From an uncultured delta proteobacterium (lineage in GTDB: Bacteria; Desulfobacterota; Binatia; UBA9968): a stretch of DNA of 64,000 bases. The notes beneath the pieces are model-generated. The model was given only the letters and a program-made list of their open reading frames with translations, did no database searches and was not told the DNA's origin. Positions 1 to 64,000 of this stretch are shown here, one piece after another. Where the stretch lies: NCBI GenBank assembly GCA_963737905.1, contig CAVTUQ010000004.1, positions 64,001-128,000 on the forward strand, in the 5' to 3' direction. Each line of letters starts with the position of its first letter. Within the stretch, counting starts at the first letter, position 1. Position numbers and translations under genes: made by a program.

Positions 1-1
1 A

Positions 2-310
2 GAGCTCTCCTCCGGCGGCATCTCCGTCGAAGTCATCGACCCGCGGACCTTATCCCCGCTGGATGTCGAAACTATCGTAAATTCAGTCAAGAAGACGAGC
101 CGGCTCATCATCGTCCACGAAGCCGTTGAACAGGATGGGATCGGAGCCGAAATTGCCACTCAGGTTCAAAACGAAGCGTTCTATTACCTCGATAGCCCGA
201 TTGCGCGTGTTGCCGCTCCCTTCGCTCCGGTTCCCGCAAGCCCCGCGCTCGAAAAGTGTTTTGTCCCCGGCAAAACAGAGATCATTCGTGCAGATCCAGC
301 GCGGCTTTAA
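2..310 (+). CDS. 2-oxoacid dehydrogenase E1 beta subunit, C-terminal part (truncated at window start)
   Basis: My translation of frame 2: ...VEVIDPRTLSPLDVETIVNSVKKTSRLIIVHEAVEQDGIGAEIA...YLDSPIARVAAPFAPVP..., stop TAA 308-310. Typical transketolase C-terminal/E1-beta motifs. Confidence 0.9.
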   Translation, partial: ELSSGGISVEVIDPRTLSPLDVETIVNSVKKTSRLIIVHEAVEQDGIGAEIATQVQNEAFYYLDSPIARVAAPFAPVPASPALEKCFVPGKTEIIRADPARL

Positions 311-385
311 ATCGCTAGACCAATCAATAATGCTTCCTGTCGAAAATTTTACTGTGCCAAGACGAGTAGCTGCCAGTGCGGCTTC

Positions 386-1008
386 TTATTTCGCCAAGTT
401 GAAATCGACAAGCGTGGACTCCACACGAGCGCTTCCAGACGTGTGAAAGTTAGTAATCGCTTTGACATCGGGCGCATAATAGTAAGTGTGGGTCCGAATT
501 TCTCCCGGGGCCAAGGGCTTGAGGCCCGGTGCTCTCATAGTCATGACAATTTTGAAAGCATCGAATTCGCCCTTAGGTGTCTTAATCTTTTCCCATGCTT
601 GAACTTCGTACTTCGTGTCCTCCAACCGCATTTGCATGCCCGGTGGCTGGAATTTAACCGATCAGACCAGGTAAGACCAACGCGAAGTGGAAACCTCAGC
701 AACTCCCCCAGCCAAGCAGGTCTACCCAGTACCAACGCAGTGGCTGCCTCCGAGTTGACTTCTTTAGATTCGTTTCCTTGAACACCAAAAACTTTTGGCT
801 GATTCGACTCGAATCTTACGATGTACTCTGAAAAGCGTTCCAGGAATTCACCTGCAACAGAAACTCCAGGGGGACGGACCACATCCACTTTCACCCGCCA
901 CCAGTCACCATCTTTGTAAACCGGAGCCTCCGCTTGCTGCCCGTGCGATGAGTGAGGTACCAGAAGGAATGTCAGGATTCCGATTAGGCCAAGTATCGGT
1001 CTAAACAT
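386..1008 (-). CDS. Exported hypothetical protein, frameshifted near 650
   Basis: ORF 541-1008 has a signal peptide and APVYKDGDWW. It continues in another frame (386-637) with WEKIKTPKGEFDAFKI and YYYAPDVKAI. Confidence 0.65.
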
Positions 1009-1186
1009 AGCTAAACCTCCCCTTGTTCAATGAGCGCCTCGCCCTGATCGCAGACGGCTGCCCTGTAACATAACCCGCGACAACCCGTCAACAGACACGT
1101 AGCAAGCCTAATTTGTCGCAGAAGTTTTTCTATTCGACAAATCTACAATCCTTGAGGCTTCTTGGATTATCGTCTAAAGAGGAAAC

Positions 1187-2086
1187 ATGGAATACCGCAA
1201 GCTTGGCAAAACAGATATGAACGTCAGCGTTCTCGGTTTTGGCGGTTGGGAAATCGGCTATCAGCGAATTTCCCTCACCACCGTCAAGAAATTGCTGAAC
1301 GAGGCTCTCGACGCCGGTATTAACGTTATCGACACGGCCGAATGTTACGCTATCAGCGAGGAGCTGATCGGTGAAGCCGTCGGAAAACGGCGCAAAGATT
1401 GTTATCTCCTGACGAAATGCGGGCACGAGAGCGGCTGGAGCTATCCGGATTGGCGTCCCGAGTCGCTACTCAGAAGCATCCAGCGGAGCCTCAAACGCTT
1501 AAAAACAGATTATGTGGATCTCATCCAGCTTCACAGCTGCTCGGAAGCCGAACTTCGCAAAGGAACCGTCATCGACGCGCTAAAGCGCGCCCGTGAGCAT
1601 GGCTATACGCGCTACATTGGCTACAGCGGTGACGGTCAAGCTGCGCTCTGCGCCGTCGAATGTGAAGAGTTCGACACCTTGCAAACATCCATCAACATCG
1701 CCGATCAAGAAGCGCTCGACCTCCTTCTCCCGCTGGCGGGAAAGCACAATATCGGTGTTATCGCCAAACGCCCTGTCGCTAACGTTGCTTGGCGGAACGG
1801 TGATCGTCCGCCCACCGACACCTATGGCCGGCCCTACTGGGAAAGGTTGCAAAAGTTGAAATATGAATCGCTGCGGGGTGGTTTGAAACAGACGGTTGGC
1901 AATGCGCTTCGTTTTACCTTGAGTGCACCGGGCATTCATACAGCGATCGTCGGAACAACTAAACCGGGAAGATTCACGGAAAACGGTGCGGCCGTTGCCG
2001 CGGGACCTTTGTCCAAAGAAATGTTTGAGGGTATTCGCGCCCGCTGGCGCGAGGTTGCACAGCCGACCTGGGTCGGACAAACTTGA
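1187..2086 (+). CDS. Aldo/keto reductase
   Basis: MEYRKLGKTDMNVSVLGFG, IDTAECY, SLKRLKTDYVDLIQLH motifs; GAGG RBS. Confidence 0.95.
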   Translation: MEYRKLGKTDMNVSVLGFGGWEIGYQRISLTTVKKLLNEALDAGINVIDTAECYAISEELIGEAVGKRRKDCYLLTKCGHESGWSYPDWRPESLLRSIQRSLKRLKTDYVDLIQLHSCSEAELRKGTVIDALKRAREHGYTRYIGYSGDGQAALCAVECEEFDTLQTSINIADQEALDLLLPLAGKHNIGVIAKRPVANVAWRNGDRPPTDTYGRPYWERLQKLKYESLRGGLKQTVGNALRFTLSAPGIHTAIVGTTKPGRFTENGAAVAAGPLSKEMFEGIRARWREVAQPTWVGQT

Positions 2087-2404
2087 ATTTGACCATGCGT
2101 ATTGGAGATTTCGGTGGCGGTCAGAATTAACGATCGACCGCCGGTTAATCCCGGGACCCTGTAGCCCGCCAATTCTACCCACCAATCGCAAGCGATGCGG
2201 CTTTAGCTGCCACTGAGTGACATGACAATAACCCGGATGTCAGCGCTGACACGCCGGGCTGAAAAGTTGCCAGGATGATTGGGCAGCCTTCAGCGCAATT
2301 AGGAAGAACCACCGACGTTTTGACCCACAGTGGAATTGTCGAGCCCCGGTGGCATGTCACTTGCTCCACCACGTTTTCAGTTAAGCATTGGGAGGGGCAA
2401 AAAC

Positions 2405-2614
2405 ATGGAAACGAGTTTGAAGGACAATTCCAAAACGATTCTAATCGAGAATAAAAACTTGCCGGCCGCGGAGTGCGAAAAATGTGGAGCAAAAATATAT
2501 CCCCGCTCACTTCTTCAACCACATCTCACGCGCCATCAGCGCAGACAACGCTGGTTCATCAGAGAACTAAGAAAACTTCAGTACACCATGGCGCATATGC
2601 GAGACATCGCGTAG
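2405..2614 (+). CDS. Small protein with a C2H2-type zinc finger
   Basis: GGGAGGGG RBS then ATG at 2405; CEKC-x12-HLTRH spacing. Confidence 0.6.
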   Translation: METSLKDNSKTILIENKNLPAAECEKCGAKIYPRSLLQPHLTRHQRRQRWFIRELRKLQYTMAHMRDIA

Positions 2615-2758
2615 CTATCCCGCACCCGCGTCACCTTACTAGTCTCGCATCTTCGTTCAGCACCATTCCACAAGCGCTTCGCCCCTCTTAGTTTCAACGC
2701 AAATACCCCCGGATTCACGTCCGGACATGTGTAAGAGTTTTCTCGTTCAATCTAATCG

Positions 2759-3208
2759 TCACTCGAAAAACGCGCCTTCGATCAGAACCGGTTTCGCGGC
2801 TCCTTGCTCGTGAGCTCTCCCGGGGACCGGCGTGCCATCGGGGTTGAGTCGCATGTCCGACTTGTCCAGCCCAGCGCCTATGCGAGCCATGACGAGGGGA
2901 GTATCGCCCGAGTTGCAGAATTGATAGTAGCAACCTGCCGGTAGTACAACGGCTTGGTGCTTGCTCGCTTTCAAGATCGTCTTACCGTCTCTGCTGGTGT
3001 TAAATTGTGCGGTTCCCTCTAAAACCAGGAAGATGTGATCCTCTTTGGTGTGAGAGTGCAGCGCGTTTTCCCCAATACCCGGAGAATAACAATGGATCCG
3101 CAAAGTCATCAGATCGGTTTCCGCCAGCAGGTGTCGGGTGTGTCCCTCTTTCACGAGTTGCGTTCTTAACTGGACTACCTTAGCTTCAACATTCTTGTTA
3201 TCCATCAA
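2759..3208 (-). CDS. Cupin domain protein
   Basis: ENALHSHTKEDHIFLVLEG and VVLPAGCYY cupin motifs. Confidence 0.85.
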   Translation of the reverse strand: MMDNKNVEAKVVQLRTQLVKEGHTRHLLAETDLMTLRIHCYSPGIGENALHSHTKEDHIFLVLEGTAQFNTSRDGKTILKASKHQAVVLPAGCYYQFCNSGDTPLVMARIGAGLDKSDMRLNPDGTPVPGRAHEQGAAKPVLIEGAFFE

Positions 3209-3411
3209 TGACCCTCCTTTTTTTTCGTTTCCCGAGCGCCGATTCTAGGATAATCGGCTCCCGATTAGCAAGACAGAGACTGACCTAGTGAAAGGATCCT
3301 TAACCAGATGACCTAACACCTGACTTTCAGGCGTTTGCGTTCAAGGTACTTGCAAACACGAAGCCTGTGAGTTTATTTGGTGGCTCCCACTCCTAATGAT
3401 CCGAGCCATGC

Positions 3412-4272
3412 ATGCGGCCTGAAATCGTCGCGATCTTTTCCGCTATGGGTTGGGCGGGAGATTCCGTCCTGGTTCGCCTGGGCTTGCGACAGTCGAATAT
3501 CTTCGCGGCTATGCTGGTAAGTTACGCCGTCTCCGTCACTTGCATCTGGACTTATCTTCTTGCTACGACCCCGCTCGATTTCCTCCAGTCCCCGGCGATG
3601 GTGTATTTTTTGGTCAGCGGCTGCCTTCAACCACTCTTCGCGCGCGCTCTCTACTACGAAGCCTTGATTCGGATGGGGGTTTCACGCGCCGGCCCCCTGC
3701 GCGGCGCCGAGCCTCTGTTTGCCGTGGCCATCGCTGTCACTGTTCTGCATGAGCAACCGACCCCTCCTGTGTATGTCGGCACCCTTCTGATTGTGGGAAG
3801 CATTTGGGCCATCTCTTCCGGCCATAGGGGAACCATCAACTGGCGGTTGCTTGATATTTTTCTTCCTTTGGGTGCGGGGCTTGTTTCCGCCATTTCCCAG
3901 AGCCTGCGCAAACAAGGGCTCAATATCCTCCCCGACCCGTTCGTGGCCGCAGCCACGGTGACATCCGTGACCTTGACACTTCTTGTCATTTTCCTCTACG
4001 CCACAAAACGGACCCGACAGCTGCGCATGAAACGCGAAAATTTTCTGTTTTTTTTCAGCGCGGCGCTGGTCGCGCTATCGGCTCAAATTGCAAACTTCAT
4101 CGCCCTCAGCCGAGCCGACGTTTCAGTTATCATCCCACTTCTCAACACCACCCCGCTCTTCGCCGTGCTTTTTAGCTCTCTATTTCTTAGAAGTCTGGAA
4201 ACCATCAGCCCGCGGACTCTCTTAGGAGCCATCCTCATGGTCGCCGGAGTCATGATAATTACGAGTCGATAA
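3412..4272 (+). CDS. DMT/EamA family transporter
   Basis: About 10 hydrophobic segments in two repeats; PLFAV..VLHE and PLFAVLFS..FLR motifs. Confidence 0.9.
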   Translation: MRPEIVAIFSAMGWAGDSVLVRLGLRQSNIFAAMLVSYAVSVTCIWTYLLATTPLDFLQSPAMVYFLVSGCLQPLFARALYYEALIRMGVSRAGPLRGAEPLFAVAIAVTVLHEQPTPPVYVGTLLIVGSIWAISSGHRGTINWRLLDIFLPLGAGLVSAISQSLRKQGLNILPDPFVAAATVTSVTLTLLVIFLYATKRTRQLRMKRENFLFFFSAALVALSAQIANFIALSRADVSVIIPLLNTTPLFAVLFSSLFLRSLETISPRTLLGAILMVAGVMIITSR

Positions 4273-4491
4273 GTTAAATGCGCGCTCCACAACTTCGTTC
4301 CGGTGCTTCAATGAAGGAAATTTGATAAGACATAGCAGTCTATAGCGGTTATGCGTCGAGGTGTTTGTCCTATTTCTCAAAAACTTTTTGCGCTTGACAT
4401 AGGCATGCCGGTCTCGGATATTTATTACGACTACCCTGTGGAATAGCCGCTCTCTTTCGCTTCTTCTCAGCAGCGGCGGATAGTTATTTTC

Positions 4492-6444
4492 ATGGCCGAT
4501 AATCACGACATAGCGCGTCCCCTAGGCGGACTCGACGAAGGGGCTGCGCTCCGGAGTATCCTCGAGGGAACGGCGAACGAGACGGGCGAGCGCTTCTTTG
4601 CAGCCCTAGTTGAAAACCTTGCACGGGCGCTGAAAACCCATGGAGCGTGGGTCACTGAATATATCCAAGAATGTCGCCGGCTGCGGGCCCTAGCCTTCTG
4701 GATGGACGGGCAGTGGATTCAAAATTATGAGATCGACATCGCCGGAACACCCTGCGAGCAAGTCATCGACACCGGCACCTTTGTCCATTTTCCTGATAAT
4801 CTCTTGGAATTGTACCCGGACGATCAGGACGCAAAAGACATCGGTGCTGTCAGTTACATGGGAATGCCGTTGAAGGATACCGACGGCAGAATTCTTGGGC
4901 ACCTGGCGGTAATCGATCGCCGTCCACTTCCAGAAGAGCCGCGAGTCCTGGCGCTTTTCAACATTTTCGCGGCTCGAGCGACTGCGGAAATGCGCAGACT
5001 GCGCGCCGAGAAACAAGTTCGCGAGCGCGAAGAAAAACTACGCGGGCTGTTCGACAGTGCTATGGACGCCGTCATCGAATTCGATCAGAACTTGAAGGTG
5101 ACCCGGATGAATCCCGCCGCAGAGCAAGCCTTCCATTGCGCCGCCCAACAGGTGATCGGTGAAGATTTCACCAGTCTCGTCTCGAAACAGGGCCAAAAAA
5201 AGCTCAGGAGCCTAATTCAGGAACTTGGCGCCGGCACTCCGGGACGCCGGTCCTTATGGATTCCGGGGGGGCTTCAAGCCTTGCCGGTCGGCGGAGAGGA
5301 ATTTCCAGCCGAAGCGACTTTGTCGCGCTTTGAGATTGAGCGGCAGAGCTTCTACTCCGTTATCCTGAGGAACATCAATGACAAACTCGAAGCCGACCGC
5401 AAAATTCATTCGCTCACGGCAGAAGCGGCGTATCTGCGAGAAGAGATTAAGAGCATCTACCGGTTCGACCAGACCCTAGGCCAGAGCCAAGCCTTGAAGC
5501 GTGTTTTGGAAGACGTCGAGCAGGTGGCGGTCACGGACACGACGGTTCTGATTCTTGGCGAGACCGGCACGGGCAAAGAACTGATTGCCCGAGGGATTCA
5601 TGGGGCGAGTCGACGGTCCGACAAGCCGCTCATCACGATCAACTGTGCCGCCATCCCAGCGGCGCTTATGGAGAGCGAATTTTTTGGACATGAAAAGGGC
5701 GCCTTTACCGGGGCGACTCAAAAACGGGAGGGACGTTTTGAGCTAGCGGATCGTGGAACGATTTTTCTCGACGAGATCGGCGAACTGTCCCTCGACTTGC
5801 AGGCTAAAATCCTGCGCGTATTGCAGGAGGGAGAGTTTGCGCCCGTCGGCAGTTCCCAAACGAAAAAAGTTGACGTTCGGGTGATCGCCGCGACGAACCG
5901 CGATCTCAACCAAGCCGTGAGAGACGGGGGCTTCAGAGAAGACCTCTACTATCGATTGAACGTTTTTCCCATCGAAGTACCGCCTTTGAGAGACCGCGAT
6001 GATGATATTATCCTGCTCGCGTCCGCCTTTGCAGCCAAATTCGCCCAACGCATGGGGCGCAGGATTGAACCGTTGTCTGCGGAGTCTGAGTCACGGCTCA
6101 GGGCCTACGCGTGGCCGGGAAACGTGCGCGAGTTGCAGAACGTCATTGAGCGCGCGGTCATTACCTCTCGGGATGGCCATCTCAATCTCGACCGTGCTCT
6201 GCCGGATGCCGGCGGTCAGACAATTCCTGGAAGGCGGCCGGCAGAAGAGACAACACCGGTAGCTTCAAACCGCATTCTTCGAATTCGCGACCTGCAACAA
6301 CTCGAGCGCGAGAATATCCTGCGTGCTCTGGAATCCACAGCGTGGCGCGTCGCCGGAAAGGACGGCGCCGCCGATCTGCTCGGCATGAATCCTTCGACGC
6401 TCAACTCCCGCATCAGGGCGCTAGGCATCCGGCGACCACAGTAA
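4492..6444 (+). CDS. Sigma54-dependent enhancer-binding activator (GAF-PAS-AAA+-HTH, FhlA-like)
   Basis: GETGTGKE Walker A, ESEFFGHEKGAFTGA, FLDEIGEL, FREDLYYRLNV, WPGNVRELQN, C-terminal HTH. Confidence 0.97.
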   Translation: MADNHDIARPLGGLDEGAALRSILEGTANETGERFFAALVENLARALKTHGAWVTEYIQECRRLRALAFWMDGQWIQNYEIDIAGTPCEQVIDTGTFVHFPDNLLELYPDDQDAKDIGAVSYMGMPLKDTDGRILGHLAVIDRRPLPEEPRVLALFNIFAARATAEMRRLRAEKQVREREEKLRGLFDSAMDAVIEFDQNLKVTRMNPAAEQAFHCAAQQVIGEDFTSLVSKQGQKKLRSLIQELGAGTPGRRSLWIPGGLQALPVGGEEFPAEATLSRFEIERQSFYSVILRNINDKLEADRKIHSLTAEAAYLREEIKSIYRFDQTLGQSQALKRVLEDVEQVAVTDTTVLILGETGTGKELIARGIHGASRRSDKPLITINCAAIPAALMESEFFGHEKGAFTGATQKREGRFELADRGTIFLDEIGELSLDLQAKILRVLQEGEFAPVGSSQTKKVDVRVIAATNRDLNQAVRDGGFREDLYYRLNVFPIEVPPLRDRDDDIILLASAFAAKFAQRMGRRIEPLSAESESRLRAYAWPGNVRELQNVIERAVITSRDGHLNLDRALPDAGGQTIPGRRPAEETTPVASNRILRIRDLQQLERENILRALESTAWRVAGKDGAADLLGMNPSTLNSRIRALGIRRPQ

Positions 6445-6459
6445 ATCTAACTATCGGAT

Positions 6460-6510
6460 GTGAGATCTCACGACCCATCGTGACGAGATCTCGTCACTAG
6501 CGAGATTTCA
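6460..6510. promoter_or_regulatory. Putative upstream activator sequences for the sigma54 activator
   Basis: Three copies of (C/T)GAGAT(C/T)TC(A/G), including the perfect palindromes GTGAGATCTCAC (6460-6471) and GTGACGAGATCTCGTCAC (6480-6497), 70-120 bp upstream of a -24/-12 site. Confidence 0.7.
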
Positions 6511-6581
6511 TAATTGCTTTAACAACGCTCTCACCTCCCTAACTCATTGGTTTTCTGAAAGAAACCCGGCTTTCGATGACC

Positions 6582-6596
6582 TGGCATGCTAGCTGC
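6582..6596 (+). promoter_or_regulatory. Sigma54 -24/-12 promoter
   Basis: TGGCATGCTAGCTGC matches TGGCAC-N5-TTGC with correct GG-N10-GC spacing; lies between the activator gene and the gene at 6644. Confidence 0.8.
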
Positions 6597-6643
6597 TCTA
6601 TTGTGTTTCCATCAACTTCACTCAACCAAGGGAGGAAAGGAAA

Positions 6644-7555
6644 ATGCAACACAATTATTCATACCAATCGGCGCTCGAAGTCTCGGACCGAATCGGCTGG
6701 AAAGTGGACGATATCATCGGCGGCGACAAGCGGCTCGACTTCACCAAACCGTTCATGCCGGAATCGCTGGCTCAGGTGCAGCGGCTTTCCTTTCTCACCC
6801 CTGACGAACAGCTGACTCTAAACCAGATTCGCGGGCATGAGTATCTTGCCATGTTCGGTCTCGTCGAGGAGTTCATACTCCCCTACGTGGTGGACCATGC
6901 GCGGTCGCAACTCTCCGGAGACGACTACCGGGTGCGGGCCTTGCTCCAGTTCGCCGGTGAAGAGGCAAAGCATATCCATCTTTTCAAGCGCTTCCGGCAG
7001 GAGTTCGAGAACGGGTTCGGCAGCAAATGCGACTTCATCGGTCCCGCCGAGGACGTGAGCCGGTTTGTCCTTTCCCATAGTCCTTTGGGAGTCGGAATTG
7101 CGATTCTACACATCGAGTGGATGACTCTCAGGCACTACATCGAGGGCGTCAGGGATAATCAGGATCTCGACCCCCAGTTCAAGAGCCTGCTCAAGAACCA
7201 CTGGCTGGAGGAATCCCAACACACGAAGCTCGACACATTGATCCTGGAATCGGTGGTAAAGGAATCGACCCCCCAAGAGATCGACCAGGCTTTCAAGGAA
7301 TACGGCGAGATTGGTGCCTTTCTCGACCAGGGGATCCAGCAGCAAGCGGAGTTAAATGTGGAAAGTTTCGTTCAAGCGAGCGGAAGAAACCTCTCCAAGA
7401 GCGAGCGCGAAGAGATGAACAACGCCGTTATCAAGGGCATGCGCTGGACCTATCTTGGAACCGGCATGACGCATCCAAACTTTCTCGCCACCGTCGAGGA
7501 GATTAAGCCTGAAGCGAGAAAACAGATAGAGGAAATGGCGCCAGTGTTTTGTTGA
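6644..7555 (+). CDS. Ferritin-like diiron protein (AurF-like oxygenase fold)
   Basis: Carboxylate/His ligand pattern LVEE, EEAKH, HIE, EESQH. Confidence 0.75.
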   Translation: MQHNYSYQSALEVSDRIGWKVDDIIGGDKRLDFTKPFMPESLAQVQRLSFLTPDEQLTLNQIRGHEYLAMFGLVEEFILPYVVDHARSQLSGDDYRVRALLQFAGEEAKHIHLFKRFRQEFENGFGSKCDFIGPAEDVSRFVLSHSPLGVGIAILHIEWMTLRHYIEGVRDNQDLDPQFKSLLKNHWLEESQHTKLDTLILESVVKESTPQEIDQAFKEYGEIGAFLDQGIQQQAELNVESFVQASGRNLSKSEREEMNNAVIKGMRWTYLGTGMTHPNFLATVEEIKPEARKQIEEMAPVFC

Positions 7556-7590
7556 GCAAGAATGCAAAATGAAAAATGTAGGAGGAAGCT

Positions 7591-7968
7591 ATGTCAGTCG
7601 CAGAAACAACAAAAGAAATGCCTTTGACGAAAGACATTCTAGACCACCACTTAAAGTGTTTTGGCGAGGGCGACCTCAAGGGTATTCTATCTGACTATGC
7701 CCCGGGTGCCGTCCTGTTCACGTCGGACGGACCCCTCAGGGGAGTCGACGCAATTAGGCCGTTGTTCCAGGCGATGATTGCGGAGTTTGGAAAGCCTGGC
7801 GCAGCGTTCAGCATGAAGCAGCAGTTTGTCGAGGGCGACTATGCCTATATTCTATGGGGCGCGGAGACTGCAGAAAACTTGTACGAGATAGGCACGGACA
7901 CGTTCGTCGTGCGCGACGGCAAGATTGTGGCCCAGTCATTTACCGGCAGGATTACGCCCAAAGGCTGA
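7591..7968 (+). CDS. SnoaL/NTF2-like protein
   Basis: HHLKCFGEGDLKGILSDYAPGAV...GTDTFVVRDGKIVAQS. Confidence 0.85.
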   Translation: MSVAETTKEMPLTKDILDHHLKCFGEGDLKGILSDYAPGAVLFTSDGPLRGVDAIRPLFQAMIAEFGKPGAAFSMKQQFVEGDYAYILWGAETAENLYEIGTDTFVVRDGKIVAQSFTGRITPKG

Positions 7969-8016
7969 AAACAAGTCTTTATTCCGGTGACAAAATTTAA
8001 CGAGGAGGCGAGTATC

Positions 8017-9400
8017 ATGACAACGCAAACGTCGAAGGTGAAAGAAGAGCTCAAAGACAAGATCAAGGGGAACGTCCTGGTTCCCGAGGACAGCGGTTAC
8101 AAGGAAGCTCGGCAGATATGGAACGCCATGATCGATCGGCGGCCTGCGGTTATCGTGCAGTGCGTACAGGCTGACGATGTTCCACCAGCAATCCAGTTTG
8201 CGCGAAAAAGCGGGCTTGAACTTTCAATTCGCGGTGCCGGACACAACATCGCAGGCAATGCCCTCTGCGACAACGGCGTTATGATCGATTTTTCAAGAAT
8301 GAAAAGCGTTCGCGTAGATGCCGGGAAACGGCGCGCCTATGTCGAGCCTGGGGCGACCCTCGCGAATTTCGACGAAGCGGTACAGGCGCACGGCTTGGCG
8401 ACGCCGGTGGGGATCAATTCCACGACAGGCATCGCCGGTTTAACGTTGGGCGGCGGCTTCGGGTGGCTGACTCGCAAATACGGCATGACGATCGACAATC
8501 TCGTCTCCGTCGACATGATCACGGCCGATGGCAAGAAATTGCGGGCAAGCCAAAGCGAAAATGCGGACCTTTTCTGGGCTATTCGCGGCGGCGGGGGAAA
8601 TTTTGGCGTCGTCACCCAATTTGAATTCCAACTTTTCCCCGTGGGACCCGAAATCGTCGCCGGCTTGATCGTTTTTCCGTTCAACCAGGCAAAGCAGATA
8701 CTGACCAAGTATCGTCAATTTGTAAATTCAGCACCCGAGGAGCTCAACGTCTGGGTGGTGCTCCGCAAGGCGCCTCCGTTGCCTTTTCTTCCGGAAAACG
8801 TGCACGGCAAGGAGGTCGTTGTGTTGCCGGTCTTTTACTGCGGGGCCGCAGCGGAAGCAGAGAAACTGATCGCTCCTCTGCGCGCTTTCGGTAATGCCCA
8901 CGGCGAGCATATCGGCGCACAGCCCTATGTTGCGGTGGCAAAAGGCCTTTGACCCTTTGCTGACGCCGGGCGCGAGAAATTATTGGAAGTCGCATAACTT
9001 CACGGAGCTTGCTGACGGAGCGCTGAATTCCATTATCGAGTTCGCCGGGAAGCTGCCCTCCCCGCAGTGTGAGATTTTCATAGGGCTGATTGCCGGTGCG
9101 CCCAACCGCGTCGCCCCTAACGCGATGGCCTATGGTCATAGGGACGCGAAATTCGTGTTGAACGTGCACGGACGATGGGACGAAGCGAAGGATGACCAGA
9201 AGTGCATTGGGTGGTCACGCGAGTTTTTTAAAGCCAGCAAGCCCTACGCGTCAGCCGGCGCTTACGTAAATTTTATGACCGACGAGGAGGGCGACCGCGT
9301 CGCCGCGGCTTACGGATCCAACTATGATCGCCTGGTGGAAACCAAGAAACGCTACGATCCGGAAAATATTTTTCACTTGAATCAGAACATCAAACCTTGA
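8017..9400 (+). CDS. FAD-linked oxidase (BBE/6-HDNO family), frameshift near 8935
   Basis: RGAGHN flavinylation motif, GIAGLTLGGG, RGGGGNFGVVT; C-terminal YVNF...KKRYDPENIF in the second frame (8894-9400); GAGGAGG RBS before 8017. Confidence 0.9.
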
Positions 9401-9616
9401 AGCGGATGTCGTTATGGAAGGTTTCTTACTCTTCGCCCTCATACTGTTCTATGTGGCTATTTCCTTTGGTCACTCATAGAGCGAACATTACAACGACCAA
9501 AGTCGTTTTGCTGGGCTATAAAGAAAGAAGACCATGACCAGACCAGTAATCAAAACCGTGACGCCATCAGCGGAAAAATTTAGGGGGATCCACATCCCTC
9601 ATTCTTAAATGATGCC

Positions 9617-10453
9617 ATGGCAACAACGTGCCCGGTCGACTTCGATGTAGATAGATTGCGCCGGCTCGTGCGTGTGGAGTACGATCGGCTGGCGCGGGAA
9701 CCCAGGGGAAACTTTCATTTTCATCGAGGACTGGAGTATGCTTGCCGCATACTCCGCTATGACCCTGAGGAGTTGGCAACAATCCCATCCGAATGCACCG
9801 CGTCCTTTGCCGGTGTCGGCAATCCGCACCGCATCGGTCCCATCGAACCGGGTGAAACAGTCCTTGATATCGGGTGCGGCGCCGGCATGGATCTTTTGCT
9901 GGTCGCGCGCCGCGCCGGCCCTTCGGGAAAAGCGATTGGAGTGGATATGACCCCCTCCATGCTCGAGCTGGCCAAGCGCGGCGCACTAAAGGCCGGCTTA
10001 TGGGAGAACACTGAGGTTCGCCGCGGCACGGCCGAAGAGCTGCCGGTGGCGAGCGAGAGTGTCGATGTTGTTATCTCTAACGGCGTCCTCAATCTCTCAC
10101 CGGACAAAGATCGCGCCTTTCGCGAGATATACAGAGTGCTGCGTCCGGGAGGACGCTTGTATCTCGCCGATGTAGTGATTCAAAGAGAGCTTTCACTCGC
10201 AACGCGAAGCGATGTCGATCTTTGGGCAGCGTGAATTGGCGGCGCTCTGCCGGAGGTGGAGCTTTATGAAATCACCGCTGGCGTTGGTTTGACGGATGGG
10301 AAGATCGTCGAGCGCTTCGATTGTTATGAAGGTACCTCTGCTAAAGCAAAGTTATCCAAAGACCTTCTCATTCACGGCGTGAATTTTCTCGCCCGCAAAC
10401 CGTCGCGCTCAAGAGGGGCCAACGATCAGCAAACGTCGGACAGGCTAGGATAG
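9617..10453 (+). CDS. ArsM-like SAM-dependent methyltransferase, predicted selenoprotein (Sec at TGA 10232-10234)
   Basis: VLDIGCGAG motif I and SNGVLNLSPDK. LWAA-TGA-IGGALP aligns with the ArsM W-x-x-C-I-x-G-A-L Cys. ORF 10256-10453 is in the same frame. Hairpin at 10244-10262. Confidence 0.85.
10244..10262 (+). promoter_or_regulatory. Putative bacterial SECIS element
   Basis: GCTCTGCC-GGA-GGTGGAGC: 8-bp stem with two G-U pairs; loop starts 17 nt after UGA. Confidence 0.7.
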
Positions 10454-10458
10454 TCGGG

Positions 10459-11373
10459 ATGGAAAAATCATCCGAGAAAGAAATCACCACGGCGACTCTT
10501 ACAGTTTTCGCCCTTATCGCCTTTGCCGCCAACTCGGTCTTATGCCGATTGGCGCTCGGCCAGTCGGCCATCGATCCTGCAAGTTACACGGCGGTCAGGC
10601 TGATCACAGGAGCGGTCACTTTGTGGATCATCACTCGCTTCCTCCGGGCCGGATCCTTCGGGAAGTCCGGCGGCAGCTGGATTTCTGCAGCAATGCTTTT
10701 TCTATATGCGGTAACCTTTTCTTTCGCCTACCTAAGCTTGAGCGCGGGAACTGGCGCGTTGATTCTATTCGCAGCGGTGCAAATTACGATGATCGCGGTT
10801 GGCCTCTATGCGGGCGAAAGACCGGAGCTATTGGAGTGGCTGGGATTATTCATCGCCATTGCTGGCCTGATTTATTTAGTGTTTCCCGGGATCACCGCCC
10901 CGTCCATCCTCGGATCGCTACTCATGGCCACCGCCGGCATCGCCTGGGGTGTTTACTCTCTCAGAGGCCGAGGAGCCAGTGATCCTGTCAGTGTCACCAC
11001 GGACAATTTTCTACGCACAGTGCCCTTGGCCCTCGGTCTCATCTTGTTATGGCTATCGACGCTGACTATAACCCCGATGGGTTTTCTCTGGGCAGCCCTA
11101 TCCGGATCCATCACGTCGGGAGTCGGCTATGTCCTATGGTATGCGGCGCTGCCTCGCCTGACAGCGACACGGGCGGCCACGGTCCAGCTAGCACCGGCAC
11201 CGCTAGCAGCACTTGGCGGAGTTGTCGTTTTATCTGAAGCGATTAGTCTGCGTCTGGTGATATCGTCTGTGGTGATTCTGGGTGGGGTCGGCCTGGCGGC
11301 TTCCCGCCGCACGTCCGTTTCCAAGCGGCCAGAGTCTTTAACCGCTGTCGTACAGACTTCCATCAGAGACTAA
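10459..11373 (+). CDS. DMT/EamA family transporter
   Basis: ALIAFAANSVLCRLAL and SGVGYVLWYAALP motifs; multiple TM segments; starts 5 nt after the read-through methyltransferase stop. Confidence 0.9.
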   Translation: MEKSSEKEITTATLTVFALIAFAANSVLCRLALGQSAIDPASYTAVRLITGAVTLWIITRFLRAGSFGKSGGSWISAAMLFLYAVTFSFAYLSLSAGTGALILFAAVQITMIAVGLYAGERPELLEWLGLFIAIAGLIYLVFPGITAPSILGSLLMATAGIAWGVYSLRGRGASDPVSVTTDNFLRTVPLALGLILLWLSTLTITPMGFLWAALSGSITSGVGYVLWYAALPRLTATRAATVQLAPAPLAALGGVVVLSEAISLRLVISSVVILGGVGLAASRRTSVSKRPESLTAVVQTSIRD

Positions 11374-11533
11374 AAGCGACTTAAGATCTCACAGCAAACA
11401 GAATTTTTCGTTGCCGAAGTTCTTTAATCGACACGCGGCACATTCTGTATGTTTCACATGTTTCTCGGCGTCCACGTCCGACCGTGGATGCTCAACTCAT
11501 TTTTGAACTGGGAGTGAGATCTCAGATGATGAC

Positions 11534-11983
11534 TCATGCGAGGCGGACAACGATCACCCCCATCACTACCATGCAAACCAGTTGTGTAAAAAAGAAAATA
11601 AACCTCAGGGTTACTGCGAAGTTGGTAGGCGTGAGGGCGATATGGACGATGGTCTGGCAAACGCGGGCCGCCAGCAATAGGATCGCCAACCGATCCAGCG
11701 TAACGCTCCGGATGCCGGTCGCGACAATGGCCACCACCACCGCCGTGTAGAGTGGCAGGTTCTCCAGACAGTTGGCATGAGCGCGCATGGCCCGCTGGTA
11801 CCAATCGCTTCCATGTGGCTCGTCGGCCGGAAATTCCTTAATCGCTGCTCGTCCCGTCAAAATCCGACTCCATCGATACCAGCCGATGGTGCTCAGAAGC
11901 GTGATTGCAGTCCACGTCGCAAAACCCAACAAGACCCAGATCGGGATTGACACGAATCCAACCCTCTGCTTGAACTGGGCCAA
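11534..11983 (-). CDS. MAPEG family membrane protein
   Basis: RAMRAHANCLENLP motif, about 4 TM segments; true start may be GTG near 11953. Confidence 0.85.
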   Translation of the reverse strand: MAQFKQRVGFVSIPIWVLLGFATWTAITLLSTIGWYRWSRILTGRAAIKEFPADEPHGSDWYQRAMRAHANCLENLPLYTAVVVAIVATGIRSVTLDRLAILLLAARVCQTIVHIALTPTNFAVTLRFIFFFTQLVCMVVMGVIVVRLA

Positions 11984-12160
11984 AATTCTTTCGCCGCACG
12001 TGCGGTGGCCATGAGACCTGGCGCTCAGGAGTCAATGCTTCGACAATCTGGACCGGTGGGTCTATGCAGACAAAATCTACTAGGAGTTCACACCTCCGGC
12101 CAATTAGACGGCTTGAACGACTGCAACGTTTGGAACGGCTGGAACTGTCCCGAGTCGGCC

Positions 12161-13909
12161 TCACACCATCTGCATGTACACATCGACCAGGGCCGGTCGT
12201 TTTTCTTCTTTGATGACCTTGATCGCCCGTTCCACCGCCGGGCGAATCTTCTCCGGTTCGGTGATCGGCCCCTCGCCGTGAACGCTAAAGGTGCGGGCCA
12301 AGTTGGCAAAGTCCACCGGGGGCTTGGCCATTTCCATACCCACGAGTTTGTTCTCCACCGGCCGGCCGCGGTGGATCGCGACCTTTTCCTGATGCTCCAC
12401 GTCGTTGTAATAAACCCGATTGTTGGTCATTACCGTCAACAAAGGCACTCCGGTGTTGGCCGCAGTCCACAGGGCGCTCGGTGTGTACAGCATCTCGCCG
12501 TCGCGCTGCAAATTGACGCAGATCTTGCCCGTGCCCCGATAGGGTAGCGACGCGCCGACGGACGCGGCGGGACCGTAGCCTAATCCGCCACCGCCATAGC
12601 CGCCGAGAAAAAGGCCGGGTTTATCCCAAGTCCAGAGACGGCTCGGCCAGCCGCGAAAAGCCCCGGCGACCAGCAGCCAGTCTTCCTTCTTGAGCGCTTC
12701 CCAAATTTCGTAGGCCAAGCGCGGCGGCGCGATGGGCCGCTCGTCCCAACGCTTTTTGAGATCCGCTTGCCAGCGCGCGTGAACTTCCTCGTGCTGCCCC
12801 GTCATCGCCTTGCGCCGGTCATCGACGACGCTGTTGGAAAATTTGCCCTGCTTTTTGATTTCTTCAGCCAAAGCCGGGAGAAAAACTCTCGTGTTCGCGA
12901 CGATGGGCAGATCCACCGGCGCCAGTTGTTGAAAATCGCTGGTCCAACTCCGCACCGAGAGATCGTTGAGCGTCACGTTGATCACCTTGCAGCCGGGCTT
13001 GGTCGCAGGGGCGGTCGCGTGGGTCGCGGGGTCCTGCTTGACCAGAGCGCCGAATAGATCGGTCATGTCTAGCCCCATGATGACGTCGGCGTTGGCGATC
13101 AGCTCGCGGTTCTTGCCGGTAAGATTCAACGAATGCGTGTTGGGAAAATTCATGCGCGCGCCGAAATCGATGACCGGGATCGACAACAGATCGGCGAGCG
13201 CCACCAGGCTCATCACCGCGTCGTTATTCCGGCCCACGTAATCAGCGAGGATCACCGGATTCTGCGCCGTCGACAATAGTCGCGCTGCTTCTTTGATCGC
13301 ATCGTAGTCCGCTTGCAGCGGCGCCGGGGGACGGAAGCGGCTCGGATCGGGCAGCGGGATCTCTTTTTCGATCGCGGCCTCCTGATCGGTGACATCGAAG
13401 CAGAGATAGACCGGCCCGCCCGGGTCGCTCATGGCGATGCGATAGCCTCGCATGATCGAGGACGGAAACGCTTCGACGCCCACGGGTTGGTCGTCCCACT
13501 TGACGAAGTCGCGCACCAGATTACCCTGCACCTGCGCCGTATGGATCCAGTCGATCCACGGGCGGCGTTTACTCGAATTCATCGGCCCTGTGCCGCCCAT
13601 GACCATCACCGGCGTGTGGTCGCACCAGGCGTTGTAGATCGCCATGGAAGCGTGCTGCAGGCCGACCACGTTGTGGACGATGGCGGGCATGATCTTACCC
13701 GTCGCTTTGGCGTAACCATGCGCCACCGCGACGGCGATCTCTTCGTGACAGCAGAGAATCATCTCCGGATTGGGTTGTCGGCCGCTCTCATAATTCACTA
13801 GAGAATCGTGAATTCCGCGAAAGCTCGACCCCGGGTTGAGTGCGACGTATTCAATGCCAAGGATTTTCAACAGATCAACGACGAGATCCGATCCATAACG
13901 CGCTGCCAT
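12161..13909 (-). CDS. Thiamine pyrophosphate-binding enzyme (acetolactate synthase/benzoylformate decarboxylase-like)
   Basis: NPGSSFRGIHDS, HEEIAVAVAHGYAK, RDGEMLY...NN ThDP motif. Confidence 0.92.
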   Translation of the reverse strand: MAARYGSDLVVDLLKILGIEYVALNPGSSFRGIHDSLVNYESGRQPNPEMILCCHEEIAVAVAHGYAKATGKIMPAIVHNVVGLQHASMAIYNAWCDHTPVMVMGGTGPMNSSKRRPWIDWIHTAQVQGNLVRDFVKWDDQPVGVEAFPSSIMRGYRIAMSDPGGPVYLCFDVTDQEAAIEKEIPLPDPSRFRPPAPLQADYDAIKEAARLLSTAQNPVILADYVGRNNDAVMSLVALADLLSIPVIDFGARMNFPNTHSLNLTGKNRELIANADVIMGLDMTDLFGALVKQDPATHATAPATKPGCKVINVTLNDLSVRSWTSDFQQLAPVDLPIVANTRVFLPALAEEIKKQGKFSNSVVDDRRKAMTGQHEEVHARWQADLKKRWDERPIAPPRLAYEIWEALKKEDWLLVAGAFRGWPSRLWTWDKPGLFLGGYGGGGLGYGPAASVGASLPYRGTGKICVNLQRDGEMLYTPSALWTAANTGVPLLTVMTNNRVYYNDVEHQEKVAIHRGRPVENKLVGMEMAKPPVDFANLARTFSVHGEGPITEPEKIRPAVERAIKVIKEEKRPALVDVYMQMV

Positions 13910-13989
13910 AAATACCTCCTCGACGATTATTGACTTGAACAGCGACCGAGGACCGAGTCCCCTTCGCTAATGGGCAATGCGCCTCTACA

Positions 13990-14059
13990 GTTCAAAGTTC
14001 AAGGTTCAAAGGGGGAGGGGGGATAAATACCTTGAACCTGGAACGTTGAACTTTTGAAC
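13990..14059. repeat. Heptamer tandem repeats arranged as an inverted repeat
   Basis: (GTTCAAR)x3 at 13990-14010 opposite TTGAAC-type units at 14032-14059. Confidence 0.75.
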
Positions 14060-14072
14060 GGCCCTTTGGGCC

Positions 14073-15161
14073 CTAGTGAACGGTGGCCGACTGAGACGCC
14101 GCCTGTAACGGCTGTGGAATTTCCATGTCGTAGAGCTTTGCCACGTTGGTGCAAACAAGTTTCCTGCGCACGTCTGCCGGCAAGTGCCCCAGGTCGCGAT
14201 CGATATATTTTTTCGACTCCGGCCATGTGGAATTCCCGTGGGGATAATCGTTGGACCACATACAGTTGTCCTGACCCCACCATTCGAAACTATGGCCCGC
14301 CGCGGTGTCGCGGAAGAACGTCCCATAGACCTGTCGGTTGAAATATTCGCTGGGGTTTTTCGTGATCGGCGGAGGATTCACGCCTTTGAACCTGTTGTAA
14401 TAATAATCCCACTGCTGGAGCATGAACGGCATCCATCCGATCTCATTCTCGACGCTGACGAACCTGAGCTTGGGATATCGATCCAAGACTCCGTAGAAAA
14501 TCAGTTCAAAAAACGCATCGATGATTTCCTTGAGCTTCAGATTCACGCTGCCCCGATAGGCCTCGACGCCTGTTCGCTTGTTACCGAACACGGTTTCCTT
14601 GTGGTAGCCATGCCCGGTGAGGATATGCAGATTCACCGGCATGTTGAGATCCTGGGAAGCCGCCCAGAACTTATTGTAATGCTCCGAATGAAACGGTAGG
14701 TCCGGATGTGGCGCCTGCCAGATGATCGATCCCTTGAGACCGGCCTTCGCGCAACGCTCCAGCTCCTTTACCGCCGCGTCGATGTCATAAACCGAGATCG
14801 CGCCGATACCAATCAAACGATTGGGAGCAACCTTACAATACTCAAACAACCAATCGTTGTACGCTCGGAAACAGGCCTCTTGAAGCTTCGCGTCGTCCAT
14901 GGCGAAGTGCGGCAGCAGGTTGGTCGGGTAAAGCACCTCGGCGCTGAGCCCGTCGGTTTCCATCTCCTTGATTCGGCAATTTGGATCCGACCCACCTGGA
15001 TGCGTCTGAAAGCTTTCTCCCACTTTGAGCTGGGGAAAAACCGGAGCTTGTTCTCGGAACGACGGCGCAACTCGCTCCTTCACGGTGTTGGGTGGTTCCA
15101 TCACGTGGGAGTCCGAAGAAATCAGCACCTCACAACCTGCATTATTTCCATTGCCAGCCAT
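14073..15161 (-). CDS. Amidohydrolase_2 family protein
   Basis: ISSDSHVMEP, PVNLHI, ENEIGWMP, MWSNDYPH. Confidence 0.92.
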   Translation of the reverse strand: MAGNGNNAGCEVLISSDSHVMEPPNTVKERVAPSFREQAPVFPQLKVGESFQTHPGGSDPNCRIKEMETDGLSAEVLYPTNLLPHFAMDDAKLQEACFRAYNDWLFEYCKVAPNRLIGIGAISVYDIDAAVKELERCAKAGLKGSIIWQAPHPDLPFHSEHYNKFWAASQDLNMPVNLHILTGHGYHKETVFGNKRTGVEAYRGSVNLKLKEIIDAFFELIFYGVLDRYPKLRFVSVENEIGWMPFMLQQWDYYYNRFKGVNPPPITKNPSEYFNRQVYGTFFRDTAAGHSFEWWGQDNCMWSNDYPHGNSTWPESKKYIDRDLGHLPADVRRKLVCTNVAKLYDMEIPQPLQAASQSATVH

Positions 15162-15361
15162 AAAATCTTCCTCCTTTAGCCATATGTATATGGTTACCTA
15201 TTCATTAACCGCAAAAAACTCAAAGTTCGCAAAGTTTTCGAAAAAACTTCTCTTTGTGTTTTATGCGTTCTTTGCGGTCAAGTTTCTCCTCAATCCTAGC
15301 GACTATTGCAGGTCTACCACCACAGACCTCAACGGGTCAACCGGGCGCGAGCACGCTCACA

Positions 15362-15428
15362 GTTTCGAGTCTCGCGTTTCGAGTTTCGTGTTTTAAACCC
15401 GAGACTAGAAACCCGAAACACGGAACTG
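15362..15428. repeat. Heptamer tandem repeats arranged as an inverted repeat
   Basis: GTTTCGA GTCTCGC GTTTCGA GTTTCGT opposite AAACCCG AGACTAG AAACCCG AAACACG. Confidence 0.7.
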
Positions 15429-15450
15429 AAAAGGCCGAGCCAGGCCTTTT
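15429..15450 (-). terminator. Possible intrinsic terminator
   Basis: AAAAGGCC-N6-GGCCTTTT immediately after the stop of the substrate-binding protein gene. Confidence 0.4.
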
Positions 15451-16427
15451 CAGAAGAGCCCTTCTTTTTCCAACTTCCGCGCGATGCGCTCGTCGATGAC
15501 ATCTTCGGCTTTGAGCTTGCGAATCTGCTCGTTGCTTCTGCCGAGAATACGGATCACGTTGCGCAGGCCATCGACGTTGGCATAAATCCGCCGGTCGTAA
15601 AGGACCTTCATCATGTCATAGCCCGCCTCCGCGTCTTCTACCTTTGACAAGCGCAAGGTGCGCATCAAGCTCCGGATAACCGTAGGTTTGTTTTCAGGAG
15701 TATTGATGAATTTAATGGTCTCGATCATCGCTCTAAGGTAGCGCTCTACGGTGTCGGGCGAGCGGTCGACAAAGCTCCGCCGCGCCATGATGCCCAGACC
15801 CTGAAACGGGATGCCGAGCGTGAGAAGATCGGCCAGAACGCGGAAACCCTGCCGCTCTAGTTGAGCCCCAAACGCATAACCGAGATACGCCCCATCGATA
15901 ATGCCGCCGGTTGCAAGCGCTTGAGCCATAACCCCCTGATCGCCGATGATCCGAAACTGAATGTTGTCACGCTCCGGATTGATCCCCCAGTGATCAAAAG
16001 CCAGCATGCTGAACATCCACACGCCCCCGCCGATACTTTGGACGCCGATCCTTTTGCCCTTGAGATCCGCCGGCGTCTTGATATTGGGAGCGACCACGAA
16101 CGTGCCATCGAGCTTGTTAATCAAACCTGCGACGAAGACCAAGTCGAGTCCGCCGGCCATCGCGCCGATGGATGCACCCGTAGCCGAACCGCCGTGAAAT
16201 TGCGTCTCTCCGGCAGCGAGCGCCGACAAGCCGACCGCGCCGCTCCGCACGTTGACGACTTGAGCATCCAGACCATACTTTTGAAAAATCCCCGCATCTT
16301 TAGCCACAAAAAGCACGCCACTGCGCTCGTTCAACCCGCCATAAGTGACGACGATCTTTGTCGGCGCCGAAGCGGCAAAACGGCAGGAGAAAAGCCCAGT
16401 GTCAAAACTAGAACGATCAAACAACAT
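15450..16427 (-). CDS. ABC substrate-binding protein (NMT1/SsuA-like)
   Basis: LFVAKDAGIFQKYGLD and DLKGKRIGV motifs; the N-terminus or signal may be frameshifted. Confidence 0.9.
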   Translation of the reverse strand: MLFDRSSFDTGLFSCRFAASAPTKIVVTYGGLNERSGVLFVAKDAGIFQKYGLDAQVVNVRSGAVGLSALAAGETQFHGGSATGASIGAMAGGLDLVFVAGLINKLDGTFVVAPNIKTPADLKGKRIGVQSIGGGVWMFSMLAFDHWGINPERDNIQFRIIGDQGVMAQALATGGIIDGAYLGYAFGAQLERQGFRVLADLLTLGIPFQGLGIMARRSFVDRSPDTVERYLRAMIETIKFINTPENKPTVIRSLMRTLRLSKVEDAEAGYDMMKVLYDRRIYANVDGLRNVIRILGRSNEQIRKLKAEDVIDERIARKLEKEGLF

Positions 16428-16662
16428 CGCATCCGATACTCCATCACTTTATTATCTCCTCTTTCCCATCGACGACTTCTTGTACTCCGTGCACATCTCG
16501 GATTGCAAGCGCATCGGTTTATGACTTCTGTTCGCTTCAGGTCGCCGGAGCCCTCTATGAAATCCGGTCGAGCCGGGGTAAACCCGGCACCCGGAGCAAG
16601 TCTTGACGCGCGCTTTCAATTGACCATAATGGTCAAGTAGGACAAACCAGAAAGGAATATCT

Positions 16663-16953
16663 ATGAAGACTACAACCGTCTCAAAACTCAAGGCTTCTCT
16701 CAGTGAGTATCTACGATCGGTCAAGGCAGGCGAAGAAGTCCTAGTCACTGAACGCGGGCGCCCTATTGCCAAGCTCACTCCGGTCGCAAGTTCCGACATT
16801 CTGCCTGATCACTTGGTCGAAATGGAAAAACAGGGTTTCATCAAAATCGGCTCAGGAAAGTTGCCGAAGGGTTTTTGGGATCTTCCGCGGCCCAAAGATC
16901 CTAAGGGGTTGGTTCTCAAGACTGCTTTACGGGAACGGGAGGAGGGCTGGTGA
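16663..16953 (+). CDS. Phd/YefM family antitoxin
   Basis: VSKLKASLSEYLRSVKAGEEVLVTERGRPIAKL. Confidence 0.92.
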   Translation: MKTTTVSKLKASLSEYLRSVKAGEEVLVTERGRPIAKLTPVASSDILPDHLVEMEKQGFIKIGSGKLPKGFWDLPRPKDPKGLVLKTALREREEGW

Positions 16954-17382
16954 AATTCTGGGACACATCCGCGGTTGTCCCTCTGTGCGTAATCGAGCCC
17001 ATTACCGGAACCGTTAAATCAATTCTCACTGGAGACCCTTCGCTCGTCGTTTGGTGGGCAACGAGGACTGAATGTGTCTCAGCCCTCAACCGGCAAACCC
17101 GAGAAGGCAGCTTGCGTATCGAGGACGAACACCAGGCACATCACGTACTAAGGCAACTTGCGGACGCCTGGACCGAGGTTCAACCGAGCGAAATTAATCG
17201 TGGGACCGCAGAGCGGCTACTTGCGTGCATGCTCTCAGAGCTGCAGATGCTTTTCAGTTAGCGCCGCTTTGCATTGGTGTCAAAGACAGCCGGTGAACAG
17301 AGAGCTGGTCTCCTTCGACACCCGGTTGCGAAACGCGGCATACAAAGAAGGATTCACGCTCCGTCCCGCCCAGATTCACTGA
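16950..17382 (+). CDS. vapC: VapC (PIN) toxin, frameshifted near 17225-17265
   Basis: FWDTSAVVPL start; HALRAADAFQL and VSFDTRLRNAAYKEGF lie in shifted frames; GTGA overlap with the antitoxin. Confidence 0.85.
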
Positions 17383-17448
17383 GCAGTATACGTGAAGGCA
17401 CCGCGCGGAAAATCTTCGTCCGGGTTTCTGGATGCTCGATGTAACCGA

Positions 17449-20400
17449 TTATGTAAGTTCCTCCAGTAATGCTTTTGCCTCTTTCAAGTCGGCCGTGTCA
17501 AACCCTTCAGTAAACCAGCCGTAAATATCACCTAGCAATTTTCGCGCTTTTCCTGTCTTACCTTGCTTCTGCCACAGCCGACTCATGCTCATCGCTGCCC
17601 GTAACTCCAACGACTTCGCTTGCTGTCGGCGTGAAATCTCGATAGCCTCCGAAAAACTCTCCTCTGCAGAACGGTGAACGAACTCCGCTTTCTGCATTCC
17701 AGGCTCTGCATTCAAAAGAAGCTCGCCTTTCAGCCGATGTAGCTCTGCCTCGTAATACCACCCTCCGTTTTTGTGCGACCAAGCTACTTCGGACAGCACA
17801 GTCAATCCCTCCTCTGCCTTCTTCACTTTCCCATAAATCTTCGCTAGGAGAACCAGATAATGCGACCGGGCCACTTCTGCGCCTGTGGTCTTATAGGCGA
17901 GCAGACCCTGGCACATTTGTGCAACGCCTTTCTCTGCTGTTTGTCCTTCATCGGCCAGTGCCCAACCGCGTAGGATGGTTCCCTGCGTAAACCAGTAAGG
18001 GAACCCATACTTGCTTGCGAGCGCCAGGAGTGCCTCCGCTCGCTCTTGGACTGCTTCACGCTCTCGACGGAATTCATGGAGCCAGGCAGCATAGCCCAGG
18101 GCCTCAGCTAAGGTTAGGGGATGAGACAATTCCTCGGCGAGAGCTAGCGCGTCTTGACTTCTCTTCAGGGCCCGGTCCGGATAGCCAAGCAACCACAGCG
18201 CCAAGGCTCCAAAGTCCCTGCAGCACACCCCGGGGTCGTGCCCACCATAGAGAAAGGCCAGGACGCGGTGCTGTGGGGAATCATACAGATCAATCCCATG
18301 TTCCGAGTGTGCTCTGGCTAGAGTCAACTCTCCAATAAAGAACGAGTTGGCCCACATCGCGTGATGGGCTTCGAGGAGAAGACCGGCGTCACGCAGGTGC
18401 TGAGCCAGACTAAAGAGTTGCGTGGCTAGATCTCTCGCTGTTTGCAACTCTCCCCGCTGTAGATGAAGTAGCCATAGTCCCCACAATACGGGGAAAAGCT
18501 GCGAGGTCTCGCCTACCTGTTGGCACAATTCCCGTGCCCGCAGGTACACGGGTTCGATTTCTGGCGCGCCGAAACCTTTGGTTGACTGGAGCGCCGGGCC
18601 AAGGGCGAGCAGCAGAGCGAGCTCTTGCTTTTCGCGTTCGTCACTTAACGGCAACGTCTCGACGACTTCCAACGCTCTCGTGAAATAGGCCACCGCCTCT
18701 AAGTTCGCCGAACGCGATAACGCCTTGGTCCCGGCTTCGCGGAGATACATAACCGCTTTGTCCCACACCTCTCCCCTGACGGCATGGTCAGCCAAGCGCT
18801 CCACTTGTTCGCCGAGTCTGTCCCGGTAAAGCTGCTCCGTTATTTCGACGATTCGCGTATGAAGCGCGCGCCGGCGATCTTGCAACAGCGTTCCGTAAGC
18901 AACCTCGTGTGTAAGGGCGTGCTTAAAGGTGTATTCGATATCCGGAAAGAGACTCGTCTCGTAAAGAAACTCCGCGGCCTGAAGCCGAATCAGTCCACGT
19001 CTGACTTCTTCTTCGGACTGATCCGCGATGGCTTGAAGCAGCGCAAATGGAACGTCCTTGCCTATAACGGCCGCCGATTGAAGAAGACGTTTCTCATCTA
19101 GCGCAAGTCTATCAATCCGAGCGGCTAACACTGCCTGTACGGTTGCCGGTACCTGCGTGCTCTCAATCGGTCTGGCAAGACGATAATTTCCCCGCTCGCC
19201 CGCTAGCAGTTTGGTCTCCACTAATGTGCGAACGCTCTCCTCGATGAAAAAAGGGTTCCCTTCCGTTCGCTCGATCAATAGCTTTTTCAATGGCGCGAGG
19301 CTCGAATCACTTCCCAAAAGTGCCTGGAGCAGTTCCTCCGCGCTTTCAGGCGGCAGAGGATCAATCCGGAGTTGGCTGTAATAGGTCTTGCTCCCCCAGC
19401 CGTGCTGGTACTCCGGCCGATAGTTGACCAACAGCAGAAGTCGCGCAGTCGGAAGACTCTCAATCAAGCTATCCAGGAAAGACTGGGTCTCCGAATCGAT
19501 CCAGTGAAGATCTTCGATGACCAAGAGCAAAGGTTGGATTTGGCTCTCTCGTAGCAGCAAACGCTTGATTGCCTCTAGGGTGCGCTGGCGGCGCTGTGGA
19601 GGATCCGAGCTCTGCCACACTTGGTCCTCGAGCGTCAAGTCTAAGAGCGCCAGGAACGCAGGCAGTGTGGGCTCTAGAGACTTATCCAGTGTCAGGAGCT
19701 TCCCTGTAACTTTCTCGCGAATCTTCCGCACATCGTCTCGGTCTTCAATGGTGAAGTATGCCTTGAGCAGGTCGATCACTGGAAGATACGCAGTCGCTTT
19801 GCCGTAAGAGACCGAGCCGCTTTCAAGGATAAGCCAGTCCACGGTACGGCGAGAATGAGCGAACTCCCAGAACAGACGGGACTTGCCTACCCCCGGCTCA
19901 CCGACAAGGGCTACCACCTGGCCGTGGCCGCTGCCTGCCTTATCGAGAGCGCGGCGGAGAGTCTCAAGCTCAGTATCGCGTCCGACGAAGCGCGTGAAAC
20001 CGCGCGCGGCTGCTGCTTGCAGCCGAGAACGTGTGGCTCCAACTCCAGTAACCTCATAAACTTCCACCGGCTCAGTTAGTCCCTTGACGTTGACCGGGCC
20101 AAGCGACTTCACCTGCACATAGCCTTCGGCTAGTTGTAGTGTGTCCGCGGTCATCATGATCGACCCCGGCATCGCCATCTGTTCCATCCGTGCGGCCAAA
20201 TGGGTGGTCTGCCCAACGGCCGTGTAATCCATCTTCAGGTCGCTGCCGATCGATCTGACTACGACTTCTCCAGAATTCACGCCAACTCGAATCTGAATCG
20301 GAATGCCCTCAGTTCTCTGAATGCTCTCTGCATACTTCTTCACCGACTCCTGCATCCTGAGCGCGGAGTAACAGGCTCGCACTGCATGATCTTCATTCGC

Positions 20401-20844
20401 GAGCGGCGCACCAAAAAGCGCCATGATGCCGTCGCCCATGACTTGATTGACGGTTCCCTCATATCGGTGCACCGCTTCCATCATGTGCTCGAGCACCGGG
20501 TCAAGAATCTTCCGCGCTTCCTCCGGGTCACGGTCCGCAAGTAACTCCATCGATCCTTTTATATCCGCGAACAGCACCGTCACCTGCTTGCGTTCACCTT
20601 CGAGGGCGCTCTTGGAAGTCAAAATCTTCTCGGCGAGGTGTTTGGGGGTATAAGTTTCGGGAGAAATGAAGCGCGTGGCTATAGCCGGTTGAGCACTCAC
20701 CGATTGCCCACACTCGAGACAGAACTTCGCCCCCGCAGGAAGCTCTGTGCCGCACGCGGCGCATTTTAGGGCCAGCACAGTTCCGCACTCGAGGCAAAAT
20801 TTTGCCTGCGGCGGATTCTCCTGCTGGCAGCGCAGACATTTCAT
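17449..20844 (-). CDS. Class III nucleotidyl cyclase - AAA ATPase - TPR protein with N-terminal double zinc ribbon
   Basis: Repeated CxxC, VTVLFADIKGS, MGDGIMALFGAP, GEPGVGKS Walker A, IEDLHW, FKHALTHEVAY, C-terminal WFTEGFDTADL. Confidence 0.95.
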   Translation of the reverse strand: MKCLRCQQENPPQAKFCLECGTVLALKCAACGTELPAGAKFCLECGQSVSAQPAIATRFISPETYTPKHLAEKILTSKSALEGERKQVTVLFADIKGSMELLADRDPEEARKILDPVLEHMMEAVHRYEGTVNQVMGDGIMALFGAPLANEDHAVRACYSALRMQESVKKYAESIQRTEGIPIQIRVGVNSGEVVVRSIGSDLKMDYTAVGQTTHLAARMEQMAMPGSIMMTADTLQLAEGYVQVKSLGPVNVKGLTEPVEVYEVTGVGATRSRLQAAAARGFTRFVGRDTELETLRRALDKAGSGHGQVVALVGEPGVGKSRLFWEFAHSRRTVDWLILESGSVSYGKATAYLPVIDLLKAYFTIEDRDDVRKIREKVTGKLLTLDKSLEPTLPAFLALLDLTLEDQVWQSSDPPQRRQRTLEAIKRLLLRESQIQPLLLVIEDLHWIDSETQSFLDSLIESLPTARLLLLVNYRPEYQHGWGSKTYYSQLRIDPLPPESAEELLQALLGSDSSLAPLKKLLIERTEGNPFFIEESVRTLVETKLLAGERGNYRLARPIESTQVPATVQAVLAARIDRLALDEKRLLQSAAVIGKDVPFALLQAIADQSEEEVRRGLIRLQAAEFLYETSLFPDIEYTFKHALTHEVAYGTLLQDRRRALHTRIVEITEQLYRDRLGEQVERLADHAVRGEVWDKAVMYLREAGTKALSRSANLEAVAYFTRALEVVETLPLSDEREKQELALLLALGPALQSTKGFGAPEIEPVYLRARELCQQVGETSQLFPVLWGLWLLHLQRGELQTARDLATQLFSLAQHLRDAGLLLEAHHAMWANSFFIGELTLARAHSEHGIDLYDSPQHRVLAFLYGGHDPGVCCRDFGALALWLLGYPDRALKRSQDALALAEELSHPLTLAEALGYAAWLHEFRREREAVQERAEALLALASKYGFPYWFTQGTILRGWALADEGQTAEKGVAQMCQGLLAYKTTGAEVARSHYLVLLAKIYGKVKKAEEGLTVLSEVAWSHKNGGWYYEAELHRLKGELLLNAEPGMQKAEFVHRSAEESFSEAIEISRRQQAKSLELRAAMSMSRLWQKQGKTGKARKLLGDIYGWFTEGFDTADLKEAKALLEELT

Positions 20845-21029
20845 AATCCGGCCTTCTCGCCTAAATTTCTGGATCTCCAGACTTCAGTACGAACGTTTCG
20901 GATTGCTCACCACGGAGTCGCCGAGGACGCGGAGAAAAATTTTTTGATCGAGGAATACTTCTATCTTTGCGAACTCTATGTCTCCGCGGTGAATACTCTT
21001 TCACAGTAAACTCGAAAGCGCCATATTTC

Positions 21030-22389
21030 TCAGGCCGGTCGGATATTCTGATTCAGGTGGAACAGATTAGCCGGGTCATACTTTGCTTTCAGCATTCGCA
21101 GGCGCTGGTAGTTCGGCCCGTAAGCTGCCGCGACGGCGTCTTCTCCATCATCGTCCCCCAGATAGTTTACGTAGCGCCCTGGCGTGAAGCTGGGCCGCAT
21201 GAAGTCATATGATTGCCGCGCCCACGCAATATTCGGAGCGTTGTCGGCCGGTTCGAGCCATTCGGAGACGACCAGAAAGTTATAGCCCTCGTGCCGGTGT
21301 GGGAACGCCGTCTCGCTCACGCCGACACGCGTCGCTGCGCCGTGGATGTGCTCCAGCACCAGGCCGCTCATCGGCGAGGGACATGCCGCGAACTGAGAAA
21401 CTAGCGTGTCGATGGCCCCATCGCTGAGTTCACCTATGAAATTGGATTTCCAGTAGTTAAGGGCGCCCCGAGGGAATCCGGCGTCCAGCATCCTATTCGT
21501 CTCCTCGTAGCTTGTTGGACCGATGGAATCCAGAATCGGCGTGCCGAACTTCTTAATCGGCTCAAGGGCAGCCTCCGCTTCGGCTAGAGGACCGCAGTGG
21601 CATAAAATGATCACGGCGATCTGAGCGCCGTCGGGCGCGTGCAGCAGCGCGCCGAAGATCGTGAGGTCGTCGGTAAGTCCCGCCAACGTGATTTCCCGGA
21701 AAAATTTCAGCACATCGCGAGCACGATCGAAAGGGTGAGCGATGAGGCCGCTTGTGACCGTCCCAACCGGATGTAAGCGGTACTCCAACCATGAGACAGC
21801 GCCGAAGTTACCGCCGCCGCCTTGAAGTCCCCAGAAGAGATCGGCGTTTTCCTCCTTGCTTGCCCGCACGATGTCACCCGAAGCAGTAACGACCTCCGCC
21901 GAAAGAATTGTCCATCGCCAGCCCATACTTGGCCATGAGCCACCCGAGGCCGCCACCGAGCGTCAAACCCGCGATGCCAGTCGTGGAGATCACGCCGCCG
22001 GTGGTCGCTAGCCCATGTGCCTGCGTTTCGCGGTTGAATTCACGCCAGGTCACTCCGCCCTGAGCGCACGCCGTGCGACGGACCGGATCAACGTGGATGC
22101 CCTTCATGAGCGACATGTCGAGCATCAGCCCATCGTCACAGACAGCCCGGCCGGCAACGTTATGACCGCCGCCGCGCACCGCCAATTCGAGTCCGTGAGT
22201 GCGCGCGAAGTTTACCGCGTCAACGATGTCAGCGTTACCGACGCAGCCGGCAATCAACGCAGGGTGCCGATCGATCATACCGTTGTGGACCCGCCGTACT
22301 TCATCGTACCCGGATTGATCGGGACGCAGGAGCACGCCGGAAAAGCGAGCGGACAGGTCAACGATACTGGCTTGATCGAGCGCAACCAT
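21030..22389 (-). CDS. FAD-linked oxidase (BBE family), frameshift near 21900; paralog of 8017-9400
   Basis: RGGGHN, GIAGLTLGGG, GGGGNFG, YVNY, KAKYDPANLF across two frames. Confidence 0.9.
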
Positions 22390-22531
22390 GAAATTCCTCC
22401 CAAAGACTTCTAGATAGTTGTGCCTTATAAATGTTCAATAGAACCACGGCTACAAAGCTTATCGGGTTGTTTCGAATTTTGGATTTCAAGTTTCGAGTTT
22501 TTTGTCCCTTCCGTCTCATACGGGTAGTGCC

Positions 22532-25500
22532 TTAACTCAACTGCTCAAGTTCCGCTTCCGCCTTTTCCAGCCACAATCCCATTTCTATCTCCCGCATCAT
22601 CGCGACGCCATTGGCGAGATGCATCTTCGCTTGCTCCAGATCACCTGTTCGCCGATGCAGTTTTCCCAAACCAACGTGGCAGTGAGCGATGAGCGGGCGC
22701 ATGCGAAGTTCATTGGCTAATGCCATCGCGTGATCATAATGATTTTCCGCCTTTGCCGTATCCGGAACATCGGCGTGCAAAAGACTCTCGCCGAGGACGT
22801 AAAGTGACAACGCTGCGTAGCCGCGATACCCTTGGGTCCGGGAAGATTCAAGCACCTGGTTAGCAAGCGAGGTGGCTTCTTCCAGTTTACCGACCAAAGG
22901 TAGCCCCGCGCCAACTGTACACGCGGCCAAACATTCCTAGCTCGCTCGTTGGTCAATTCCAACAGGGGTATCGCCTCGCCGACACGCCCAGCCGCAGCAA
23001 ATGCATTACCGAGAGCAACCGCCACTCGGGGAAGATTCTGACGGATGTCCCATAAGCGACAAACTTCCAGGCTCCGCTCTAGTAGCGGGATCGCCTTTTC
23101 CAAAGCGCCCTTCCTAAAATGCAGGCATCCGACCTCCAGATACGCAGTGTTTAGACTAAAAGGGTGATTGGCCACCTCGGCAATACGAATCGCTTCGTCG
23201 CCGTGAATAGCTGCTTCGCGAAACTCGCCAACTTCCGCCAGGCCCCATGTCAAATGACAGAGCGATCCAATCGACGCAACAAAGGCTAAGCCAAAGCGCT
23301 CGTAAATCTGATCGCCTACTATAGCATCGACATTCTTCTTAAAATGGTAAATAGCCAGATCAAAGTCACCGATCGATCGATGTGCCGACCCAAGAAAATG
23401 ATTTGCCTGAACCTGGAGGCTAAAATTGCCAATTGCTGAAGCGATCGCGAGGGCCCGTTCTCCCTTCTCAATAGCCTGAATGGGATCATCTCCCGCCTGC
23501 CCAAAGTAACCGGCCAAATAGGCTGAAATTTGCCCGAGCCGGCGTTGGTCATTCAAAGTCTCAGCGAGCACTTCCGCTTCGCGCATGCGTTCTAAAACTT
23601 TGGCTTGTTCTCCAAGAGGCTGGAGGGAGCTACGCATGTGGATACGAATATCTATAGCTTGCTCGATCATTTGACGGCTTTCGGGCAGATGCTTGGGCAC
23701 TTCAAGTGCCCGATCGAAATAGCTCACCGCTTCACGGTGCGCAGAGCGATCCGCCGCTTTGGCGCCGGCTTGCCGTAAGTAGGTCAACGCCTTCTCCCAC
23801 AGCTCGCCGTGGAAACGCGTGGTGCGCAAGCAGCTCAACCTGCTCGGCCAATCGATCTCCGTAGAGCCGTTCGATGGCTTCGACGATTCTGGCGTGCAGC
23901 GTGCGCCGCCGCTCTTGTAAGACACTGCCGTAAGCAACCTCGTGGGTCAGCGCATGTTTGAACGTGTATTCGAGATCGGGAAACAAGCGGGTCTCGTAAA
24001 CAAACTCGGCCGCTTGAAGATGACCGAGCTCGCGCCGGAGTTCTTCTCCGGATAATTCAGCGATGGCCTGAAGCAAGACAAACGGCACATCCTTGCCGAT
24101 CACCGACGCCGACTGAAGCAGACGCTTTTCATCGATTGACAGCCTATCGATGCGCGCGGCCAATACGGCGTGCACTGTCGCCGGTACCTTTGTAAGATCG
24201 AGCGAACCGGCGAGACTATATCGGCCTCGCTCGCCGACGAGAACTTTAGTTTCGACCAATGTCCGGACACTCTCCTCCAAGAAAAACGGATTGCCCTCGG
24301 TTCGCTCGATCAAGAGTTGCTTCAGCGGCTGCAAGTTCGCCTCGTCCCCCAACACCCCTCGGAGCAATTCCTCGGCACTCTCGGGTGGCAGCGGATCGAT
24401 CCGCAGCTGGCTATAATATGTTTTGTTCCCCCAGCCATGGCGGTATTCCGGGCGGTAATTCGCAAGGAGAAGAAGCGACGCAGTGGGCAAGCTATCGATC
24501 AGGCCGTCTAAGAAAGACTGAGTCTCCGAATCGATCCAATGCAGATCTTCGAACACCAAGATCACGGGTTGCACCTGGCTCTCGCGCAGCAGCAAACCTT
24601 TGATCGCGCCTAAAGTCCGCTGCCGGCGCTGGGACGGGTCTAGGTTCTGCCATTGTTGATCTTCAACCGCAACGTCTAACAATGACAGCAATGCCGGCAA
24701 CGCGGGCTCTAAAGTCTTATCCAATGTCAGTAACTTGCCGGTGACTTTCTCGCGGACATCGCGCTGAGTGTCACGATCCTGGATTTTGAAATACGCCTTC
24801 AGCAAATCAATTACAGGAAGGTAAGGCGTAGCTTTTCCGTAAGAAACTGAGCCCGATTCAAGGATCAAGCATCCCTCGGTACGATGCGAATGAGTGAACT
24901 CATAAAACAGTCGCGATTTCCCAACTCCAGGCTCACCCACCACGGCAACCACCTGACCATGCCCGGTTTGTGCTCGCTCTAGCGCTTTGCGCAGTTGCTC
25001 CGTCTCGGCGTCGCGCCCGACGAATCGTGTAAGTCCGCGCGCAACCGCTGCTTGCAAGCGGGAGCGCGCAGGTCCGGCACCACTGATCTCGTACACCTCC
25101 GCCGGTTCGCTCATCCCCTTCACATTAACCGGACCGATTGATTTCACTTGAACAAAGCCCTCGGCAAGGCCAAGGGTATCAGCAGTTATCAGAACCGACC
25201 CCGGCATCGCCATCTGCTCCATCCGAGCAGCCAAGTGCGTGGTCTGACCCACCGCTGTGTAATCCATCTTCAAGTCGCTCCCGATGGACCGCACAACGAC
25301 CTCGCCTGAGTTCAAACCAACTCTTATCTGGATAGGAATTCCCTCGGTCCGCCTTACTCCCTCAGCATACCTCTTAACCGACTCCTGCATCCTGAGCGCC
25401 GCATAGCATGCTCGGACAGCATGGTCTTCATGCGCCAGCGGCGCGCCAAACAGCGCCATAATGCCGTCGCCCATCACCTGATTGCCTGTGCCTTCGTAGC

Positions 25501-25873
25501 GATGAACTGCCTCCATCATGTGTTCGAGAATCGGATCGAGAAGCTTCCGCGTTTGCTCCGGGTCGCGGTCCGCAAGTAACTCCGTTGAGCCCTTCATATC
25601 AGCAAAAAGCACTGTGACTTGCTTGCGCTCGCCTTCGAGCGCGCTCTTCGACGTAAGAATCTTTTCGGCGAGGTGCTTGGGCGTGTAAGCTTCAGGAGAG
25701 TTAAACCGTACGAGAATAGGTCCGGCGACAGGATGCGCGCACTCGGGGCAAAACTTTGCGGTCGCGGAAAGCTGAGTGCCACAGTTCACGCAGCTGCGGG
25801 CCAGCGGAGCCGCACACTCCTCGCAGAACTTTGCTCCGGATGGATTTTCATGCTGGCAGCGAGAACACTTCAT
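22532..25873 (-). CDS. Second cyclase - AAA - TPR protein, at least 2 frameshifts (near 23815 and 22900)
   Basis: ORFs 23732-25873, 22717-23937 and 22532-22930 are consecutive parts; the N-terminal 700 aa are closely similar to 17449-20844. Confidence 0.88.
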
Positions 25874-26166
25874 TTAGGTTTCCCATCATCGGACTAAGAA
25901 GAGTGCGATCGACTTCAAATGTCTCATCCTCTGCCTTGCACTCAATCCTGAGTCCAAATCCCGCGAGTCCAGTAGAAAATCTCATGGCCCCTGGTCGGCA
26001 AGCTGGCGGTTTTTGCCTACCACTGTTTCGATTCATTGTCCACATCGGTTTCCTGCTCTTCCGAACTACGGGCAAGGGAGAATCGACTCGGCTGGTTTGA
26101 AGAAGAAGAACCGCCCTGGTATGAATCGTCGCGAATACCAAATGGTAGGCGCAGGAACAATCCTTT

Positions 26167-26421
26167 ATGGCAATGAAGAAAATCGCGATTTCGCTGCCTG
26201 AGCCTGTTCTGGAGCGAATCGATAAACTAGCGGCAAGCCGGGGCGAGTCCAGGAGCCACCTGATTGCGACGGTCCTAGACCGCGTGGCGCGCGCCAAACG
26301 CGATCGGGACGTAACGGCTCGAATTGATGCGCTCCTCGCCGATGAAATGATCGCAGCTGAGCAGAAGTCCACAGCGGACGAGTTTCTTCGGATGTCCCCA
26401 TGGCCCAGAGGGAAGTGGTAA
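26167..26421 (+). CDS. Ribbon-helix-helix antitoxin
   Basis: KKIAISLPEPVLERIDKLA...SRSHLI; overlaps the toxin start. Confidence 0.85.
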   Translation: MAMKKIAISLPEPVLERIDKLAASRGESRSHLIATVLDRVARAKRDRDVTARIDALLADEMIAAEQKSTADEFLRMSPWPRGKW

Positions 26422-26762
26422 TACACCAAGGTAACCTGTACTGGGTCGCCGTTGGCAGTGGCCGGGGTTCAGAACCCTGGGGCCGCAGGACAGCCCTGGT
26501 CTTACAACACGATCGATTTAACCAGAGTCGTCTGAATACAGTTGTAGTCGTCGCCATTACTTCTAACCTCCGCTACGCCTCACTGCCCGGTAATGTTCGC
26601 CTGCGGAAAGGCGAGGGAGACTTGCCAAAGACATGCGTGGCCAATGTCACGCAGATTCAGACTATCGACCGAGCCTATTTAATCCAGAAAATAGGAACTC
26701 TCCCTCGCCACCTGTTGCGGCGCGTTTGGGACGGAGTGCGGCTCGTGGCAGAAGTAGACTAA
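26415..26762 (+). CDS. PemK/MazF family toxin
   Basis: QGNLYWV, GSEP.GRR.ALVLQ, VVAITSN, NVTQIQTIDR. Confidence 0.92.
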   Translation: MVIHQGNLYWVAVGSGRGSEPWGRRTALVLQHDRFNQSRLNTVVVVAITSNLRYASLPGNVRLRKGEGDLPKTCVANVTQIQTIDRAYLIQKIGTLPRHLLRRVWDGVRLVAEVD

Positions 26763-26789
26763 TAAGCTCCAACTCGCATTGAGGACACT

Positions 26790-28634
26790 TCATGCCGAAG
26801 CCTCCAGCACGGGTAGGGAGAAGCTAAAAGTAGAACCCTCGCCTGGAGCGCTGGATACCGTGATCCGCCCGCCGTGCAGCTCAACTAGCAAGCGTGTGAT
26901 CACGAGCCCAAGCCCCGTGCCACCACCCACCTGGGGCGAGCGATCGTGGGCCCTGAAAAATTTAGTAAACAGTTGCGCCTGATCTTCGGGCGATAGGCCA
27001 ATGCCAGTGTCGCTGACGTCCACGCGCACAAACCCATCGTCGCGCCGGGCTCCAACCGTAATGCTGCCCTCCACCAGCGTGTACTTGTGGGCGTTGGAGA
27101 TAAGGTTCGTCAGGATCTGCGTCACGCGGTCTTGATCTGCCCACACAGTCGGTAGCGGCTCGACGAGGTCGAGGCTGAGCCGCTGCCGCTTGGTTTCGAT
27201 CAACGGGCGCAATGAGCCGGCGACCTCCGGGATCAGATGGGCGAGGTCCAGGTTCGTGCGGTGGAGATCGAGTCTGCCTGCCTCCATGCGCGAGAGGTCA
27301 AGGAGATCGTTGATCAGCCCCAGCAGCCGGTCCGCGTTCTTCTTGACCAGGGTCAGGCTCTCGCGCTGCTCCGCAGCGATCTGCTCGTCCTCGAGCAGCA
27401 GTTCGGCGTAGCCCTGAATCGAGGTGAGCGGCGTCCGCAGTTCGTGCGAAACCATCGAGACGAACTCGGTCTTCAACCGGTTCGCCTCCTGAATGGCCAC
27501 GTTCTGCTGTTCGAGCTGGTAATTTTTCTGGCGGAGTTCCTCCTCCAGAAGCCTCCGCTCATGCGCCCGGTCCAACGACTCGGCCATCTGGTCGAACGCG
27601 CCGGCGAGCTGGCCCAGCTCCCCCTACTCATGGGGAAGACCGGTGCGCACGCCCAACTCCCCAGCAGCGACTCGTTTCGTCGCTTCCACGAGTGCCTGAA
27701 TCTGGCGGACAATAAACAGGTTTCCACCCAACCAGGCTGCGGCGAGCGCGAGTCCAGCGACGAGCCCCAGCATCGCAAGATTGCGGGCGAGAATCTGGTT
27801 GACACCAGCAAAAGCGACAGCCGCCGGGATACCAACGCTCACGTACGCGTCCGCGTTTTGCGCAGCGCCGCCGAACGGAGCGAACGAAAAGAGCCTCGGG
27901 ATGCCGTCCGTGCCCGGAGCATCGGTCGTTCCATTACCCTTTTGAGTCTGAATGGCGTTCAAGACGACCGGCTCCGGCATGAGCTTGCCAACCCATTTGC
28001 CGTCGTCCGGGTAGCGCGACAGGATCCTGCCGTTGCGGTCCGTCACGGTGAGCATTGTTCCCTCCGGGAGTCCCGCTTGACTAGCCAGTTTGTTGAGCCA
28101 GGCCAAATCTAGAGCGGCGAAAACCACCGCTTGCACACGGCCCGCGTCGTCGAGCACAGGATAACCGAAATTGACGCTCGCTTTGTCGGTGAGGCGGCCG
28201 ATTTGATATTCGCCGATGGCGAAGTCACGGGTCTCGAAGGCGCGCCGAAAATAGACGCGGTCGCCAAGGTAGGCTTGGCCAGGAATGGCGGTGCAAAAGA
28301 TGTTGCCATCGGTGTCGATGACTCCCAGATTGGCGTACGACGAACGCTGCGCGAGCAGATCGACAAAGAGCGCGGTGCATGCGGCGCGATTAAGATCGCG
28401 CACGGCAGGCAGATGCGCCAGGGTCACCAGAAGCTGGCGCGCCTCCTCAATCAGCCGCTCGTAATCCGCAGAAACGAGGCGGGATAGCCGCATGGCGTGC
28501 TCATACACGAGCGCCTTTCTGAGCTGGCGCTCTTCCAGATTGGTGTAGAGCGCGAGCCCCAACGCCGGAATGACGGCGAGAAGAACGAGCAGCAAGAGCC
28601 GGGTCCGCAGACTTCCAAGAGAAAGTCGCGCCAT
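26790..28634 (-). CDS. Cache-HAMP sensor histidine kinase interrupted by an in-frame TAG (27624-27626)
   Basis: GLPHE-TAG-GELGQLAGAFDQMAESL continues the HAMP domain in frame; SHELRTPL H-box; NLISNAHKY, DTGIG, GTGLGL boxes. Confidence 0.88.
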
Positions 28635-28637
28635 GGT

Positions 28638-29978
28638 TCACCTGCCCTCTTGGCTAGCATGCTTTCGCCGCAGCCAAACGTGCACGCGCGCGCGAATGTG
28701 CGTCGGCTTGAATGGCTTGGTCACGTAGTCGGTGACCCCAGCCGCGAATCCCTCCGCTGTGTCCTCTGCCTCCACCTGCGCGGTCAGGAGCACGACAGGC
28801 ACGTCACGAAGATCCGGGTTTGACTCGGCGCGCAGGGCGCGGCACACCTCAAGCCCATTGCGGCCGGGCATGTTCCAGTCTAGCAGGAGAAGATCCGGGT
28901 GCTCGGCGCGGGCAATCTCCAGCGCCGCGTTCCCGTCGCTCGCCGACAACAGGCGGTAGCCCTCTGGCCGCAACGTCATCGTCAAAAGACGCAGGATGTC
29001 CGGGTCGTCGTCAACGAGCAAGATGGTTGCTGTCGAGGCGCCAACCCTTTTGGCAATGGCATCTTCCGGTCGCCTCTCAGTGCGTAGCGTGTCGGCCTCC
29101 CGCTCCGCCAACTCGATCGTCTGGCCCTCTGCGGCAGCAAAGACGTCGAGCCTGCCGGCGATGGCGCGCCGGCGACAGCTCTCCACTAGCCGGTCTAGCG
29201 CCGCGTCATCGCGGAGTGGATCATGGTGAAAGAGCGCCAGCCGCTTCACGTCCGCTGCAAGCGCAAAGTCTACGGCCAGCTCGGCCGGGCTGTGGCCCCA
29301 TGTCAGCTTGCTCGGGTACTCCTCCAGCGTGTACTGCGCGTCGTGGATGACGAGGTCAGCGCCGGCAAGGAATTCCACGTGCCGCTGGTCCTCACGATGA
29401 ACCGGAAGGATCTGAGTCGGATCGGCCACGTCGGGCTGGTGGCGCGAGTGCGGCTCGTGATCGGTAGCGTAGACCACTGTCACGCCGCCGGCTTCCAAGC
29501 GATAGCCCAGCGCAAGCCCGGGGTGATTCAGGTAACGGGCCGTGACCCGAACGGAGCCGATGTCAAAGGTACCCTCAGCAAGCTCGTGGTAGCGAATCGT
29601 GGCGTCGAGCTGGCCAAGCGTCACCGGGAAATATGTGTACTCCATCTGCCCGGCGAGAGTCTCCTCCAGGCGCTGCCCCAAACCCTGCGCCGCATACACG
29701 TCCCATTCGTTCCCCTGGATGAAGAGCGGCGCAAAAAAAGGAAAACCCTGGATGTGGTCCCAGTGCGTGTGAGTAAGCAGGAGATGACCGCGTATGGGAC
29801 GCTCGCCCGACGCCACCAGGCTGCGGCCGAGATCATGAGCACCGGTGCCGCAGTCCAGAATAATCAGCGTCCCGTCTGCGGCGCGCACCTCCACACAGGA
29901 GGTGTTACCTCCGTAGCGAATCGTGCTAGGCCCAGGCTTTGCCAGCGAGCCTCGCGTCCCCCAGAACCGAATTCGCAT
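28638..29978 (-). CDS. Metallo-beta-lactamase-fold hydrolase fused to a C-terminal receiver domain
   Basis: FWGTRGS, GGNTSC, THTHWDHIQG, WGHS, FHHDP; receiver LVDDD...LLDWNMP...TKPF. Confidence 0.92.
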   Translation of the reverse strand: MRIRFWGTRGSLAKPGPSTIRYGGNTSCVEVRAADGTLIILDCGTGAHDLGRSLVASGERPIRGHLLLTHTHWDHIQGFPFFAPLFIQGNEWDVYAAQGLGQRLEETLAGQMEYTYFPVTLGQLDATIRYHELAEGTFDIGSVRVTARYLNHPGLALGYRLEAGGVTVVYATDHEPHSRHQPDVADPTQILPVHREDQRHVEFLAGADLVIHDAQYTLEEYPSKLTWGHSPAELAVDFALAADVKRLALFHHDPLRDDAALDRLVESCRRRAIAGRLDVFAAAEGQTIELAEREADTLRTERRPEDAIAKRVGASTATILLVDDDPDILRLLTMTLRPEGYRLLSASDGNAALEIARAEHPDLLLLDWNMPGRNGLEVCRALRAESNPDLRDVPVVLLTAQVEAEDTAEGFAAGVTDYVTKPFKPTHIRARVHVWLRRKHASQEGR

Positions 29979-30131
29979 CGTTACTCCTTTTCACCTCTGC
30001 GGGACTAATTCCCCGCAACCTGTGTGTTAAACTCATTTCCTTTCCGAAGAGCGTCATTCCCGCATGCTTTAAGCGAGAATCCAGACGACACTCGACTCCC
30101 GACCCATTCGAACGAGGCTCAGGGTCGTGCC

Positions 30132-31148
30132 CTACTTCTCGTAGAGCCGTTTAACAAACCCGCTCGCTTCGATCTCCCGTGCGATCTTGGTGGCGACGAA
30201 TTGTTCTGGATCAGCGTTCTTCGCCGCCGGAACCGTGGGTGAGAGTTCTGTCAGAATCGTACGTATCCCTTCGAGAGTCGGAATCGGCAAAGCGAGATAC
30301 TTGTCTGCGTAATTACGGTAGCTGTCTTCCAACACCTCGCGGTCGTCATTGCGGGTATATTTTTTCAATACCGTGAGCGCCGCCTCTTTATTGCGCTTGA
30401 AATCGTGGATCGCTTGGATGTAGGCGAGCATGAATTCTCTTACGAGCCCTTCGTTCTTCTGGATATAAGATTTCGTCGTGCCGATGGGCGCCATCGGATA
30501 ATCCAGCCCCAGGTCGGCGAGGTCACCCAGCTCGCGAAAGCCCGCTTTGCGCGCGATTAGCGACGCGGTGCCGCTCAGCACGCCAGCGTCGAGCATTTTG
30601 GTCTGCATGGCGCGGAGCGTGTCCTGGGTTGTGCCGATCTGCAAAATATTGACGTCTCGATCCGGATTGAGTCCCCATTTTTTTAACGCCAGTCGGACAG
30701 CGAAATCCGATGTGGCACCGTAGCGGCTGACGCCTAATTTTTTGCCTTTAAGTTGCGCCGGACTGGTAATCTCCGGCGCGCTAAAAACCTTGAAGATAAA
30801 GCCATTGATAGCGGCGGAAATAATGATCGTATCGGCCCCTTGCAACGCAGCTTGCACCAAACCGGAGCCTGAAAGCGATGCGATTTCGAGATCTCTGGCG
30901 ATCAGGGCGCGCAATGACACCGATCCGGTTCCCATGCCGACGAGTCGCACATCGAGGCCGCGCCTTTCGAATAGTTTGGTTTCCTTGGCGAACCACAAGG
31001 GCGCGATGGCGCCATCCGTAGAACCATAGCCGGCGATGACTTTGATGAGCGGCTTGGTCTCCGCCGCTAACGCAGTTGAAGCATGAGCAGTAAAAAATCC
31101 GGCGATCATCCCCGCAATCAACAGATGGATGCTTCCGCGGTTTTTCAT
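30132..31148 (-). CDS. ABC substrate-binding protein (NMT1/SsuA-like)
   Basis: Signal peptide; PLWFAKETKLFERRGLDV; LKGKKLGVSRYGATSD. Confidence 0.9.
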   Translation of the reverse strand: MKNRGSIHLLIAGMIAGFFTAHASTALAAETKPLIKVIAGYGSTDGAIAPLWFAKETKLFERRGLDVRLVGMGTGSVSLRALIARDLEIASLSGSGLVQAALQGADTIIISAAINGFIFKVFSAPEITSPAQLKGKKLGVSRYGATSDFAVRLALKKWGLNPDRDVNILQIGTTQDTLRAMQTKMLDAGVLSGTASLIARKAGFRELGDLADLGLDYPMAPIGTTKSYIQKNEGLVREFMLAYIQAIHDFKRNKEAALTVLKKYTRNDDREVLEDSYRNYADKYLALPIPTLEGIRTILTELSPTVPAAKNADPEQFVATKIAREIEASGFVKRLYEK

Positions 31149-31608
31149 GACACGATCTCTGTCACGACAGAACACGGTATCGAACTTGCGCCACGACGCC
31201 TCGACTTAGCTGGACTCCCGCGCGTCGCAAATCACCATCACCCCTCCCCTTTTGCGTCGAAACTATTCGTTGACGCGTTTGCTGTCAACTTGAACTAATC
31301 TGCATGTCAGGGAAGGAGGCTACCGTCCCCCGGATTGTAAAAGGGTGCCGAACGTTATGTGGCTTATTTGGAATCGATTACACAATTTTCCGGGTAAGAG
31401 TATGCCAAATGTTCCGAGGCCGGTCTTGATCACTACACAGATAACCGATCGCGTTAATTTTGCCAGGCTGATGATTGTGCCCGTGCCATGCTCAATCAAT
31501 CGCGTTGACTGAAGGACAAAAGAGTGTAGCTTCGTGATTGCTTCGAATCTTCGTGCGTTTGAAAAAAGTGCTCGACGGCGTTAGGTTCTGCGCGTCGGCT
31601 ACAACTCA

Positions 31609-32589
31609 ATGATGCAAACACTCTTCTTCCTTCTTAGTCTTTTCCTTCTGATGCTTTCGCCGGCGGCACATGAAGTCAAAGCGCAAAACCGCAAGGTGGT
31701 CATCGCTTATACTTCGATCTCGCCCAGCTACGCACCCGCCTGGATCGCCAAGGAAATGAAGATATTCGATAAGAACGGCATCACCGCAGATGTGGTCTAT
31801 GCCCGAGGCGGAGTGCTGGCGACACAGGCGCTGGTGGGCGGCGACGTGAACTTCATCGCCGCCGGTGTCGGCGCCGCCGTGGACGCGACCCTCGCCGGGG
31901 CCGACCTTGTGGTCGTGGCCAGCCCCTCGATTGGCTCCGAAACGATCCTGGTCGCTAGAAAAGGCATCACCAGTCCGGCAGATCTGAAGGGCAAGAAAGT
32001 CGCAGTGGGAAGCTTGGCCGGCCCCGCGTTGCTCACCCTGAAAATAATCTTGAAAAGCGTCGGCCTCAATTCCGAGGACGTCACTTATATCGTTACCGGT
32101 CCGACCGCATCCCGTTACGCGGCGCTCAATTCAGGCGTCGTTGACGCAACCTTGCTCACGCCACCGTTCACCCTTCACGCAAAAAAAGCCGGATATACTC
32201 TTTTCGATAATATCGGGGCGATGAAAGAGATCGAGTTCGCAAACGCATCGATTATCACGACGAGAAAATTCGCCCAGCAAGAACCCGCCCTGGTCGAGGC
32301 CGTTATCAAGTCGATCGTCGAAGCGCTGCACGTCTATAAGACCAACGCCGCCGAGACGCTGCCGATCTTGAGAAAATATTTGAAAATCCAAAATTCGGAC
32401 GAGCTGCAACATGTCTACAAGTTCTACGACTTGGTTGCGAAGCCGTACCCTTCCATCAAGAGCGTCAAACTGTTTTTCGATTGGTCGAAATATCCAAAAG
32501 CAAAGACGGCCGACCCGAAGCAATTTGTCGACCCCAGCTTCGTCGAAAAATTGGATCGGCAAGGCTTTATCGATTCACTCTATAAATAA
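31609..32589 (+). CDS. ABC substrate-binding protein (NMT1/SsuA-like)
   Basis: Signal peptide; PAWIAKEMKIFDKNGI; DLKGKKVAVG. Confidence 0.9.
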   Translation: MMQTLFFLLSLFLLMLSPAAHEVKAQNRKVVIAYTSISPSYAPAWIAKEMKIFDKNGITADVVYARGGVLATQALVGGDVNFIAAGVGAAVDATLAGADLVVVASPSIGSETILVARKGITSPADLKGKKVAVGSLAGPALLTLKIILKSVGLNSEDVTYIVTGPTASRYAALNSGVVDATLLTPPFTLHAKKAGYTLFDNIGAMKEIEFANASIITTRKFAQQEPALVEAVIKSIVEALHVYKTNAAETLPILRKYLKIQNSDELQHVYKFYDLVAKPYPSIKSVKLFFDWSKYPKAKTADPKQFVDPSFVEKLDRQGFIDSLYK

Positions 32590-32824
32590 GGGCGCTGCCG
32601 CGGGCGGCAATTGCATCCCAACCAGGATCTACTTCAGAGATTTTCCGAAGCTTTAACACCGGAGCATTAAGCCGCAGTAATGAGGCGGATTTTCTGTAAA
32701 CGAATTGAACCGACCGTAGCGGATGGAACCGACTTCAGCTATTGTCGCCCTAAGTTGTAAAGGTGTAAAACGTTATGTAGACTTAATAGATGGACATTAC
32801 TCCACAATAGGATTGAGTAAGACC

Positions 32825-33129
32825 ATGGAGAAAAAAACACTTAAGATTATCCAAGTGCCCATGGAAGACAGCAACTATTAAAACAGATCGATGCAACCGA
32901 AGGCCGCTCTCATTAGCACCGAGGACTTGGAGAGGCTCGAACGATTGTGAAGCAGAGAGACCGCGCAGCATTCATTCGTGAGGCTTGTCAGCAGCGCCTG
33001 AAAAGCCTGCATGCCAAGGAGCTCGATCGCTTGTACATACAAGGACACCAAAGCCGCCCGGAAAATCTCGACTGGGCTGAGAGCTCCGCCAAGTTGCTGT
33101 CCAAACGGCTGCCGAAAGAAAAGTGGTAA
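32825..33129 (+). pseudogene. RHH antitoxin, disrupted or mosaic
   Basis: MEKKTLKIIQVPMED / QLLKQIDA ... RAAFIREAC..., broken by frame changes and a short intervening segment; directly upstream of a PemK toxin. Confidence 0.6.
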
Positions 33130-33444
33130 ATGAAGCGCGGCGAGGTCTGGTGGGTGGATCTGCCGGCGCCGGCTGGTCGGCGTCCCGCGGTGCTCTTGAG
33201 CCGCGATGCCGCGTATCGCGTACGCGCCGCGATTACAGTCGCGCCTGTCACGCGTACCATTCGAAGTATCCCGGTTGAAGTTATACTGGATCAAAGTGAC
33301 GGCATGCCGGCTCGTTGCGTGGTCAATCTTGACGACATCACGACTCTGCCGAAAGTTCTGATCAAGCAGCGAATCACGGCTCTCTCAACGGAAAAGATCC
33401 AGCAAGTCGATCAGGCGATACGATTTGCTTTGGACTTAGACTGA
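33130..33444 (+). CDS. PemK/MazF family toxin
   Basis: MKRGEVWWVDLPAPAGRRPAVLLSR, VAPVT, VNLDDITT. Confidence 0.93.
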   Translation: MKRGEVWWVDLPAPAGRRPAVLLSRDAAYRVRAAITVAPVTRTIRSIPVEVILDQSDGMPARCVVNLDDITTLPKVLIKQRITALSTEKIQQVDQAIRFALDLD

Positions 33445-33663
33445 CGAGCATGACGTATCGAGCAGGTCGTGGATAGACAGGTTAGAGTACTTACAGCTAC
33501 GTTGCGCCCGTCACAACCTGCAGAAACACGACCACATTGTATGAGTGAGATCAGGTACATCAGATGTAAAGGCCCGACCCTTTTTTCTAAGCTCCGCTCA
33601 TCTTCTTGACAAGCAACAATCGTTTTGTAACGAATGAATGTCCTGAAAGCCGAGGCGCACAAA

Positions 33664-34689
33664 ATGATGCGGATACTAAAAGGGTCTTTCTATCAACTTC
33701 TTTGCGGCAGTTTAGCGGCTACGCTGCTTTTCTATACCTCTCCAGTCAATGCTGAAACCCTGGATGAGACCTATCAGAGAGCGTTGAAGGAAGGTGGAAG
33801 ATTAAATCTTTATGGGACTTTGACACCCACCACGGCGGTCGCCGTCCTGTCGATTTTCGAAAAGCGCTTTCCTGGTATTAAAATCGAAAATACCGGCGCG
33901 AGCGGCGATAAGATCGTTGCGCGAGCCATTTCCGAAGCGCGCGGTGGGAGAACCATCGGAGACGCTTTTCACATGAATCTCGAAAACGTGATGCAAGTGC
34001 ACGAACAAGGAATGGTTCTCGAAAAGGTTCCGCCTGAAGCCGACCTCTATTCCAATAATCTAAAGGGCTCCTACTGGGTAGGCACTCGAATAAATACGAT
34101 CGTGGCGGCGTGGAATACAAATCTACTTAAAAAGCAGGAAGAACCCAAACAGTTCGAGGACTTTGCCGATCCAAAGTGGAAGGGCAAGCTTCTAGCGGAG
34201 CCGCGTGATGCCGAGCTTCTGGTTGCCTTCGCCAACCACAAGTACAACAACCTCGACAAAGCTGTAGCGCTACTCCAAAAAATTGCCGCGAATGACGTGG
34301 AATTTCATCCTGGCCATCCGCAGTTGGTGGAGCTCCTGGTCGCCGGACAAGGTTCTGCTTGCATCACTTGTTACACCCATCATCTGTTGCCCAGGATGAA
34401 GAAAGGTGCGCCGATCGCGTACATGTTCTCCGAGGGGATAGGTACGGTGAGTGCCACCGCGGTATTCAAAAATGCGTCTCATCCGAACTCGGCGTGGCTT
34501 TTTTTCCGCTGGGCTTTGACCGACGAAGGACAAAAAGCATTTGCTATCGAAGGCCGCATGCCCGCCAATCCGAAAATAGAGCCGGTTGAGAAGACAGGAC
34601 TCGACAAAGTCTATACGCTAGGTGAAAAGGATTCCCGAGATTTTTCTAAATACGAGAAAATTTGGAAGGGAATATTTAAGCTCAGATAA
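33664..34689 (+). CDS. Extracellular solute-binding protein (AfuA/SBP_bac_6-like)
   Basis: ALKEGGRLNLY, AWNTNL, DPKWKGK, HPNSAWLFFRW. Confidence 0.88.
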   Translation: MMRILKGSFYQLLCGSLAATLLFYTSPVNAETLDETYQRALKEGGRLNLYGTLTPTTAVAVLSIFEKRFPGIKIENTGASGDKIVARAISEARGGRTIGDAFHMNLENVMQVHEQGMVLEKVPPEADLYSNNLKGSYWVGTRINTIVAAWNTNLLKKQEEPKQFEDFADPKWKGKLLAEPRDAELLVAFANHKYNNLDKAVALLQKIAANDVEFHPGHPQLVELLVAGQGSACITCYTHHLLPRMKKGAPIAYMFSEGIGTVSATAVFKNASHPNSAWLFFRWALTDEGQKAFAIEGRMPANPKIEPVEKTGLDKVYTLGEKDSRDFSKYEKIWKGIFKLR

Positions 34690-34710
34690 CGTGCGGCAGT
34701 CGCCAATCCG

Positions 34711-35523
34711 ATGAGACCCATCCCCATCCCCGCGCAGGTTCCGGCCAAGGACGGCATGGCGCAGATTCCCGACACCCGTCTCTGGTACTGGGACACGGGT
34801 GGCCAGGGGGTACCGATCGTGCTTCTGCATCCGGCGACCGGTAGCGCTTTGATCTGGGGTTACCAGCAGCCGGTGCTAGCGAAGGCTGGCTACCGCGTCA
34901 TCGCCTATTCGCGGCGTGGCTATTACAACTCTGCACCCTTCGACCGGAACAATCCTGGTATCGGCTCCGAGGACCTTAGGCACCTCGCGGATGTCCTGGG
35001 CCTTGGACGATTTCATGTGGTGGCGTCGGCGGCCGGCGGCAGTATTGCGTCGGACTTCGCGTTCTCTTACCAGGACCGGCTCCTGAGCCTGACCATTTCC
35101 AGCAATTCCTTCGGGGTGCGCGACGGGGAGATCGCGAAGGCGGCGGCGTTCATTCGCCCCAAGGGCTTTGAGCAATTGCCGGCCGAATTTCGCGAGATCG
35201 GTCCATCATACCGAGCAGCCAACCCCGAAGGCGTGAAGGCGTGGCTGGAGCTCGAGCACAAAGCGCTGATTGGCTCCGAATATCGACAAACGCTCAAGAA
35301 TGAGATCACTCAGGCGAGGCTCAAGGATCTCAAGCTGCCGACGCTGCTGATTGCCGGCGCTGCGGACTTGTTGACGCCGCCGTCTATCTCGCGGATGATC
35401 GCGGCCGAGATTCCCAACAGCCGGGTGGTGCTGATGCCCGAGGCCGGTCACTCGTCGTACTGGGAGCAGCCGGAGATCTTCAATCGCGCCGTGCTCGAGT
35501 TCATCGGCGGCCAGTCGAAATAG
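34711..35523 (+). CDS. Alpha/beta hydrolase
   Basis: VLLHP, YSRRGY, atypical elbow ASAAGG, GAADLLTP, AGHSSYWEQP. Confidence 0.85.
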   Translation: MRPIPIPAQVPAKDGMAQIPDTRLWYWDTGGQGVPIVLLHPATGSALIWGYQQPVLAKAGYRVIAYSRRGYYNSAPFDRNNPGIGSEDLRHLADVLGLGRFHVVASAAGGSIASDFAFSYQDRLLSLTISSNSFGVRDGEIAKAAAFIRPKGFEQLPAEFREIGPSYRAANPEGVKAWLELEHKALIGSEYRQTLKNEITQARLKDLKLPTLLIAGAADLLTPPSISRMIAAEIPNSRVVLMPEAGHSSYWEQPEIFNRAVLEFIGGQSK

Positions 35524-35609
35524 CCCGAAGGTTCACAACTTTGGCGTGGGAGGTGGTGCAGTCTCATTTTTAGAGAGTGCGGGTCTAGACTTGCCTAAGT
35601 CTACCGGAG

Positions 35610-36590
35610 TTACTTATACAGGCTGTCAATGTAGCCGGACTTGTCCAATTCCTGAATAAAACGCGAGTCCATGAACTCGGCCGGGTTGGCCGAGCGCGCG
35701 GCCGGGAGTTTCTTTGCCAGCTCATCGAGAATCGTCTTAAACCCTTCCGCCGATGGATAGGGCTTGACTTCTGCCGTCGCTTTCAGCTGCTGATAAGAAT
35801 CCTCCAGAACTTTCTCGTCTTTGATTTTCATATAGCGCGCGATCGCGCGTTTCGGGACCGCTGGATTAACGCGGATTAGCTGGACGCCTTCGACGATCGA
35901 CTTGACCACTCGGCGCACCACGTCGGGGTTTTTGGCAATATACTTTTGGGTCGTGTTGAGCCCCACTTGCTGAAACGGAATATCCATCTCCTCCATGTTG
36001 GCGAACACGCGCATCCCGGCTTCGACGGCTTTGTTGTAGTACGGCGGCTGAAGCAGCGCCCCGTCGAAGGTTTTGCCCGCGATCAACGAAGTCGCCACCA
36101 CCGGAGCGGAATCGCCGACTTGAATTAATCGGACATCCCGCTCAGGGTCGACGCCGAGTCTATTCAGCAGCAGCCGCATGGTGGCGTCGTTCACCGTGCC
36201 ATAACGCGTCACCCCCAGAACCTTCCCTTTGAGCTCGGCCAGCGTGCGAATTTCCGGCCGCACTACAAGGCGATAATTAAGCTTCTGCTGAAAGCTTACG
36301 ATCATCACCAGATCGGCGCCTTGCACCCGCGCCGGCGCCAACAGGCTCGCCGAATAGCTGCACATGTCGATCTCGCCGGCGATCATCGCCGACTGGCCGA
36401 GATTGTTGCGCAGGAAAAGAATCTCAGGATTCAACCCGTTCCTTTCAAAGAGCTTGCCTTCCTGGGCGACCCACAACATCGCCGTCGCCGGGCTCAAGCC
36501 GGAGTAGCCGATGCGGATTCTATCAGCGGCGAAGCTCGGAGAGATAAACAGGAACGAGATCAGAAATGACAGTAACGCGAGGAATTTCAC
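35610..36590 (-). CDS. ABC substrate-binding protein (NMT1/SsuA-like)
   Basis: Signal peptide; LWVAQEGKLFERNGL; LKGKVLGVTRYG. Confidence 0.9.
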   Translation of the reverse strand: MKFLALLSFLISFLFISPSFAADRIRIGYSGLSPATAMLWVAQEGKLFERNGLNPEILFLRNNLGQSAMIAGEIDMCSYSASLLAPARVQGADLVMIVSFQQKLNYRLVVRPEIRTLAELKGKVLGVTRYGTVNDATMRLLLNRLGVDPERDVRLIQVGDSAPVVATSLIAGKTFDGALLQPPYYNKAVEAGMRVFANMEEMDIPFQQVGLNTTQKYIAKNPDVVRRVVKSIVEGVQLIRVNPAVPKRAIARYMKIKDEKVLEDSYQQLKATAEVKPYPSAEGFKTILDELAKKLPAARSANPAEFMDSRFIQELDKSGYIDSLYK

Positions 36591-36790
36591 GCCATTGGTC
36601 TCCTTAATTTCTGTCTATGCCTTCACTCTTTCTCTCTCCCATTGCGCTAGAGAACTCCGGAAGTCGGACCGCTAAGACTCAAGGCAGGCTTTTGGAACGA
36701 GTGAAACTGGCTTCGTTTTAGATAACGCTGAATCAATAGTATGCGTGGTCGACCCGAGATTTAGCGCTCACGACGTCGTTCGCCCATGGC

Positions 36791-37150
36791 CTACCGCTTC
36801 GCCGCTGAGCGAAGGGCCCTATCCGATTTCCTCGGCCGCTTATTGGACCGAGCACGACGACCATTTCCTGCCGGGCTGCGCAAGTGCACGGATTTTTCAG
36901 GACGATGTGCCGGGACGCCGTGAAGCATTCCTTCAACGCTGATGTCTTCATCGACCTCCGGCCAGTGCACTCCTTGTCCATCGCCGATGAGCTCAAAACG
37001 TCGTCGTTGTTTGACCGTTGCTTCCGACAAACGCCAGGACCATACCAACGGCACACTCAACACCCGACCGTCCACCAGGTAAGCGATGATCGCATCTGAA
37101 GTAACTTTCACATTTCGAATCCTGGGCTCAATGTTCTCCACAATGCTCAT
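36791..37150 (-). CDS. DUF2442 family protein (toxin-antitoxin partner)
   Basis: LVDGRVLSVPLVWSWRL...GVHWPEVDEDISVEG. Confidence 0.88.
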   Translation of the reverse strand: MSIVENIEPRIRNVKVTSDAIIAYLVDGRVLSVPLVWSWRLSEATVKQRRRFELIGDGQGVHWPEVDEDISVEGMLHGVPAHRPEKSVHLRSPAGNGRRARSNKRPRKSDRALRSAAKR

Positions 37151-37370
37151 GCCATGCCTCCGTTATGGTATCCCGGTGAATTCCGATCAATCGCCGGATG
37201 GTGTTTAGTTCCCTAGCGGTGAATCCGTGATTTTTCGCCAATTGGATCGGTTCCAACCAGAATTTGCAGGTCCGCCGTTCCCGACGTACATGAATGTGAA
37301 TTGGTTCGTTGCAGTCAAAGCTATAAAAGAAGAACCAGTACGGTCCTGGAATACCCTGAATCTTCGGCAT
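37128..37370 (-). CDS. DUF4160 family protein (toxin-antitoxin partner)
   Basis: FFFYSFDCNEPIHIHV...CKFWL...WHEH. Confidence 0.88.
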   Translation of the reverse strand: MPKIQGIPGPYWFFFYSFDCNEPIHIHVRRERRTCKFWLEPIQLAKNHGFTARELNTIRRLIGIHRDTITEAWHEHCGEH

Positions 37371-37566
37371 TCAATCACATGCCAATCTTTCCCGTCAAAA
37401 GACTAGCACGACTTAGCACTTGCCGCCACGAGCTCCATTAGACGCCCCAATGACCGTCGTGGTTCGGACCAGGCTAAGTCTGAGCAGTGCAGCAAATTTC
37501 TACCACGGGATCGCGTTTTTTAGTGTTAGTACCTCATTTCCCGGCGCGAATTCGCGCCCGTGAGCT

Positions 37567-37700
37567 TTACTTAGATTCCCGCAGTGCATACACCACCTGC
37601 CCGCTCGACTTCGCGTGCATGGCCCTCGAAACCAAGCTCGCTTTTGACCTTCTCAGCGAAAGCCAAACTGCCAACCGCAAATTGCTCTGACCAGCGTCGA
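37567..37700 (-). pseudogene. C-terminal remnant resembling an IS200/RAYT-like transposase
   Basis: WSEQFAVGSLAFAEKVKSELG...REVERAGG/VYALRE resembles tails of REP-associated tyrosine transposases (from recall); no catalytic domain remains. Confidence 0.45.
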
Positions 37701-38145
37701 ATCTTTCGAGAATTCCCGAATTTCGAATTTCCACGTTCTGTTTCTGTAAACCATTTGAACGGAGCGTTACGGTTGAAGATATAATGAGAAATTTGTCCAA
37801 CTATAGTAGTCAACAGCGTCCCCGGCCCCGGCCGCCGGGACCTTAGCCTTCACGATTCATCTCTTAGACGAAATGTATTAGTGCAAGACCCCTATACAGA
37901 GGTCAAAGAGAACAGCGGTAATGACGGCGAAAACTTGTGCGATTGACTACTCGCCGCTGCGGCGATAAAGCTCCCGTCAAAGAAAAAGGGTGTCTAAAAT
38001 TCCTATACGTGGCACTGCGCGACCATCGCAGCACGGCGGTCAGATGATCTCTCGTCCGGGGATCGGCGCGAAGGCCGTGCCGGACGGTAGCTTGAGCGTA
38101 TCATCCGGACGCGGGTTTCCCGCAACTTAGTGAAAGGCGAACTCA

Positions 38146-38919
38146 ATGGGTGAATACACTCTGCCCCATAAGTTAGTGGGCGAACAGCAACGGTTGGCGC
38201 TAATGTCAGCGTTGCTGGATCCCGTCGAGCTCGCTCACATTGATCGACTTGGAGTGCGTCCAGGCTGGCGGTGCCTGGAAGTCGGCTGTGGCAACGGATC
38301 GATCTCCCAGGCTCTGGCTGAGCGCGTGGCGCCCGCTGGTCACGTAGTCGCGAGCGACATCGATCTCAGTTGTATCGTGGACCAGCAATTGCCGTGTCTC
38401 GAGGTCCGCCGAATCGATATCCTTGAGGATGTAGTAGAAGCAGGTGGCTACGATTTCGTCGTCGCGCGTGCCCTGCTTCACCATCTCACGCCTGCGCGTA
38501 AGGCCTTGGAAGGCATGGTCAGCGCGCTGAAGCCCGGAGGCACGCTGCTTTCCGTCGAACCGGACATGCTGCCCTGCACTGTCGCCGAGCCGGATTCGAT
38601 GCACAGGTTCTGGGAAGGATGGCTAAAGTGGTCGGTTGAAGCTGGCATCGATTACTTTGTCGGCCGCAAAATTCCCGCCTGGCTGGATTCGCTCGGACTG
38701 AAGGATGTTGCGGGCGAAGGGCACACCGCGCAGTTCAACGGCGGGTCAGATTGGGCGACATACTGGACCGAGACCGTGCGGGAGTTGGCGCCCTCACTGC
38801 TGAAATCGAGTTATGTTACCGAGAGCATGCTCGAGGAGTTTCATGCCCGTCATCACGACCCGCATTATTGGACCAGCGTCATGACATTCACGGCCAATTG
38901 GGGACGCAAGCCGGCATGA
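38146..38919 (+). CDS. Class I SAM-dependent methyltransferase
   Basis: CLEVGCGNG, YDFVVARALLHH, LKPGG. Confidence 0.92.
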   Translation: MGEYTLPHKLVGEQQRLALMSALLDPVELAHIDRLGVRPGWRCLEVGCGNGSISQALAERVAPAGHVVASDIDLSCIVDQQLPCLEVRRIDILEDVVEAGGYDFVVARALLHHLTPARKALEGMVSALKPGGTLLSVEPDMLPCTVAEPDSMHRFWEGWLKWSVEAGIDYFVGRKIPAWLDSLGLKDVAGEGHTAQFNGGSDWATYWTETVRELAPSLLKSSYVTESMLEEFHARHHDPHYWTSVMTFTANWGRKPA

Positions 38920-39205
38920 GCCAAGATTGGCGATAGCGAGAGAGTTGATTGAAATGTGGCTTTCACTCAGCTCGTCACACTGTTGACTAAGCGAGTAGGT
39001 CATGGAAACGCTCATCGGGTCGCGAACACAAGAACCGGTTCAATTAATCGGATGTGGCACGGCTAGAGTTTGTCCAGTAGTCAACAGCGGCCCTGTCGCC
39101 TCTGCAAGTTTTGTTTATGTGATTTACTTAATAGATTTAGGCAAGTCTGACACAGCCTCCAACCACGAGTGTCTCGGCAAATATTGCGGTTAGGCTCGGC
39201 ATACT

Positions 39206-39561
39206 TTAGTCCGAGGCGTGGTTAATTAGAATCTGATACTCCCATAGTTCTCCCGCCTTAATCGTGACCGGACAAGCCTCGTCATTCATATTTCCAAACA
39301 TACAGTATTTTTTACCCTCGTCTTCGACTAAGACACTGTAAGATCCCGCTGGCAGTTCTATTTCATACAAGCCATTCTTTGATTTTACGACCCGGAGAGG
39401 AGGCATAGCTCTTGGTAGGTATGGACCGCGCCACTCATGTTTTAAACCGAGAACCGAATAAATGTAGATCTCACGGTCGACAAGCCTGCGAGTACAAGGA
39501 TCCCTTTCTGGCGGCATATCCACTGTACCGTCTTCTCGCCGGTGCACGATGCGAGGCTGAC
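39206..39561 (-). pseudogene. 3' part of a hypothetical gene truncated by IS21 insertion
   Basis: Protein-like frame (…GLYEIELPAGSYSVLVED…) whose 5' part is replaced by the IS end at 39562. Confidence 0.5.
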
Positions 39562-40100
39562 TGCGTATTCCGATGAAATCGGCACCGATTCCGAAGCAAA
39601 TCGGCAATCCGAGGAGTCGGAGCGAAGCGACGCTGGGATTTTGTTCATAACCTAAGGGTACTGTTGGTTGCAAGTCCGTTAAATCATTTCTTGGTTTTTC
39701 TGATCGACTCTCCTTTCAGTTCGATTTTGTAAGCGTGGTGCAGCAAGCGATCCAAGATGGCATCGGCGACGGTGGGTTCACCGATGATGGTATGCCAGTC
39801 TTTGATCGGGCACTGGCTGGTGATGACAGTGGGATTTTTCTGATAGCGGTCCTCGATGATTTCGAGCAGATCGTTACGTTGCGAATCATCGAGTGGAGTC
39901 AGAAACAGATCATCGAGGATAAGCAGTTGGACCTTGGCCAAGCGGGTGAGCATTTTGAGATGGGAGCCGTCGGCTTTGGCTTGAAGGAGCATTTCGAACA
40001 GACGCGGAGCGCGCAGATAGAGTACGGTGTAACCGTGGCGCGCAACGAAGTTGCCGAGCGCGCAGGCGATGTAACTTTTGCCGACGCCCGTGGGCCCTCG
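39562..40100 (-). mobile_element. istB: IS21-family remnant: terminal repeat plus 3' part of istB
   Basis: End TGCGTATTCCGATGAAATCGGCACCGATTCCGAAGCAAATCGGCA (TG terminus, internal ATTCCGA..AAATCGGCA repeats); IstB motifs GPTGVGKS, LLILDD, ITSQ, ADAILDRLLH (39684-40100); no istA. Confidence 0.88.
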
Positions 40101-40601
40101 AGTGATGGACGTATCGGAAAAGACGACGTTCGAATTCTGAGTAGAGCAAATTTCGAACGGCGAATTGAGGAATTGAAACAGGATTCCGAGGGACAAGAAC
40201 AAGATGCTCTTATCCGCGGCATTTATGTGCTTCGCCAATTCTGCGTTGTTGAGAGAAAAACCAATGTTGTACTTGTTTCGGAAGCCACCCTGCAGCAGAA
40301 CACGAAGATCAGGGCCCTGCTCTATCGATTGCTAGATTATAGAATTATCCATAGTGCGGGAACAGCACTGACTCATAAATCGCAGCCCGGTACGTATCAC
40401 GCGTTCGCGATCGATATTGGTTGTTATGCCCACATGCGCGTGCTCGAGGATAAGTTCACTGAAATTGACCTTGCGGATCCGGAAGCCAAAGAAAAGATGA
40501 GGTCTGCTCCTATCTTAGATGAGAAGGACTTCGAAACCATTTGGGAGTCTGTTCCCACAGACCCCGAACTAGCTTTAAAAAACCAGGAAACCTTGTCGTA
40601 A
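40100..40601 (+). pseudogene. C-terminal fragment of an unrelated protein (possibly the helical tail of a P-loop ATPase)
   Basis: Open frame ...LYRLLDYRIIH...YHAFAIDIGCY... begins at the IS junction without its own start. Confidence 0.45.
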
Positions 40602-41049
40602 AAAGTCAAACATATCTGTTTCCGCTACATGTTTCCAAAACTAGACAGACTCACGCTCAGGAAGCTACCTCCATAAGAAAATTTCTGGGGTGCAAATGGA
40701 CGAGACTCGATTCCAGGACGGTTCAGCGGCAGAGTCGGAGAATCAGGCTTGAATACGTGAATAAAGCGAGAATAGGTCAGGATCAAGAAGATTTCATTGG
40801 AATTCATTGGTGATTGGAATTCCTTGGTGTCAGACTTGTCTAACTCTATTAACCTAACTTCCCTGATCGTAATCATGTGCATTCCACCAGCTTGAGCGGA
40901 GGCGCCAGGATCACGCACGATAATCTCGCAGAACTGCAAGCCGCGACACATCGAAAATTGAGAGAGTCTCTGCGTTCCGAGTCGACCGTTTTACTGACCG
41001 CCTGGCTACCTAAAACTCAAAAAGCTTCGTTATCCCAGTAACTCTCCGT

Positions 41050-41160
41050 CCAGCCTGCGCCGCGGCTGGACGATAGAGTTGGGAATACTCCTTCCCGTTG
41101 TCGTAGGCGATCTTCTCGCTGGCCTTCTGCGCACGGTCCGGATGATTCCACAGATACTTG
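41050..41160 (-). repeat. Degenerate copy of the 3' end of the amidohydrolase gene at 49707-50792
   Basis: KYLWNHPDRAQKASEKIAYDNGKEYSQLYRP versus KYLWNHPDLSRKTKEKIAYHNGKEYFQLDRP. Confidence 0.8.
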
Positions 41161-41282
41161 CGCGTCGAGGGCCGGCCTGAGTAATTGACTTGTCCGTGCG
41201 GTGAACCAGATTCGAGCAAGCTTCATCGCGTCGATCGTCCGCTGCTGTGAAAGTTTGCTCACGGCCTTCATGGGCCGGCGGA

Positions 41283-41576
41283 TTACTGTTTCATATCGTT
41301 GGTCACGAAATCGTTCCATTCACTGATCGCCTCACTTGCCGCGCGGCGGTGGATCGTGGCGGCATCTTCCTGCTGTCGAACAAACTCCTCGATGCAGGAT
41401 TTGTATGCATTCACTGCTTCGTTAAATTTGTCTGCTTCCTGTTGGGTCTTGATCTCAGCAGCTTTACCTGGCTTGCGACATGAGTGAGAGGGAGCAGAAG
41501 AGTCCGCCGCGTTGGCGAGTGGCGCGGCAAATACTAGAAATACAATGGCGGCGATGCGGCGAATGCGGGCTTTCAT
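41283..41576 (-). CDS. Small exported hypothetical protein
   Basis: GGAGGGAG RBS, signal peptide, two Cys, helical body. Confidence 0.7.
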   Translation of the reverse strand: MKARIRRIAAIVFLVFAAPLANAADSSAPSHSCRKPGKAAEIKTQQEADKFNEAVNAYKSCIEEFVRQQEDAATIHRRAASEAISEWNDFVTNDMKQ

Positions 41577-41941
41577 GGCTCCCTCCAGAGGTTTACTTTT
41601 ATCGCATTAAATCATGCGGAATCCTACAGCCGCGCAGGCGTACCAACGCTAAGGAGCATTCTAGAAAAATCCTTGGATATCGTCACCCTCGCCGACGATC
41701 CGTCTTTGCACACGAGCTGTGCGAAGTAAAAAGAAATTGGACCGAGACTTTCTGAAGCGAACTTGTGTCGCAAAAGAAGATAGATCAAATAGTTTTGACA
41801 CGACCTCATTCTAATTTTTTCTTGATTAGAGCGAAATTCTGGATTAGATGAGAGTATCGCGAAATCCACTCGACATTTTGTGCGGAGAATCTGCCCTATC
41901 TGGCATGCGCCCAAGACGGCCGCGGACAGCAGGAGATATTC

Positions 41942-43825
41942 ATGAAGCCAAGCATCGCCCCGAACCACGGATTAGTCTCGCTTGTCGCGTTATTCTTGCT
42001 AATGCTCGTTGGCGTCGCCGGCACTGCCGGCGCACAAATAACGCCACCCAAGTGCCCTTCAAAGGAATGCAGCAAGGTAATTACGTTCTATAACAATACT
42101 CCAACCGCGATCTTTCCGGTGATTCAGGCTGGGTTTCAGAATCCTGATCCCTGGTTGCAAGCGCTTTTCAGCGATGACACGAAACCTTATGCGGAAACCC
42201 ATTATTCCCGGGTGTATATCAATCCCGTTAATGGCGTTCCGCCCGGAGGTCACGTATCGGTTACGGTTCCATGGTACTCTGAGCTTTCGCAGGACGTCGA
42301 CCAGTTTATCGACTGGTACAATGGTGGTCGCATCTATATCTTTGATAGCGCAGCAGCTCTCAGCGCGGCGCACGAAGCGGACAAGAACAGTCCGCTCTCC
42401 GTAACCGCGAACTCTCCGGTCGTTTCTTGTGAGGATTGCGAGCAGCCGTTGACTATCTACAAAGATCCCCTCGCTTTCCCGCCAAGCATTCCGTTCCAAT
42501 TGGTGGAGTACACCTTTGCCGACGTCGGGACTCCGGCTGGCGCTAAGCCCCATATCATAGATTTAAATGTCGGCTATAACGTTTCTTATCTCGATCAGAT
42601 ATACCTGCCGGTCGCCCTGGCGCCGTGTCGCACCGAGCCGTGCGACCGTCCGGATCCCACTGCCGTGGGCTATCTAGGCACGGTTCAAGCCGTGAATGAT
42701 TTCCGATCGACACTTACGCAATTTTCTAATACCCAAGGCTGGCCTCTATACAACGATCGGCTAGACGATGCCACGCGCCCACGACTTCCTGGGACCTACA
42801 ACCTCCTTGTTGATAGGGTAAATGTCGTAGAGAACCACCAACCATCGCAGTTCACCGCGCCCGGTGTAGCCGTAAAAAACTTGATCAATCAATGGAATAT
42901 CTGCACTTCCAACGCGGCTAACATGAACAATTGTCCACAATTTAGGATTTATCAGGAAATCAATAACTATTTCAGAGCTAATTACGCGCTATATAGAAAA
43001 GCAAACAGTGCTGACTGCCCGCCGTCGGCCTCTTATCCTATCCCCGCAACGCTAACGCCCCTTAACATCATGCCGTATGTTTATGGTTGGGTGCCGTTTA
43101 ATTCCGGATGTCCACCGTCTTTCAATGCTCTCAAAACATCCCCGGGGCCGGAACAGGTTTTCGACCAGGCATTATTCGATTATGTCCACAGCCTGCAGTA
43201 CAACTACCGGAGCGCGAAGCAAAAGCAACAATTTTTTAATCCATTCGTAGCCCTGGTTCATGGTCAGCTCGAGGCAAATGGCTACGCATTCTCTGTAGAT
43301 GACGCCGTCGGTTTTCAAAATCACCCTGCCGAGGGGCTTATCGTTGCGGTCGGAGGGGCGTCTGGATTGCCGAACGGGCAGCCGGTTGTACCGCCTCCGG
43401 ACTTCACGACGGATTTCGTGGTGAGTCTGGGAGATTCGAAAGCCCAGCAAAGGCCAATGTGGACAAGTTACGGGATATGCAAGAACTCCGCGGATACGCA
43501 ATTCCCGCCTCTGGCACCGGGCGCACCGGTAGATACCCCGCAAATTATTGTCGATACCGTCGCGTATCAGATTTCGCCGACGCAGCCGTGTACCATAACC
43601 GTCACCGATGCCGCCAACAGGAAATACCAATTCACCATACGAATGCCGGTACCGTGGCCGTCCCATTCGGGGACGGGTTTCGACGCGCAGGTCATGACCT
43701 GCGTCAACAAAAATGACGGCTGGTGTACTAATATCAACGAGTTGTCGACGCCGGACCCCAACCCGCAATTTGTTCTCTTTACACCGCCACCGCTGGCTCC
43801 CACGAGGGCGCGGCCGAAGCGGTAA
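41942..43825 (+). CDS. Secreted protein, GH64/thaumatin-like beta-1,3-glucanase superfamily
   Basis: Signal peptide; LVEYTF, YNVSYLDQIYLP and GYAFSVDD resemble the GH64 motifs EFT, NISYVD and GYAFPYDD. Confidence 0.6.
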   Translation: MKPSIAPNHGLVSLVALFLLMLVGVAGTAGAQITPPKCPSKECSKVITFYNNTPTAIFPVIQAGFQNPDPWLQALFSDDTKPYAETHYSRVYINPVNGVPPGGHVSVTVPWYSELSQDVDQFIDWYNGGRIYIFDSAAALSAAHEADKNSPLSVTANSPVVSCEDCEQPLTIYKDPLAFPPSIPFQLVEYTFADVGTPAGAKPHIIDLNVGYNVSYLDQIYLPVALAPCRTEPCDRPDPTAVGYLGTVQAVNDFRSTLTQFSNTQGWPLYNDRLDDATRPRLPGTYNLLVDRVNVVENHQPSQFTAPGVAVKNLINQWNICTSNAANMNNCPQFRIYQEINNYFRANYALYRKANSADCPPSASYPIPATLTPLNIMPYVYGWVPFNSGCPPSFNALKTSPGPEQVFDQALFDYVHSLQYNYRSAKQKQQFFNPFVALVHGQLEANGYAFSVDDAVGFQNHPAEGLIVAVGGASGLPNGQPVVPPPDFTTDFVVSLGDSKAQQRPMWTSYGICKNSADTQFPPLAPGAPVDTPQIIVDTVAYQISPTQPCTITVTDAANRKYQFTIRMPVPWPSHSGTGFDAQVMTCVNKNDGWCTNINELSTPDPNPQFVLFTPPPLAPTRARPKR

Positions 43826-43963
43826 GGGCGGACTGGAAAGGGATGCGTGGCGGCGCAGCTTGGCCCAAAGCGATTTGCGAAGCTACCTCGTGCACTGTTC
43901 GAATAGAGTATATTCTTCAACGACGGTGCCGCGGCCGGTCAGCTGGAAAACCGCTCCCGAATT

Positions 43964-45016
43964 TCAACGGATCTGAAAGATTTCCTTCCACGTTTTCTCG
44001 TACTTCGGAAACTCTCTGACATCGTCGATGGTCAGCATGTAAGGTGTCGTAGGCCGGGTTTTTTCCAGAGGTTCCACTTTGGGATGAGCAGGAGTTTCAC
44101 CCGCTTGAGCATAAACCTTCTGTCCTTCTTCACTGACGACCCAGCGAACCCAGAGTAGCGCGGCGTTGGGATGCGGGGCTCCCTTCATTACCATCACAGA
44201 GCCGCCGACTTCCCCCACACCTTCCGTCATTAGCGGTTGAATCGGGGCGCCTTTTTTCATGCGCGCAGGAAAATGGTGCGAGTAACAAGTGAAACAAATG
44301 GCGCGCTGGCCGGCCAGCAGAAACTCGGTCAGTTGCGAATGGCCCCGATGAAACTCCACTTGATTGGCGGCTATTTTTCTGAACAGATCGATCGCCTTTT
44401 CATCGCTATTGTATTTTCGTTTGGCAAATCCGACCAGCATCTGGTAATCGCGCGGCTCGCCCATGATGTTATCTTTCCATTTAGGGTTGGCGATTTCTTC
44501 ATAGGTTTTTGGCTCCTCGCCTTTCTTGACCAGATTCGTGTTCCATCCCGCAATATAGTATTGCGTATCCGTGGCGACCCAAAGGTCGCCTTTCAGCTGG
44601 GCCGGATATGCCGCTGCCTCGGGAATCACGACGTGCTCTACGATTTTCAGGTCCAGGATCTGCGGCAAGTAGGTCAGCGCTCCGCTTATGACGTCGGCAA
44701 TGACCCGGCCTCCCTTCTGCTCGGCGAGCACTCGCGCGATCAGCTTATCGCTCGTGGCGTCGATATGATCGACCGTAACGCCGGGAAAGCGCTTCATGAA
44801 CGCAGGCGGAATCACCGACATCGCGCTAGGGGATAGCGGCGCATAAAGCGTAATCTTTCCTTCCTTTTTTGCTTTCTCATAAAGTTGATCGAGTGAATCC
44901 GCTGCGGCCGCGAAAAGCTTGCCGGCAGGCGCGCCGCAGATAATGAGGGCCAAGGCGATGGTCGACACAAAGGTTGCGGATCCGATCGAACTCGATAAAT
45001 TTGCCTTGTGATTCAT
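43964..45016 (-). CDS. Extracellular solute-binding protein (AfuA/SBP_bac_6-like); paralog of 33664-34689
   Basis: AKKEGKITLY, GWNTNLV, NPKWK, PHPNAALLW, shared C-terminus W..IF.(L/I)R. Confidence 0.88.
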   Translation of the reverse strand: MNHKANLSSSIGSATFVSTIALALIICGAPAGKLFAAAADSLDQLYEKAKKEGKITLYAPLSPSAMSVIPPAFMKRFPGVTVDHIDATSDKLIARVLAEQKGGRVIADVISGALTYLPQILDLKIVEHVVIPEAAAYPAQLKGDLWVATDTQYYIAGWNTNLVKKGEEPKTYEEIANPKWKDNIMGEPRDYQMLVGFAKRKYNSDEKAIDLFRKIAANQVEFHRGHSQLTEFLLAGQRAICFTCYSHHFPARMKKGAPIQPLMTEGVGEVGGSVMVMKGAPHPNAALLWVRWVVSEEGQKVYAQAGETPAHPKVEPLEKTRPTTPYMLTIDDVREFPKYEKTWKEIFQIR

Positions 45017-45389
45017 TTCACTTCTCCGTGATTTTTGTTCCATGGTTCTGAGCCAATATCCGAGGAAAACTTTCCTTGCTTGCGGACACGTTTGTGAACC
45101 GGTCTCTGCAACTCCTCCATGTCGGAAAACACCGACGATGTCAAACCTTACGCCAGGCACCGAGACCACGCCACCACCATGCTATGGTCTTTCCGGCCTT
45201 AGCGGCTTGCTTTCATCTCTACCGCCGTCACGTGTTATATCAGTCGGAAGAAAAAATCCTCAAGACTCGCGGGCCGGCAACCGAACTCGCGCGCAAGCTT
45301 CTCGACTAAAAGGCGGCCCGTGAAAATCATGGAGGATGGGCGAGCTTCGGGCACGCCGTTCTATGCTGAGACTCAAAAAGCCGGTTGCC

Positions 45390-45824
45390 TTACCCCACGA
45401 GCGGATTGACGACGGTGAGTGTCGGAAAGCGGCTGAAGTCGCGATCGGAAGTCCACAACTCGCGGACGCCATGATCGCGGCAGACCGCGGCGATGCGAGC
45501 ATCATGGACTTGAGGACCACTGATGCGGCCGTGCTCAAGGAGGGAGCGAAGCTCCGGCCAGTAGCCTTCGGTCTCTGCCAACAGGACCAAACTCGGCGAC
45601 TCAAACCAGGCTTCGATTTGATCGATGGCGGCGGCGATCGGGGTGGGCGGCGAATAAATACGCGGGTGAGTTACGATGGCAAGAAATTCATGTATACAGG
45701 GCCACGGGATCGCCCAAGGAGACTTCGCTTCAGCGAGTTCCGTGATCTTGGTCAGGGCCGCATCATGCCACGGCGAGTCCTCGCGATGAGCGTAGACGAG
45801 CAAATTGGTATCGACGGCGATCAT
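45390..45824 (-). CDS. vapC: VapC (PIN) toxin
   Basis: IAVDTNLLVYA, HEFLAIVT, HDARIAA, SDRDF. Confidence 0.93.
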   Translation of the reverse strand: MIAVDTNLLVYAHREDSPWHDAALTKITELAEAKSPWAIPWPCIHEFLAIVTHPRIYSPPTPIAAAIDQIEAWFESPSLVLLAETEGYWPELRSLLEHGRISGPQVHDARIAAVCRDHGVRELWTSDRDFSRFPTLTVVNPLVG

Positions 45825-46066
45825 CCGCCCCTTCCCTGGTAAATCGCTTCACGAATTCGTTCCCACGTTGCATCTTGCACCCCGGGCTGAAGCCCCTTGC
45901 CCTTGAACGCCGCCTTCCGGAGCCGAAACACACCGCGACTTTTTCGTTCCGCGACGATTCGCCTGAGACCCTGCTCGACGTATGCCCGAACCGTCGTCCC
46001 TTCCTTTGCGGCGAGTCTCTTGGCCTCGTCCAAAAGTGAATCTGATATCTCTATGGTTGTCTTCAT
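45821..46066 (-). CDS. VapB-type antitoxin
   Basis: MKTTIEISDSLLDEAKRLA; ATGA overlap with vapC. Confidence 0.88.
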   Translation of the reverse strand: MKTTIEISDSLLDEAKRLAAKEGTTVRAYVEQGLRRIVAERKSRGVFRLRKAAFKGKGLQPGVQDATWERIREAIYQGRGG

Positions 46067-46360
46067 ATGGGTATATGTATCATTGTATATGGCTGTACAT
46101 CAAGTCGGCAGGCGCGTAGGAGCGGCACAGGTCAGGCCGACGCGGTTGACCGAGAGTTGCGACTCCGTATAAGTTACACGTTAGCGGCGGATCAGATCGA
46201 GAGGTGCTGGTGAGAAATCAGTGGACACGAACGGGGCGAATAATTGCGTTCCTCGTTCGGGGTAACGCTGAGATTCTAAGGGCGATTGGCGACCGTTTGT
46301 CGAGCTGATTGAGAGGGCTCGTAAGTGGGGATGCTCTTGACAACGAAGATCGGAGGCAAT

Positions 46361-46915
46361 ATGGGCAGCGAACAAAGAGGACCTGAAGTCGGAGAGCGTG
46401 CTCCGGAGTTTTTCGTCAAGGTGGGGAGCGACAGATTGGCATTGAGCCAACTCGCAGCCCGTCATGACAAGCTGGTTCTCACGAGCCAAGACAGCTATCG
46501 GTATCACCCCAACTGAGCCGCCAGTGTCGCTGCTTCGTTGAAGCAGGACTACGCGAAGATCGTTCGGGCCGGCGCTGAGTTGGTCATGATCTCGCCGGAT
46601 TCTCGGGAACAACACCACCAATACGCGTTTACACTTTTCGGCGAGGAGCTGCCTTACCTTTTCGTTTCAGATGGAGATTTCGAAATCGCGCGGTGCTACG
46701 GTCTGATCCGCCAAGAGGAACATCCCCACGGCGGCTTCTATGATCGCTCGCTCTGGATCTTGGATCCCGACGGCGTAATCACCCATAAGAGTCTTCCCTG
46801 GACAGGGAACGCCAGCATCAAAGAGTATCAAAAGTTGTTCAGCCTGATCGGCAGCGATCCGGGAGAATGGCGGGCCACCTGCGGCGTTCGGTTTGAAAGG
46901 GGCCACACTGAGTGA
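46361..46915 (+). CDS. Divergent peroxiredoxin/AhpC-TSA fold protein, predicted selenoprotein (Sec at TGA 46514-46516)
   Basis: GGAGG RBS; VGERAPEF...YHPN-TGA-AASVAASLKQDY...VMISPD...FVSD...RSLWILDPDG. ORF 46538-46915 is in frame. Hairpin at 46526-46549. Confidence 0.8.
46526..46549 (+). promoter_or_regulatory. Putative bacterial SECIS element
   Basis: GTC-g-CTGCTTC-GTT-GAAGCAG-GAC: perfect 7-bp upper stem; loop starts 20 nt after UGA. Confidence 0.72.
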
Positions 46916-47080
46916 AGGGTAAACGGCCGAGGATCATGTCTACCTGCACGTAGCTAAGAAGACCAAATCAAGACTAGCATTTGACGGCAACGCTGACGCG
47001 CCGACGAACCGTAGCCCCGAGCTACCCATTGTCAGAAAATCCGACCCTAACTAATAGGACTCCCTCGCGCGCCTTTGCGT

Positions 47081-48325
47081 TTATTGCCGTGCGACGATGC
47101 GGCTCGGCGTTACCAAAATAATCCGGTTCGTACTCGTTTGATGGATCAGCAGGTTCCCGTCCCGCGTCGGCCTCATGTGCCTCAAGATGCCGCCGTAAAT
47201 TCCTCCAGAGGGGATGGCCCAGCTCTGGAATCGCTCCGTTTTAGGATCGAAACGGACGAGCGCATCCGGCCTCTGCCCGGACTCATTGTACCAAACGATA
47301 CCGTCCACGACCGCGATGGCGTAGGGATGGGATTTTGGCCCGCTGGGAGAAGGCCATTCCTTGATATCGCCCGTTTTCGGATCCAACCGGCCCAGACGCC
47401 CCATACCGGAATTGACATACCAGATCATACCGTCCTTCGCGATATCAAGGCGCCGCACCGTTGTCTTGGCATCGGGCAAGGGGTATTCCCGGATTGCCAT
47501 CGTGTCGGGATCAACTTTCAGCAGACAGTTGCCGCCGTTGCAGGCGACCCACAGGCTGCCGTCGGAGCTCACCTTGATCCCGTATGGCCGCGAATTTGGC
47601 CTCGCCACCTTTACCAGCTTGATATCGCCTGTCGCCGGGATCAAGCGGCCCACCATGTTGCTTACCTGCAAGGTGAACCACAGCGTCCCCTTCTTGTCGA
47701 AGACCGCAGTGTGTGGATCGCGGGCGGCGGGGTCGGGCATTTTGTACTCGGTGATCCTCCCGGTGCGCGGATCGAGTTTGCCGATCGTCCCGTTGCTGTT
47801 CCCCGTGTACCAGATGTTCCCTTCCTGGTCGGGAGTCACGGTGTGGGGCTTGGCGTTTTCCGGCAAGGAGTATTCCCAGACTTCGCCCGTTTCGGGATTG
47901 AGCCGTCCGACGAGGTTACCCCACATCCCAGCCCACCAGATTGACCCATCCGGCGCCTCGACGGGATCGCGGGCCCGTTGCCCGAGCGTCGGAACTTTCC
48001 ATTCCCGAAATGTTATCGATGTCTCGCCGGGCACCAGATTGGGCTTTAGTTGGGTTCCCGCGGGAAAATGCGTCGCCAGATATTTGGTTATCGTCTCGCC
48101 GGCCGCGTTGCCGGACAAATTCACCATCGACTGGATCAATTCCTGCCAGCCTTCACGGCTGTATCCGGAACTTCTCGTAATCAGGTTGGTCTCGTGACAT
48201 GCAGTGCAGAGGTTTTGGACTAGCTGCTTACCCTCGCCATCGGGCAATTGTTGACCCTGCGCCGTGATGGGGCCGATCATAAACAAAAACGCTCCCGCCA
48301 ATAATACGGTTAATGCTCTGTTCAT
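47081..48325 (-). CDS. Cytochrome c - Vgb-lyase-like beta-propeller protein
   Basis: Signal peptide, CTACH heme motif, seven repeats of P..dG.iW......igrldP.tG. Confidence 0.85.
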   Translation of the reverse strand: MNRALTVLLAGAFLFMIGPITAQGQQLPDGEGKQLVQNLCTACHETNLITRSSGYSREGWQELIQSMVNLSGNAAGETITKYLATHFPAGTQLKPNLVPGETSITFREWKVPTLGQRARDPVEAPDGSIWWAGMWGNLVGRLNPETGEVWEYSLPENAKPHTVTPDQEGNIWYTGNSNGTIGKLDPRTGRITEYKMPDPAARDPHTAVFDKKGTLWFTLQVSNMVGRLIPATGDIKLVKVARPNSRPYGIKVSSDGSLWVACNGGNCLLKVDPDTMAIREYPLPDAKTTVRRLDIAKDGMIWYVNSGMGRLGRLDPKTGDIKEWPSPSGPKSHPYAIAVVDGIVWYNESGQRPDALVRFDPKTERFQSWAIPSGGIYGGILRHMRPTRDGNLLIHQTSTNRIILVTPSRIVARQ

Positions 48326-48515
48326 GGCTTCCTCCACAGCTAAATTAAAGATACTTCACTCTACACCTGTACGGTCTGAGTATACAAAGGATACCAATGG
48401 GGTGACCGAAGCTCCGGCCAGTGTCTTCGGTATCTGCTCGGCGAGTTAAACCGGCGAGCGAACCGGACCAAGAGGCTCTTAACTTCCAAACGCATCGTTG
48501 TGAAAGGAGTCGCAA

Positions 48516-49557
48516 CTAACCAACCTCAACGGTTTCCCGGGGAGCGACTGTAGGCACGGCCTGCCCGCGGTAAGCTAACGGCGTCGAGCCGGTCCAACGT
48601 TTAAAGGCACGGTTGAAAGCGCTAGCCTCGGAATAACCCAACAGAAAGGCTATCTCCGTAAGCGTGTGACTGCGGTTTCCGAGATAGCTCAGCGCGAATC
48701 GCCGGCGGGTATCGGCGACGAGTTTCTTAAAATCCATTCCTCGCTGCTTCAGTTGCCGCTGCAGCGTGCGCGGACTCATCGCCATTTTCTTTGCCACCCG
48801 TGTGAGATTCGGGTGTCCTTCCCTCATCGACTCGGCAACTGCTCTTCGAGCGGACGCGAGCACTTCGTCTTCTTGCGGCATCTCTTCCAGGACCCGTTCA
48901 AGGTATCGCCTCATGATCTCGTAAAGCCGTTCGTCAGCGGCGGGTACCTGCCGCTCGAGAAACTCACGCTCGATAACAAAAGCATTGGTGGAATAGCCGA
49001 ACAGAACGGGCGCGCGAAAAATTCGCTGGTGCTCTGAGATCTGCTCCGGGGCCGCGTGCGCAAAACGGACCTCGAGCGGTGCCCACTGGCTTCCCACCAT
49101 CATCCGAATCGTGTTAAGCCTGATCGCCATACTGTACTCGTTTTCTTGGCGCGGGACATCGATTCCTAAATCCTGAGAGAACGTATTGAAGGTAGGCTCG
49201 CTGTTCATCAACGGTAAAGAACACCTTGGCCGCCTGGTTATAGAGTTTCAAGTATCTTGCTACGTGGCCATCCGCAACCGCGATGGTGGGGGAATTCAAG
49301 ACGACATAGGTCAACGGACCGATATTTTTGAGATTGAAACGCTCGCCAAAGTGTAACCCAAAGCAAGCATCGCCTGTCGCCCGGGCAGCTTCCTCTAGAA
49401 TCCGCGCAAACGTGGAACAAGGGATAAAGCTTTCCGCGTTAGACAGAACCGCGCGATCCAAGCCCAGTACGCGCAGGACCTGATCAGGGTTCGCACCTGC
49501 GCTATCAATGGCCTCGAGTAGGCCAGTAGCCGCGGCCACTGAGATCATCGGCCTCAT
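48516..49557 (-). CDS. AraC family transcriptional regulator, frameshift near 49180
   Basis: N-terminal FGLHFG binding domain; C-terminal SPRTLQRQL and IAFLLGYSEASAFNRAFKRWTG. Confidence 0.9.
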
Positions 49558-49706
49558 GCGCGGTCAGTCTTTCTTAGTTTTGCCGCTTAGGGCTGCAAAA
49601 AATTGTATCGTAACGGCACGAATCAGGCTTGCTCCAAGCGATGCGGTCGCACGACAACTTCGATCAAACGGCCCGCCGACACCAAGATTTAGTGTGCGCG
49701 CTTATC

Positions 49707-50792
49707 TCAGTTCGCTTTCCGGCCAGCCGGCGCCGAGACCGGACGATCTAGTTGGAAATACTCTTTCCCGTTATGATAAGCGATCTTCTCCTTGGTCTTC
49801 CGGGAAAGATCCGGATGATTCCACAGGTACTTCAAGTTCTTGGGGAACTCACCGTCCCAGTGAGGAATATCGGACGCGTAGAGAAAGTGGTCGTCGCCGA
49901 CATACTCGATGGTCTGAGGCAGGAGTCGCTCCTCGGCCTCGAGACTAAAATAAACGCGGGACTCACGCACCACCTCGCTGGGTTTTTTCTTTAGATGAGG
50001 CGCCTCGAACTCGCCCCGCAATTCCCAGTGCTCGTCCATGCGGTCCAGCCAGTAGGGGAGCCAGCTGGCGCCGATTTCAAGAAAGGCCAGGCGGAGCTTG
50101 GGGAAGCGCACCGGCACCCCCTGGAAAATCATGCTGGTGAAATGCAGAAAGATGCCGACCGGGAATGTGTAGCAGTGCACCTCGGCGAAGGTTCTGAGCG
50201 CGCCCGCGCCGACCTCGGCCGAAGAGCTGCGGTTGCCGTGGACGGAGAGCGGCACGTCGAGCCGCTGTGCCTCTTCATAGAGCGGGTCGTACATCGGATC
50301 GCCGAGCGCCGTGGGCAAACCCATGGAAAGCAGCTCGAAGCTCACCAGGCCCAATTCAGTAACGCCCCGGCGGAGCTCCTTGGCGGCCTCCTGCGGCCAT
50401 TTGAGTGGTAGCACGCCGACGCAGTGGATGCGGCCGGACAGCGCGTTGTACTCCTTGGCGAAGTGATCGTTGGCGGCGCGGCAAGCGGCGACGCAAAACT
50501 CCGGCTCGCGAAGCTTCGGGATATTGCCGGAGCCGGTAGGGAAGAGCACCGCCTCTTCGATGTTGTATTCGTCCATGATCTTGAGCCAGGTCTCGACCTG
50601 CTGCGCCGGACTCATGCCGCGATCGTAGCCGCGGTAGCCGAGGGTATCAAAAAGGTCCGTGTCGAAGGGCTGATCGGAGGGCCAGAGGCCCGTGTTGCGG
50701 CGGTTCCACGGTGGCTCCAAATATTTGCGGATGTCGCTTTGGCGTTCCAACACATGCCCATCGGCATCTATTACTGGCGGCCAGTCAGCCAT
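49707..50792 (-). CDS. Amidohydrolase_2 family protein
   Basis: IDADGHVLE, PLSVHG, LEIGASWLP, YASDIPHWD. Confidence 0.92.
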   Translation of the reverse strand: MADWPPVIDADGHVLERQSDIRKYLEPPWNRRNTGLWPSDQPFDTDLFDTLGYRGYDRGMSPAQQVETWLKIMDEYNIEEAVLFPTGSGNIPKLREPEFCVAACRAANDHFAKEYNALSGRIHCVGVLPLKWPQEAAKELRRGVTELGLVSFELLSMGLPTALGDPMYDPLYEEAQRLDVPLSVHGNRSSSAEVGAGALRTFAEVHCYTFPVGIFLHFTSMIFQGVPVRFPKLRLAFLEIGASWLPYWLDRMDEHWELRGEFEAPHLKKKPSEVVRESRVYFSLEAEERLLPQTIEYVGDDHFLYASDIPHWDGEFPKNLKYLWNHPDLSRKTKEKIAYHNGKEYFQLDRPVSAPAGRKAN

Positions 50793-50928
50793 GTTCCTTC
50801 CTCCTTACAATTGTCTTTTGAGTTTACGGCGCCGATCCTATCACCACGCCAGGACGTGTCAACTGTTTAGGGTTCACGGTCGCAAAACCCTTGGGTCCGC
50901 TCAAGCGGTTCTGAAGGGTGCTCGCAGG

Positions 50929-51876
50929 TTATTCTGGATGGCTCCTCAGCCAGTCGATGTACTCTTCTACAGCCCGCTTGATGTCGTACTTTGGCCGGTA
51001 GCCCGCTTCTTCCTTGATCCGGGTGATATCCATGTAAGCATTCGGTCGGTATTGCGGATTACGCCCGGGTTGCAGACTGACCTGGGCATCGGGGACCGCC
51101 GCTTTCACTGCCGCGACAAACTCTCCGTACGTCATCGGCCTCTCGCTGCCGATGTTATAGATTCGGTGCGACAGTTTGTCAGCCATCTGGAGGAGCTGGA
51201 TTGCCGCGGCGCAGTCCTTGACATAAAAAGCGCCGGTATCGTCCTCTTCATACGGCGCACCGCGTCGCGCGCCGGTAAAATCGGTGGGCATCCCTTTGGC
51301 CGCCGCATGACATATTCGACTGGTGGGGGCGGCAAGGCTGTGGTAAAGCGGGCCGAACGGGTTACCGATGCGCAACGCCACCACCTCGAGATTCGTCCGG
51401 GAGGCGTAGTGGAGTCCGAGGATCTCCAGCGCCTTTTTGAATGTCTCGGTGGGATAGCCGGAGTGTACGGGCAAAAGCGCTTCTTCGCGGAACGGCCCTT
51501 CGGGGAGGCTCGCATAGACAGCGATGGAGCTGGCCAAGCTTACGCGCCTGACATCGAATAACCTGGCGGCCTCGAGGATATTTAAAAACCCCATCACGTT
51601 GACTCGGTAATCCTCTGCCGCGGATAAGACCCCCAGGCCGGGCACGGCGAGGTGGACGATGCCGTTGACCTTGCGCCTTCGCACTAGATCGATCACGTCG
51701 TGGCCGGCTGTGACATCCAGCGTCTCGATAAATGCGCGTTTGCCGATCTCGCTCTTGATGAAATCAGGCTGCCGCCGCATCTTATAATGGGTGAGCACCA
51801 CCTGCTCGCCGACATCCAGGAAGCGCCTGGCCGTGTGGAGGCCGATAAATCCCAGGCCACCGGTGATCAGAATCAC
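50929..51876 (-). CDS. NAD-dependent epimerase/dehydratase
   Basis: ILITGGLGFIG, VHLA, ASSIAVY. Confidence 0.9.
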   Translation of the reverse strand: MILITGGLGFIGLHTARRFLDVGEQVVLTHYKMRRQPDFIKSEIGKRAFIETLDVTAGHDVIDLVRRRKVNGIVHLAVPGLGVLSAAEDYRVNVMGFLNILEAARLFDVRRVSLASSIAVYASLPEGPFREEALLPVHSGYPTETFKKALEILGLHYASRTNLEVVALRIGNPFGPLYHSLAAPTSRICHAAAKGMPTDFTGARRGAPYEEDDTGAFYVKDCAAAIQLLQMADKLSHRIYNIGSERPMTYGEFVAAVKAAVPDAQVSLQPGRNPQYRPNAYMDITRIKEEAGYRPKYDIKRAVEEYIDWLRSHPE

Positions 51877-52118
51877 GCCGCCTCCTCGACCCGCATTTCA
51901 AACTCTGCGCCGGCTTTTTTGTCGTTCGTTCAACGTCCACACGACTGTGATCAATTCACATGTTTGCTCAATCGCGCAAATTGGCAACGGTGGAATTGCC
52001 TTCACGGTTTCTAGGTCGATTATGGTATGAGAAATTCTAATTCTCTCTAGCGCCTGCTAAACCCAACTCGGAAACTGGACTCTGCAGCGATCCGAACACA
52101 CAAAAGCAAGCGTCTCAT

Positions 52119-53789
52119 TTAGTCATGTTTGCCCAACGCCGACTTCTTAAACTCCGTCCTCATCTCCGATTGCAGTCGCCCCAAACGGTACTTTCGCCAA
52201 TCGATAAACCTGCCGACCTCCGCCAGCGCCGGATGGACTTCCTGGATCTTGCGCCACATCTCTTGGGCGATGAAACGATAATCCGGATGGCCTTGCGGCA
52301 TCGTGCGCAGCTCGCACAGGTGGACGGCTTCCCGCAGATTCATCTTCATATACCAGCGGATTTTGTAAGCAAACGGAACCACATACTGCGCTTCGCCAGG
52401 CAGGTCACAGTAAATTTCCTCGTAAAGTTTCGCCGACGCGTTCATGCATGCATCGAATTCGCGCTTGAAACCCGCTTCTTCGATTTCCCGCGGAGTGTCG
52501 TAGCCGTGCACTGTTGTGAAGGCTTGCCGCTCTTGGGTCAGGATCCGGTGGCGATGGAGGTCGCGATAGAGTCCGAGGTTGCCCAGAACGTCGAACGTAT
52601 AATACACGTTCTCAAAGGCCCGGCCCGGTTTATCGCGCCGATGCCGCCGCTGGCCGAAGTGTTCCTGCAAGATTTTTCGCCGTTCATTCGCATCCATGCG
52701 CAACGCCATCTCACGGAGCTGCTGGAGCGGCTGCCGCGCATGCGGATAAAGAAGACCGGCAATAACTTTTTCCTCCGCGTGCCGATCGTAGTCCACCAGC
52801 ACGACAGGCTCACTTAAATTTACCGAAACATCATTCAGTGTTTCACGGGCCAGGCTCCGCGCCGTTGCCAATATTCCGCTGAGGTAATCGTTCACCTGCG
52901 ACCGTTTCACGAATGACGGGATAAGTTGGTTCAGCTCACCGCGCAGCGCGCTACCGAGCTCCTTCGCTTCGGTCAGTTCATGCGAGTAAAACTTGCTGAT
53001 CAGATACTCGAACGCCTGGCCGACGCCGAACATGCCCACATTCGTCAGAGTCGCGGCAGGCAGATAACTGCGCAGCACGTCGCACGCATGGGCCCGCACG
53101 GTGGCGCGATAAGCGGTCTCAGCCCAACGGTGCAGGCGGTCGTTTTTCTTAGCGTCAGCGTACGGCAGTGCTTTGCCGGTGGTCGGGTCGCGTACCTCCA
53201 GCTGCTCGATGGGTAGCGCCTTGGCGATCGACGCTAACATCGGCTCCATCTGGCGCGAGTAAGTGTCAAAGAGCAGATTCATCACTTCGACGTAGGAGTC
53301 CCGGTGGCGCGAAGCCATGATCTTGGGCTCCTGGTAAAAAGGATAGTTGCCCGCCGCGTCCTTCTGATCGAAGCGGACGTAGCGCGTGGATTTTTCCAAA
53401 GGTGCGATGCCAATGCGCGCGTCTTCTAAAATTTTCGCTGCGACGTTGGAAATATTCTCGCAGGCGATATGCGCCCCGCCCAATTGTGCCACCGAATCAT
53501 CGCCATAGCCCACCAGCACACGGTCATAGAAGGCGCGGGCTTTTTTTAAGGCGGCGCTATCGTCGCCGGCCGAAGTCTGCCCTCCGAGTAGATCCTTCAG
53601 CCCCAGCTCGGGGTCGCCGAGAAATTCGTCGAAGAAGGTGCGCCGCAGACTCTTAGTCGAGCGGCTATAGCGGGAAAACAAAGCGCCGGCGACTTCCTGG
53701 GGTAATTTCAGGCCGAAAACGGATCGGTCGAGATTGGTAAAAAACGGGGCGAGCGCCATTTGCTCGTCGGCGGTGAACTCCTGACTCAT
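52119..53789 (-). CDS. thyX: FAD-dependent thymidylate synthase, two-domain type
   Basis: ALFSRYSRS, YGDDSVAQL, LEKSTRY, RDLHRHR, ELRT.PQGH..YR. Confidence 0.88.
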   Translation of the reverse strand: MSQEFTADEQMALAPFFTNLDRSVFGLKLPQEVAGALFSRYSRSTKSLRRTFFDEFLGDPELGLKDLLGGQTSAGDDSAALKKARAFYDRVLVGYGDDSVAQLGGAHIACENISNVAAKILEDARIGIAPLEKSTRYVRFDQKDAAGNYPFYQEPKIMASRHRDSYVEVMNLLFDTYSRQMEPMLASIAKALPIEQLEVRDPTTGKALPYADAKKNDRLHRWAETAYRATVRAHACDVLRSYLPAATLTNVGMFGVGQAFEYLISKFYSHELTEAKELGSALRGELNQLIPSFVKRSQVNDYLSGILATARSLARETLNDVSVNLSEPVVLVDYDRHAEEKVIAGLLYPHARQPLQQLREMALRMDANERRKILQEHFGQRRHRRDKPGRAFENVYYTFDVLGNLGLYRDLHRHRILTQERQAFTTVHGYDTPREIEEAGFKREFDACMNASAKLYEEIYCDLPGEAQYVVPFAYKIRWYMKMNLREAVHLCELRTMPQGHPDYRFIAQEMWRKIQEVHPALAEVGRFIDWRKYRLGRLQSEMRTEFKKSALGKHD

Positions 53790-54109
53790 TTTTGGATCAT
53801 CCTCGAAAAAACCGTGCCGCCATTCTAGTCAGTTCTGCGACAATAACAAGCCATCTCAGCGCGGCAGAGCCGCAACAAAACTCGGAATATCTCGCGCAAA
53901 GGCGCACTTTATCAGGTCGACCGAAGGGAGAAATCTTCTCCAGATCCCTCGCATTCGCTCGGGATGACGGACTATGTCTCGTCACTTGGCGTTCTTGGCG
54001 TCTTGGCGCGAGCAAATCCCTGTTTTGGGTACGCCACGGACCACTGGAAAGATTGCGCATGCTGCGGAAAGTCTAAACTAGAGACGAAGCTGCCAATGAC
54101 ATTCTTTTT

Positions 54110-55267
54110 TCAGCGAGTAGCTTCAGGTTGGCAGATCGTATGGACAAGGGAGTCGAGCAATCCCCGTTTCCTTCCGGAGAAGCGGATCAGCGGAGAGAGC
54201 AGGCCTGGACGATAGATTAGCCACCGAAGAAGACATTGATTCCCCAACGCGTCCGGAAAGCCGACCGGCACTCCCGCTGGTATGAGCATAACCGGTCCGC
54301 AGAAAAGTCGCCCTTTCGAAACGCCCGATCCATGGTGCTTGCTGCCAGTTTGCCGCTTTTCAGCGCGAAGTAGATTCCTTCGCCGGTGACTGGCTCGTTG
54401 ACACGGGCGGCATCGCCGACCAGCAAAACCCCATCGGCATAAGCGCGCCGGGGCGGAAAATAGACCGGATAAGTCGAGCGCATTTCGCTCACCGGACCCG
54501 CTTCGAAGCATCTCTTTCAGCCAGGGATTCTGCGGCAGAATGGATCGCAGCAGAGACTGCGCCGGTCTGCCATCGAGCAACCGACGCTTTTCAATGGCCA
54601 TGCCAAGAGTGACAGTATCGCCATCGAGGCCGACGACGCCGGCGTAACCACCGGGGAAAAGATGAATCTCAACCTTGCCGGTAGTTTGCCTCGCGCACTT
54701 TAGTCGAAACTGGAACCCCACCGACCGCCCTTGCATCGTCGCCGGATCAGCCAATCTCAAGTGGTGCGCTACCCAGGAGTTTCTGCCATCTGCGCCGATC
54801 AACATTCGCGCGCCGATATCCTCGAAAACATCGGACTTGTCAGGCTTCAGTATCCACCCACGGGGTTGGCGCGTGAGTTCTTTAGGCCTCCAACCATCGA
54901 GAACTGTGACCCCTAAGCGTCTTGCCTTTTCGAGCAGGACATAATCCAGATCGAAGCGACGCAAGCCCAGACCGAAAACCGTTTCATCATTACTTTTCCC
55001 CAAAGGAACTTCGGACTGCGCTCCGGAAAAAGAAGTAAAACGAAATGTTCTGATCTTTTCGTGAGGCCGCGCGAGAACCTCTCTCGCCACCCCTAGCTCA
55101 TCCAGCAGCGGCCAGTTCACGGGACTCAAAAAATCGCCGCAGAGTTTTTCCCTGGGAAACTGCTCTTTATCCAGAAGCGCCACCGAATAGCCGTTGCGTG
55201 TGAGGTGAATAGCCGTTGATGATCCGGCCGGGCCGGCGCCAACGATGGCCACGTCGAGGTGCTTCAT
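54110..55267 (-). CDS. FAD-dependent oxidoreductase (geranylgeranyl reductase-like), frameshifted near 54490 and 54240
   Basis: DVAIVGAGPAG, FPREKLCG, IGADGRNS; VGDAARVNEPVTGEGI lies in a shifted frame. Confidence 0.88.
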   Translation of the reverse strand: MKHLDVAIVGAGPAGSSTAIHLTRNGYSVALLDKEQFPREKLCGDFLSPVNWPLLDELGVAREVLARPHEKIRTFRFTSFSGAQSEVPLGKSNDETVFGLGLRRFDLDYVLLEKARRLGVTVLDGWRPKELTRQPRGWILKPDKSDVFEDIGARMLIGADGRNSWVAHHLRLADPATMQGRSVGFQFRLKCARQTTGKVEIHLFPGGYAGVVGLDGDTVTLGMAIEKRRLLDGRPAQSLLRSILPQNPWLKEMLRSGSGERNALDLSGLFSAPARLCRWGFAGRRCRPCQRASHRRRNLLRAEKRQTGSKHHGSGVSKGRLFCGPVMLIPAGVPVGFPDALGNQCLLRWLIYRPGLLSPLIRFSGRKRGLLDSLVHTICQPEATR

Positions 55268-55269
55268 GA

Positions 55270-55968
55270 TCAGCTTGAGACGGAAATAACTGTCATCTGG
55301 CGGTAGGGGAAGATAGGAACGAGTCGAAACGGACCGACGGCAGCCTCCCGGAAAAGCTTGCGCCATTCGTTCAACGTGAAAGCCCGCCTAACTGAAAGCG
55401 GACCATCGAAGCGAGTCATCTCATTTCGGGTAAAAAGTTGTGTGATCACGCGAATACCCCAGTAAGCCAGGGGATCGCGCACCAGATCGCTCACAAGGAT
55501 CGCCTTCCGCGCCAGTCGGGACCAGGCTTTGAGCAATGCGATGCTCTTGTCTTCGGAAAAATGATGCAGCATTTGAGACGATAGCACAAAATCAAAGGAA
55601 GCCGCCTTGAACGGCGGCGCTATTCCGTCTCCCCTGATGACCGTGATCTCCGGCCACTGTTGAGTCTGATGCACGGCTTCTTGGGCGGTCACCGGTTCAG
55701 GCTCGAGAGCGACTACCCTCGCTTCGATGCCTCGGTCTCGAGCCCACTGGACGATCACCTTGGGAATATCGCCGCTCCCTGTGCCGACATCGAGAAGAGA
55801 AAACCGACTCATCCTATCTTTACCGACCAGTCGCTTTAAGCCCTTCATGATGCCCCGATAGCCACCGAGATAGCGATTGATAATACGTAAATTGCGCAGA
55901 TCCTGGACCAGGAGCTCTCTGGGATTTCCCGGTAAATCCATCATCTCCTTTTTCGTGCTTCGTTTCAT
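55270..55968 (-). CDS. SAM-dependent methyltransferase
   Basis: EMMD...LRIINRYLGG, LLDVGTGSGDIP, LHHF, DGPLSVRRAFT; ATGA-coupled to the ketosynthase gene. Confidence 0.9.
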   Translation of the reverse strand: MKRSTKKEMMDLPGNPRELLVQDLRNLRIINRYLGGYRGIMKGLKRLVGKDRMSRFSLLDVGTGSGDIPKVIVQWARDRGIEARVVALEPEPVTAQEAVHQTQQWPEITVIRGDGIAPPFKAASFDFVLSSQMLHHFSEDKSIALLKAWSRLARKAILVSDLVRDPLAYWGIRVITQLFTRNEMTRFDGPLSVRRAFTLNEWRKLFREAAVGPFRLVPIFPYRQMTVISVSS

Positions 55969-57245
55969 TTCAAATTTCCTCGCCCGACGACCAGGGCGGA
56001 ATTTTTCGATCCGAAGCCGATGCAATTACAAAGCGCGTAGTCGACGGCTTTGGCGATGCCGCGATTGGGGATGTAATTGAGATCACACTCAGGGTCCGGC
56101 TCTTCGTAGTTGATTGTCGGAGGGAGAAAACCGTCGTTCATCCCGAGGATCGCGCTGACGACTCCCGCTGCACCGGAGGCACCTTGCGGATGGCCGATCA
56201 TCGATTTGAGCGAGCTCATGGGAATTTGGTACGCGTCTTTGCCAAAGCACAGCTTGACGGCCAGGCTCTCGGTTTTGTCGTTCAGGACCGTTGAGGTGCC
56301 GTGCAGCGCCAGGTAACCGATTTCATCCTTGCAGATCCCCGCATCCTGGACCGCTATCGTCATCGCGCGAGCCGGCTCCTCTCCGCAGGGGTCCAAACGG
56401 ACGCGATGATAAGCATCGCAAGTCGATCCGTAGCCCAGCACCTCGGCGAAAACCGCCGCGCCGCGGGCGAGCGCAAGCTCTCGCTCCTCCAACACCAAGC
56501 TCCATGCACCCTCGCCCAGCACAAATCCGTCCCGCATGCGATCAAAGGGACGCGACCCGCCGTGAGGGTTCTCGTTATGGGAGGTGGAGACCGCCTGCAT
56601 TATACAGAAGCCTTGCATGATCCCGGGAGTGATCGTTGCGTCGACACCGCCGGTGATCAGACGGTCGGCAAGACCGAAACGGATCATATTGAAAGCATAG
56701 CCGATGGCGTCGGTGGAGCTGGTGCATCCCGTCGAGATCATGTGGCTCGATCCGCGGAAATCAAAATAAAGCGACACTTCGCTCGAAATCGTGCCCAGAG
56801 TCGAGCTGGACACATTATAGGCGCTCACTTTACGCAATTGATCAGTGAAGTAGAGACGATATTGCTCTTCGATAAAGTCCGGCGTGCCGCCGCCGCTCCC
56901 GAGCACAACGCCCCAGGAGCGCTTTTCTTCCAAGCTCGTTTCGTGCAAACAGACCTGGGCCACGCCGAGCGCTTCCTTCGTTGCCGCGATGGCGAGAGGA
57001 ACCGCGCGTCCCACGCGCTTCAGCTCCCTCGGCGCGAGATAGTCTTCCGGTTTGAAGTGTTTCACCTCACCGGCAATGCGGCACGAAAGGGATTCAGGAT
57101 CGAAAAAAGTGATGGTATCGATGCCGCTCCGTCCACTACGAGTGGCATCCCAAAATTCTCCGATGCCGACGCCGTTGGGACTCATCGCGCCTAGCCCAGT
57201 GACGACGACCCGGTGTCGCTTTGGATGGCCATTATTGCCGTTCAT
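55965..57245 (-). CDS. fabF: Beta-ketoacyl-ACP synthase II family
   Basis: RVVVTGLG; catalytic Cys-His-His in STGCTSS, HGTST..ND and KSMIGH; GFGSKN. Confidence 0.85.
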   Translation of the reverse strand: MNGNNGHPKRHRVVVTGLGAMSPNGVGIGEFWDATRSGRSGIDTITFFDPESLSCRIAGEVKHFKPEDYLAPRELKRVGRAVPLAIAATKEALGVAQVCLHETSLEEKRSWGVVLGSGGGTPDFIEEQYRLYFTDQLRKVSAYNVSSSTLGTISSEVSLYFDFRGSSHMISTGCTSSTDAIGYAFNMIRFGLADRLITGGVDATITPGIMQGFCIMQAVSTSHNENPHGGSRPFDRMRDGFVLGEGAWSLVLEERELALARGAAVFAEVLGYGSTCDAYHRVRLDPCGEEPARAMTIAVQDAGICKDEIGYLALHGTSTVLNDKTESLAVKLCFGKDAYQIPMSSLKSMIGHPQGASGAAGVVSAILGMNDGFLPPTINYEEPDPECDLNYIPNRGIAKAVDYALCNCIGFGSKNSALVVGRGNLK

Positions 57246-57362
57246 CTTGACTCTTCACACGGCGAAATGCTTCACTTCGAGCATAGCACCCGGGGAACGG
57301 TCCGTTAAGGCGGTGCCGGAAGAATCCAGAGTTTTTCCATCAGAGAGAAAAGTCGCCTATAG

Positions 57363-58160
57363 ATGACATTTCAAAACCAAGTTGTCCTGATCACCGGTGC
57401 ATCCAAGGGCATCGGCCGGTGCCTCGCCATTGACATAGCGTCGCGGGGAGCCATCGTCGTCGGCTGTGGCCGTTCGCCGGAAGGATTGCAGGCGCTGTCG
57501 ACCGAATTGCGTCGCACCAGCCCTTTATCCACCGCCGTTAAGTGCGACGTAGCTCAACTCGATCAGGTTCGCGCGATGGTTGCCAAAGTTCTCTCCGAGT
57601 TCGGCAAGATCGACATTCTGATCAACAACGCCGGCATCGGCATGCGCAAGCCTTTCGCCGAAACGCCCATCGATATCATCGAAGACGTGATGAGAGTCAA
57701 TTACCTCGGCACGGTCTACTGCACCCACGAAGTCCTGCCGTCGATGATCGCACGACGGAGCGGGCACATCGTGAATATCTCCTCCGCCGCAGGAAAGATC
57801 GGCACACTGAACCTAGCCGGTTACTGCGCCTCCAAGTTTGCCGCGAACGGGCTCAGCGAAAGCCTCTACCACGAGCTCACACCCCTTGGAATTAACGTAT
57901 CCGTTATCTGCCCGGGTGCGGTGCGAACCGACTTCAATAAAGGGTTCGCGGACACGCCGCCTAAATCACCTTCCGCATTAGTCGTCAGTCCGGAATTTGT
58001 TTCAGCGGCGGTGATCAAGGCCATCGAGAAAAAGCGCTTCGAGGTCGTGCTGCCGCGTTGGTTGGCGTTGATCTGTTGGTTTAAAGGCATGGCTCCAAAC
58101 CTTTTTCGCACGGTTGCGCGCCGTTCTTTCCGGCATGTTGTGGAAAACAAAAAGACGTGA
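57363..58160 (+). CDS. Short-chain dehydrogenase/reductase
   Basis: TGASKGIG, NNAG, YCASK. Confidence 0.95.
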   Translation: MTFQNQVVLITGASKGIGRCLAIDIASRGAIVVGCGRSPEGLQALSTELRRTSPLSTAVKCDVAQLDQVRAMVAKVLSEFGKIDILINNAGIGMRKPFAETPIDIIEDVMRVNYLGTVYCTHEVLPSMIARRSGHIVNISSAAGKIGTLNLAGYCASKFAANGLSESLYHELTPLGINVSVICPGAVRTDFNKGFADTPPKSPSALVVSPEFVSAAVIKAIEKKRFEVVLPRWLALICWFKGMAPNLFRTVARRSFRHVVENKKT

Positions 58161-58223
58161 CATATAAAATAAACGAGCACGCAGCAAAGCCGCAGGGTAT
58201 CAAAAAAACAATTTAGGGGATAC

Positions 58224-58814
58224 ATGTTACTCAAAACAATTTTCGTTCTGTTGTGGTTCCTATCATTCAGCCATTTCCCAGCGTTCGCCCAATTAGGTCC
58301 TAAGGATGGGACCGATCTGAGTCCAACGGATCTCCAGCGAGTCAAAGTAGGACAGCCCGCGCCTGACTTCACGCTGCAAGATGTCGACGGCAAAAACATG
58401 TCGCTGTCGGATTTCCGCGGGAAGAAGTCAGTTGTCCTGGTCTTCTATCGCGGCTACTGGTGACCCTTCTGCATCGAACAGCTCGGGAAGCTGAAAAGTT
58501 TATTGACGAAACCGCAGAAAGAGAAGATCCAGATTCTTGCCGTCAGTGTCGACAGCCATGAAGACTCTAAAAAATTCGCCCAGATGCTCCAGAAGCGCTT
58601 CGAAGGTGAGTTCGACTTTCCACTTCTGGAAGACAAAGACCACAAAGTGATCAACCGCTACGGGATATTCAACCCGGATGGTTCTGGCTGGCCCCATCCG
58701 ACTACTTTGGTGATTGATCCGCAGGGCGTGGTGCGTTGGAAATTCGTAGAAGTGGATTACAAGAAGAGACCTTCCAACGAACAGATACGACAGCAGTTAG
58801 CCAAGATTAAATAG
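58224..58814 (+). CDS. Exported peroxiredoxin-like (AhpC/TSA) protein, predicted selenoprotein with UxxC (Sec at TGA 58461-58463)
   Basis: Signal peptide; [10 protein letters not shown]...[19 protein letters not shown]...LAVSVD...[14 protein letters not shown] 58503-58814 is in frame. Confidence 0.92.
58479..58493 (+). promoter_or_regulatory. Putative bacterial SECIS element
   Basis: CAGCT-CGGGA-AGCTG; loop starts 20 nt after UGA. Confidence 0.6.
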
Positions 58815-59934
58815 CCGAGTTGCCGATCCATGGGATGCGGGTAGAGGCCCTTTCTGTTCGGAACACCAGGCAAGATCGAGAAAACGTTCGAGCTCTCGGT
58901 CGTCGATCACCGGAGCTTCCACACGATGGCGAGCGAGCAATCTGCGCGCGGCCGAGTCATCGAACTGAACGTCTTGTTTTAGATAATCTCGATAAGGCGA
59001 CAGCATCCGCGCCACTCTCATTTCGAGGGGCGATCGGATGGCCAGCCGTTCGGTAGCATTCACAAGAGACAGATTGTGTAAGTCGAGACGCGCGCTCATC
59101 ATCTCCAGCATGCGCTTTTGCGTGGGTGGATCTTTAGCAACAAGATGAATCGTTTTGCCTGCCGCTTCGGGATCGTCACTCAGTCGTTCAATGGCCGCCG
59201 CGACGTATTCCACTGGAACAATATTAAATCGAGCCTGGGGTCGGCCCTGAATACGAAGAGGAGTATTTCCGGCGCCGGCTTTGCACGACAAGGCGATCAG
59301 GAGCCGGAGAAACGCCAAAAACAGGTTGGACGGCACTCCGCCAGGCGTTGAGGGCGCGCCCCCGACAACGATGCTAGGTCTGAAAATTACTAGATCGACT
59401 CCAAGCTGGCGGCAGGTTTGTTTGAGCCGGATCTCTAGCTCCAGCTTGAGCCGTTCATAACCATTGTGAAATTCCTGCCCCACATCCGTTTGGTTTTCAT
59501 AGATCATGCCTTCGCGGCCGCCGCAAACAAACGCCGTTGAGATATGGACCCAACGAGCGTAAACCCCCGGAACGGAGGATTTTAAGGAGAGCAAGTGGCC
59601 CGTCGATCTGAGCAAATCGCGCTGATTCTTGCTCGCTGGCTGAGAAAGTCGTCTCTCCGGCGCAGTGGATCACCGCATCGATGGTTGACCCGTGGCGCTT
59701 AAGATTGCCCTGTATCACAGCAGGATTTGCGAGATCTCCGTCCACCACCTCGAGCGATCGCCGAGAAACTTCACCAAAGATTTCCGCCACCCGCTGCTCT
59801 CCCGTTAGTCCAGCCCGGTGCCGGGCCAAGATCACCACGCGCCGGCCGGCCAGCAAAAGGCGACTAACCACATGCCTGCCGATGAAGCCCGTAGCGCCGG
59901 TTACGAGGACCGCCGGATCTGATTTTCTGAGCAT
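58797..59934 (-). CDS. Extended SDR (fatty acyl reductase / thioester reductase-like), frameshift near 59565
   Basis: LVTGATGFIG, IHCAG; HISTAFV, YERLK, FRPSIV, IVPVEYVA. Confidence 0.85.
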
Positions 59935-60651
59935 GAGAGATTCCTACGATTGAGGCTCCGTCCTCCCCACCTATCCCAGTGCCCCGCGTACCGCTGCGTG
60001 TCGAGTCTAAGCGAATGGAGAAAAAGAACCCATAGAATGAACGACAAAGCACGCCACGGACCCCACGTGAGGAAACGGCGTCCTGACGTAATCAGCGGGA
60101 GAGGAATGACTTTCGTCCGACCCCGTCTTTTCAATCGCTGGCTAAAATCTAAGTCTTCCATGAACACGTCGCGATAGCCGCCAATTTCGCGAAAGATCGC
60201 GGCCCGCACGAAGATGCCCTGATCCCCGTAATAGTTGCGCGTCAGAAAGTAGCGCCGCCGGTTGATCCAGCTGATAAACCTTAGACTCCATACCGCTTTC
60301 TGCAAAGCGGTGCTCGAAAGCTCCTCCTAAAATAGCGTTGTCTTGCAAAACGCGCTGGATCTCCGTCAAGGCGTCCAGCGGCGGAAACGAGTCCGCGTGC
60401 AGAAAGAAAAAGATATCCCCGACGGCTGCGGCGGCGCCGGCATTCATCAGAGCCGCGCGGGTGGAACGGCCAGGCCATAAAATACGCGCGCGCCCGGCCA
60501 CGGCATCTTCGGTCGCTTTTATGCCACCCGAAGCGGCCACGATAATTTCTGCCGTTTCGATACCACCCAAGCGCTCCAAGTGATCGAGTGTGAAACGAAG
60601 CGCTTGAGCGTCATTTCGAGCAGGTATGATGATCGAGATAGACGGATCCAT
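59901..60651 (-). CDS. GT2 glycosyltransferase, TIGR04283-like, frameshift near 60300
   Basis: ISIIIPARND, RAALMNAGA, FLHAD; YGDQGIFVR, FMED, TSGRRF. Confidence 0.8.
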
Positions 60652-60907
60652 AGCCGGTCAGTCGCATTCCGCCGCGTCAACGAAACCCTCTGACTGTTTC
60701 TCTAACCAGCACATGCTTCGGGAGCTTCACCGAGCTTAGCAAATTTTACATCAAGCTTACTCAGCCGATCAACTCGCTTCAACGAGGATCAGGCGAACTG
60801 GACATCGCCGTCCAGGATGGACACCTCCCTTCGCCCCGCGCAAGGCGATCAGTTCGACTTCAACGCGACAAACTCTACAAGTAGTTCTCAATTTTAGCAT
60901 CCACTCG

Positions 60908-61507
60908 CTACAGCAGTTTTTTTCCAACCATCAGTGCGTCGACGTAGTCTTTCCGCAAGCTCGCGTAGTCCTCCGTCAATTGGACACCCAGCGCATCCGC
61001 CATTCGCGTGATAAAGTTTCTGTAACTGGTGACCGCGGCGATATCGAGAATCTCGGACTCACTCCAACCTGCCTCCTTTAGGGTCCGCACATCGGGCGCG
61101 TCCACTTCGCTCGGGCGAAGGGTAATTTTCTCAGCGTACTCGAGCATGGCCTTATCCTTGTCATCCAGCTTCGACTGGCGAAAATCGCGCGCGACCGCCA
61201 TCACGAGATCGTAATCTCCATTGACTTCTTTACGGAGAAACTCTCCGTGGGCAACGGTTCAATAACTGCACTTGAGCAGCGCACCGACGAGAACGGAGAT
61301 CATTTCTTCACGTTTGACTCCCAGGCTGGAACCGCCAAATTGAATCGCCCTGGAAAATACGTGCTGGGCTTCGAGAAGGTCAGGCCGGAGGCTAAAAATC
61401 TTCGCGATGTTTGAGACTTTGCCGGAGTGGTGATTCATTCTTTTCTGATAAATCTCTTTGATCTTGCCTGTCGCCTCCGACTCCTTGATGGTTTTAATAA
61501 AAGGCAC
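60908..61507 (-). CDS. AhpD/CMD-family peroxidase-related protein, predicted selenoprotein CxxU (TGA at 61261-61259)
   Basis: REEMISVLVGALLKCSY-TGA-TVAHGEFLR continues in frame into ORF 60908-61204 (MLEYAEKITL.P...NFITRMADALG). Confidence 0.92.
61232..61248 (-). promoter_or_regulatory. Putative bacterial SECIS element
   Basis: mRNA ACGGAGA-GUU-UCUCCGU: perfect 7-bp stem; loop starts 17 nt after UGA. Confidence 0.75.
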
Positions 61508-61638
61508 CTTTCAAGTTCTCCTTTCAGGGATCGTTATCGACATAGGCCGCTTTGCTCGAGCTCGCGGATCAACGTGTCATCGATAAATTGCCCCGGTTTT
61601 ACATCCTTGGCGAAGCTGTCGGCAAGACATGTGCGGCA

Positions 61639-62193
61639 TCACCCACGAAGAAAATCGTGACCGGAGATTCCCATCGCGTCGGCCATGCGATCGTTGAAAT
61701 TGTAAAGGCAGATTACGTAGACGATATCTAAAATATCTCGATCGGCGAAGCCGTGAGAGCGCAGTCTGTTGATATCGTCTTCGCTCGCCGTCGACGGCGC
61801 GATCGTCAGCTTGACCGCGTAATCCAACATCGCACGCTCCGCGGCCGGCAAATCTAACCGCGTGTAATCCTGCTTGATGCCTTCGACCAAAGGATCGTCG
61901 TTCGATTCGGTACGGAGAGCCTCCCCGTGCGCGGTCATTCAATAACTGCAATGGTTGGTCGCCGATACGACGGTCGCGATCATCTCGCGCTGGCGCCGCG
62001 TGATGCGCGATTCGCCGCGCATGATCCCGACGTCGATCTCGCGCCAAGCGGCCAGAACGTCGGGATTCAGGCTTTGTACTTGCCGGATCATCGAAACTTT
62101 TCCTCGCGCCGCCGACGGGCCGGCGCCAGACTCGTAAATTTCTTTCAGCTTGCCGGTGGCCTCAGACGGAGGGATCGTGCGGATGTAAGGCAT
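61639..62193 (-). CDS. AhpD/CMD-family peroxidase-related protein, predicted selenoprotein CxxU (TGA at 61941-61939)
   Basis: QREMIATVVSATNHCSY-TGA-MTAHGEALR...AMLDYAVKLT..P...YNFNDRMADAMG, contiguous and in frame. Confidence 0.92.
61912..61928 (-). promoter_or_regulatory. Putative bacterial SECIS element
   Basis: mRNA ACGGGGA-GGC-UCUCCGU: 7-bp stem with one G-U; loop starts 17 nt after UGA. Confidence 0.72.
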
Positions 62194-62196
62194 GAT

Positions 62197-62409
62197 TCAC
62201 TCCTCTGCTCCAGATTGAGATCCGCGAGCATTGTTCACGGACAACACATGGCGCACCGCTTCAATAATTTCATAGCGACAGTCGCTTTTTTCCGGAACAC
62301 GGCGCAGCTGGACAACAATATTTTCCGCCTCTGCGCGCGAGTAGAACAATCCCACCGTGCTGACCTCGCCGTTGAGACGAATTTCGTTGACGTAGAGCTT
62401 TTCCATCAT
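62197..62409 (-). CDS. Small hypothetical protein
   Basis: Packed with 3-4 nt gaps between the Fe-S gene and the first AhpD-like gene. Confidence 0.65.
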   Translation of the reverse strand: MMEKLYVNEIRLNGEVSTVGLFYSRAEAENIVVQLRRVPEKSDCRYEIIEAVRHVLSVNNARGSQSGAEE

Positions 62410-62413
62410 TGCC

Positions 62414-63319
62414 TCACCAAGACTTCGGCGTCTTGTAGCCGACTTGTTTTCGTTCCTTCATGAAAGCTCTGTAAGTCCCCGGATGAGATTTCACGTTGTA
62501 GGGACAAACGTCGACGCACAGATGACAGTATTCGTCCCGCAGTCGCGAATAGGGATAGCACTTTTCCAGATCGATGAGCCAGCGTTTGATGCCGTGCGTG
62601 ATGACATGATCTTGCGGGATCGCGTCGCCCGGGCAATTCAACTGGCAGACGTTGCAGTTCATACAAACGTCCTGCACGCCGAATTCGCGCGGGTGATCCT
62701 CGACCAGGGGCAGATCCGTCGTGACAAAGCCCGGACGGAAGCTGGAGCCGTACTTTTCGTTGATCAAGCTGCCGTGGCGGCCGAGCTCGCCGAAACCCAC
62801 CTGATAAAATATCGGAATGGCCTGCACCTCGCTGGCGCCATTGTGGTGTGCGCGCGCCGGATAGCCAAGCGCGCGAACGTAAGCCGCGAGATCGCTCGCG
62901 ATCTCGGTGCACTTGGCATAGGTCCGCATCGCTTCTTCCTCTACGGCGTTGGCGCCATGGACAACTTTTTCGTAGTCTTCCGCCACGCAGGCGACGATAA
63001 CAAATTCGTGCGGCACATCCTCGCCAAGGTCGATCATGTGCGGCTGCAAGCGGCAGATCCCGACCATGTTCGCGCCGAGTTCCATCGATTTGGCTTTGAT
63101 CTGTTCCGTCATCCCCGCCAAATCACTAACTTCGACGCGTTGTGAATTGACCGGGCCATCGCGGAACGGCGCGAGCTTCACCCAGCTATCGCGGTAGGCC
63201 TGAATCTTCGGCGTCGCCGCGGTGTAATGACGCGCCGTCTCCATTCCCGCCGCATGGACCATTGAAGCCAATACCGGATCAGCCATGCCTTGTTCTCGCC
63301 TCGGTGTTATTCCACGCAT
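62414..63319 (-). CDS. Reductive dehalogenase / epoxyqueuosine reductase-like 2x[4Fe-4S] protein
   Basis: IKAKSMELGANMVGI, YVRALGYPA, GFGELGRHGSLINEKYG, VTTDLPL, CMNCNVCQLNCP, C...CHLCVDVCPY; start may be 63286. Confidence 0.82.
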   Translation of the reverse strand: MRGITPRREQGMADPVLASMVHAAGMETARHYTAATPKIQAYRDSWVKLAPFRDGPVNSQRVEVSDLAGMTEQIKAKSMELGANMVGICRLQPHMIDLGEDVPHEFVIVACVAEDYEKVVHGANAVEEEAMRTYAKCTEIASDLAAYVRALGYPARAHHNGASEVQAIPIFYQVGFGELGRHGSLINEKYGSSFRPGFVTTDLPLVEDHPREFGVQDVCMNCNVCQLNCPGDAIPQDHVITHGIKRWLIDLEKCYPYSRLRDEYCHLCVDVCPYNVKSHPGTYRAFMKERKQVGYKTPKSW

Positions 63320-63385
63320 ACTAACGAACCCTTCCTGCGATCATCTTCACGCTGCAATCCCTGCTTCCTTCTCATTCAACCGGAG

Positions 63386-64000
63386 CTAATCCTCGGTCCA
63401 CGCATCGTCGTAAAATTCATGCGGGTTGAAGTCGAGCACCAATCCCCTGCCCTGCTTCGAAAGCTTGTCATAGATCAGCCCGCCGATGGCCGCGGCGCCG
63501 ATGCCCCAAAACGCGCAGTTTTTGAAGTAAGTGATTTGCGCTAGCATCGGTCCGTCCGGTTTTTTCACCCCGGATAACCTCTCCGGCGTCGACAATCTTG
63601 CGCGCGATGTTCGGACGATCGAGCGAGGCTTCCCAAAACACGGCGGTCTTGTCGAGTTCTTCCTGTCCCCAAACATTGGTCATTAAAATGTCGGACCGCT
63701 CCAGGGTGCGTTCGTCGATCTCCCGGCGCATTTGGTTGATATAGCCTCTCTTTTTCAGTGCGATATTGCTCGATACGATCGAGGTGACATGCTGGCCCGG
63801 AACCAGCCAATCGCCATCAAAAACCGGAACATTCGAATTGGTTGCGCAGATAATCACATCGGCGCCATTAACAACCTCGGCCGGTGAATCGACGGCGACG
63901 ACTTCGATGCCCAGAATCGCGGTCATTTCGACTGCGAATTTTTCTCGATTCTCTCGTGTCGGGCTGAAGACACGCACCTTGTTGATCGATTTCCGGATAC
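63386..64000 (-). CDS. Ornithine cyclodeaminase / mu-crystallin family (5' end outside window; frameshift near 63540)
   Basis: RVFSPTRENREKFA, ADVIICATNS..PVFDG.WL.PGQHVTSI, REID, GRT...ITYFKN. Confidence 0.85.

Follow-up and report, generated by a model that had tools for sequence, protein, structure and literature searches.

Proteins of the ArsM type are recognized by their cysteines. The rule given in the available text of PMC5552862 admits a sequence as ArsM when at least three of four cysteines (CmArsM 44, 72, 174, and 224) are kept, and according to that source, whose numbering is used here, every ArsM collected conserves Cys72, Cys174, and Cys224. Selenocysteine (Sec) has also been recorded in proteins of this type. 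The review PMC13188914 tabulates an arsenite methyltransferase selenoprotein family with the motif UxxG, citing Fomenko et al. 2007, and an “Arsenite S-adenosylmethyltransferase” is named for the GOS selenoproteome in the accessible part of PMC2398784. By the entries in these two sources, ArsM-type selenoproteins with UxxG have been in print since 2007-2008. The same review, in its available portion, traces three curated families to Haft and Tolstoy 2025: NF047649 (methyltransferase/UXPK-star), NF041537 (ArsM/AhpD), and NF041536 (ArsM/DUF2284). Our literature search returned no paper on cysteine-lacking ArsM homologues with selenocysteine; Haft and Tolstoy 2025, which lay outside that search, may well cover the family or its cysteine pattern. 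Haft and Gwadz, in their bioRxiv version, mention no methyltransferase.

Here, we describe a short ArsM-like SAM methyltransferase gene at positions 9617..10453 on the plus strand, identified from its reading frame, Pfam, and structure matches (all coordinates are positions within the window, the whole 64,000-nt stretch of DNA that was analysed). The frame runs from ATG 9617 through an in-frame TGA (10232-10234) to TAG (10451-10453). The read-through product has 278 residues, with the predicted Sec at position 206 and no ArsM C-terminal domain; the ORF that ends at the TGA (9617..10234) would yield 205 residues. The protein matches Pfam Methyltransf_31 (1.7e-31) and reads FAGVGNP at residues 64-70, SNGV at 154-157, and WAAU at 203-206. 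A second, 98% identical copy on another contig of the genome (C24) retains both the TGA and the hairpin described below. DNA contigs from three studies span the UGA, and no difference is listed for them from 10199 to 10326.

Selenocysteine and cysteine codons alternate at the position of this UGA (10232..10234, plus strand; putative U206). Relatives of the methyltransferase were confirmed at 464 places in a one-genome-per-species collection, and locus counts below refer to the best 80 of these 464, with 4-kb flanks. Of these 80, 23 have TGA as the aligned codon and 54 have TGC or TGT; TCA, TGG, and CGC occur once each. The TGA forms come from 23 species-level loci in at least six phyla (phyla as recorded). 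In the tree, Sec and Cys forms make up two clades (SH-aLRT 99), a split for which one change is enough. Cys also occupies the U206 position in 38 full-length database proteins, among the matches listed. The first-pass annotation had held that homologues ending at WAA would speak against a selenoprotein; where Cys is carried, they do not end there.

A hairpin of the bacterial SECIS type follows the UGA at 10244..10262 (plus strand), as indicated by its folding energy, conservation, and compensatory changes. A GGA loop closes an 8-bp stem, two of whose pairs are G-U in the present copy; the UGA-to-loop distance is 17 nt and the MFE is -11.5 kcal/mol. The bSECIS model, as quoted in the available text of PMC13188914, calls for a stem of 4-16 bp under a loop of 3-9 nt that has G in its first two positions, a UGA-to-loop distance of 16-37 nt, and an MFE of at most -7.5 kcal/mol, and the hairpin lies within all four constraints quoted there. 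All 23 Sec loci form 7-8 of the 8 stem pairs, whereas the 54 Cys loci form a mean of 4.5 and none forms all eight, even though Sec and Cys loci alike encode IGGALPE. An alignment of 24 Sec sequences has 96.7% of cells paired and compensatory changes at two pairs. Third-position change over the hairpin is lowered, at 0.25. Compared with shuffled sequences, the 25-nt hairpin alone has a z of -1.8, and the 76-nt fold around the UGA is not more stable (z -0.56). No SECIS family matched the hairpin in an Rfam scan of 9000-12000 with E up to 10. That scan gave only a chance CRISPR-DR60 match (E 0.84) and an RT-7 match.

To judge from differences by codon position, the read-through tail (10235..10450, plus strand) evolves as coding sequence, under purifying selection. 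Tail codons 217-261 differ by 0.30/0.26/0.61 per codon position, close in pattern to upstream codons 100-205 (0.26/0.19/0.56), and codons 262-278, at 0.60/0.61/0.67, carry no coding constraint. Conservation covers residues 207-261 (IGGAL, RFDC236, NF.A.K) and leaves 262-278 free; RFDC and NF.A.K are common to Sec and Cys forms. Beta-strands at 226-234 and 253-260 of the tail are both present in the predicted structure model. If the TGA were instead a real stop, in a truncated or decaying gene whose downstream conservation is a leftover, the 205-residue product would be expected to miss these two strands of the fold. Gene callers and NCBI do annotate the 205-residue form: 61 of the 120 database matches listed stop right at the UGA, as 205-residue “methyltransferase domain-containing proteins”. 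Some close relatives carry Ser, Trp, Gly, Arg, or Leu at the site, and the adjoining FAD/BBE gene is frameshifted, which could both fit decay. A real stop is nonetheless very improbable, given a TGA kept across so many species-level loci and recorded phyla, a tail under purifying selection, and a hairpin that is specific to Sec forms and has compensatory changes.

The presence of sel genes also argues against a real stop. One contig (C29) carries adjacent selA (606.9 bits), selB (409.8 bits), and selD (381.4 bits), all above their cut-offs, and selD itself contains one in-frame TGA. Against this stands tRNA-Sec: aragorn on the whole genome, RF01852 at its cut-off, and an Rfam scan of the 20 kb around selAB-selD found none in the assembly, which is 87% complete. 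It is present in 15 of 20 relatives (64-79 bits), including one of the same genus, and in 13 of 18 when the unpublished G006 and G012 are left out. Reading of UGA 10232-10234 as Sec would involve SelB acting on the hairpin at 10244-10262. Sequence comparison strongly supports this UGA as a Sec codon and the read-through product as the real protein. The first-pass annotation had proposed a Sec-containing ArsM-like protein, and codon alternation, the Sec-specific hairpin, the coding tail, and the clade split bear it out. Very probably, then, this is a genuine selenoprotein gene for a 278-residue SAM methyltransferase of the ArsM fold, from a large short-ArsM-like family (a Sec clade and a Cys sister clade) that keeps only the equivalent of Cys224.

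The protein has the fold of ArsM and few of its cysteines. Its phmmer match to the CmArsM chains 5eg5 and 4kw7 has an E of 1.8e-29. With VIA-align, 6cx6_B gives Z 26.3, with an rmsd of 4.1 over 231 aligned residues at 34% identity, and 4fr0 gives Z 26.0; the best non-ArsM chain reaches Z 21.6. The likeness to ArsM/AS3MT (CmArsM, 4FR0, 6CX6) extends to part of the N-terminal region and to the SAM motifs. In the phmmer alignment, V67 falls on the Cys of “GcG” (4kw7), G156 on the first Cys of “SNCVCNL”, and U206 on the Cys of “GECLGGAL”. The predicted Sec therefore stands exactly at the As-binding Cys224 position, and Val and Gly replace Cys72 and Cys174, as the first-pass annotation had read from GVGNP and SNGV. 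That annotation had also given WxxC as the canonical ArsM motif. The position of the last cysteine was right, but WxxC belongs to the present family, since CmArsM has “GEC”. Unlike ArsM/AS3MT, the protein lacks a conserved Cys in the Cys44 region, the C-terminal domain, and an ars gene context, and it scores below the family cut-off.

These differences bear on the possibility of a working arsenite methyltransferase that binds As(III), perhaps with glutathione or with Cys236 and Cys5, and whose methylated arsenic is exported by the neighbouring EamA transporter. ArsM is the top match in both structure and sequence, sources give relatives the name “arsenite methyltransferase”, and Cys236 and Cys5 are fairly well conserved. 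We nevertheless regard this as improbable. One cysteine position of four is kept (that of Cys224, as Sec) where the rule in the available text of PMC5552862 demands at least three. The score against NF008823 (ArsM) is 215.9 bits, below the curated cut-off of 263, and nothing in a search of the whole genome exceeded that cut-off, the best scores (209.8 and 208.6 bits) belonging to the present gene in its two copies. The ORFs annotated within 1..20844 included none recognized as an ars, selenium, or tellurium gene. The missing C-terminal domain also counts against arsenite methylation. On sequence grounds, the view that the protein is not a canonical ArsM is supported.

Among selenoproteins, the closest described families share parts of this pattern. 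The UxxG arsenite methyltransferase family, known here from table entries, is likewise ArsM-type with Sec at UxxG, and the site in the present protein reads U-I-G-G; yet the protein misses the NF008823 cut-off that PMC13188914, in its available text, gives for that family. NF047649, NF041537, and NF041536 align with it from the N-terminus onward, and its scores of 192.3, 218.5, and 203.1 bits fall far short of their curated cut-offs (460, 510, and 575). True members of NF047649 (L122 and L123) also have ISNGV, V at the Cys72 position, and Sec before IGGA. They differ in a Cys two residues before this Val (FCGVGNP), which is absent here, and the present protein has no second Sec, UXPK tail, AhpD domain, or DUF2284 domain as found across the three families. 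By alignment, the curated sister family NF047649 also lacks both cysteines, which lessens the novelty implied by the first-pass annotation.

The cysteine pattern is a property of the family. Residue 67 is V, I, or L and residue 156 is Gly in 81 of 81 family members, and U/C206, kept in 78 of 81, is the only near-invariant Cys position outside the SAM motif. This agrees with the “single selenol” of the first-pass annotation in part, although Cys236, in the read-through tail, is also kept in 72 of 81 members and Cys5 in 62 of the 71 alignment rows that have a residue there. Cys43, close to the Cys44 region, occurs in 13 of 81. We dropped a U206-C236 selenenyl-sulfide pair as a general feature, because 9 of 81 members lack Cys236 and a group of relatives fused to a DsbA-like domain has Tyr in its place. 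Among the 120 longer relatives listed, Pfam assignments place a DsbA-like thioredoxin domain in 83; SNGV is present in 92 and Cys at 206 in 119. The DsbA-fused forms come mostly from archaeal MAG records. One database protein, P0138, is an MFS transporter fused to a methyltransferase that ends at the Sec position.

The most widely kept neighbour of the methyltransferase family is a gene for an AurF-like ferritin-fold di-metal protein, here at 6644..7555 on the plus strand. It is present in 38 of the best 80 of 464 loci, on the same strand every time, and another database protein, P0123, is a fusion of the methyltransferase and the AurF-like protein. Either fusion, P0123 or P0138, is a single database protein that might be an artefact of gene calling or sequencing. 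Across 25 sequences of the AurF-like protein, the invariant residues are E75, E107xxH110, E158, and H186xxxE190xxH193. Its predicted model (pLDDT 91.8) resembles R2lox (4xb9, Foldseek E 1.1e-4) and AurF (2jcd_A, TM 0.60), a ferritin-like fold with carboxylate and histidine metal ligands. The AurF/CmlI arylamine N-oxygenases and R2-like ligand-binding oxidases share the ferritin-like bundle and the pattern E, ExxH, E, HxxxExxH, a spacing that we take to be that of the AurF metal-ligand set. The partner is, however, only 11-18% identical to these proteins, and its 19.9 bits against PF11583 miss the cut-off of 29.6, as do the 25.9 and 27.9 bits of two relatives; NCBIfam and PDB sequence searches gave no match. 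Our literature search found no paper that pairs an AurF-like with an ArsM-like gene, Haft and Tolstoy 2025 again being outside it.

Other neighbours are kept less often. A sigma-54-dependent activator gene (GAF-PAS-AAA-HTH; Pfam Sigma54_activat 1.5e-73) lies upstream of the cluster at 4492..6444 (plus strand), with relatives in 13 of the best 80 of 464 loci. A sigma-54-promoter-like site (GG..N10..GC) at 6582..6597 on the plus strand, 47 nt before the AurF-like gene, has two mismatches to what we take to be the consensus. It is a weak lead favoured only by its position, since the pattern occurs across the window at chance level (23 matches vs 27.8 expected). Between the AurF-like gene and the methyltransferase lie two further plus-strand genes. 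The first, for a SnoaL-like small protein (7591..7968; Pfam SnoaL_2 3.8e-12), recurs in 1 of the best 80 of 464 loci. The second, for a FAD/BBE-type oxidase (7987..9400; Pfam FAD_binding_4 and BBE), is split into two overlapping ORFs by a one-base insertion near 8934, whereas the 98% identical copy on C24 has it unbroken (470 aa); it recurs in 6 of the 80. Elsewhere among the best 80 of 464 loci, the neighbours include OsmC (15), GNAT (11), and second methyltransferases (5).

An EamA/DMT-family transporter gene (10459..11373, plus strand) begins at ATG 10459, 5 nt past the TAG of the methyltransferase; the distance from the TGA would be 224 nt. Pfam EamA matches it in two stretches (2.3e-17), the PF00892 score being 64 bits, above the cut-off of 28.2, with two repeats. 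TIGR00950 gives only 38.4 bits vs 230.2, so no specific EamA subfamily can be named. One DNA contig of run X1 bridges the two genes, no terminator separates them, and scans of 6300-12100 for sigma-70 promoters and terminators were at chance level. Cotranscription of EamA with the methyltransferase is probable. In a metatranscriptome, the one run with related sequence has two contigs (167 and 153 nt) on 9888-10054 and 10685-10837, away from the UGA and too little to prove transcription.

The EamA linkage is confined to a few relatives. EamA lies directly downstream in 6 of the best 80 of 464 loci, all in the closest subclade, and in 0 of 55 in the Cys clade. Thus, by gene order, EamA is a local addition in this lineage and not a family property. 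The first-pass annotation had seen a methylate-and-export pair and had counted the 5-nt spacing in favour of read-through. The spacing is as it described, but the linkage it wished to see conserved is not, and the last 17 codons have no coding constraint, so the spacing is no evidence for read-through. A transporter gene at 5 nt would suit export of methylated arsenic by an arsenite methyltransferase, a reading that the rarity of the linkage in turn weakens.

We tentatively propose, at somewhat less than even odds, that a thiophilic substrate is bound covalently, through one bond, to the lone selenol or thiol. It could be a chalcogen species (for instance a selenide or persulfide adduct) or a metalloid that already bears methyl groups, in preference to inorganic arsenite. 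The enzyme-bound atom would then be methylated from SAM, and the oxidized Sec, possibly with Cys236, would be reset by a separate thiol oxidoreductase, which in relatives may be a fused domain (DsbA-like, or AhpD in NF041537) or an adjoining gene (OsmC). The AurF-like di-iron protein, found in about half of loci, would probably use this substrate too, either ahead of its methylation or afterwards, and EamA, added downstream in this lineage, would probably move the substrate or product. Sec decoding and this mechanism, taken together, are our best explanation as a whole, with a probability of about 0.42.

The neighbours in the window (AurF-like, SnoaL-like, and FAD/BBE oxidase) suit a pathway for an organic compound equally well. 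There, the protein would be an ordinary small-molecule methyltransferase of oxidative tailoring or catabolism, with O, N, S, or C of an organic compound as its target; the AurF-like, FAD/BBE, and SnoaL-like proteins would make or modify the compound, EamA would export it, and Sec/Cys206 would be catalytic or redox-sensing rather than a metalloid ligand. The frequency of the AurF-like partner and its fusion in P0123 fit this. The FAD/BBE oxidase resembles the BagK/FevA1 oxygenases, although its 214 bits are far under the cut-off of 800, and it and the SnoaL-like gene are rare in the family. SnoaL-like, GNAT, and second methyltransferase genes beside relatives, the lack of recognized ars genes nearby, and the rank of natural-product methyltransferases close behind ArsM in fold (Z 21) also agree with it. 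A Sec/Cys pair is the mark of a cysteine that is redox-active or binds soft ligands, not of a general acid-base residue. This distinction, which PMC13188914 in its available text credits to Fomenko 2007, speaks against an organic target, as do the retention of exactly the As-binding Cys224 position and the DsbA-like and AhpD fusions, which indicate thiol redox chemistry. We consider the organic pathway rather unlikely.

If the thiophilic mechanism holds more widely, the single-Cys/Sec short ArsM-like proteins (the Sec clade, the Cys sister clade, and the DsbA-fused forms) would be an enzyme class of their own. Its members would bind their substrate, for instance selenide, persulfide, dimethylarsenite, or a tellurium species, through a single Se-X or S-X bond, need a separate thiol oxidoreductase to restore the active site, and form a two-enzyme unit with an AurF-like di-iron oxidase in about half of bacterial loci. 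A separate class in this sense is unlikely, but if true, soil bacteria would methylate and oxidize chalcogens or metalloids by a route not yet described.

The protein scores below the cut-off of every curated NCBIfam selenoprotein model, and the gene and dozens of its relatives are misannotated as truncated 205-residue proteins where full-length selenoproteins should stand. In environmental surveys, “arsM-like” genes are tallied as potential for arsenic methylation. Such tallies may be too high, because this widespread family fails the ArsM cysteine rule and probably has another function. The pairing with an AurF-like protein and the DsbA-like fusions of relatives provide concrete hypotheses for assays. 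Furthermore, the Sec and Cys sister clades offer a clean natural pair for the contribution of selenium at a methyltransferase active site.

The gene at 9617..10453 (+) is read from an ATG at 9617 to a TGA at 10232-10234 and onward in the same frame to a TAG at 10451-10453, giving 278 residues. Its product is a class I SAM methyltransferase (Methyltransf_31, 1.7e-31), and the closest solved relatives by sequence are chains of the arsenite methyltransferase ArsM (E 1.8e-29). Against these chains, U206 aligns with the Cys of GECLGGAL and G156 with the first Cys of SNCV; V67 aligns with the Cys of GcG in 4kw7. A gene for an EamA/DMT transporter (PF00892, 64 bits, two repeats) begins with an ATG at 10459, 5 nt past the TAG. 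Since frame, EamA spacing and the alignment of all three residues agree, the first-pass annotation described the gene correctly. Its three ArsM cysteine positions are as described, except that WxxC is a motif of the present family and not of the solved enzyme CmArsM.

The TGA is very probably decoded as selenocysteine (Sec). In a scan of a single genome for each species, 464 relatives were confirmed, of which the best 80 loci were retained. Among these best 80 of 464, the codon aligned with U206 is TGA in 23, TGC in 44 and TGT in 10, and TCA, TGG and CGC occur once each. A quick maximum-likelihood tree of 81 sequences, with the Sec position coded as C in all Sec rows, contains two clades (SH-aLRT 99), for which one Sec/Cys change is enough. 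The Sec clade holds the 24 Sec rows with the TCA and TGG rows, and the Cys clade the 54 Cys rows with the CGC row. According to record titles, members of the Sec clade come from Binatota, Thermodesulfobacteriota, Verrucomicrobiota, Myxococcota, Acidobacteriota, and Armatimonadota.

Sec loci share a SECIS-type hairpin. In the window it occupies 10244-10262, starting nine nucleotides past the UGA, with an 8-bp stem and a GGA loop. Standard pairs fill 96.7% of the hairpin pair cells over the 24 Sec sequences, with compensatory changes from C-G to U-A at two pairs, and none of the 23 Sec loci has fewer than 7 of the 8 pairs. In the 54 Cys loci, the same IGGALPE peptide is encoded by other codons, with a mean of 4.5 pairs and 8 pairs in none. 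In isolation, the hairpin folds at -11.5 kcal/mol in the window copy and -14.8 kcal/mol in the related locus L024; the same stretch in two Cys loci reaches only -4 to -5 kcal/mol. Section 5 of PMC13188914 quotes a bacterial SECIS model with a loop of 3-9 nt that has G among its first two positions, a stem of 4-16 bp, and a spacing of 16-37 nt. The hairpin, with its spacing of 17 nt, agrees with all four of the constraints quoted there.

The sequence beyond the UGA also behaves as coding sequence. Pairwise differences at codon positions 1/2/3 among the 24 Sec rows are 0.26/0.19/0.56 before the UGA (codons 100-205), 0.08/0.08/0.25 under the hairpin (codons 207-216), 0.30/0.26/0.61 in the conserved tail (codons 217-261), and 0.60/0.61/0.67 over the last codons (262-278). 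These values indicate a read-through tail that is translated and constrained to about residue 261, a hairpin that puts RNA constraint on top of coding constraint, and a final 17 residues free of constraint. In the AlphaFold model (pLDDT 85.9), fold strands 226-234 and 253-260 both follow the Sec. Read-through at a selenocysteine codon, as first proposed, is therefore sound on the basis of 23 TGA versus 54 TGC/TGT loci, the Sec-locus hairpin, and the constrained tail. The 5-nt gap to EamA, offered in its support, carries no weight, because the last 17 residues are unconstrained. Against this evidence, there is very little chance that the TGA is a true stop codon.

The source assembly carries selD, selB and selA side by side (contig C29:71024-75669), selD having a single TGA in frame. 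No tRNA-Sec turned up within 20 kb of the sel genes or elsewhere in this 87%-complete assembly; in relatives, one scores 64-79 bits in 15 of 20 genomes, one of them of the same genus (13 of 18 without the unpublished genomes G006 and G012). A second copy of the locus lies on contig C24 (23.3 kb) of the same assembly, with 98.2% identity to window positions 6517..20000 over 13.5 kb. The methyltransferase encoded there has 4 residue differences, and both TGA and hairpin are preserved. C24 starts with a noisy stretch of ~1.1 kb (95% identity, 10 gaps); the copy may stem from a duplication or from a strain variant that ended up in this MAG's bin (contamination 6.7%). The Sec site is also spanned by DNA contigs of three other studies, which, among the rows listed, show no difference between 10199 and 10326; they differ at many third positions on either side.

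Some relatives depart from Sec at this position. The TCA and TGG loci (L036:545 and L037:1533) are species-level relatives with Ser and Trp codons, and because all 8 hairpin pairs remain, they look like recent Sec losses. In full-length Sec-clade relatives from the databases, the position reads C 38, G 7, S 4, R 3, L 2, and W 1 times (e.g., P0003-P0021). Codons for G, S, R, L, and W are each one base change from TGA. These residues probably reflect rare mutations or errors of sequencing, visible since only such sequences were called full length. More distant Sec relatives in the window's class (L115 and L116, from genomes G081 and G031, and others; 51-56% identity) have a second TGA soon past the conserved end, which is probably a real stop. 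Another Sec form (L120, G137:C408; 41% identity) lacks Cys236 and bears an N-terminal extension of ~230 residues of no recognised family.

These data show a Sec-decoded methyltransferase of the ArsM fold in which U/C206 is the only near-invariant reactive residue. It is kept in 78 of 81 sequences; residue 67 is V, I, or L and never Cys (81/81), and Gly156 is universal (81/81). The HFHRG motif (residues 34-38) is nearly invariant, Cys236 in the tail is kept in 72 of the 81, and Cys5 in 62 of the 71 rows having a residue there. ArsM structures are nearest to the predicted model (Z 26.3, 231 aligned, 34% identity), and non-ArsM methyltransferases rank lower (Z 21.6 or less). This likeness is what canonical arsenite methylation would have in its favor. 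However, the protein reaches 215.9 bits with the ArsM profile NF008823, whose cut-off is 263, lacks the ArsM C-terminal domain, and keeps one of four ArsM cysteines. The inclusion rule stated in an ArsM phylogenomic study (PMC5552862) asks for at least 3 of 4, with Cys72, 174, and 224 in all ArsMs collected there. No protein of the source genome passes the ArsM cut-off in a whole-genome profile search. Canonical arsenite methylation is thus improbable. The methyltransferase has a patchy distribution in the window's class (6/151 genomes at E up to 1e-60), with TGA in every match.

ArsM-like selenoproteins have been listed before, as "arsenite methyltransferase" with motif UxxG in PMC13188914 (citing Fomenko et al. 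2007) and as "arsenite S-adenosylmethyltransferase" in the GOS selenoproteome (PMC2398784). Three further ArsM-like selenoprotein families in PMC13188914 are attributed to Haft and Tolstoy 2025. Their NCBIfam models match our protein from its N-terminus, with scores far under their cut-offs; a phylum-wide search found true NF047649 members over the cut-off in 3 of 301 genomes. Members of NF047649 read FCGVGNP, ISNGV, and U-IGGA, so the pattern of missing ArsM cysteines, judged by these motifs, is already present in a described family. "Single selenol" is a fair description, although of the whole family and not of this gene alone. The gene is a mis-annotated further case of a known kind of selenoprotein.

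Longer relatives are often fused to thiol oxidoreductases. Among the matches listed, 120 relatives exceed 487 residues, and by hand count from the Pfam column, 83 have the methyltransferase preceded by a DsbA-like thioredoxin domain, frequently with an intervening MarR-type HTH. SNGV occurs in 92 of these 120, Cys at position 206 in 119 (the exception, P0138, is cut off just before it), and the canonical pattern of SNCV with Cys at residue 67 in 26. A large group of proteins of ~550 residues (P0147-P0241) combines the DsbA-like domain, often the HTH, and a single-Cys methyltransferase with motifs FAGVGYP, SNGV, and WADCIGG; where the source is named, these proteins come from archaeal MAGs (Thaumarchaeota, Thermoplasmata, Methanobacteriota). 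Two single records may be artefacts: in P0123 the methyltransferase is fused to an AurF-like domain (30% identity to the AurF-like protein of the window, E 3e-39), and in P0138 to an MFS transporter, the methyltransferase part ending right before the Sec position.

The methylate-and-export pairing with EamA is local. By tblastn with neighbor proteins of the window and its relatives (80 loci with 4-kb flanks, in many cases truncated by the end of a contig), EamA occurs at 7 loci, directly downstream at 6 (gaps 2-237 nt), in the closest Sec subclade only and at 0/55 Cys-clade loci. An AurF-like protein is found at 38 loci (Sec clade 11/25, Cys clade 27/55), always on the same strand and, in the Cys clade, mostly 30-60 nt upstream. 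Other neighbors are OsmC (15), a sigma-54 activator (13), GNAT (11), an unnamed 215-residue protein (9), an FAD/BBE oxidase (6), an Rv2258c-like methyltransferase (5), and catalase (3). In the window, the order is sigma-54 activator, AurF-like gene (6644..7555, +), SnoaL-like and frameshifted FAD/BBE oxidase genes, and methyltransferase. In the AurF-like protein, the pattern E, ExxH, E, HxxxExxH is invariant; the protein falls under the cut-off of the Pfam AurF profile, and its confident helical model (pLDDT 91.8) resembles R2-like oxidases and AurF (TM 0.60 to 2jcd). The oxidase gene (7987..9400) carries a single extra G near 8934 that leaves it as two overlapping ORFs, whether through a genuine frameshift or a mistake in assembly; the 98% identical C24 copy is an intact 470-residue ORF. 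A second EamA-family transporter gene (3412..4272) immediately precedes the sigma-54 activator gene; at locus L034, relatives of this and of the other EamA gene both lie upstream of the methyltransferase. Convergent with the EamA gene at 10459 is a gene for a MAPEG-family membrane protein (11534..11983, -), with relatives near the methyltransferase at 3 of 55 Cys-clade loci.

In canonical ArsM, the Cys44-Cys72 pair supplies the reducing step. A single selenol would not be able to chelate As(III) in the ArsM manner; the substrate would be held through one Se-X bond and methylated with SAM. Because DsbA-like, AhpD (in NF041537), and OsmC proteins are repeatedly fused or adjacent, a thiol oxidoreductase could supply the reducing step from outside. 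Either substrate or product may be oxidised by the AurF-like di-iron partner and, in the window's lineage, may be moved by EamA. As one reading, we give this combination a tentative probability of about 0.4. The main rival would place the enzyme in an oxidative tailoring pathway, methylating an organic substrate beside the AurF-like protein and FAD/BBE oxidase; with the near-invariant U/C206 and the thiol oxidoreductases to accommodate, we regard it as somewhat less likely. Under single-bond selenol methylation as under its rival, the substrate of the single-Sec methyltransferase is a testable question.

Follow-up and report, generated by a model that had tools for sequence, protein, structure and literature searches.

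Five genes in a 64-kb window, the whole stretch of DNA that was analysed, are each interrupted by a single in-frame TGA, and these five TGAs are very probably selenocysteine (Sec) codons, with SECIS-type Sec insertion as the mechanism. The original prediction had joined five pairs of open reading frames (ORFs) in frame across these codons, and this was borne out when the coordinates were rechecked (Table 1). The products of the five genes (P1 to P5) are predicted to be single polypeptides in which Sec would be inserted at a redox or ligand site, and we infer their substrates in the same way.

Table 1. Positions in the window of the five genes, their predicted Sec codons and the hairpins that follow.
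Feature	Position	Strand	Details
P1, ArsM-like SAM-dependent methyltransferase	9617..10453	+	ORFs 9617-10234 and 10256-10453; 278 aa; stop TAG
P1, predicted Sec-UGA	10232..10234	+	Residue 206, WAAUIGGAL
P1, bSECIS-like hairpin	10244..10262	+	8 bp (two G-U), loop GGA, 17 nt after UGA, -10.1 kcal/mol
P2, divergent AhpC/TSA-type peroxiredoxin-like protein	46325..46915	+	ORFs 46325-46516 and 46538-46915; 196 aa; stop TGA
P2, predicted Sec-UGA	46514..46516	+	Residue 64, YHPNUAAS
P2, bSECIS-like hairpin	46530..46546	+	7 bp, loop GTT, 20 nt after UGA, -7.6 kcal/mol alone, -16.9 with lower stem
P3, Prx-like thiol:disulfide oxidoreductase	58224..58814	+	ORFs 58224-58463 and 58503-58814; 196 aa
P3, predicted Sec-UGA	58461..58463	+	Residue 80, YWUPFC (UxxC)
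P3, weak bSECIS-like hairpin	58479..58493	+	5 bp, loop CGGGA, 20 nt after UGA, -4.2 kcal/mol
P4, AhpD-like (CMD family)	60908..61507	-	ORFs 61259-61507 and 60908-61204; 199 aa
P4, predicted Sec-UGA	61259..61261	-	Residue 83, CSYU (CxxU)
P4, bSECIS-like hairpin	61232..61248	-	7 bp, loop GTT, 17 nt after UGA, -8.4 kcal/mol
P5, AhpD-like (CMD family)	61639..62193	-	ORFs 61939-62193 and 61639-61938; 184 aa; stop TGA
P5, predicted Sec-UGA	61939..61941	-	Residue 85, CSYU (CxxU)
P5, bSECIS-like hairpin	61912..61928	-	7 bp (one G-U), loop GGC, 17 nt after UGA, -7.5 kcal/mol

Protein Families across the TGA Codons

The TGAs had been proposed to sit where the families carry a catalytic Cys, and this is what the alignments gave: C224 of the Cyanidioschyzon ArsM (CmArsM), the peroxidatic Cys, and the first or the second Cys of CxxC. 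The expected alternation of Cys and TGA was also seen, with TGA in relatives and Cys in more distant homologs.

P1 matches Pfam Methyltransf_31 (1.7e-31, residues 77-207) and has the SAM methyltransferase fold in common with CmArsM (4fr0, 4kw7, 5eg5) and the NF008823 selenoproteins. Its Sec, in UIGG (UxxG), aligns with the As(III)-binding C224 of the solved CmArsM, and arsenite methyltransferase (UxxG) is counted as a selenoprotein family in the accessible portion of the published lists. Unlike CmArsM, P1 carries Val and Gly at the C72 and C174 positions, and its score against NCBIfam NF008823 (215.9 bits) lies under the cut-off of 263. With these two ArsM cysteines absent, the original assignment to ArsM holds as ArsM-like and not as a full ArsM. 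Because of the sub-cut-off score, the two substitutions and an EamA-type transporter gene downstream, the substrate of P1 may be other than arsenite. Relatives of P1 have TGA at the Sec site in 19 of 20 cases; the single exception (G014) has TCA (Ser), and the upper part of its hairpin stem is gone.

P2, which starts with GTG at 46325 (ATG at 46361 being a possible alternative), matches Pfam AhpC-TSA (3.4e-12, residues 22-154), but its scores with the peroxiredoxin models of NCBIfam are no higher than 28-30 bits. It shares the AhpC/TSA fold signature and a peroxidatic Sec with the peroxiredoxin selenoproteins (Prx TxxU; PrxU, NF040737), Prx being another family in the accessible published lists. 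In alignments with 5enu and 5ovq, its U falls on the peroxidatic Cys, and an Arg in the RSLWILD stretch on an Arg of these structures. In contrast to Prx TxxU, P2 has His rather than Thr/Ser three residues upstream of Sec, as does its Cys homolog, and a 3-residue insertion ahead of Sec (YRYHPNU). The predicted peroxidatic position is retained; the motif reads HPNU and not the canonical TxxC. TGA is found at 10 of 10 genomic loci of other lineages, and no P2 homologs were found among the 40 relatives searched (E<=1e-15).

P3 resembles the Prx-like UxxC selenoproteins (PF00578, likewise counted in the accessible published lists) in its AhpC/TSA domain (Pfam AhpC-TSA, 1.3e-36, residues 42-172), in WUPFC and in the position of Sec at the first Cys of a thioredoxin-type CxxC, the U matching the leading Cys of the 2yp6 motif WCGPC; it differs from that family in a hairpin that, in this genome, is weaker than the consensus SECIS model permits. 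A hydrophobic signal-like segment can be read at the N-terminus, and the thioredoxin-fold oxidoreductase is probably exported. The site is TGA in 20 of 20 orthologs (59-87% identity), and among 12 paralogs in the same genome four have TGA and three have Cys. The codon is also covered by contigs of three further metagenome studies, with no mismatch among the matches listed, and RNA contigs cover part of P3, with the TGA outside their coverage.

P4 (108.4 bits) and P5 (136.8 bits) both pass the TIGR01926 cut-off of 81.8, and P4 also matches Pfam CMD (3.9e-7). As in the AhpD-like CxxU family (TIGR01926), a listed selenoprotein family in the accessible portion of a 2026 review (PMC13188914), Sec is at the second position of CxxC, aligned for P5 with the second Cys in 2pfx and 3c1l, and a hairpin lies right after UGA. 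The site is TGA in 9 of 9 rows of relatives for P4 and 25 of 25 for P5. The two genes lie close to a Prx-like selenoprotein gene, matching the clustering of Prx-like and AhpD-like selenoprotein genes known from metagenomes in the same portion of that review (PMC13188914); they differ from the listed family in forming a tandem pair on a 1.6-kb segment. This segment is absent, with 78 other letters in its place, from related-strain contigs (>=90% identity) of three other studies, and no P4/P5 homologs were found in two same-genus genomes (E<=1e-20).

Hairpins Downstream of the TGAs

The hairpins were recovered with the loops and stems originally described, and the measured loop starts fall within the 17-20 nt that had been given (Table 1). 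In the accessible portion of its description, the published bSECIS consensus has a loop of 3-9 nt, a stem of 4-16 bp, a spacing of 16-37 nt, G in the first two loop places and a stability rule of -7.5 kcal/mol. The loop, guanine and spacing rules hold at all five sites and the stability rule at four, with P3 as the exception. What had been called a shared SECIS-like geometry is indeed SECIS-like, but it is that of ordinary bacterial SECIS elements and not a special feature of these genes.

A strict form of the geometry calls for a stem of 5 bp or more with no more than one G-U pair, and for a 3-7-nt loop that begins 17-21 nt past the stop and has G among its first two positions. Genome-wide, such a hairpin is found behind 556 of 16387 TGA-bridged ORF pairs (3.4%), compared with 3.2% of TAG-bridged and 2.8% of TAA-bridged pairs; four of the five sites pass, P1 being out solely for its two G-U pairs. 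In the window, 20 TGA-bridged pairs show a coding signal both before and after the TGA. Hairpins with stems of 6 bp or more occur at P1, P2, P4 and P5 and at none of the 15 other pairs, P3 having 5 bp. The folding energy of the 60 nt after the TGA was unremarkable relative to shuffles (z = 0.16, -1.23, -0.82, -1.34, 0.48).

In the pooled AhpD set (P4 and P5 rows, 31 distinct sequences), 99.5% of 217 cells are paired, and compensatory changes preserve the stem: two pairs changed on both sides, from G-C to C-G in 10 sequences and from A-U to G-C in three, and one such change couples a Gly to Ala codon replacement with a silent switch of Leu codon, CTC to CTG. This pairing score was reached by 0 of 500 shuffles, and slid controls had 27-66% of cells paired. 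For P1, 98.8% of 80 cells are paired across 10 orthologs, with one pair altered on both sides and a score matched by 48 of 500 shuffles; distant P1 homologs have different hairpins at an equal distance from the TGA. Covariation is uncountable for P2 because the 17-nt core is near-invariant across the 10 loci (identical in nine, G-U for A-U in the tenth), and for P3 because there is hardly any variation. Alignment columns 19-25 and 29-31 of P3 are invariant in the 20 orthologs, including at synonymous sites (Gln CAG and Leu CTC, both 20/20), while the third-codon position in the loop varies freely. Eight of the 20 have a 6-bp form with the central loop GGC (7), GGA or GGT, the last stem pair being broken in two of them.

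Selenocysteine Machinery and Alternative Readings

The genes selA (607 bits), selB (410 bits) and selD (388 bits), each above its NCBIfam cut-off, are adjacent on contig C29. Among named relatives of SelA, the closest (84-89% identity) carry the label Candidatus Binatia. selD has its own in-frame TGA, with Sec predicted at KAAGUAAKL. In the proposed mechanism, SelD would supply the selenophosphate from which SelA makes Sec-tRNA, and the mRNA hairpin 17-20 nt past each UGA would act as a bacterial SECIS element, binding SelB loaded with Sec-tRNASec, so that SelB could deliver selenocysteine to the ribosome ahead of termination by release factor 2. The search for this machinery succeeded for the three proteins and not for tRNASec in this assembly, whose completeness is 87.5% and in which 44 tRNA genes were found. 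At its default threshold aragorn found no tRNASec in the assembly, and none lies in the region that is syntenic to the surroundings of selC in a same-genus genome. The best RF01852 match, among 150 of 852 first-look candidates scored, reached 46.6 bits against a cut-off of 47, and aragorn calls it tRNALeu(taa). Of 15 genomes searched, 10 do have tRNASec, among them one same-genus relative and all seven f2 and f3 genomes, and we infer its presence in the living cell.

The missing tRNASec and the weak P3 hairpin would also fit decoding of UGA as one of the standard amino acids Trp, Gly or Cys, through a changed code or SECIS-independent read-through. This is very unlikely. TGA is not reassigned, as more long ORFs end in it (1342 of 3401) than in either other stop codon and prfB, encoding release factor 2, is present (531 bits); P2, P5 and selD all end in TGA. 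The whole selA-selB-selD cluster is kept, and making selD itself requires Sec insertion. The TGAs fall precisely where redox motifs have their Cys, and the tRNASec of the related genomes also argues against ordinary decoding.

It is scarcely credible that the TGAs arose by nonsense mutation or through errors in sequencing, which would make the ten ORFs fragments of five dead genes. The assembly does have 6.7% contamination and near-identical duplicate contigs, and the window holds likely single-base errors or frameshifts in two neighbouring genes, both split between frames, with contigs of three other studies having one base fewer at 59556 and at 60293. However, 83 of the 84 aligned rows of other genomes carry TGA in the matching column (P1 to P5 together, the P4 and P5 sets partly overlapping), and these rows span several genera and, for P2, other phyla according to record titles. 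Without the unpublished genomes G006 and G012, the counts are 19/19 (P3), 17/18 (P1), 23/23 (P5) and 8/8 (P4). The protein is conserved on both sides of each TGA, at identities to relatives down to 34-40%, and a conserved hairpin follows each.

Just as implausible is that each pair represents two separate small genes abutting in frame by chance, as standard gene callers record them and as the P2 relatives in databases, stored only as N- or C-terminal pieces bounded by TGA (~61 aa and 125-130 aa), would have it: each TGA is spanned by one Pfam domain and by unbroken alignments to PDB structures, the downstream pieces would start within a fold, and the sole full-length P2 homolog is one protein of 216 aa that has Cys in place of Sec. 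Homologs that are two genes lacking the Cys had been named as evidence against selenoproteins; what was found is one gene, with Cys in distant homologs. Elsewhere in the window, the TGA-bridged pairs that were examined proved to be normal stops or incorrect frames, with a start right after the stop at 7966 (ribosome-binding site and ATG) and 28640 (ATG), a C-terminal gene end at 26792, and wrong-frame or antisense ORFs at 35208 and 49035.

Size of the Selenoproteome

With Sec codons as the preferred reading of the five TGAs, the genome has at least 28 selenoprotein genes, a lower bound since the screen misses genes without paralogs. Of 20 genome candidates chosen by eye for motifs, 18 belong to known selenoprotein families. 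The selenoproteome, predicted to be unusually large, is large but short of the published maxima of 54-63. Selenoprotein-rich bacteria include the Olavius algarvensis Delta 1 symbiont (at least 57-63 genes) and a Methylomirabilota MAG (63 genes), and the top ten of BSepDB have 46-63 genes compared with the at least 28 counted here. Many Sec genes, a Sec-containing SelD and the dominant families (thioredoxin-fold, AhpD-like, GrdB, FdhA, rhodanese, OsmC and UGSC) are held in common with these bacteria.

Metagenome runs with parts of the 64-kb stretch come from soil and freshwater. All five families are already described as selenoproteins, and the TGAs of P1 to P5 are almost certainly genuine Sec codons, set in redox and methyltransferase genes of a soil bacterium rich in selenium.

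Five Reading Frames Interrupted by a Single TGA

The original prediction held that five pairs of ORFs in the window (P1-P5) are selenoprotein genes, each hidden by one in-frame TGA. The ORFs, listed and translated with U for TGA, agree with this, as each pair forms one open frame with a single TGA at the predicted position. The frames encode an ArsM-like methyltransferase (P1), a peroxiredoxin-like protein (P2), a Prx-like protein with a UxxC motif (P3) and two AhpD-like proteins (P4 and P5). One Pfam domain extends across each of the five TGAs (Methyltransf_31 in P1, AhpC-TSA in P2 and P3, and CMD in P4 and P5), and alignments to PDB entries run through the TGA in P1, P2, P3, and P5, the ones put to this search. 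Further TGA-bridged pairs of the window, at 7966, 20886, 26792, 28640, 35208, and 49035, proved to be normal stops, neighbouring genes or antisense frames and were rejected. A reassigned genetic code is excluded as well, since 1342 of the 3401 long ORFs end in TGA and the genome has prfB.

Homologs were gathered by six-frame searches of 40 relatives from the same genus, family, and order and were then aligned at the codon level. The expected alternation of Cys and TGA was observed, with TGA at the site in 83 of 84 rows overall among relatives of P1-P5 and Cys in PDB homologs and in the homolog P0124. TGA is found in 20 of 20 P3 orthologs, 19 of 20 P1 orthologs, and all rows of the P5 and P4 sets (25/25 and 9/9), which overlap in rows and together hold 31 distinct sequences. 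Two unpublished genomes, G006 and G012, supply rows L035, L044, L057, L070, L080, L087, and L105; when these are set aside, the counts become 19/19 (P3), 17/18 (P1), 23/23 (P5 set), and 8/8 (P4 set), and the conclusions are unaltered. The sole exception is the P1 ortholog of G014, a genome of a related genus (L048, G014:C584). It carries TCA (Ser) at this codon and no longer has the upper stem of its hairpin, apparently a case of Sec replaced by Ser with SECIS decay. The P3 TGA is also covered by contigs from three other metagenome studies of soil and freshwater (at least 90% identity), and no difference at 58461-58463 is seen among the rows listed for these contigs, beside which 86 further rows exist.

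Matches to solved structures place Sec at Cys positions. The Sec of P1 aligns with C224 of the Cyanidioschyzon arsenic methyltransferase (CmArsM), that of P2 with the peroxidatic Cys of 5enu and 5ovq, that of P3 (WUPFC) with the first Cys of WCGPC in 2yp6, and that of P5 with the second Cys of CxxC in the AhpD-like 2pfx and 3c1l (CSYU aligned with CFYC and CYYC). Because of these matches, the statement that the TGAs occupy sites of catalytic Cys holds for P1, P2, P3, and P5, with the qualifications that P1 is only ArsM-like and that the P2 motif is HxxU. Judged from sequence, the TGAs of P1-P5 are very probably genuine selenocysteine codons, predicted to belong to selenoprotein kinds that have already been catalogued. 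The ten ORF fragments are to be merged into five selenoprotein genes, and the same merge is needed for hundreds of database entries of the P2 family and for many genes across the order.

Locations of the genes and TGA codons discussed (window positions unless a contig is named; C4 is the contig that holds the window, at C4:64001-128000, and C24 and C29 are contigs of the same assembly)
Feature	Location	Strand	Remarks
P1, ArsM-like	9617-10453	+	TGA at 10232
EamA-type transporter gene	10459-11373		starts 5 bases after P1
Second P1 copy	C24:3113-3946		98% identical
VapC (PIN)/VapB pair	45390-46066	-	directly upstream of P2
P2, peroxiredoxin-like	TGA at 46514	+	HxxU
P3, Prx-like	TGA at 58461	+	UxxC
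NAD-dependent epimerase/NAD_binding_4 gene	58797-59934	-	split between two frames; between P3 and P4
Family-2 glycosyltransferase gene	59901-60651	-	split between two frames; between P3 and P4
P4, AhpD-like	TGA at 61259-61261	-	CxxU
P5, AhpD-like	TGA at 61939-61941	-	CxxU
70-aa ORF	62197-62409	-	directly upstream of P5
4Fe-4S dicluster domain protein gene	62414-63319	-	301 aa; directly upstream of P5 with the 70-aa ORF
Four more TGA genes	C4:130247-134452		right of window, continuing cluster
AhpD-like (two)	TGAs at C4:130618, 131289
OsmC-like	TGA at C4:133625
Prx-like	TGA at C4:134102		GWUPYC
selD, selB, selA	C29:70900-75700 (L016:8923-13694)		one strand, adjacent

Hairpins Downstream of the TGA Codons

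The hairpins predicted to follow the five TGAs were recovered as described, with stems of 8, 7, 5, 7, and 7 bp, loops GGA, GTT, CGGGA, GTT, and GGC, and a UGA-to-loop distance of 17-20 nt at every site. The bacterial SECIS (bSECIS) consensus, as it appears in excerpts of the source, specifies an apical loop of 3-9 nt with G within its first two positions, an upper stem of 4-16 bp, a UGA-to-loop spacing of 16-37 nt, and an MFE of no more than -7.5 kcal/mol (PMC13188914). All five hairpins agree with the loop, stem, G, and spacing rules, while for the energy rule P1, P2, and P4 are within, P5 is exactly at the limit and P3 is outside (-4.2). A strict version of the geometry, found after 3.4% of the 16387 TGA-bridged ORF pairs genome-wide and after ~3% of TAG and TAA controls, is passed by four of the five sites, P1 dropping out solely through a second G-U pair. 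In the window, 20 TGA-bridged pairs show coding signal both before and after the TGA; hairpins of 6 bp or longer were found at P1, P2, P4, and P5 and at none of the 15 others, and that of P3 has 5 bp. Folding energies of the 60 nt downstream of the TGAs are not unusual, and their z-scores are uninformative.

Comparison among relatives shows how these stems are maintained. In the 31 distinct AhpD-like sequences, the 7-bp stem is paired in 99.5% of 217 cells, with double changes from G-C to C-G in 10 sequences and from A-U to G-C in three; none of 500 shuffles matches this score, and slid controls are paired in 27-66% of cells. In one of the double changes, a codon switch from Gly to Ala is matched by a synonymous change in Leu, a coupling that would be beyond what protein constraint alone predicts. 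The P1 hairpin is paired in 98.8% of cells and shows a single double change, a weak signal reached by 48 of 500 shuffles, and distant P1 homologs have other hairpins at an equal distance. The P3 stem is invariant in 20 orthologs, synonymous sites included, with a free third codon position in the loop, and the core of the P2 hairpin is identical in nine of 10 loci, the remaining one having G-U for A-U. The hairpins of P1-P5 are probably ordinary bacterial SECIS elements and reveal nothing new about how Sec is encoded.

Sec Machinery and the Size of the Selenoproteome

The assembly (6.7 Mb, 46 contigs, 87.5% complete, 6.7% contamination) contains selA, selB, and selD, as anticipated, with profile scores of 607 bits (TIGR00474), 410 bits (TIGR00475), and 388 bits (TIGR00476), all above the cut-offs. 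The selD gene itself includes Sec (KAAGUAAKL). The tRNASec gene that was also anticipated was not found in the assembly by Rfam, aragorn or synteny: Rfam detects none around the selD-selB-selA cluster, and the flank of selC in a same-genus relative (G002) leads to nothing in this genome. Lowering the aragorn thresholds gave many false "tRNA-SeC" calls, and four candidate regions contain no tRNA according to Rfam, one of them overlapping the start of the RNase P RNA gene. Above the cut-off, at 73-78 bits, tRNASec was detected in 10 of the 15 genomes searched within the order, among them G002 and all seven that belong to f2 and f3. We infer that the missing tRNASec reflects incompleteness of the assembly.

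Counting only cases with family support, the genome holds at least 28 selenoprotein genes. These are the five in the window, the four to its right, two FdhA, five GrdB (two partial), five further AhpC/TSA, one further OsmC, three rhodanese, one UGSC, selD, and the P1 copy on C24. The GrdB-type genes (glycine/sarcosine/betaine reductase B; full-length at L117, L118, and L121, partial at L119 and L120) have Sec in TUGT/S/C and are present in an unusual number for one genome. A screen for Sec/Cys differences between paralogs returned 87 sites, many of them spurious through duplicate contigs or wrong frames, and 30 picked by eye for motif and ORF shape were put to Pfam; the first 20 gave 18 in known selenoprotein families and the second 10 gave none that was credible. 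The count is too low because this screen finds only genes with paralogs, and it is also inflated, as near-identical duplicate contigs are present. The contig pairs C1/C6, C2/C32, C4/C24, C7/C17, and C16/C44 share stretches with 91-99% protein identity, and the assembly seems to combine a pair of close strains or to contain collapsed duplicates. An attempt to count such genes across the genome from codon usage and hairpins was dropped, for TGA could not be told apart from TAG and TAA, the controls (with the strictest cut-off, TGA 26/425, TAG 8/581, and TAA 22/478). The unusually large selenoproteome of the original prediction thus stands as far as the lower bound goes, but this number is below published ones: excerpts of the literature give 46-63 genes for the top ten of BSepDB (PMC13326102) and cite selenoproteomes of at least 57 and of 63 genes (PMC13188914).

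Protein Families, Gene Neighborhoods, and Lineage

P1 scores 215.9 bits against the ArsM model (NF008823), under the cut-off of 263. At the positions of C72, C174, and C224 of CmArsM, which we take to be the As(III)-binding cysteines, P1 has Val, Gly, and Sec (numbering counted from the alignment). P1 is therefore predicted only to be ArsM-like and is not a demonstrable arsenite methyltransferase. P3 fits the Prx-like thiol:disulfide oxidoreductases (UxxC), with a PF00578 match at 1.3e-36 and WUPFC at the thioredoxin-type site, and P4 and P5 (both CxxU) fit the AhpD-like TIGR01926 with 108.4 and 136.8 bits at a cut-off of 81.8.

In the contigs of the three other metagenome studies (at least 90% identity), 60656 runs into 62261 across 78 letters of different sequence, and the P4/P5 segment is therefore absent from those strains; window 60657-62260 (1.6 kb, P4 and P5) is a cassette that varies between strains. 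No homologs of P4 or P5 were found in the two same-genus genomes, and four read runs provide no cover of either gene except at the 60656/62261 joint. Contigs from an RNA run, possibly DNA carry-over, cover only 58011-58160, 58550-58824, 58948-59196, and 60468-60648, and not the P3 TGA. The same three studies have one base fewer at 59556 and at 60293, within the two split genes; these are probably 1-base assembly errors in the window, the alternative being real frameshifts. Upstream of P5, the 4Fe-4S protein gene and the 70-aa ORF possibly form one operon with it.

According to excerpts of a 2026 survey, arsenite methyltransferase (NF008823, UxxG), Prx (TxxU), Prx-like thiol:disulfide oxidoreductase (UxxC), and AhpD-like (TIGR01926, CxxU) proteins are known selenoprotein families, and operon-like clusters of Prx-like and AhpD-like selenoprotein genes have been reported (PMC13188914). 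With four protein families already catalogued as selenoproteins, the five-gene result is solid but, for the field, unremarkable.

In P2, His replaces the Thr of classical peroxiredoxins three residues before Sec, and there is a 3-residue insertion upstream. Peroxiredoxins have the active-site motif PxxxTxxC, in which Thr or Ser stands three residues ahead of the peroxidatic Cys, together with a conserved Arg; an Arg of P2 aligns with one of the solved peroxiredoxins. His three before the active site is also found in the one full-length homolog of P2 (216 aa), which has Cys at the site. None of the 40 relatives has a P2 homolog at E<=1e-15. A scan of one genome per species gave 10 loci at 65-75% identity, with TGA in 10 of 10 and the invariant context DSYRYHPN-U-AAS(M/V)AASL, from MAGs labelled uncultured delta proteobacterium, Chloroflexota, Binatia, and Syntrophobacter. 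Close relatives are stored almost exclusively as pieces in the two very large protein collections that were searched: C-terminal ones of ~125-130 aa (the best 120 of 328 matches span 60-66% of the query) and N-terminal ones of ~61 aa, both aligned examples of which stop exactly before the TGA. Among the best 120 protein matches the family appears only as a truncated C-terminal "peroxiredoxin." A VapC/VapB toxin-antitoxin pair adjoins P2, which lacks a homolog in the 40 relatives, a hint that the stretch was horizontally acquired. Going by record labels, the subfamily may be spread over soil and freshwater lineages, and its chemistry may be unlike that of classical peroxiredoxins.

The nearest named relatives of SelA, at 84-89% identity, are labelled Candidatus Binatia, and the genome seems to belong to a Binatia-like order. 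AhpC/TSA-type homologs are found in 41 of 41 genomes, this one included, and most matches listed have one in-frame TGA. Among the papers listed by a full-text search of the literature, none concerns a Binatia selenoproteome, going by titles and abstract openings. It is conceivable, though rather doubtful, that P2 constitutes an undescribed peroxiredoxin-like subfamily with HxxU for TxxC, that the Binatia-like order is a selenoprotein-rich clade, or both. The order may be such a clade of soil and freshwater, dominated by oxidative-defence families. Published selenoprotein-rich groups are mostly anaerobes. What remains of interest is the HxxU peroxiredoxin-like family and the selenium richness of the lineage, with which selenium-dependent bacteria would gain a soil and freshwater lineage whose Sec genes, at least 28 in number, mostly encode thiol-peroxidase-like defence proteins.

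Follow-up and report, generated by a model that had tools for sequence, protein, structure and literature searches.

Background

As far as we are aware, the Pro-x-x-x-Thr-x-x-Cys loop together with an Arg residue is regarded as the universal catalytic unit of peroxiredoxins (Prx). Selenoproteins with a Prx-type domain are represented, in the excerpts of two reviews used here (PMC9312934, PMC13188914), by 'Prx' (PF00578, motif TxxU), a Prx-like thiol:disulfide oxidoreductase (PF00578, UxxC/UxxU), a UGC-containing Prx-like/TlpA protein (PF00578/cd02966, UGC), a Redoxin family protein (PF08534, UxxC), Prx-SUH (NF045827, CxxU) and an 'AhpC/TSA family protein' with the motif UxxS, which is assigned to pfam13911 in PMC9312934 and to cd02970 in PMC13188914. 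The same motifs are given in a table of the GOS study (PMC2398784), where 7,348 Cys homologues of Prx are set against 253 forms containing selenocysteine (Sec). In the excerpt of PMC13188914, the motif of the Sec-containing Prx is described as PxxxTxxU.

A protein that departs from this motif is encoded in the window, i.e. the whole stretch of 64,000 nucleotides analysed here. A reading of the sequence alone had placed a Prx-fold selenoprotein with a non-canonical active site at positions 46361..46915. We compared this gene with its relatives in genomes, metagenomes and protein databases.

The gene and its reading frame

The coding sequence on the + strand (46361..46915) starts with an ATG at 46361-46363 and ends with a terminal TGA at 46913-46915; it comprises 184 residues if TGA is read as Sec (U). 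Exactly one in-frame TGA lies inside this open reading frame (ORF), at 46514-46516 (+ strand), and would encode the predicted selenocysteine U52. By direct reading of the sequence, a Shine-Dalgarno-like GGAGG (46352..46356, + strand) is located 4 nt 5' of the ATG, and a comparison at the DNA level placed the start codon 51 codons ahead of the Sec codon in most related loci. Start and terminal TGA lie exactly where the sequence-only reading had put them, and all of the landmarks that it named were recovered in the translation: VGERAPEF, SQDSYRYHPN-U, VMISPD, SD and the Arg within RSLWILD. The remaining Cys residues are, as it had said, those of ARCYG and ATCG.

The neighbours of the gene in the window are a divergent VapBC pair on one side and a convergent Vgb-lyase-like gene on the other, and it stands by itself between them. 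A scan for promoters and terminators gave no more matches than shuffled controls, and an Rfam search around the gene yielded no relevant match. A conserved partner gene beside the selenoprotein gene was not found when stop-to-stop ORFs were compared in 29 sequences (the window and 28 loci). Neighbours recurring in this comparison were a PNPOx-like ORF in 6 loci, an ornithine cyclodeaminase-like ORF in 4 and, in 8, an upstream ORF of about 200 residues without assignment; none of these three is present in the window.

Conservation of the in-frame TGA codon

Related loci were collected from genomes (11 loci related at family level) and from metagenomes (80 loci, the best 80 of 123 confirmed), giving 91 in total. 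The search of genome contigs was performed with an alignment as query; a single-protein query confirmed 0 of 90 pattern matches. The codon at the Sec site is TGA in 90 of the 91 loci and GGA, encoding Gly, in the remaining one (L054), while a Cys codon (TGC or TGT) was found in 0/91. The reading frame and the conservation at protein level are maintained on both sides of the TGA across the related loci. Trp or Arg, which the sequence-only reading had named as examples of non-Cys residues that would point to a nonsense mutation or a sequencing error, is absent from this position in all relatives compared. Its question whether homologues always carry TGA or Cys is answered by TGA in these 90 loci and by Cys in the full-length protein homologue and the BCP-type proteins described below, the Gly locus being the sole exception.

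Many of the related genes also end in TGA, and TGA is therefore still a stop codon in these organisms. Contigs from three soil RNA libraries, derived from two studies, span both the codon and the hairpin described below and carry the TGA unchanged; as evidence of transcription they are weak, because such libraries can contain DNA.

A hairpin that fits the bacterial SECIS rules

The strong hairpin that had been noted 3' of the TGA was borne out by folding calculations. It occupies positions 46526..46549 on the + strand, with a minimum free energy (MFE) of -11.7 kcal/mol and z = -3.5, and none of 200 shuffled sequences folded as stably. The upper stem consists of 7 bp, in which 46530-46536 pair with 46540-46546, and encloses the loop GUU (46537-46539). 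Below it, G46529 is bulged and three further pairs are formed between GUC (46526-46528) and GAC (46547-46549). The TGA is separated from the 7-bp stem by 13 bases, which corresponds to a spacing of 20 nt between UGA and loop. A wider stretch of 76 nt did not fold exceptionally well (z = -1.1), and the folding signal is therefore that of the local hairpin.

The rules for bacterial SECIS (bSECIS) elements, as summarised in the legend to Fig. 2 of a 2026 review, comprise a loop of 3-9 nt, an upper stem of 4-16 bp, a G within the first two loop positions, a UGA-loop spacing of 16-37 nt and an MFE of <= -7.5 kcal/mol. The hairpin satisfies all of them with its 3-nt loop opening with G, its 7-bp stem, its 20-nt spacing and its energy of -11.7 kcal/mol.

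Synonymous sites within the hairpin were analysed in 79 unique sequences, where for each codon only those sequences with the majority residue were counted. Codons +5 to +10 relative to the TGA (Ala, Ala, Ser, Leu, Lys and Gln) use the majority codon in 78/79, 79/79, 79/79, 79/79, 77/77 and 72/72 sequences, respectively. As a control, the commonest codon accounts for only 32/78 to 71/79 sequences at other conserved Ala, Ser and Leu positions of the gene. The hairpin is also unchanged in the three most divergent loci, L107, L111 and L113, which lie outside the pattern-based set of 79 sequences; in another locus (L030), two basal pairs are lost. Because the hairpin is invariant, compensatory covariation was not observed.

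Database entries are truncated at the TGA

When 5.8 billion proteins were searched with the joined sequence as query, 357 cluster matches were returned. The best 120 of these 357 are all C-terminal fragments of 122-139 amino acids that span only the C-terminal 64-70% of the query. An exhaustive search of representatives at 50% identity gave 104 matches, among which about 20 short proteins match only up to query residue 49-53 and at least 12 match only from residue 57-61 onwards. Six of eight N-terminal fragments that were fetched stop exactly before the Sec codon, within the sequence ...DSY[RQ][YF]H[PS]N. Gene callers cut the family at its TGA codon. A MAFFT alignment (A1) in which the N-terminal fragments were misplaced was set aside.

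The sole full-length protein of the family among the 104 representative matches, P0123, comprises 216 amino acids with 49% identity and carries Cys in the Sec column (...DSYRFHRS-C...). In HMMER alignments, generic BCP-type peroxiredoxins likewise have a Cys aligned with the TGA position. P0123 is the only close homologue with Cys that was found, both in the representative search and in a further search seeded with P0123 itself, which matched no other protein. A search of the ESM Atlas with P0123 returned only generic 'redoxin domain' clusters.

Selenocysteine machinery and distribution

Profile searches of the host assembly identified selA (606.9 bits), selB (409.8 bits) and selD (381.4 bits), clustered on one contig (C29). 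The encoded SelD has an in-frame TGA of its own, in the site G-U-A-A-K. A tRNA-Sec was not found in the assembly, which is 87% complete, by either Rfam or ARAGORN. The best match to RF01852 fell just short of the gathering score (46.6 bits, compared with 47) and was assigned to tRNA-Leu by ARAGORN. At default settings ARAGORN reported 45 tRNAs in the assembly and none for Sec; with lowered thresholds one 'tRNA-SeC' appeared at a setting of 90 and dozens at 80, which we took as noise. In the other host genomes tested, selA exceeded its curated cut-off in 10 of 10, compared with 1 of 14 control genomes. As a separate observation, the window contains a further gene with an in-frame TGA, which is ArsM-like.

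Searches for the gene were negative in 60 relatives from the same order (E <= 1e-10) and in another 300 genomes drawn from the phylum (E <= 1e-15), while selA is present in 37 of 40 order-level relatives; G006 and G012, which are flagged as unpublished, are counted in the same-order tallies for both the gene and selA. All other genomic hosts belong to one group of relatives, irrespective of the names under which they were deposited, and matches were obtained in 11 of the 61 genomes of this group, with the TGA inside 10 of these 11. The resulting distribution is patchy, in keeping with horizontal acquisition or with contig C4 having been mis-binned; the latter was considered because the metagenome-assembled genome has an estimated contamination of 6.7%. 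Sequencing runs containing near-identical DNA are mostly labelled as soil metagenomes, and the family is widespread in soil.

Predicted fold and active site

The protein matches the Pfam family AhpC-TSA (PF00578) with 47.1 bits (cut-off 26, E = 2.7e-12), and Redoxin was also matched. An AlphaFold2 model computed from 46 aligned sequences reached a pLDDT of 90.4 and a pTM of 0.87. When this model was submitted to Foldseek, the top matches were all peroxiredoxins, with E values of about 1e-11 and TM scores of 0.67-0.71. Helix 2 of the model spans residues 50-69, so that U52 is predicted to lie in its first turn, the position in which the sequence-only reading had proposed to look for it. HMMER alignments to 5enu and 5ovq place U52 opposite the peroxidatic Cys and R129 (codon at 46745..46747, + strand), the conserved active-site Arg of peroxiredoxins, opposite the catalytic Arg of 5enu. 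The combined support from TGA conservation, hairpin, Pfam match and predicted fold upholds the proposal of a Prx-fold selenoprotein.

The loop ahead of Sec differs from the canonical one. Both the conserved Pro and the Thr/Ser of PxxxTxxC are replaced. The position of the canonical Pro corresponds to Ser42 in the alignment to 5enu and to Asp44 in that to 5ovq, and is Ser/Thr across the family. His49, three residues before Sec (codon CAC at 46505..46507, + strand), stands opposite the canonical Thr in the HMMER alignments to 5enu and 5ovq. The loop is 1-3 residues longer than the canonical one and contains the insertion Tyr-Arg/Gln-Tyr/Phe. The non-canonical loop noticed in the single sequence is thus a feature conserved throughout the family: among 82 unique sequences, H49 and D44 are each found in 82/82 and S55 in 81/82, with Gly in the remaining one. 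R129 is retained in 79/82. In the loop preceding this Arg, a family-specific His121-x-His123 (46721..46729, + strand) is conserved, H121 and H123 each being present in 80/82 sequences with frameshifted loci as both exceptions. Two frameshifted loci account for most exceptions to residue conservation.

The sequence-only reading had seen no second Cys near the Sec residue and had located the other Cys residues correctly, as mentioned above, but the conservation of one of them makes a protein relying on Sec alone unlikely. The Cys of ARCYG is not conserved in the family. The Cys of ATCG, in contrast, is Cys174 (codon TGC at 46880..46882, + strand) within a G-x-W-x-x-x-C motif, which is Cys in 72 of the 77 unique sequences with a complete C-terminus (one of the 5 exceptions being a frameshifted locus) and is also present in P0123, P0127 and P0130. 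It is thus probable that the protein uses two residues, Sec and Cys, for redox chemistry. Judged from sequence conservation, Cys174 is likely the resolving residue; residues 171-180, which include it, are modelled with a mean pLDDT of only 68.

Alternative readings

If the TGA were a stop codon, the locus would represent a pseudogene, a sequencing error or two small genes, one for a peptide of 51 residues and one for a Prx fragment of 125. Gene calls in the databases annotate the locus in this way throughout, a TTG at 46538 could open the 125-residue ORF, and the tRNA-Sec missing from the assembly points in the same direction. Nevertheless, the same in-frame TGA recurs in all but one of the 91 loci, which come from many samples, its two flanks are conserved as protein, a full-length Cys form exists in P0123, the synonymous sites of the hairpin codons are frozen, and selA accompanies the gene in every other host tested. 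In addition, each piece alone would form an incomplete Prx fold, while the joined protein is modelled with high confidence. A stop codon is thus very improbable in our view. Decoding of the TGA as a standard amino acid such as Trp or Gly, by an altered code or by readthrough, would agree with the GGA codon of L054, but TGA also terminates the window gene and many genes of its relatives, the residue aligned in homologues is Cys, and a SECIS-type hairpin occurs together with the complete Sec protein machinery (SelA, SelB and SelD); the chance that this reading is correct appears negligible. Pseudogene, split-gene and alternative-code readings are effectively excluded, and the gene product is almost certainly a selenoprotein.

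The catalytic role of this selenoprotein is a more delicate matter. Peroxidase activity can only be inferred, because Pro and Thr, half of the four residues by which the active site of a peroxiredoxin is defined, are missing, and our preference for a thiol-dependent peroxidase is accordingly slight. The protein might instead share only the fold with peroxidases and use a pocket rebuilt by His49, the Tyr-Arg-Tyr insertion and His121-x-His123 for other chemistry, e.g. as a thiol- or selenol-disulfide oxidoreductase for a specific protein or as a reductase for another oxidised small molecule. Sco proteins bind copper and have a Prx-like fold, and by analogy with them the pocket could even form a metal site with Sec and His as ligands. 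A function other than peroxide reduction would be in accordance with the replacement of both canonical residues in a loop longer by three residues, with H49, H121 and H123 being near-invariant and family-specific, with a U-x-x-S motif (S55) that resembles the C-x-x-S redox motifs of thioredoxin-fold proteins, and with an almost obligate use of Sec that is unusual among ordinary peroxiredoxins. On the other side, the Prx architecture is retained overall, as is the Arg, and Sec occupies exactly the peroxidatic position. Moreover, there was no SCO1-SenC or thioredoxin-family Pfam match at E <= 1 aside from weak Thioredoxin_8 matches, which were confined to 4 rows of alignment A3 (46 rows, 11 of them generic BCPs), and a metal site finds no metal-handling gene in the neighbourhood. 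On balance, we regard a non-peroxidase function as unlikely, though it deserves to be kept in mind.

Proposed mechanism and implications

Our preferred explanation, a Prx-fold selenoprotein in which UGA is read as Sec by means of the hairpin and which acts as a peroxidase resolved by Cys174, is as a whole reasonably probable. Sequence features and comparison with relatives support that the ribosome decodes the UGA at 46514-46516 as selenocysteine and that the 7-bp hairpin with its GUU loop 20 nt 3' of the UGA serves SelB as SECIS element. Sec52 is predicted to take the place of the peroxidatic Cys in the first turn of helix 2, with the retained Arg kept in the active site. Its selenolate may then attack a peroxide or a similar oxidised substrate, which would yield a selenenic acid; Cys174 could resolve this to a selenenylsulfide, and the enzyme might be recycled by a thioredoxin-type reductant. 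His49 probably replaces Thr as hydrogen-bond donor or proton shuttle.

Pro and Thr have been dropped in this family although fold, Arg and reactive chalcogen are kept, and this occurs only alongside selenium. Should the protein prove to be an active peroxidase, it would show to what extent residues that stabilise the transition state become dispensable with Sec; otherwise, it represents a new activity on an old scaffold. More speculatively, and in our estimation rather improbably, the family could be an uncatalogued, near-obligately Sec-dependent offshoot of the peroxiredoxins whose pocket performs chemistry beyond that of Cys enzymes and beyond ordinary peroxide reduction. A metal site of Sec and His or a new substrate would then be conceivable, and chemistry that is impossible for a Cys enzyme would explain why a single Cys form was found among billions of proteins.

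Searches based on Cys/Sec pairs have almost nothing to pair with this family, and databases record it as 'peroxiredoxin' fragments of 122-139 residues (best 120 of 357 clusters). As the entries are fragments and Cys/Sec pairs are nearly absent, a model of the family would correct many annotations in soil and sediment metagenomes.

Comparison with known peroxiredoxins and selenoproteins

The strings YHPNU, DSYRYHPN and YRYHPN were not found in the literature searched, and HPNU and HxxU occurred, among the matches listed, only inside unrelated words. The main text of the Olavius paper describes no such family, and the deep-Sep paper does not mention peroxiredoxins. None of the NCBIfam models came near its cut-off for the window protein.

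The nearest solved structures are peroxiredoxins of the BCP/PrxQ and Prx6 types (5enu, which is BCP-type; 5ovq and 3a5w/2cv4), with phmmer E values of 2.7e-8 to 5e-6. They share with the window family the VG-x-x-AP-x-F start, the S-x-D/H motif, the SD strand and the Arg. They differ in that they are only 21-25% identical, contain Cys instead of Sec and retain the canonical Pro and Thr, and they lack both the E-E-H-x-H-G-G-F loop and the G-E-W-R-A-T-C tail of the window family.

Several described selenoproteins are similar in other respects. The Prx-like UxxC/UxxU, UGC and Prx-SUH families are, like the window family, selenoproteins of the thioredoxin/Prx fold found by comparative genomics. The window family, however, has neither Cys nor Sec at position +3 (Ser in 81/82, Gly in 1), as would be expected for the UxxC/UxxU oxidoreductases, and lacks the UGC motif of the Prx-like/TlpA proteins. 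Against the Prx-SUH model (NF045827), the window protein scored 14.1 bits with a cut-off of 298, and its residue at -3 is His rather than the Cys of CxxU. The UxxS 'AhpC/TSA family protein' is Prx-like as well and contains one Sec in a UxxS motif, which has its counterpart in U-A-A-S of the window family (Ser in 81/82). It is set apart by its domain description, as it belongs to AhpC-TSA_2 (PF13911)/cd02970, whereas the window family matches PF00578. None of the nine family members scanned (the window protein and eight others) matched PF13911 at E <= 1; the 46 rows of alignment A3 gave 10 PF13911 matches, about as many as its 11 added generic BCP rows.

The likeness extends to PrxU of Eubacterium acidaminophilum (NF040737), which has the AhpC/TSA fold and the conserved Arg in common with the window protein, likewise carries its Sec where the peroxidatic Cys would be, in the first turn of helix 2, and has a SECIS hairpin immediately 3' of the UGA. 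Its model gave only 28.4 bits for the window protein, compared with a cut-off of 270. The PxxxTxxU motif of Sec-Prx is absent from the window family, in which Thr is changed to His, Pro to Ser/Thr, and the loop has gained three residues. Cys forms are nearly lacking, in contrast to the 7,348 given for Prx in the table of the GOS study (PMC2398784).

The original suggestion of a new selenoprotein family has thus become likely without being proven: the family fits none of the Prx-type families in the excerpts of the two reviews or in NCBIfam. It could be lumped under 'Prx' in large surveys; judged from the published descriptions and from the Pfam and NCBIfam models that set it apart, it is fairly probably an uncatalogued subfamily.

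Selenocysteine machinery and a second candidate gene

The metagenome-assembled genome (MAG) to which the window belongs encodes a selA-selB-selD cluster on another of its contigs (C29, 71024-75669, minus strand), and the SelD of this cluster is itself a selenoprotein carrying selenocysteine (Sec) in the motif G-U-A-A-K. No tRNA-Sec was found adjoining the cluster or elsewhere in a search covering all 46 contigs of the genome. An ArsM-like methyltransferase ORF on the plus strand (window 9617-10453) is interrupted by an in-frame TGA (...DLWAA-TGA-IGGAL...) and represents a candidate for a second selenoprotein within the window.

Genomic context

Immediately upstream of the peroxiredoxin-fold selenoprotein gene (window 46361-46915, plus strand), and in divergent orientation, lies a VapBC pair on the minus strand (45390-46066), which consists of the antitoxin VapB (45821-46066) and the PIN-domain toxin VapC (45390-45824). 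On the other side, a convergent gene (47081-48337, minus strand) encodes a beta-propeller protein of 418 residues belonging to the virginiamycin B lyase family. Its signal-like N-terminal segment and C-x-x-C-H haem-binding motif are an uncommon combination. Further along the window, a 556-residue ORF (52119-53789, minus strand) contains two ThyX (Thy1) domain stretches and has approximately twice the usual length.

Distribution and host assignment

None of the 60 relatives from the same order yielded a match to the selenoprotein gene, nor did any of 300 genomes sampled across the phylum. The contamination of the window's MAG was estimated at 6.7%, and horizontal transfer or mis-binning of the contig carrying the window is possible. 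The ten host genomes G061-G070, which contribute the homologous loci L024-L034, were deposited under the names delta proteobacterium, Chloroflexota, Syntrophobacter sp. and Binatia. A genome search for relatives of G061 returned all of these hosts except G069, which carries locus L032 and is one of two hosts deposited as Binatia. As hosts under differing names were thus nearly all returned as relatives of a single genome, the deposited names are probably inconsistent.

Deviating loci and a distant relative

Only one member of the selenoprotein family has a glycine codon at the Sec codon site (GGA, L054:1290-1292); the rest of this gene is intact and its hairpin is unaltered. Either an error in sequencing or inactivation of this copy could account for the GGA codon. 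Frameshifts downstream of the Sec codon occur in the MAG loci L033 and L034, which derive from two long-read-style assemblies, and the gene is split likewise in genomes G083 and G070; all these interruptions are probably assembly indels. A distant peroxiredoxin-like gene from a Clostridia MAG (L035:3001-3408, ...FGPVATTE...) encodes glycine and alanine at the positions usually occupied by the catalytic threonine and cysteine. Its product may be a redox-inactive relative of peroxiredoxins.

Follow-up and report, generated by a model that had tools for sequence, protein, structure and literature searches.

A minimal RdhA-like reductase with a predicted 70-aa partner, next to AhpD-like selenoprotein genes in an uncultured member of the Binatia

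Near one end of the 64-kb stretch of DNA analysed here (the window), five co-directional genes on the minus strand encode a protein of the OCD/mu-crystallin family, an iron-sulfur protein related to reductive dehalogenases (RdhA-like), a 70-aa protein, and two AhpD-like proteins, each with an in-frame UGA codon (Table 1). All five were confirmed by ORF calls and translations at the coordinates where the original prediction had placed them. The gaps between them, from the OCD gene through to AhpD-like 2, measure 66, 4, 3 and 131 nt, so that the 3-4 nt spacing previously given for the Fe-S gene, the 70-aa ORF and AhpD-like 1 was correct, and no terminator-like site was found on the minus (coding) strand within the cluster. 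The AhpD-like genes are probably co-transcribed with the reductase gene and the 70-aa ORF. The source genome is of Binatia type (Binatota). For comparison we used 79 related loci which, together with the window, comprise 20 Binatia-type and 60 more distant ones.

Table 1. Genes and RNA features at the locus (positions in the window)
Feature	Position	Strand	Remarks
OCD/mu-crystallin-family gene	63386..63998	-	5′ end past base 64000; frames 63468..63998 and 63386..about 63548
RdhA-like reductase gene	62414..63319	-	301 aa; TIGR02486, 4Fe-4S dicluster domains, NpRdhA match
70-aa ORF	62197..62409	-	No Pfam or NCBIfam match; conserved downstream position
AhpD-like 1 gene	61639..62193	-	184 aa; UGA 61939-61941 (U85); TIGR01926
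SECIS-like hairpin, AhpD-like 1	61912..61928	-	7-bp stem, GGC loop; begins 11 nt past UGA
AhpD-like 2 gene	60908..61507	-	199 aa, GTG start; UGA 61259-61261 (U83); TIGR01926
SECIS-like hairpin, AhpD-like 2	61232..61248	-	7-bp stem, UUU loop

The RdhA-like protein scores 108.6 bits against the TIGR02486 RDH model, under the curated cut-off of 160.35, and is therefore filed as an RdhA-family homologue and not as a proven dehalogenase. Among solved structures, its sequence matches that of NpRdhA (4RAS) with an E-value of 2.4e-54 over the core of that enzyme (residues 345-573), and the N-terminal copy in NpRdhA (residues 58-221) aligns to the same region of the query. PceA-type chains match more weakly (E 2e-22 and 5e-19), and solved QueG does so at E 1e-3 and within the Fe-S part, the N-terminal catalytic part failing to align. 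A fold search ranked NpRdhA first (E 1e-15), followed by PceA (about E 1e-13) and QueG (E 2e-6), with a Foldseek TM to NpRdhA of about 0.55, using a reductase model of moderate quality (mean pLDDT 70; Fe-S domain below 50). The protein shares with QueG membership of the cobalamin class-III superfamily and the Fe-S dicluster module, but at 42.9 bits it stays far short of the cut-off of 200 for the QueG equivalog model (TIGR00276), which agrees with the original prediction of an RdhA-like protein and speaks against a plain QueG. Within the Binatia the reductase is 72-90% identical, homologues of about 50% identity occur in Alphaproteobacteria, and two copies per genome were seen, in tandem in L001 and as L012 and L013 in one MAG.

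Two [4Fe-4S] motifs, C219-x2-C222-x2-C225-x3-C229-P and C254...C265-x2-C268-x3-C272-P, are present, along with a Fer4_7 domain (E 1.2e-8), and the eight cluster Cys residues, Tyr134 and Arg195 are invariant in an alignment (A1) of 11 sequences sharing 41-89% identity. Tyr134 aligns with Tyr426 of NpRdhA and Arg195 with Lys488, two of four residues (the others being Arg552 and Ser422) whose roles in that enzyme have been described (PMC7565698). At the Arg552 position the alignment has a gap, close to Arg259 and Arg261. Alignment and predicted fold point to a putative corrinoid-binding core with a catalytic Tyr and a basic partner. On the pocket helix, the conserved Glu127 and Glu129 replace Ala419 and Gln421 of NpRdhA, and Ala130 replaces Ser422, because of which a halophenolate of the NpRdhA type is probably not the substrate. 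The N-terminus, MRGITPRREQGMADP, when read by eye, has no hydrophobic h-region and hence no Tat signal. What its sequence predicts is a single-domain cytosolic reductase holding a corrinoid and two [4Fe-4S] clusters; at 301 aa it is, to our knowledge, far below the length of every characterised RdhA, so that corrinoid binding is not assured.

The characterised reductive dehalogenases known to us are all either membrane-associated and respiratory, or large and catabolic with a duplicated domain. The protein described here most resembles NpRdhA (4RAS, 6ZXU) and its relatives BhbA and JtRdhA, its best match in both sequence and fold, in having the same [4Fe-4S] motifs, a catalytic Tyr accompanied by a basic residue (Arg195 in place of Lys488), a predicted cytosolic location free of Tat signal or membrane anchor and, plausibly, a ferredoxin-type electron supply. 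Unlike the members of that group, which are about 700-1100 aa long, it has 301 aa and no additional reductase domain, is followed by a separate 70-aa partner, and is missing the vestigial duplicate of the cobalamin-binding domain that precedes the core and defines catabolic RdhAs (PMC10463259). The respiratory RdhA-RdhB systems, such as that of PceA, have a homologous catalytic core and also a small second gene adjoining the catalytic one, but here Tat signal and RdhB-type anchor are both absent, and PceA-type matches are far weaker. A biochemically uncharacterised ‘simplified cytosolic’ RdhA-like clade from cold-seep metagenomes averages 395 aa and is found mainly in Desulfobacterota and Chloroflexota (PMC12219181), from which the present reductase differs in its length, its Binatia host and its alphaproteobacterial homologues; no small partner ORF or selenoprotein neighbours are mentioned in the portions of that description consulted (PMC12219181). 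In the literature searched, no paper was found on the combination of genes present at this locus, in keeping with the original prediction, which knew of no operon described with it.

The 70-aa ORF lies directly downstream of the reductase gene in all 19 assessable Binatia-type loci, separated from it by 5-19 nt in the majority and by 74-80 nt in three loci, and is kept even in the branch formed by L016, L017, L018 and L055, where it has no selenoprotein neighbour. Its conserved core spans roughly residues 2-48, with homologues starting at what is here the second Met (62406), and 13 columns are invariant among 18 sequences; a median dN/dS of 0.17, calculated from the 79 of 153 pairs with unsaturated dS above 0.1, indicates purifying selection. 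It has 863 database relatives, and none of the 120 listed is named or has a Pfam domain, just as searches of Pfam and NCBIfam profiles gave no match for the ORF itself. No hydrophobic segment can be read from its sequence, and the protein is therefore not a membrane anchor of the RdhB type. A complex model with the reductase scored 0.81 (the median of runs at 0.01, 0.83 and 0.81), as against a best score of 0.02 for three controls, with at least 90% of contacts in agreement and a partner pLDDT of at least 75; the run at 0.01 counts against the pair, and the mark applied was attained in 116 of the 157 solved complexes and 2 of the 215 mismatched pairs, figures that apply approximately here, as the alignments were our own. 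The model thus supports, and does not prove, binding of the 70-aa protein to the reductase, of which it is predicted to be a soluble partner subunit. Docking would occur by beta-strand pairing that involves the hairpin between the [4Fe-4S] motifs (reductase residues 235-252) and the N-terminus. Among the 39 alphaproteobacterial-type loci, 16 encode a positional analogue, a domain of about 110 aa with no annotation that lies just downstream of the reductase homologue or is fused to it.

The two AhpD-like proteins, about 41% identical to each other, score 136.8 (AhpD-like 1) and 108.4 bits (AhpD-like 2) against TIGR01926, whose cut-off is 81.8, and both also match PF02627. Their active-site motifs, C-S-Y-U-M-T-A-H and C-S-Y-U-T-V-A-H respectively, conform to the pattern C-x-x-C(U)-x3-H. 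All 19 motif-bearing AhpD-like genes of the Binatia-type loci have TGA, and never a Cys codon, at that position of the motif; they include orthologues of AhpD-like 1 (82-88% identical) in L001, L003, L004, L008, L010, L011 and L013, and of AhpD-like 2 (75-86%) in L001, L006 and L013. The SECIS-like hairpin, which in both genes begins 11 nt past the UGA, has compensatory changes at two of its seven pairs across 22 sequences, one of them through a synonymous Leu codon change, and that of AhpD-like 2 has a z-score of -2.0 over a 65-nt stretch. These comparisons of sequence favour selenocysteine as the reading of the in-frame UGA by more than chance. By contrast, the terminal TGA of AhpD-like 1 (61639-61641) is a true stop, the sequence that follows not being conserved. 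Neither a tRNA-Sec gene nor one for the Sec machinery was seen in the 64-kb window, where the tRNA search gave 0 tRNAs and 53 further ORFs were scanned with Pfam. With their C-x-x-U motif, downstream His and CMD/AhpD fold, both proteins are ordinary members of TIGR01926 and of the GOS families AhpD-like 1 and AhpD-like 2, to which 299 and 70 genes, respectively, are assigned in the GOS selenoprotein table (PMC2398784), and what sets them apart is their place after the RdhA-like pair and the presence, in relatives, of up to five paralogues. Their solved Cys-form relatives, 2pfx and 3c1l, are each labelled ‘uncharacterized peroxidase-related protein’ (E about 1e-28).

A gene-neighbourhood search, proposed as a check when the system was first suggested, showed that the order reductase, small ORF, AhpD-like 1 recurs in relatives, with a 2-3 nt gap in the window, L001, L003, L004, L008, L010 and L011, and in L013 with a frameshifted small ORF that overlaps AhpD-like 1. 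In 13 of the 20 Binatia-type loci the reductase has AhpD-like genes at its side, upstream in L006, L009, L010, L011 and L013 and downstream in others, and these number up to five in L013 and four in L010. All 13 loci fall within one subclade of a quick tree (17 rows, SH-aLRT 97), whose 4-row sister branch has no such genes. The other seven Binatia-type loci, among them the whole branch of L016, L017, L018 and L055, where the reductase-partner pair is surrounded by tmk, holB, metG and tatD, lack AhpD-like genes, and the only adjacency in the 60 more distant loci is that of a Sec-AhpD-like gene to a 38%-identical reductase homologue in the gammaproteobacterial MAG L078. The Sec-AhpD pair is thus not a constant companion of the reductase. 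In the AhpD-bearing subclade, the reductase-partner pair is situated within a selenoprotein and redox-stress island, with an OsmC-related (seleno)protein, a Prx-like selenoprotein, DUF302, GntR, ArsM, ArsS, and an ECF sigma factor with a zf-HC2 anti-sigma as neighbours. Genes for GST, another thiol-dependent protein, adjoin distant homologues in L012, L054 and L056 (53-58% identical to each other), L031 and L037.

The OCD piece in the window matches PF02423 (E 6.6e-18) and comes from a gene that is truncated by the window end and frameshifted, being read in two frames owing to a single additional base near 63548 when compared with the DNA of L003 and L004, which have intact single-frame orthologues 87-100% alike. 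Splits of this kind affect at least five more genes of the window, so that the frameshift is probably an assembly indel. Among solved structures, the L003 orthologue is closest to a delta1-pyrroline-2-carboxylate reductase (6t3e, E 6.5e-27), and the protein may be an NAD(P)H imine reductase or of cyclodeaminase type. Its inclusion in the proposed system proves a weak link, since OCD genes are neighbours in 5 loci of the 20 of Binatia type and in 3 of the 39 of alphaproteobacterial type, with an identity of just 28% between these two sets.

Since the 70-aa ORF accompanies the reductase in 19/19 loci and AhpD-like genes do so in 13/20 and 1/60, the reductase-partner pair is the core of the locus and the Sec-AhpD pair an accessory that is lineage-specific and likely co-transcribed. 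The explanation we favour, with a little better than even confidence, is a cytosolic enzyme of two proteins, a minimal RdhA-like reductase and its 70-aa partner, fed by a ferredoxin and having the Sec-AhpD proteins as accessories. RdhA enzymes take single electrons via Fe-S clusters, and AhpD-type proteins are two-electron dithiol or selenol carriers. Among the 20 Binatia-type loci, four have a gene for a 2Fe-2S ferredoxin: in L012 it precedes the reductase gene by 84 nt, and L003, L004 and L005 show the order Fer2-OCD-reductase. In long self-sufficient relatives, Fer2 (PF00111) is present as a fused domain, and the gene cluster of NpRdhA itself encodes ferredoxins (PMC10463259). Such a ferredoxin is a likelier electron donor than the Sec-AhpD pair; recycling of the reductase by the latter, as initially proposed, finds no support, and in relatives it is ferredoxin that lies upstream. 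Fer2 could instead serve the IspH-like gene beside it. In the two-protein enzyme, electrons would enter from a small ferredoxin, whose gene, just upstream in relatives, would here lie past the window end, and would travel by way of the two [4Fe-4S] clusters to the corrinoid, which may reductively cleave a bond between carbon and a leaving group, halide being the family precedent, with Tyr134 as putative proton donor and Arg195 as its partner. The soluble 70-aa protein would be an obligate partner of this single-domain reductase, and the OCD-family protein encoded upstream would be an NAD(P)H imine reductase with a loose link to the pair. The Sec-AhpD-like proteins, selenol/thiol enzymes of peroxidase or disulfide-reductase type drawn from the surrounding island, might shield oxygen-sensitive cofactors or handle a reactive product and would not be electron donors.

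That the five genes instead make up a single dedicated reductive pathway dependent on selenium and B12, with Sec-AhpD re-reducing or directly assisting the reductase and the OCD enzyme handling substrate or product, we regard as unlikely: the 3-4 nt gaps, the absence of terminator-like sites on the coding strand, the gene order common to eight loci including the window, the multiplicity of AhpD-like genes in L013 and L010, the adjacency in L078 and the recurrent GSTs all speak for it, but AhpD-like genes are missing from 7/20 Binatia-type loci and not adjacent in 59/60 others, and the quick tree requires a single gain, in one subclade. Also against it are the mismatch of single-electron and two-electron chemistry established for the two families, the company of OsmC, Prx, ArsM and ArsS, which makes the AhpD-like paralogues part of a general selenoprotein island, the dissimilarity of the two OCD sets and, as weak evidence, the lack of an RdhA-AhpD fusion in the nine long relatives found. 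Rather unlikely, too, is an arrangement of functionally unrelated neighbours, the pair having landed among selenoprotein genes with at most a shared regulation; the pair does occur in at least three contexts (the selenoprotein island, with IspH-like and Fer2 genes, and among housekeeping genes), one MAG holds both kinds of copy (L012 and L013), and Sec-AhpD-like families are abundant in metagenomes (PMC2398784), but the linkage survives several rearrangements and the 2-3 nt gap between small ORF and AhpD-like 1 in seven loci implies translational coupling. This conserved gap and the retention of AhpD-like genes through varied arrangements suggest a tie tighter than ‘accessory’, and the GSTs beside distant homologues would be consistent with a genuine coupling of thiol and selenol chemistry. 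The IspH-like, ferredoxin, OCD, reductase-partner and Sec-AhpD genes might even constitute one undescribed cytosolic pathway of aerobic soil Binatia that couples reductive C-X cleavage by the corrinoid mechanistically to selenol chemistry, a reading we consider decidedly improbable. In such a pathway the selenoprotein could, for example, trap or reduce a reactive halogenated or oxidised intermediate, or reset the enzyme; the substrate would be a nitrogen-bearing natural compound, for instance an aromatic amino-acid derivative that is halogenated or oxidised, and the GSTs would be a sulfur-based counterpart. That the Fe-S protein is a variant of the housekeeping epoxyqueuosine reductase QueG, the outcome on which the original prediction was to fall, is very improbable, for despite the JGI name ‘epoxyqueuosine reductase’ on many relatives of 80-90% identity, the housekeeping surroundings of the L016 pair and the high conservation within the Binatia, the TIGR00276 score is beneath that with the RDH model, solved QueG aligns over the Fe-S part alone, its fold match (E 2e-6) is nine orders of magnitude weaker than that of NpRdhA (E 1e-15), 301 aa leave no room for the additional tRNA-binding domain that QueG has at its C-terminus, and two copies occur per genome.

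If the two-protein enzyme is real, the 301-aa and 70-aa pair would be this class of B12 enzymes in its smallest functional form, and an attractive model for studies of mechanism and for engineering. Conserved over an uncultured, globally distributed soil phylum and in alphaproteobacterial relatives, the pair hints at a widespread cytosolic reductive reaction in aerobic soils, which would be new, and its repeated setting among selenoprotein genes is a testable case for cooperation between selenium and B12 enzymes. Three predicted selenoproteins are also added to the little-described biology of the Binatia.

Five genes run head to tail on the minus strand from 60908 to the end of the window (see the table), and their coordinates and Pfam/NCBIfam families bear out the original prediction of five co-directional genes, which encode an OCD/mu-crystallin-family protein, a 301-aa RdhA-like Fe-S protein (here, the reductase), a 70-aa small ORF and two Sec-containing AhpD-like proteins. 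From the OCD gene to AhpD-like 2 the intergenic gaps are 66, 4, 3 and 131 nt, so that the predicted spacing of 3-4 nt holds on either side of the small ORF (4 nt to the reductase, 3 nt to AhpD-like 1). A promoter and terminator scan found no minus-strand promoter- or terminator-like site within the cluster, with counts close to shuffled expectation. Given the 3-nt gap and the lack of a terminator-like site, the Sec-AhpD-like genes are probably co-transcribed with the reductase pair. No Rfam family matched at E up to 1 in 56000..64000 or at gathering thresholds in the whole window, neither a cobalamin riboswitch nor a curated SECIS model being hit, and neither Sec machinery nor tRNA was found within the 64 kb. 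Flanking genes were assigned by Pfam, tblastn and clustering of homologues, since gene calls based on ORF length or codon-position GC had fallen on antisense ORFs, even opposite the reductase. The OCD gene is spread over two frames: near 63548 it has one base more than its intact counterparts in the related loci L003 and L004 (DNA alignment). The L005 gene carries a separate one-base deletion 7 nt from that position. Because the same kind of split affects five or more other genes of the window, the OCD frameshift is read as an assembly indel, the pattern pointing to an assembly prone to indels more than to gene decay. The window also holds a fragment of an IS21-family IstB ATP-binding protein gene (39684..40238, minus strand).

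Coordinates of the gene cluster, of split genes in the window, and of selected neighbours in related loci (each locus in its own numbering)
Feature	Locus	Position	Strand	Remarks
OCD/mu-crystallin-family gene	window	63386..63998	-	PF02423; 5' end past base 64000
Reductase gene, 301-aa Fe-S protein	window	62414..63319	-	4Fe-4S dicluster domains and TIGR02486
Small ORF, 70 aa	window	62197..62409	-	no Pfam/NCBIfam match
AhpD-like 1 gene	window	61639..62193	-	TIGR01926; one in-frame TGA
AhpD-like 2 gene	window	60908..61507	-	TIGR01926; one in-frame TGA
GT2	window	59901..60651		split: two overlapping ORFs, different frames
NAD_binding_4/epimerase	window	58797..59934		split: two overlapping ORFs, different frames
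FAD_binding_4 + BBE	window	7987..9400 and 21030..22389		split: two overlapping ORFs, different frames
Adenylate cyclase/TPR	window	22717..25873		split: two overlapping ORFs, different frames
IspH/LytB-like gene, then 2Fe-2S ferredoxin gene	L003	3..1232
	L005	2557..3735
	L012	6751..~7920
ArsM-like/ArsS	L005	9028..11266
	L010	12547..14408
	L013	13104..14315
	L014	11219..12409
	L004
OsmC-related (NF041052)/DUF302 genes	L010	10012..10308
	L013	5668..6168, 10600..11133
	L007	~4880..5405
	L001	~4620

The Fe-S enzyme, originally placed in the RdhA/QueG family, proves to be RdhA-like. Among solved proteins it comes closest to NpRdhA, a catabolic reductive dehalogenase (E 2.4e-54, spanning the NpRdhA cobalamin and Fe-S core 345-573), and then to PceA-type chains (E 2e-22 and 5e-19), and it scores 108.6 bits against the NCBIfam 'reductive dehalogenase' model TIGR02486, under the cut-off of 160.35. 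As a QueG it failed every test run, with 42.9 bits against a cut-off of 200 (NCBIfam), an alignment over the Fe-S part only (E 1e-3) and a weaker fold match: an AlphaFold model of mean pLDDT 70, good over residues 40-210 and poor in the Fe-S part, ranks NpRdhA (E 1e-15) above PceA and QueG (E 2e-6). The eight cluster cysteines, Tyr134 and Arg195 are invariant in an alignment spanning 41-89% identity, the latter two aligning with NpRdhA Tyr426, the proton donor, and Lys488 (residue roles as described in part of PMC7565698). Elsewhere in the pocket, NpRdhA Ser422 is replaced by Ala130, and Ala419 and Gln421 by the nearly invariant Glu127 and Glu129, while Arg552 falls at an alignment gap with Arg259 and Arg261 nearby; because these residues differ, the halophenolate of NpRdhA is, judging from sequence, unlikely to be the substrate. 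The reductase has more than 1000 database relatives, 130 representatives reaching E 1e-30 at the 50% cluster level, and the closest (79-89% identity), where named, belong to Candidatus Binatia or 'Deltaproteobacteria'.

RdhAs have been divided into respiratory, transmembrane and two catabolic subfamilies, the catabolic ones defined by a vestigial duplicated core domain (PMC10463259, in part). Unlike these, the reductase has one core only, and unlike respiratory RdhAs it has neither Tat nor RdhB features. The nearest described kind is a 'simplified cytosolic' RdhA-like clade without the duplicated domain, reported in the consulted part of a 2025 survey with a mean length of 395 aa and an occurrence in Desulfobacterota and Chloroflexota (PMC12219181); the reductase is shorter and from other phyla, and fits this kind best as a new variant of very small size. 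It is homologous to RdhAs and, as far as sequence goes, would be RdhA-like in its working, although it stays below the curated RDH score. The nine long relatives matched are each of an NpRdhA-like or self-sufficient type; that none of these has a CMD/AhpD domain speaks only slightly against an RdhA-AhpD fusion. In the article texts covered, no reductive dehalogenase in Binatia was found (the supplementary tables of PMC12219181 cover RdhA-like gene neighbours and may be relevant to the small ORF); the portions of published Binatota work consulted name only haloalkane and dichloromethane dehalogenases and contain neither 'selen' nor 'cobalamin'. For reductive dehalogenase, selenocysteine and AhpD together, nothing beyond a general review appeared, so within that same scope the earlier remark that no operon of this combination was known holds. 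Neither the obligate small partner nor the setting among selenoprotein genes seems to have been described so far.

Gene neighbourhoods were compared across 79 related loci, one genome per species scanned, with the window added. Three groups were defined by their percentage identity with the reductase of the window, namely 20 Binatia-type (72-100%), 39 alphaproteobacterial-type (43-59%) and 21 more distant loci (34-43%). Neighbours were counted by tblastn with window and neighbour proteins, motif scans, and Pfam/NCBIfam scans of flanking ORFs. The small ORF lies 3' of the reductase in all 19 Binatia-type loci extending past that gene (L015, ending inside it, is outside the count), and a quick IQ-TREE tree (maximum likelihood, 80 reductase sequences; L067, with a match of only 192 aa, left out) places all loci bearing it within one clade (SH-aLRT 100). 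Its first 48 residues are strongly kept, with 13 invariant columns among 18 sequences, and its median dN/dS is 0.17 (79 of 153 pairs with usable dS). Among its 863 database relatives, the best 120 are 'hypothetical protein' or unnamed and carry no Pfam domain, and the ESM Atlas yielded only unnamed Binatota clusters (score 0.89). Complex prediction with the reductase scored 0.81, the median of runs at 0.01, 0.83 and 0.81, as compared with 0.02 for the best of three controls; 116 of 157 solved complexes pass the mark applied, and so do 2 of 215 mismatched pairs, counts that are only rough here, own alignments having been supplied. The runs share at least 90% of contacts, with a partner pLDDT of at least 75, and lay the small ORF's invariant S-T-V-G-L strand against reductase residues 239-252, a hairpin between the cluster motifs, the predicted interface also including the reductase N-terminus. 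The model thus supports a predicted binding of the small ORF to the reductase.

An unannotated domain of ~110 aa, just downstream of the reductase or fused at either end, occurs in 16 of the 39 alphaproteobacterial-type loci. It ends in P-L-R-I-M-x-F-S-R-G-D-W-E, matches no Pfam family and is found within L019-L059 (for example L020 8986..9330; P0126, P0127 and P0128). In both this domain and the small ORF, a hairpin turning at R-P-x-G leads into a helix that starts with S-R-x-E-x-E. Homology found no support (hhalign probability 0.6%, E 0.1, 11 columns), and reciprocal HMM searches of 4413 locus ORFs gave no cross hits, so the two are taken as positional analogues only.

The AhpD-like genes are distributed differently from the small ORF. 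They lie within ~3.5 kb in 13 of the 20 Binatia-type loci, L014 retaining a remnant of 29-38 aa, and seven loci lack them: L002, L007, L012 and, on complete Binatia chromosomes, L016, L017, L018 and L055. In the window, L001, L003, L004, L008, L010 and L011 the reductase is followed by the small ORF and then, 2-3 nt on, by AhpD-like 1; L013 keeps this order with a frameshifted small ORF. AhpD-like 2 comes next in the window and L013, and also in L001, where another gene stands between. Upstream, L005, L009, L010, L011 and L013 have two more Sec paralogue types (C-R-F-U and C-R/L-F-U-G-I-G-H). Outside the Binatia type, just one of the 60 loci (L078) has an adjacent Sec-AhpD-like gene, and in L068 and L030 one lies on the opposite strand at a distance of 3-5 kb. 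In the tree, the AhpD-bearing loci fall within one 17-row subclade (SH-aLRT 97) with four AhpD-free loci as sister. Of the combination first proposed, the gene order recurs in relatives, but the AhpD genes, confined to this one Binatia subclade, are not a constant partner.

Both AhpD-like proteins exceed the cut-off of TIGR01926 ('peroxidase-related enzyme') and, with TGA read as Sec, carry the AhpD motif C-x-x-C-x3-H with Sec in the second Cys position, as C-S-Y-U-M-T-A-H in AhpD-like 1 and C-S-Y-U-T-V-A-H in AhpD-like 2. The motif codon is TGA in all 19 motif-bearing AhpD-like genes of the Binatia-type loci and a Cys codon in none. A 7-bp hairpin starts 11 nt past the UGA; its stem overlaps the conserved peptide H-G-E-x-L-R, so stem conservation alone counts for nothing, yet two of the seven pairs are altered on both sides and still paired (22 sequences), one through a Gly-to-Ala codon change matched by a synonymous Leu codon change. 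For AhpD-like 1, translation past the terminal TGA into a C-R-T-C stretch was rejected because the downstream sequence is not kept across seven orthologous loci. AhpD-like proteins with C-x-x-U have long been known as selenoprotein families, the GOS table of PMC2398784 (consulted in part) counting 299 genes for AhpD-like 1 and 70 for AhpD-like 2, and the two AhpD-like genes of the window belong to a known selenoprotein family as ordinary members. A third selenoprotein gene, 2 kb off at 58224..58814 on the plus strand, encodes an AhpC/TSA-redoxin protein with a W-U-P-F-C motif; it looks secreted, has its UGA at 58461-58463 and appears as two ORFs under the standard code.

Other neighbours vary. 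OCD genes are adjacent in five Binatia-type loci (upstream) and three alphaproteobacterial-type loci (downstream, then GST), the two sets being 28% identical. In L003, L005 and L012 the OCD gene or the reductase comes directly after an IspH-like and a 2Fe-2S ferredoxin gene, the IspH-like protein scoring 142.7 bits, under the IspH cut-off of 187.85; L004, whose contig starts there, shows the ferredoxin only, and the window and L001 do not show this region. A CLC chloride-channel gene fragment stands ahead of the IspH-like and ferredoxin genes in L012. Neighbours in AhpD-bearing loci include an OsmC-related (seleno)protein, a Prx-like selenoprotein, DUF302, a GntR regulator, an ECF sigma factor with zf-HC2 anti-sigma, ArsM and the arsenosugar radical-SAM (seleno)protein ArsS. 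The ArsM-like methyltransferase and ArsS genes lie 2-5 kb downstream of the reductase pair, past the divergent ECF sigma/zf-HC2 pair, and one NCBIfam model, that of a CrcB fluoride-channel fusion, matches the DUF302 region with its C-terminal part. In L016 the reductase-small ORF pair stands alone among genes for thymidylate kinase, DNA polymerase III delta', Met-tRNA ligase and TatD. Alphaproteobacterial-type and more distant loci show Rieske LigXa-like oxygenase, glyoxalase, hydrolase, GST, cupin, DHO-dehydrogenase-like, 5-FTHF cyclo-ligase and HbpS-like contexts; except for the ~110-aa domain, no family is common to more than ~6 of the 39 alphaproteobacterial-type loci. GST genes stand beside distant homologues in L012, L054 and L056 (53-58% mutual identity), and also in L031 and L037.

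The conserved unit is the reductase with its small partner, which together would make a minimal cytosolic RdhA-family enzyme. Electrons from a presumed ferredoxin would pass through the two [4Fe-4S] clusters to a putatively bound corrinoid, which would reductively cleave the C-X bond of a candidate substrate, with Tyr134 and Arg195 as the proton-donating pair. A ferredoxin is favored as donor because a Fer2 gene precedes the reductase by 84 nt in L012 and precedes the OCD gene in L003-L005, because long self-sufficient relatives carry a fused Fer2 domain, and because the NpRdhA gene cluster encodes ferredoxins (PMC10463259, in part). We see the Sec-AhpD-like proteins as protection or product-handling accessories rather than the enzyme's reductant, since they are confined to one Binatia subclade, within a broader selenoprotein/redox-stress island. 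AhpD-type proteins are two-electron dithiol/selenol carriers, and RdhAs are fed single electrons via Fe-S clusters. Of the single selenium- and B12-dependent pathway originally envisaged, the RdhA-like enzyme and the recurring gene order are supported, but not the AhpD pair as reductant, given its restriction to one subclade. A thiol/selenol coupling with the reductase appears improbable, with real room left for it by the tight 2-3 nt coupling conserved in seven loci, by an AhpD linkage that outlasts several rearrangements and by the GSTs recurring next to distant homologues.

Two reductase copies per genome occur in tandem in L001 (195..2059) and, in different contexts, as L012 and L013 of one MAG; L003 and L004 likewise come from one MAG. 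Several MAGs with Binatia-type loci bear the labels of other phyla (Udaeobacter, Thermodesulfobacteriota, Steroidobacteraceae), which suggests mis-binning or mislabelling. In L011, a SelO (protein adenylyltransferase) gene directly follows AhpD-like 1 on the opposite strand (6531..8027, minus), and is followed in turn by a GST gene.
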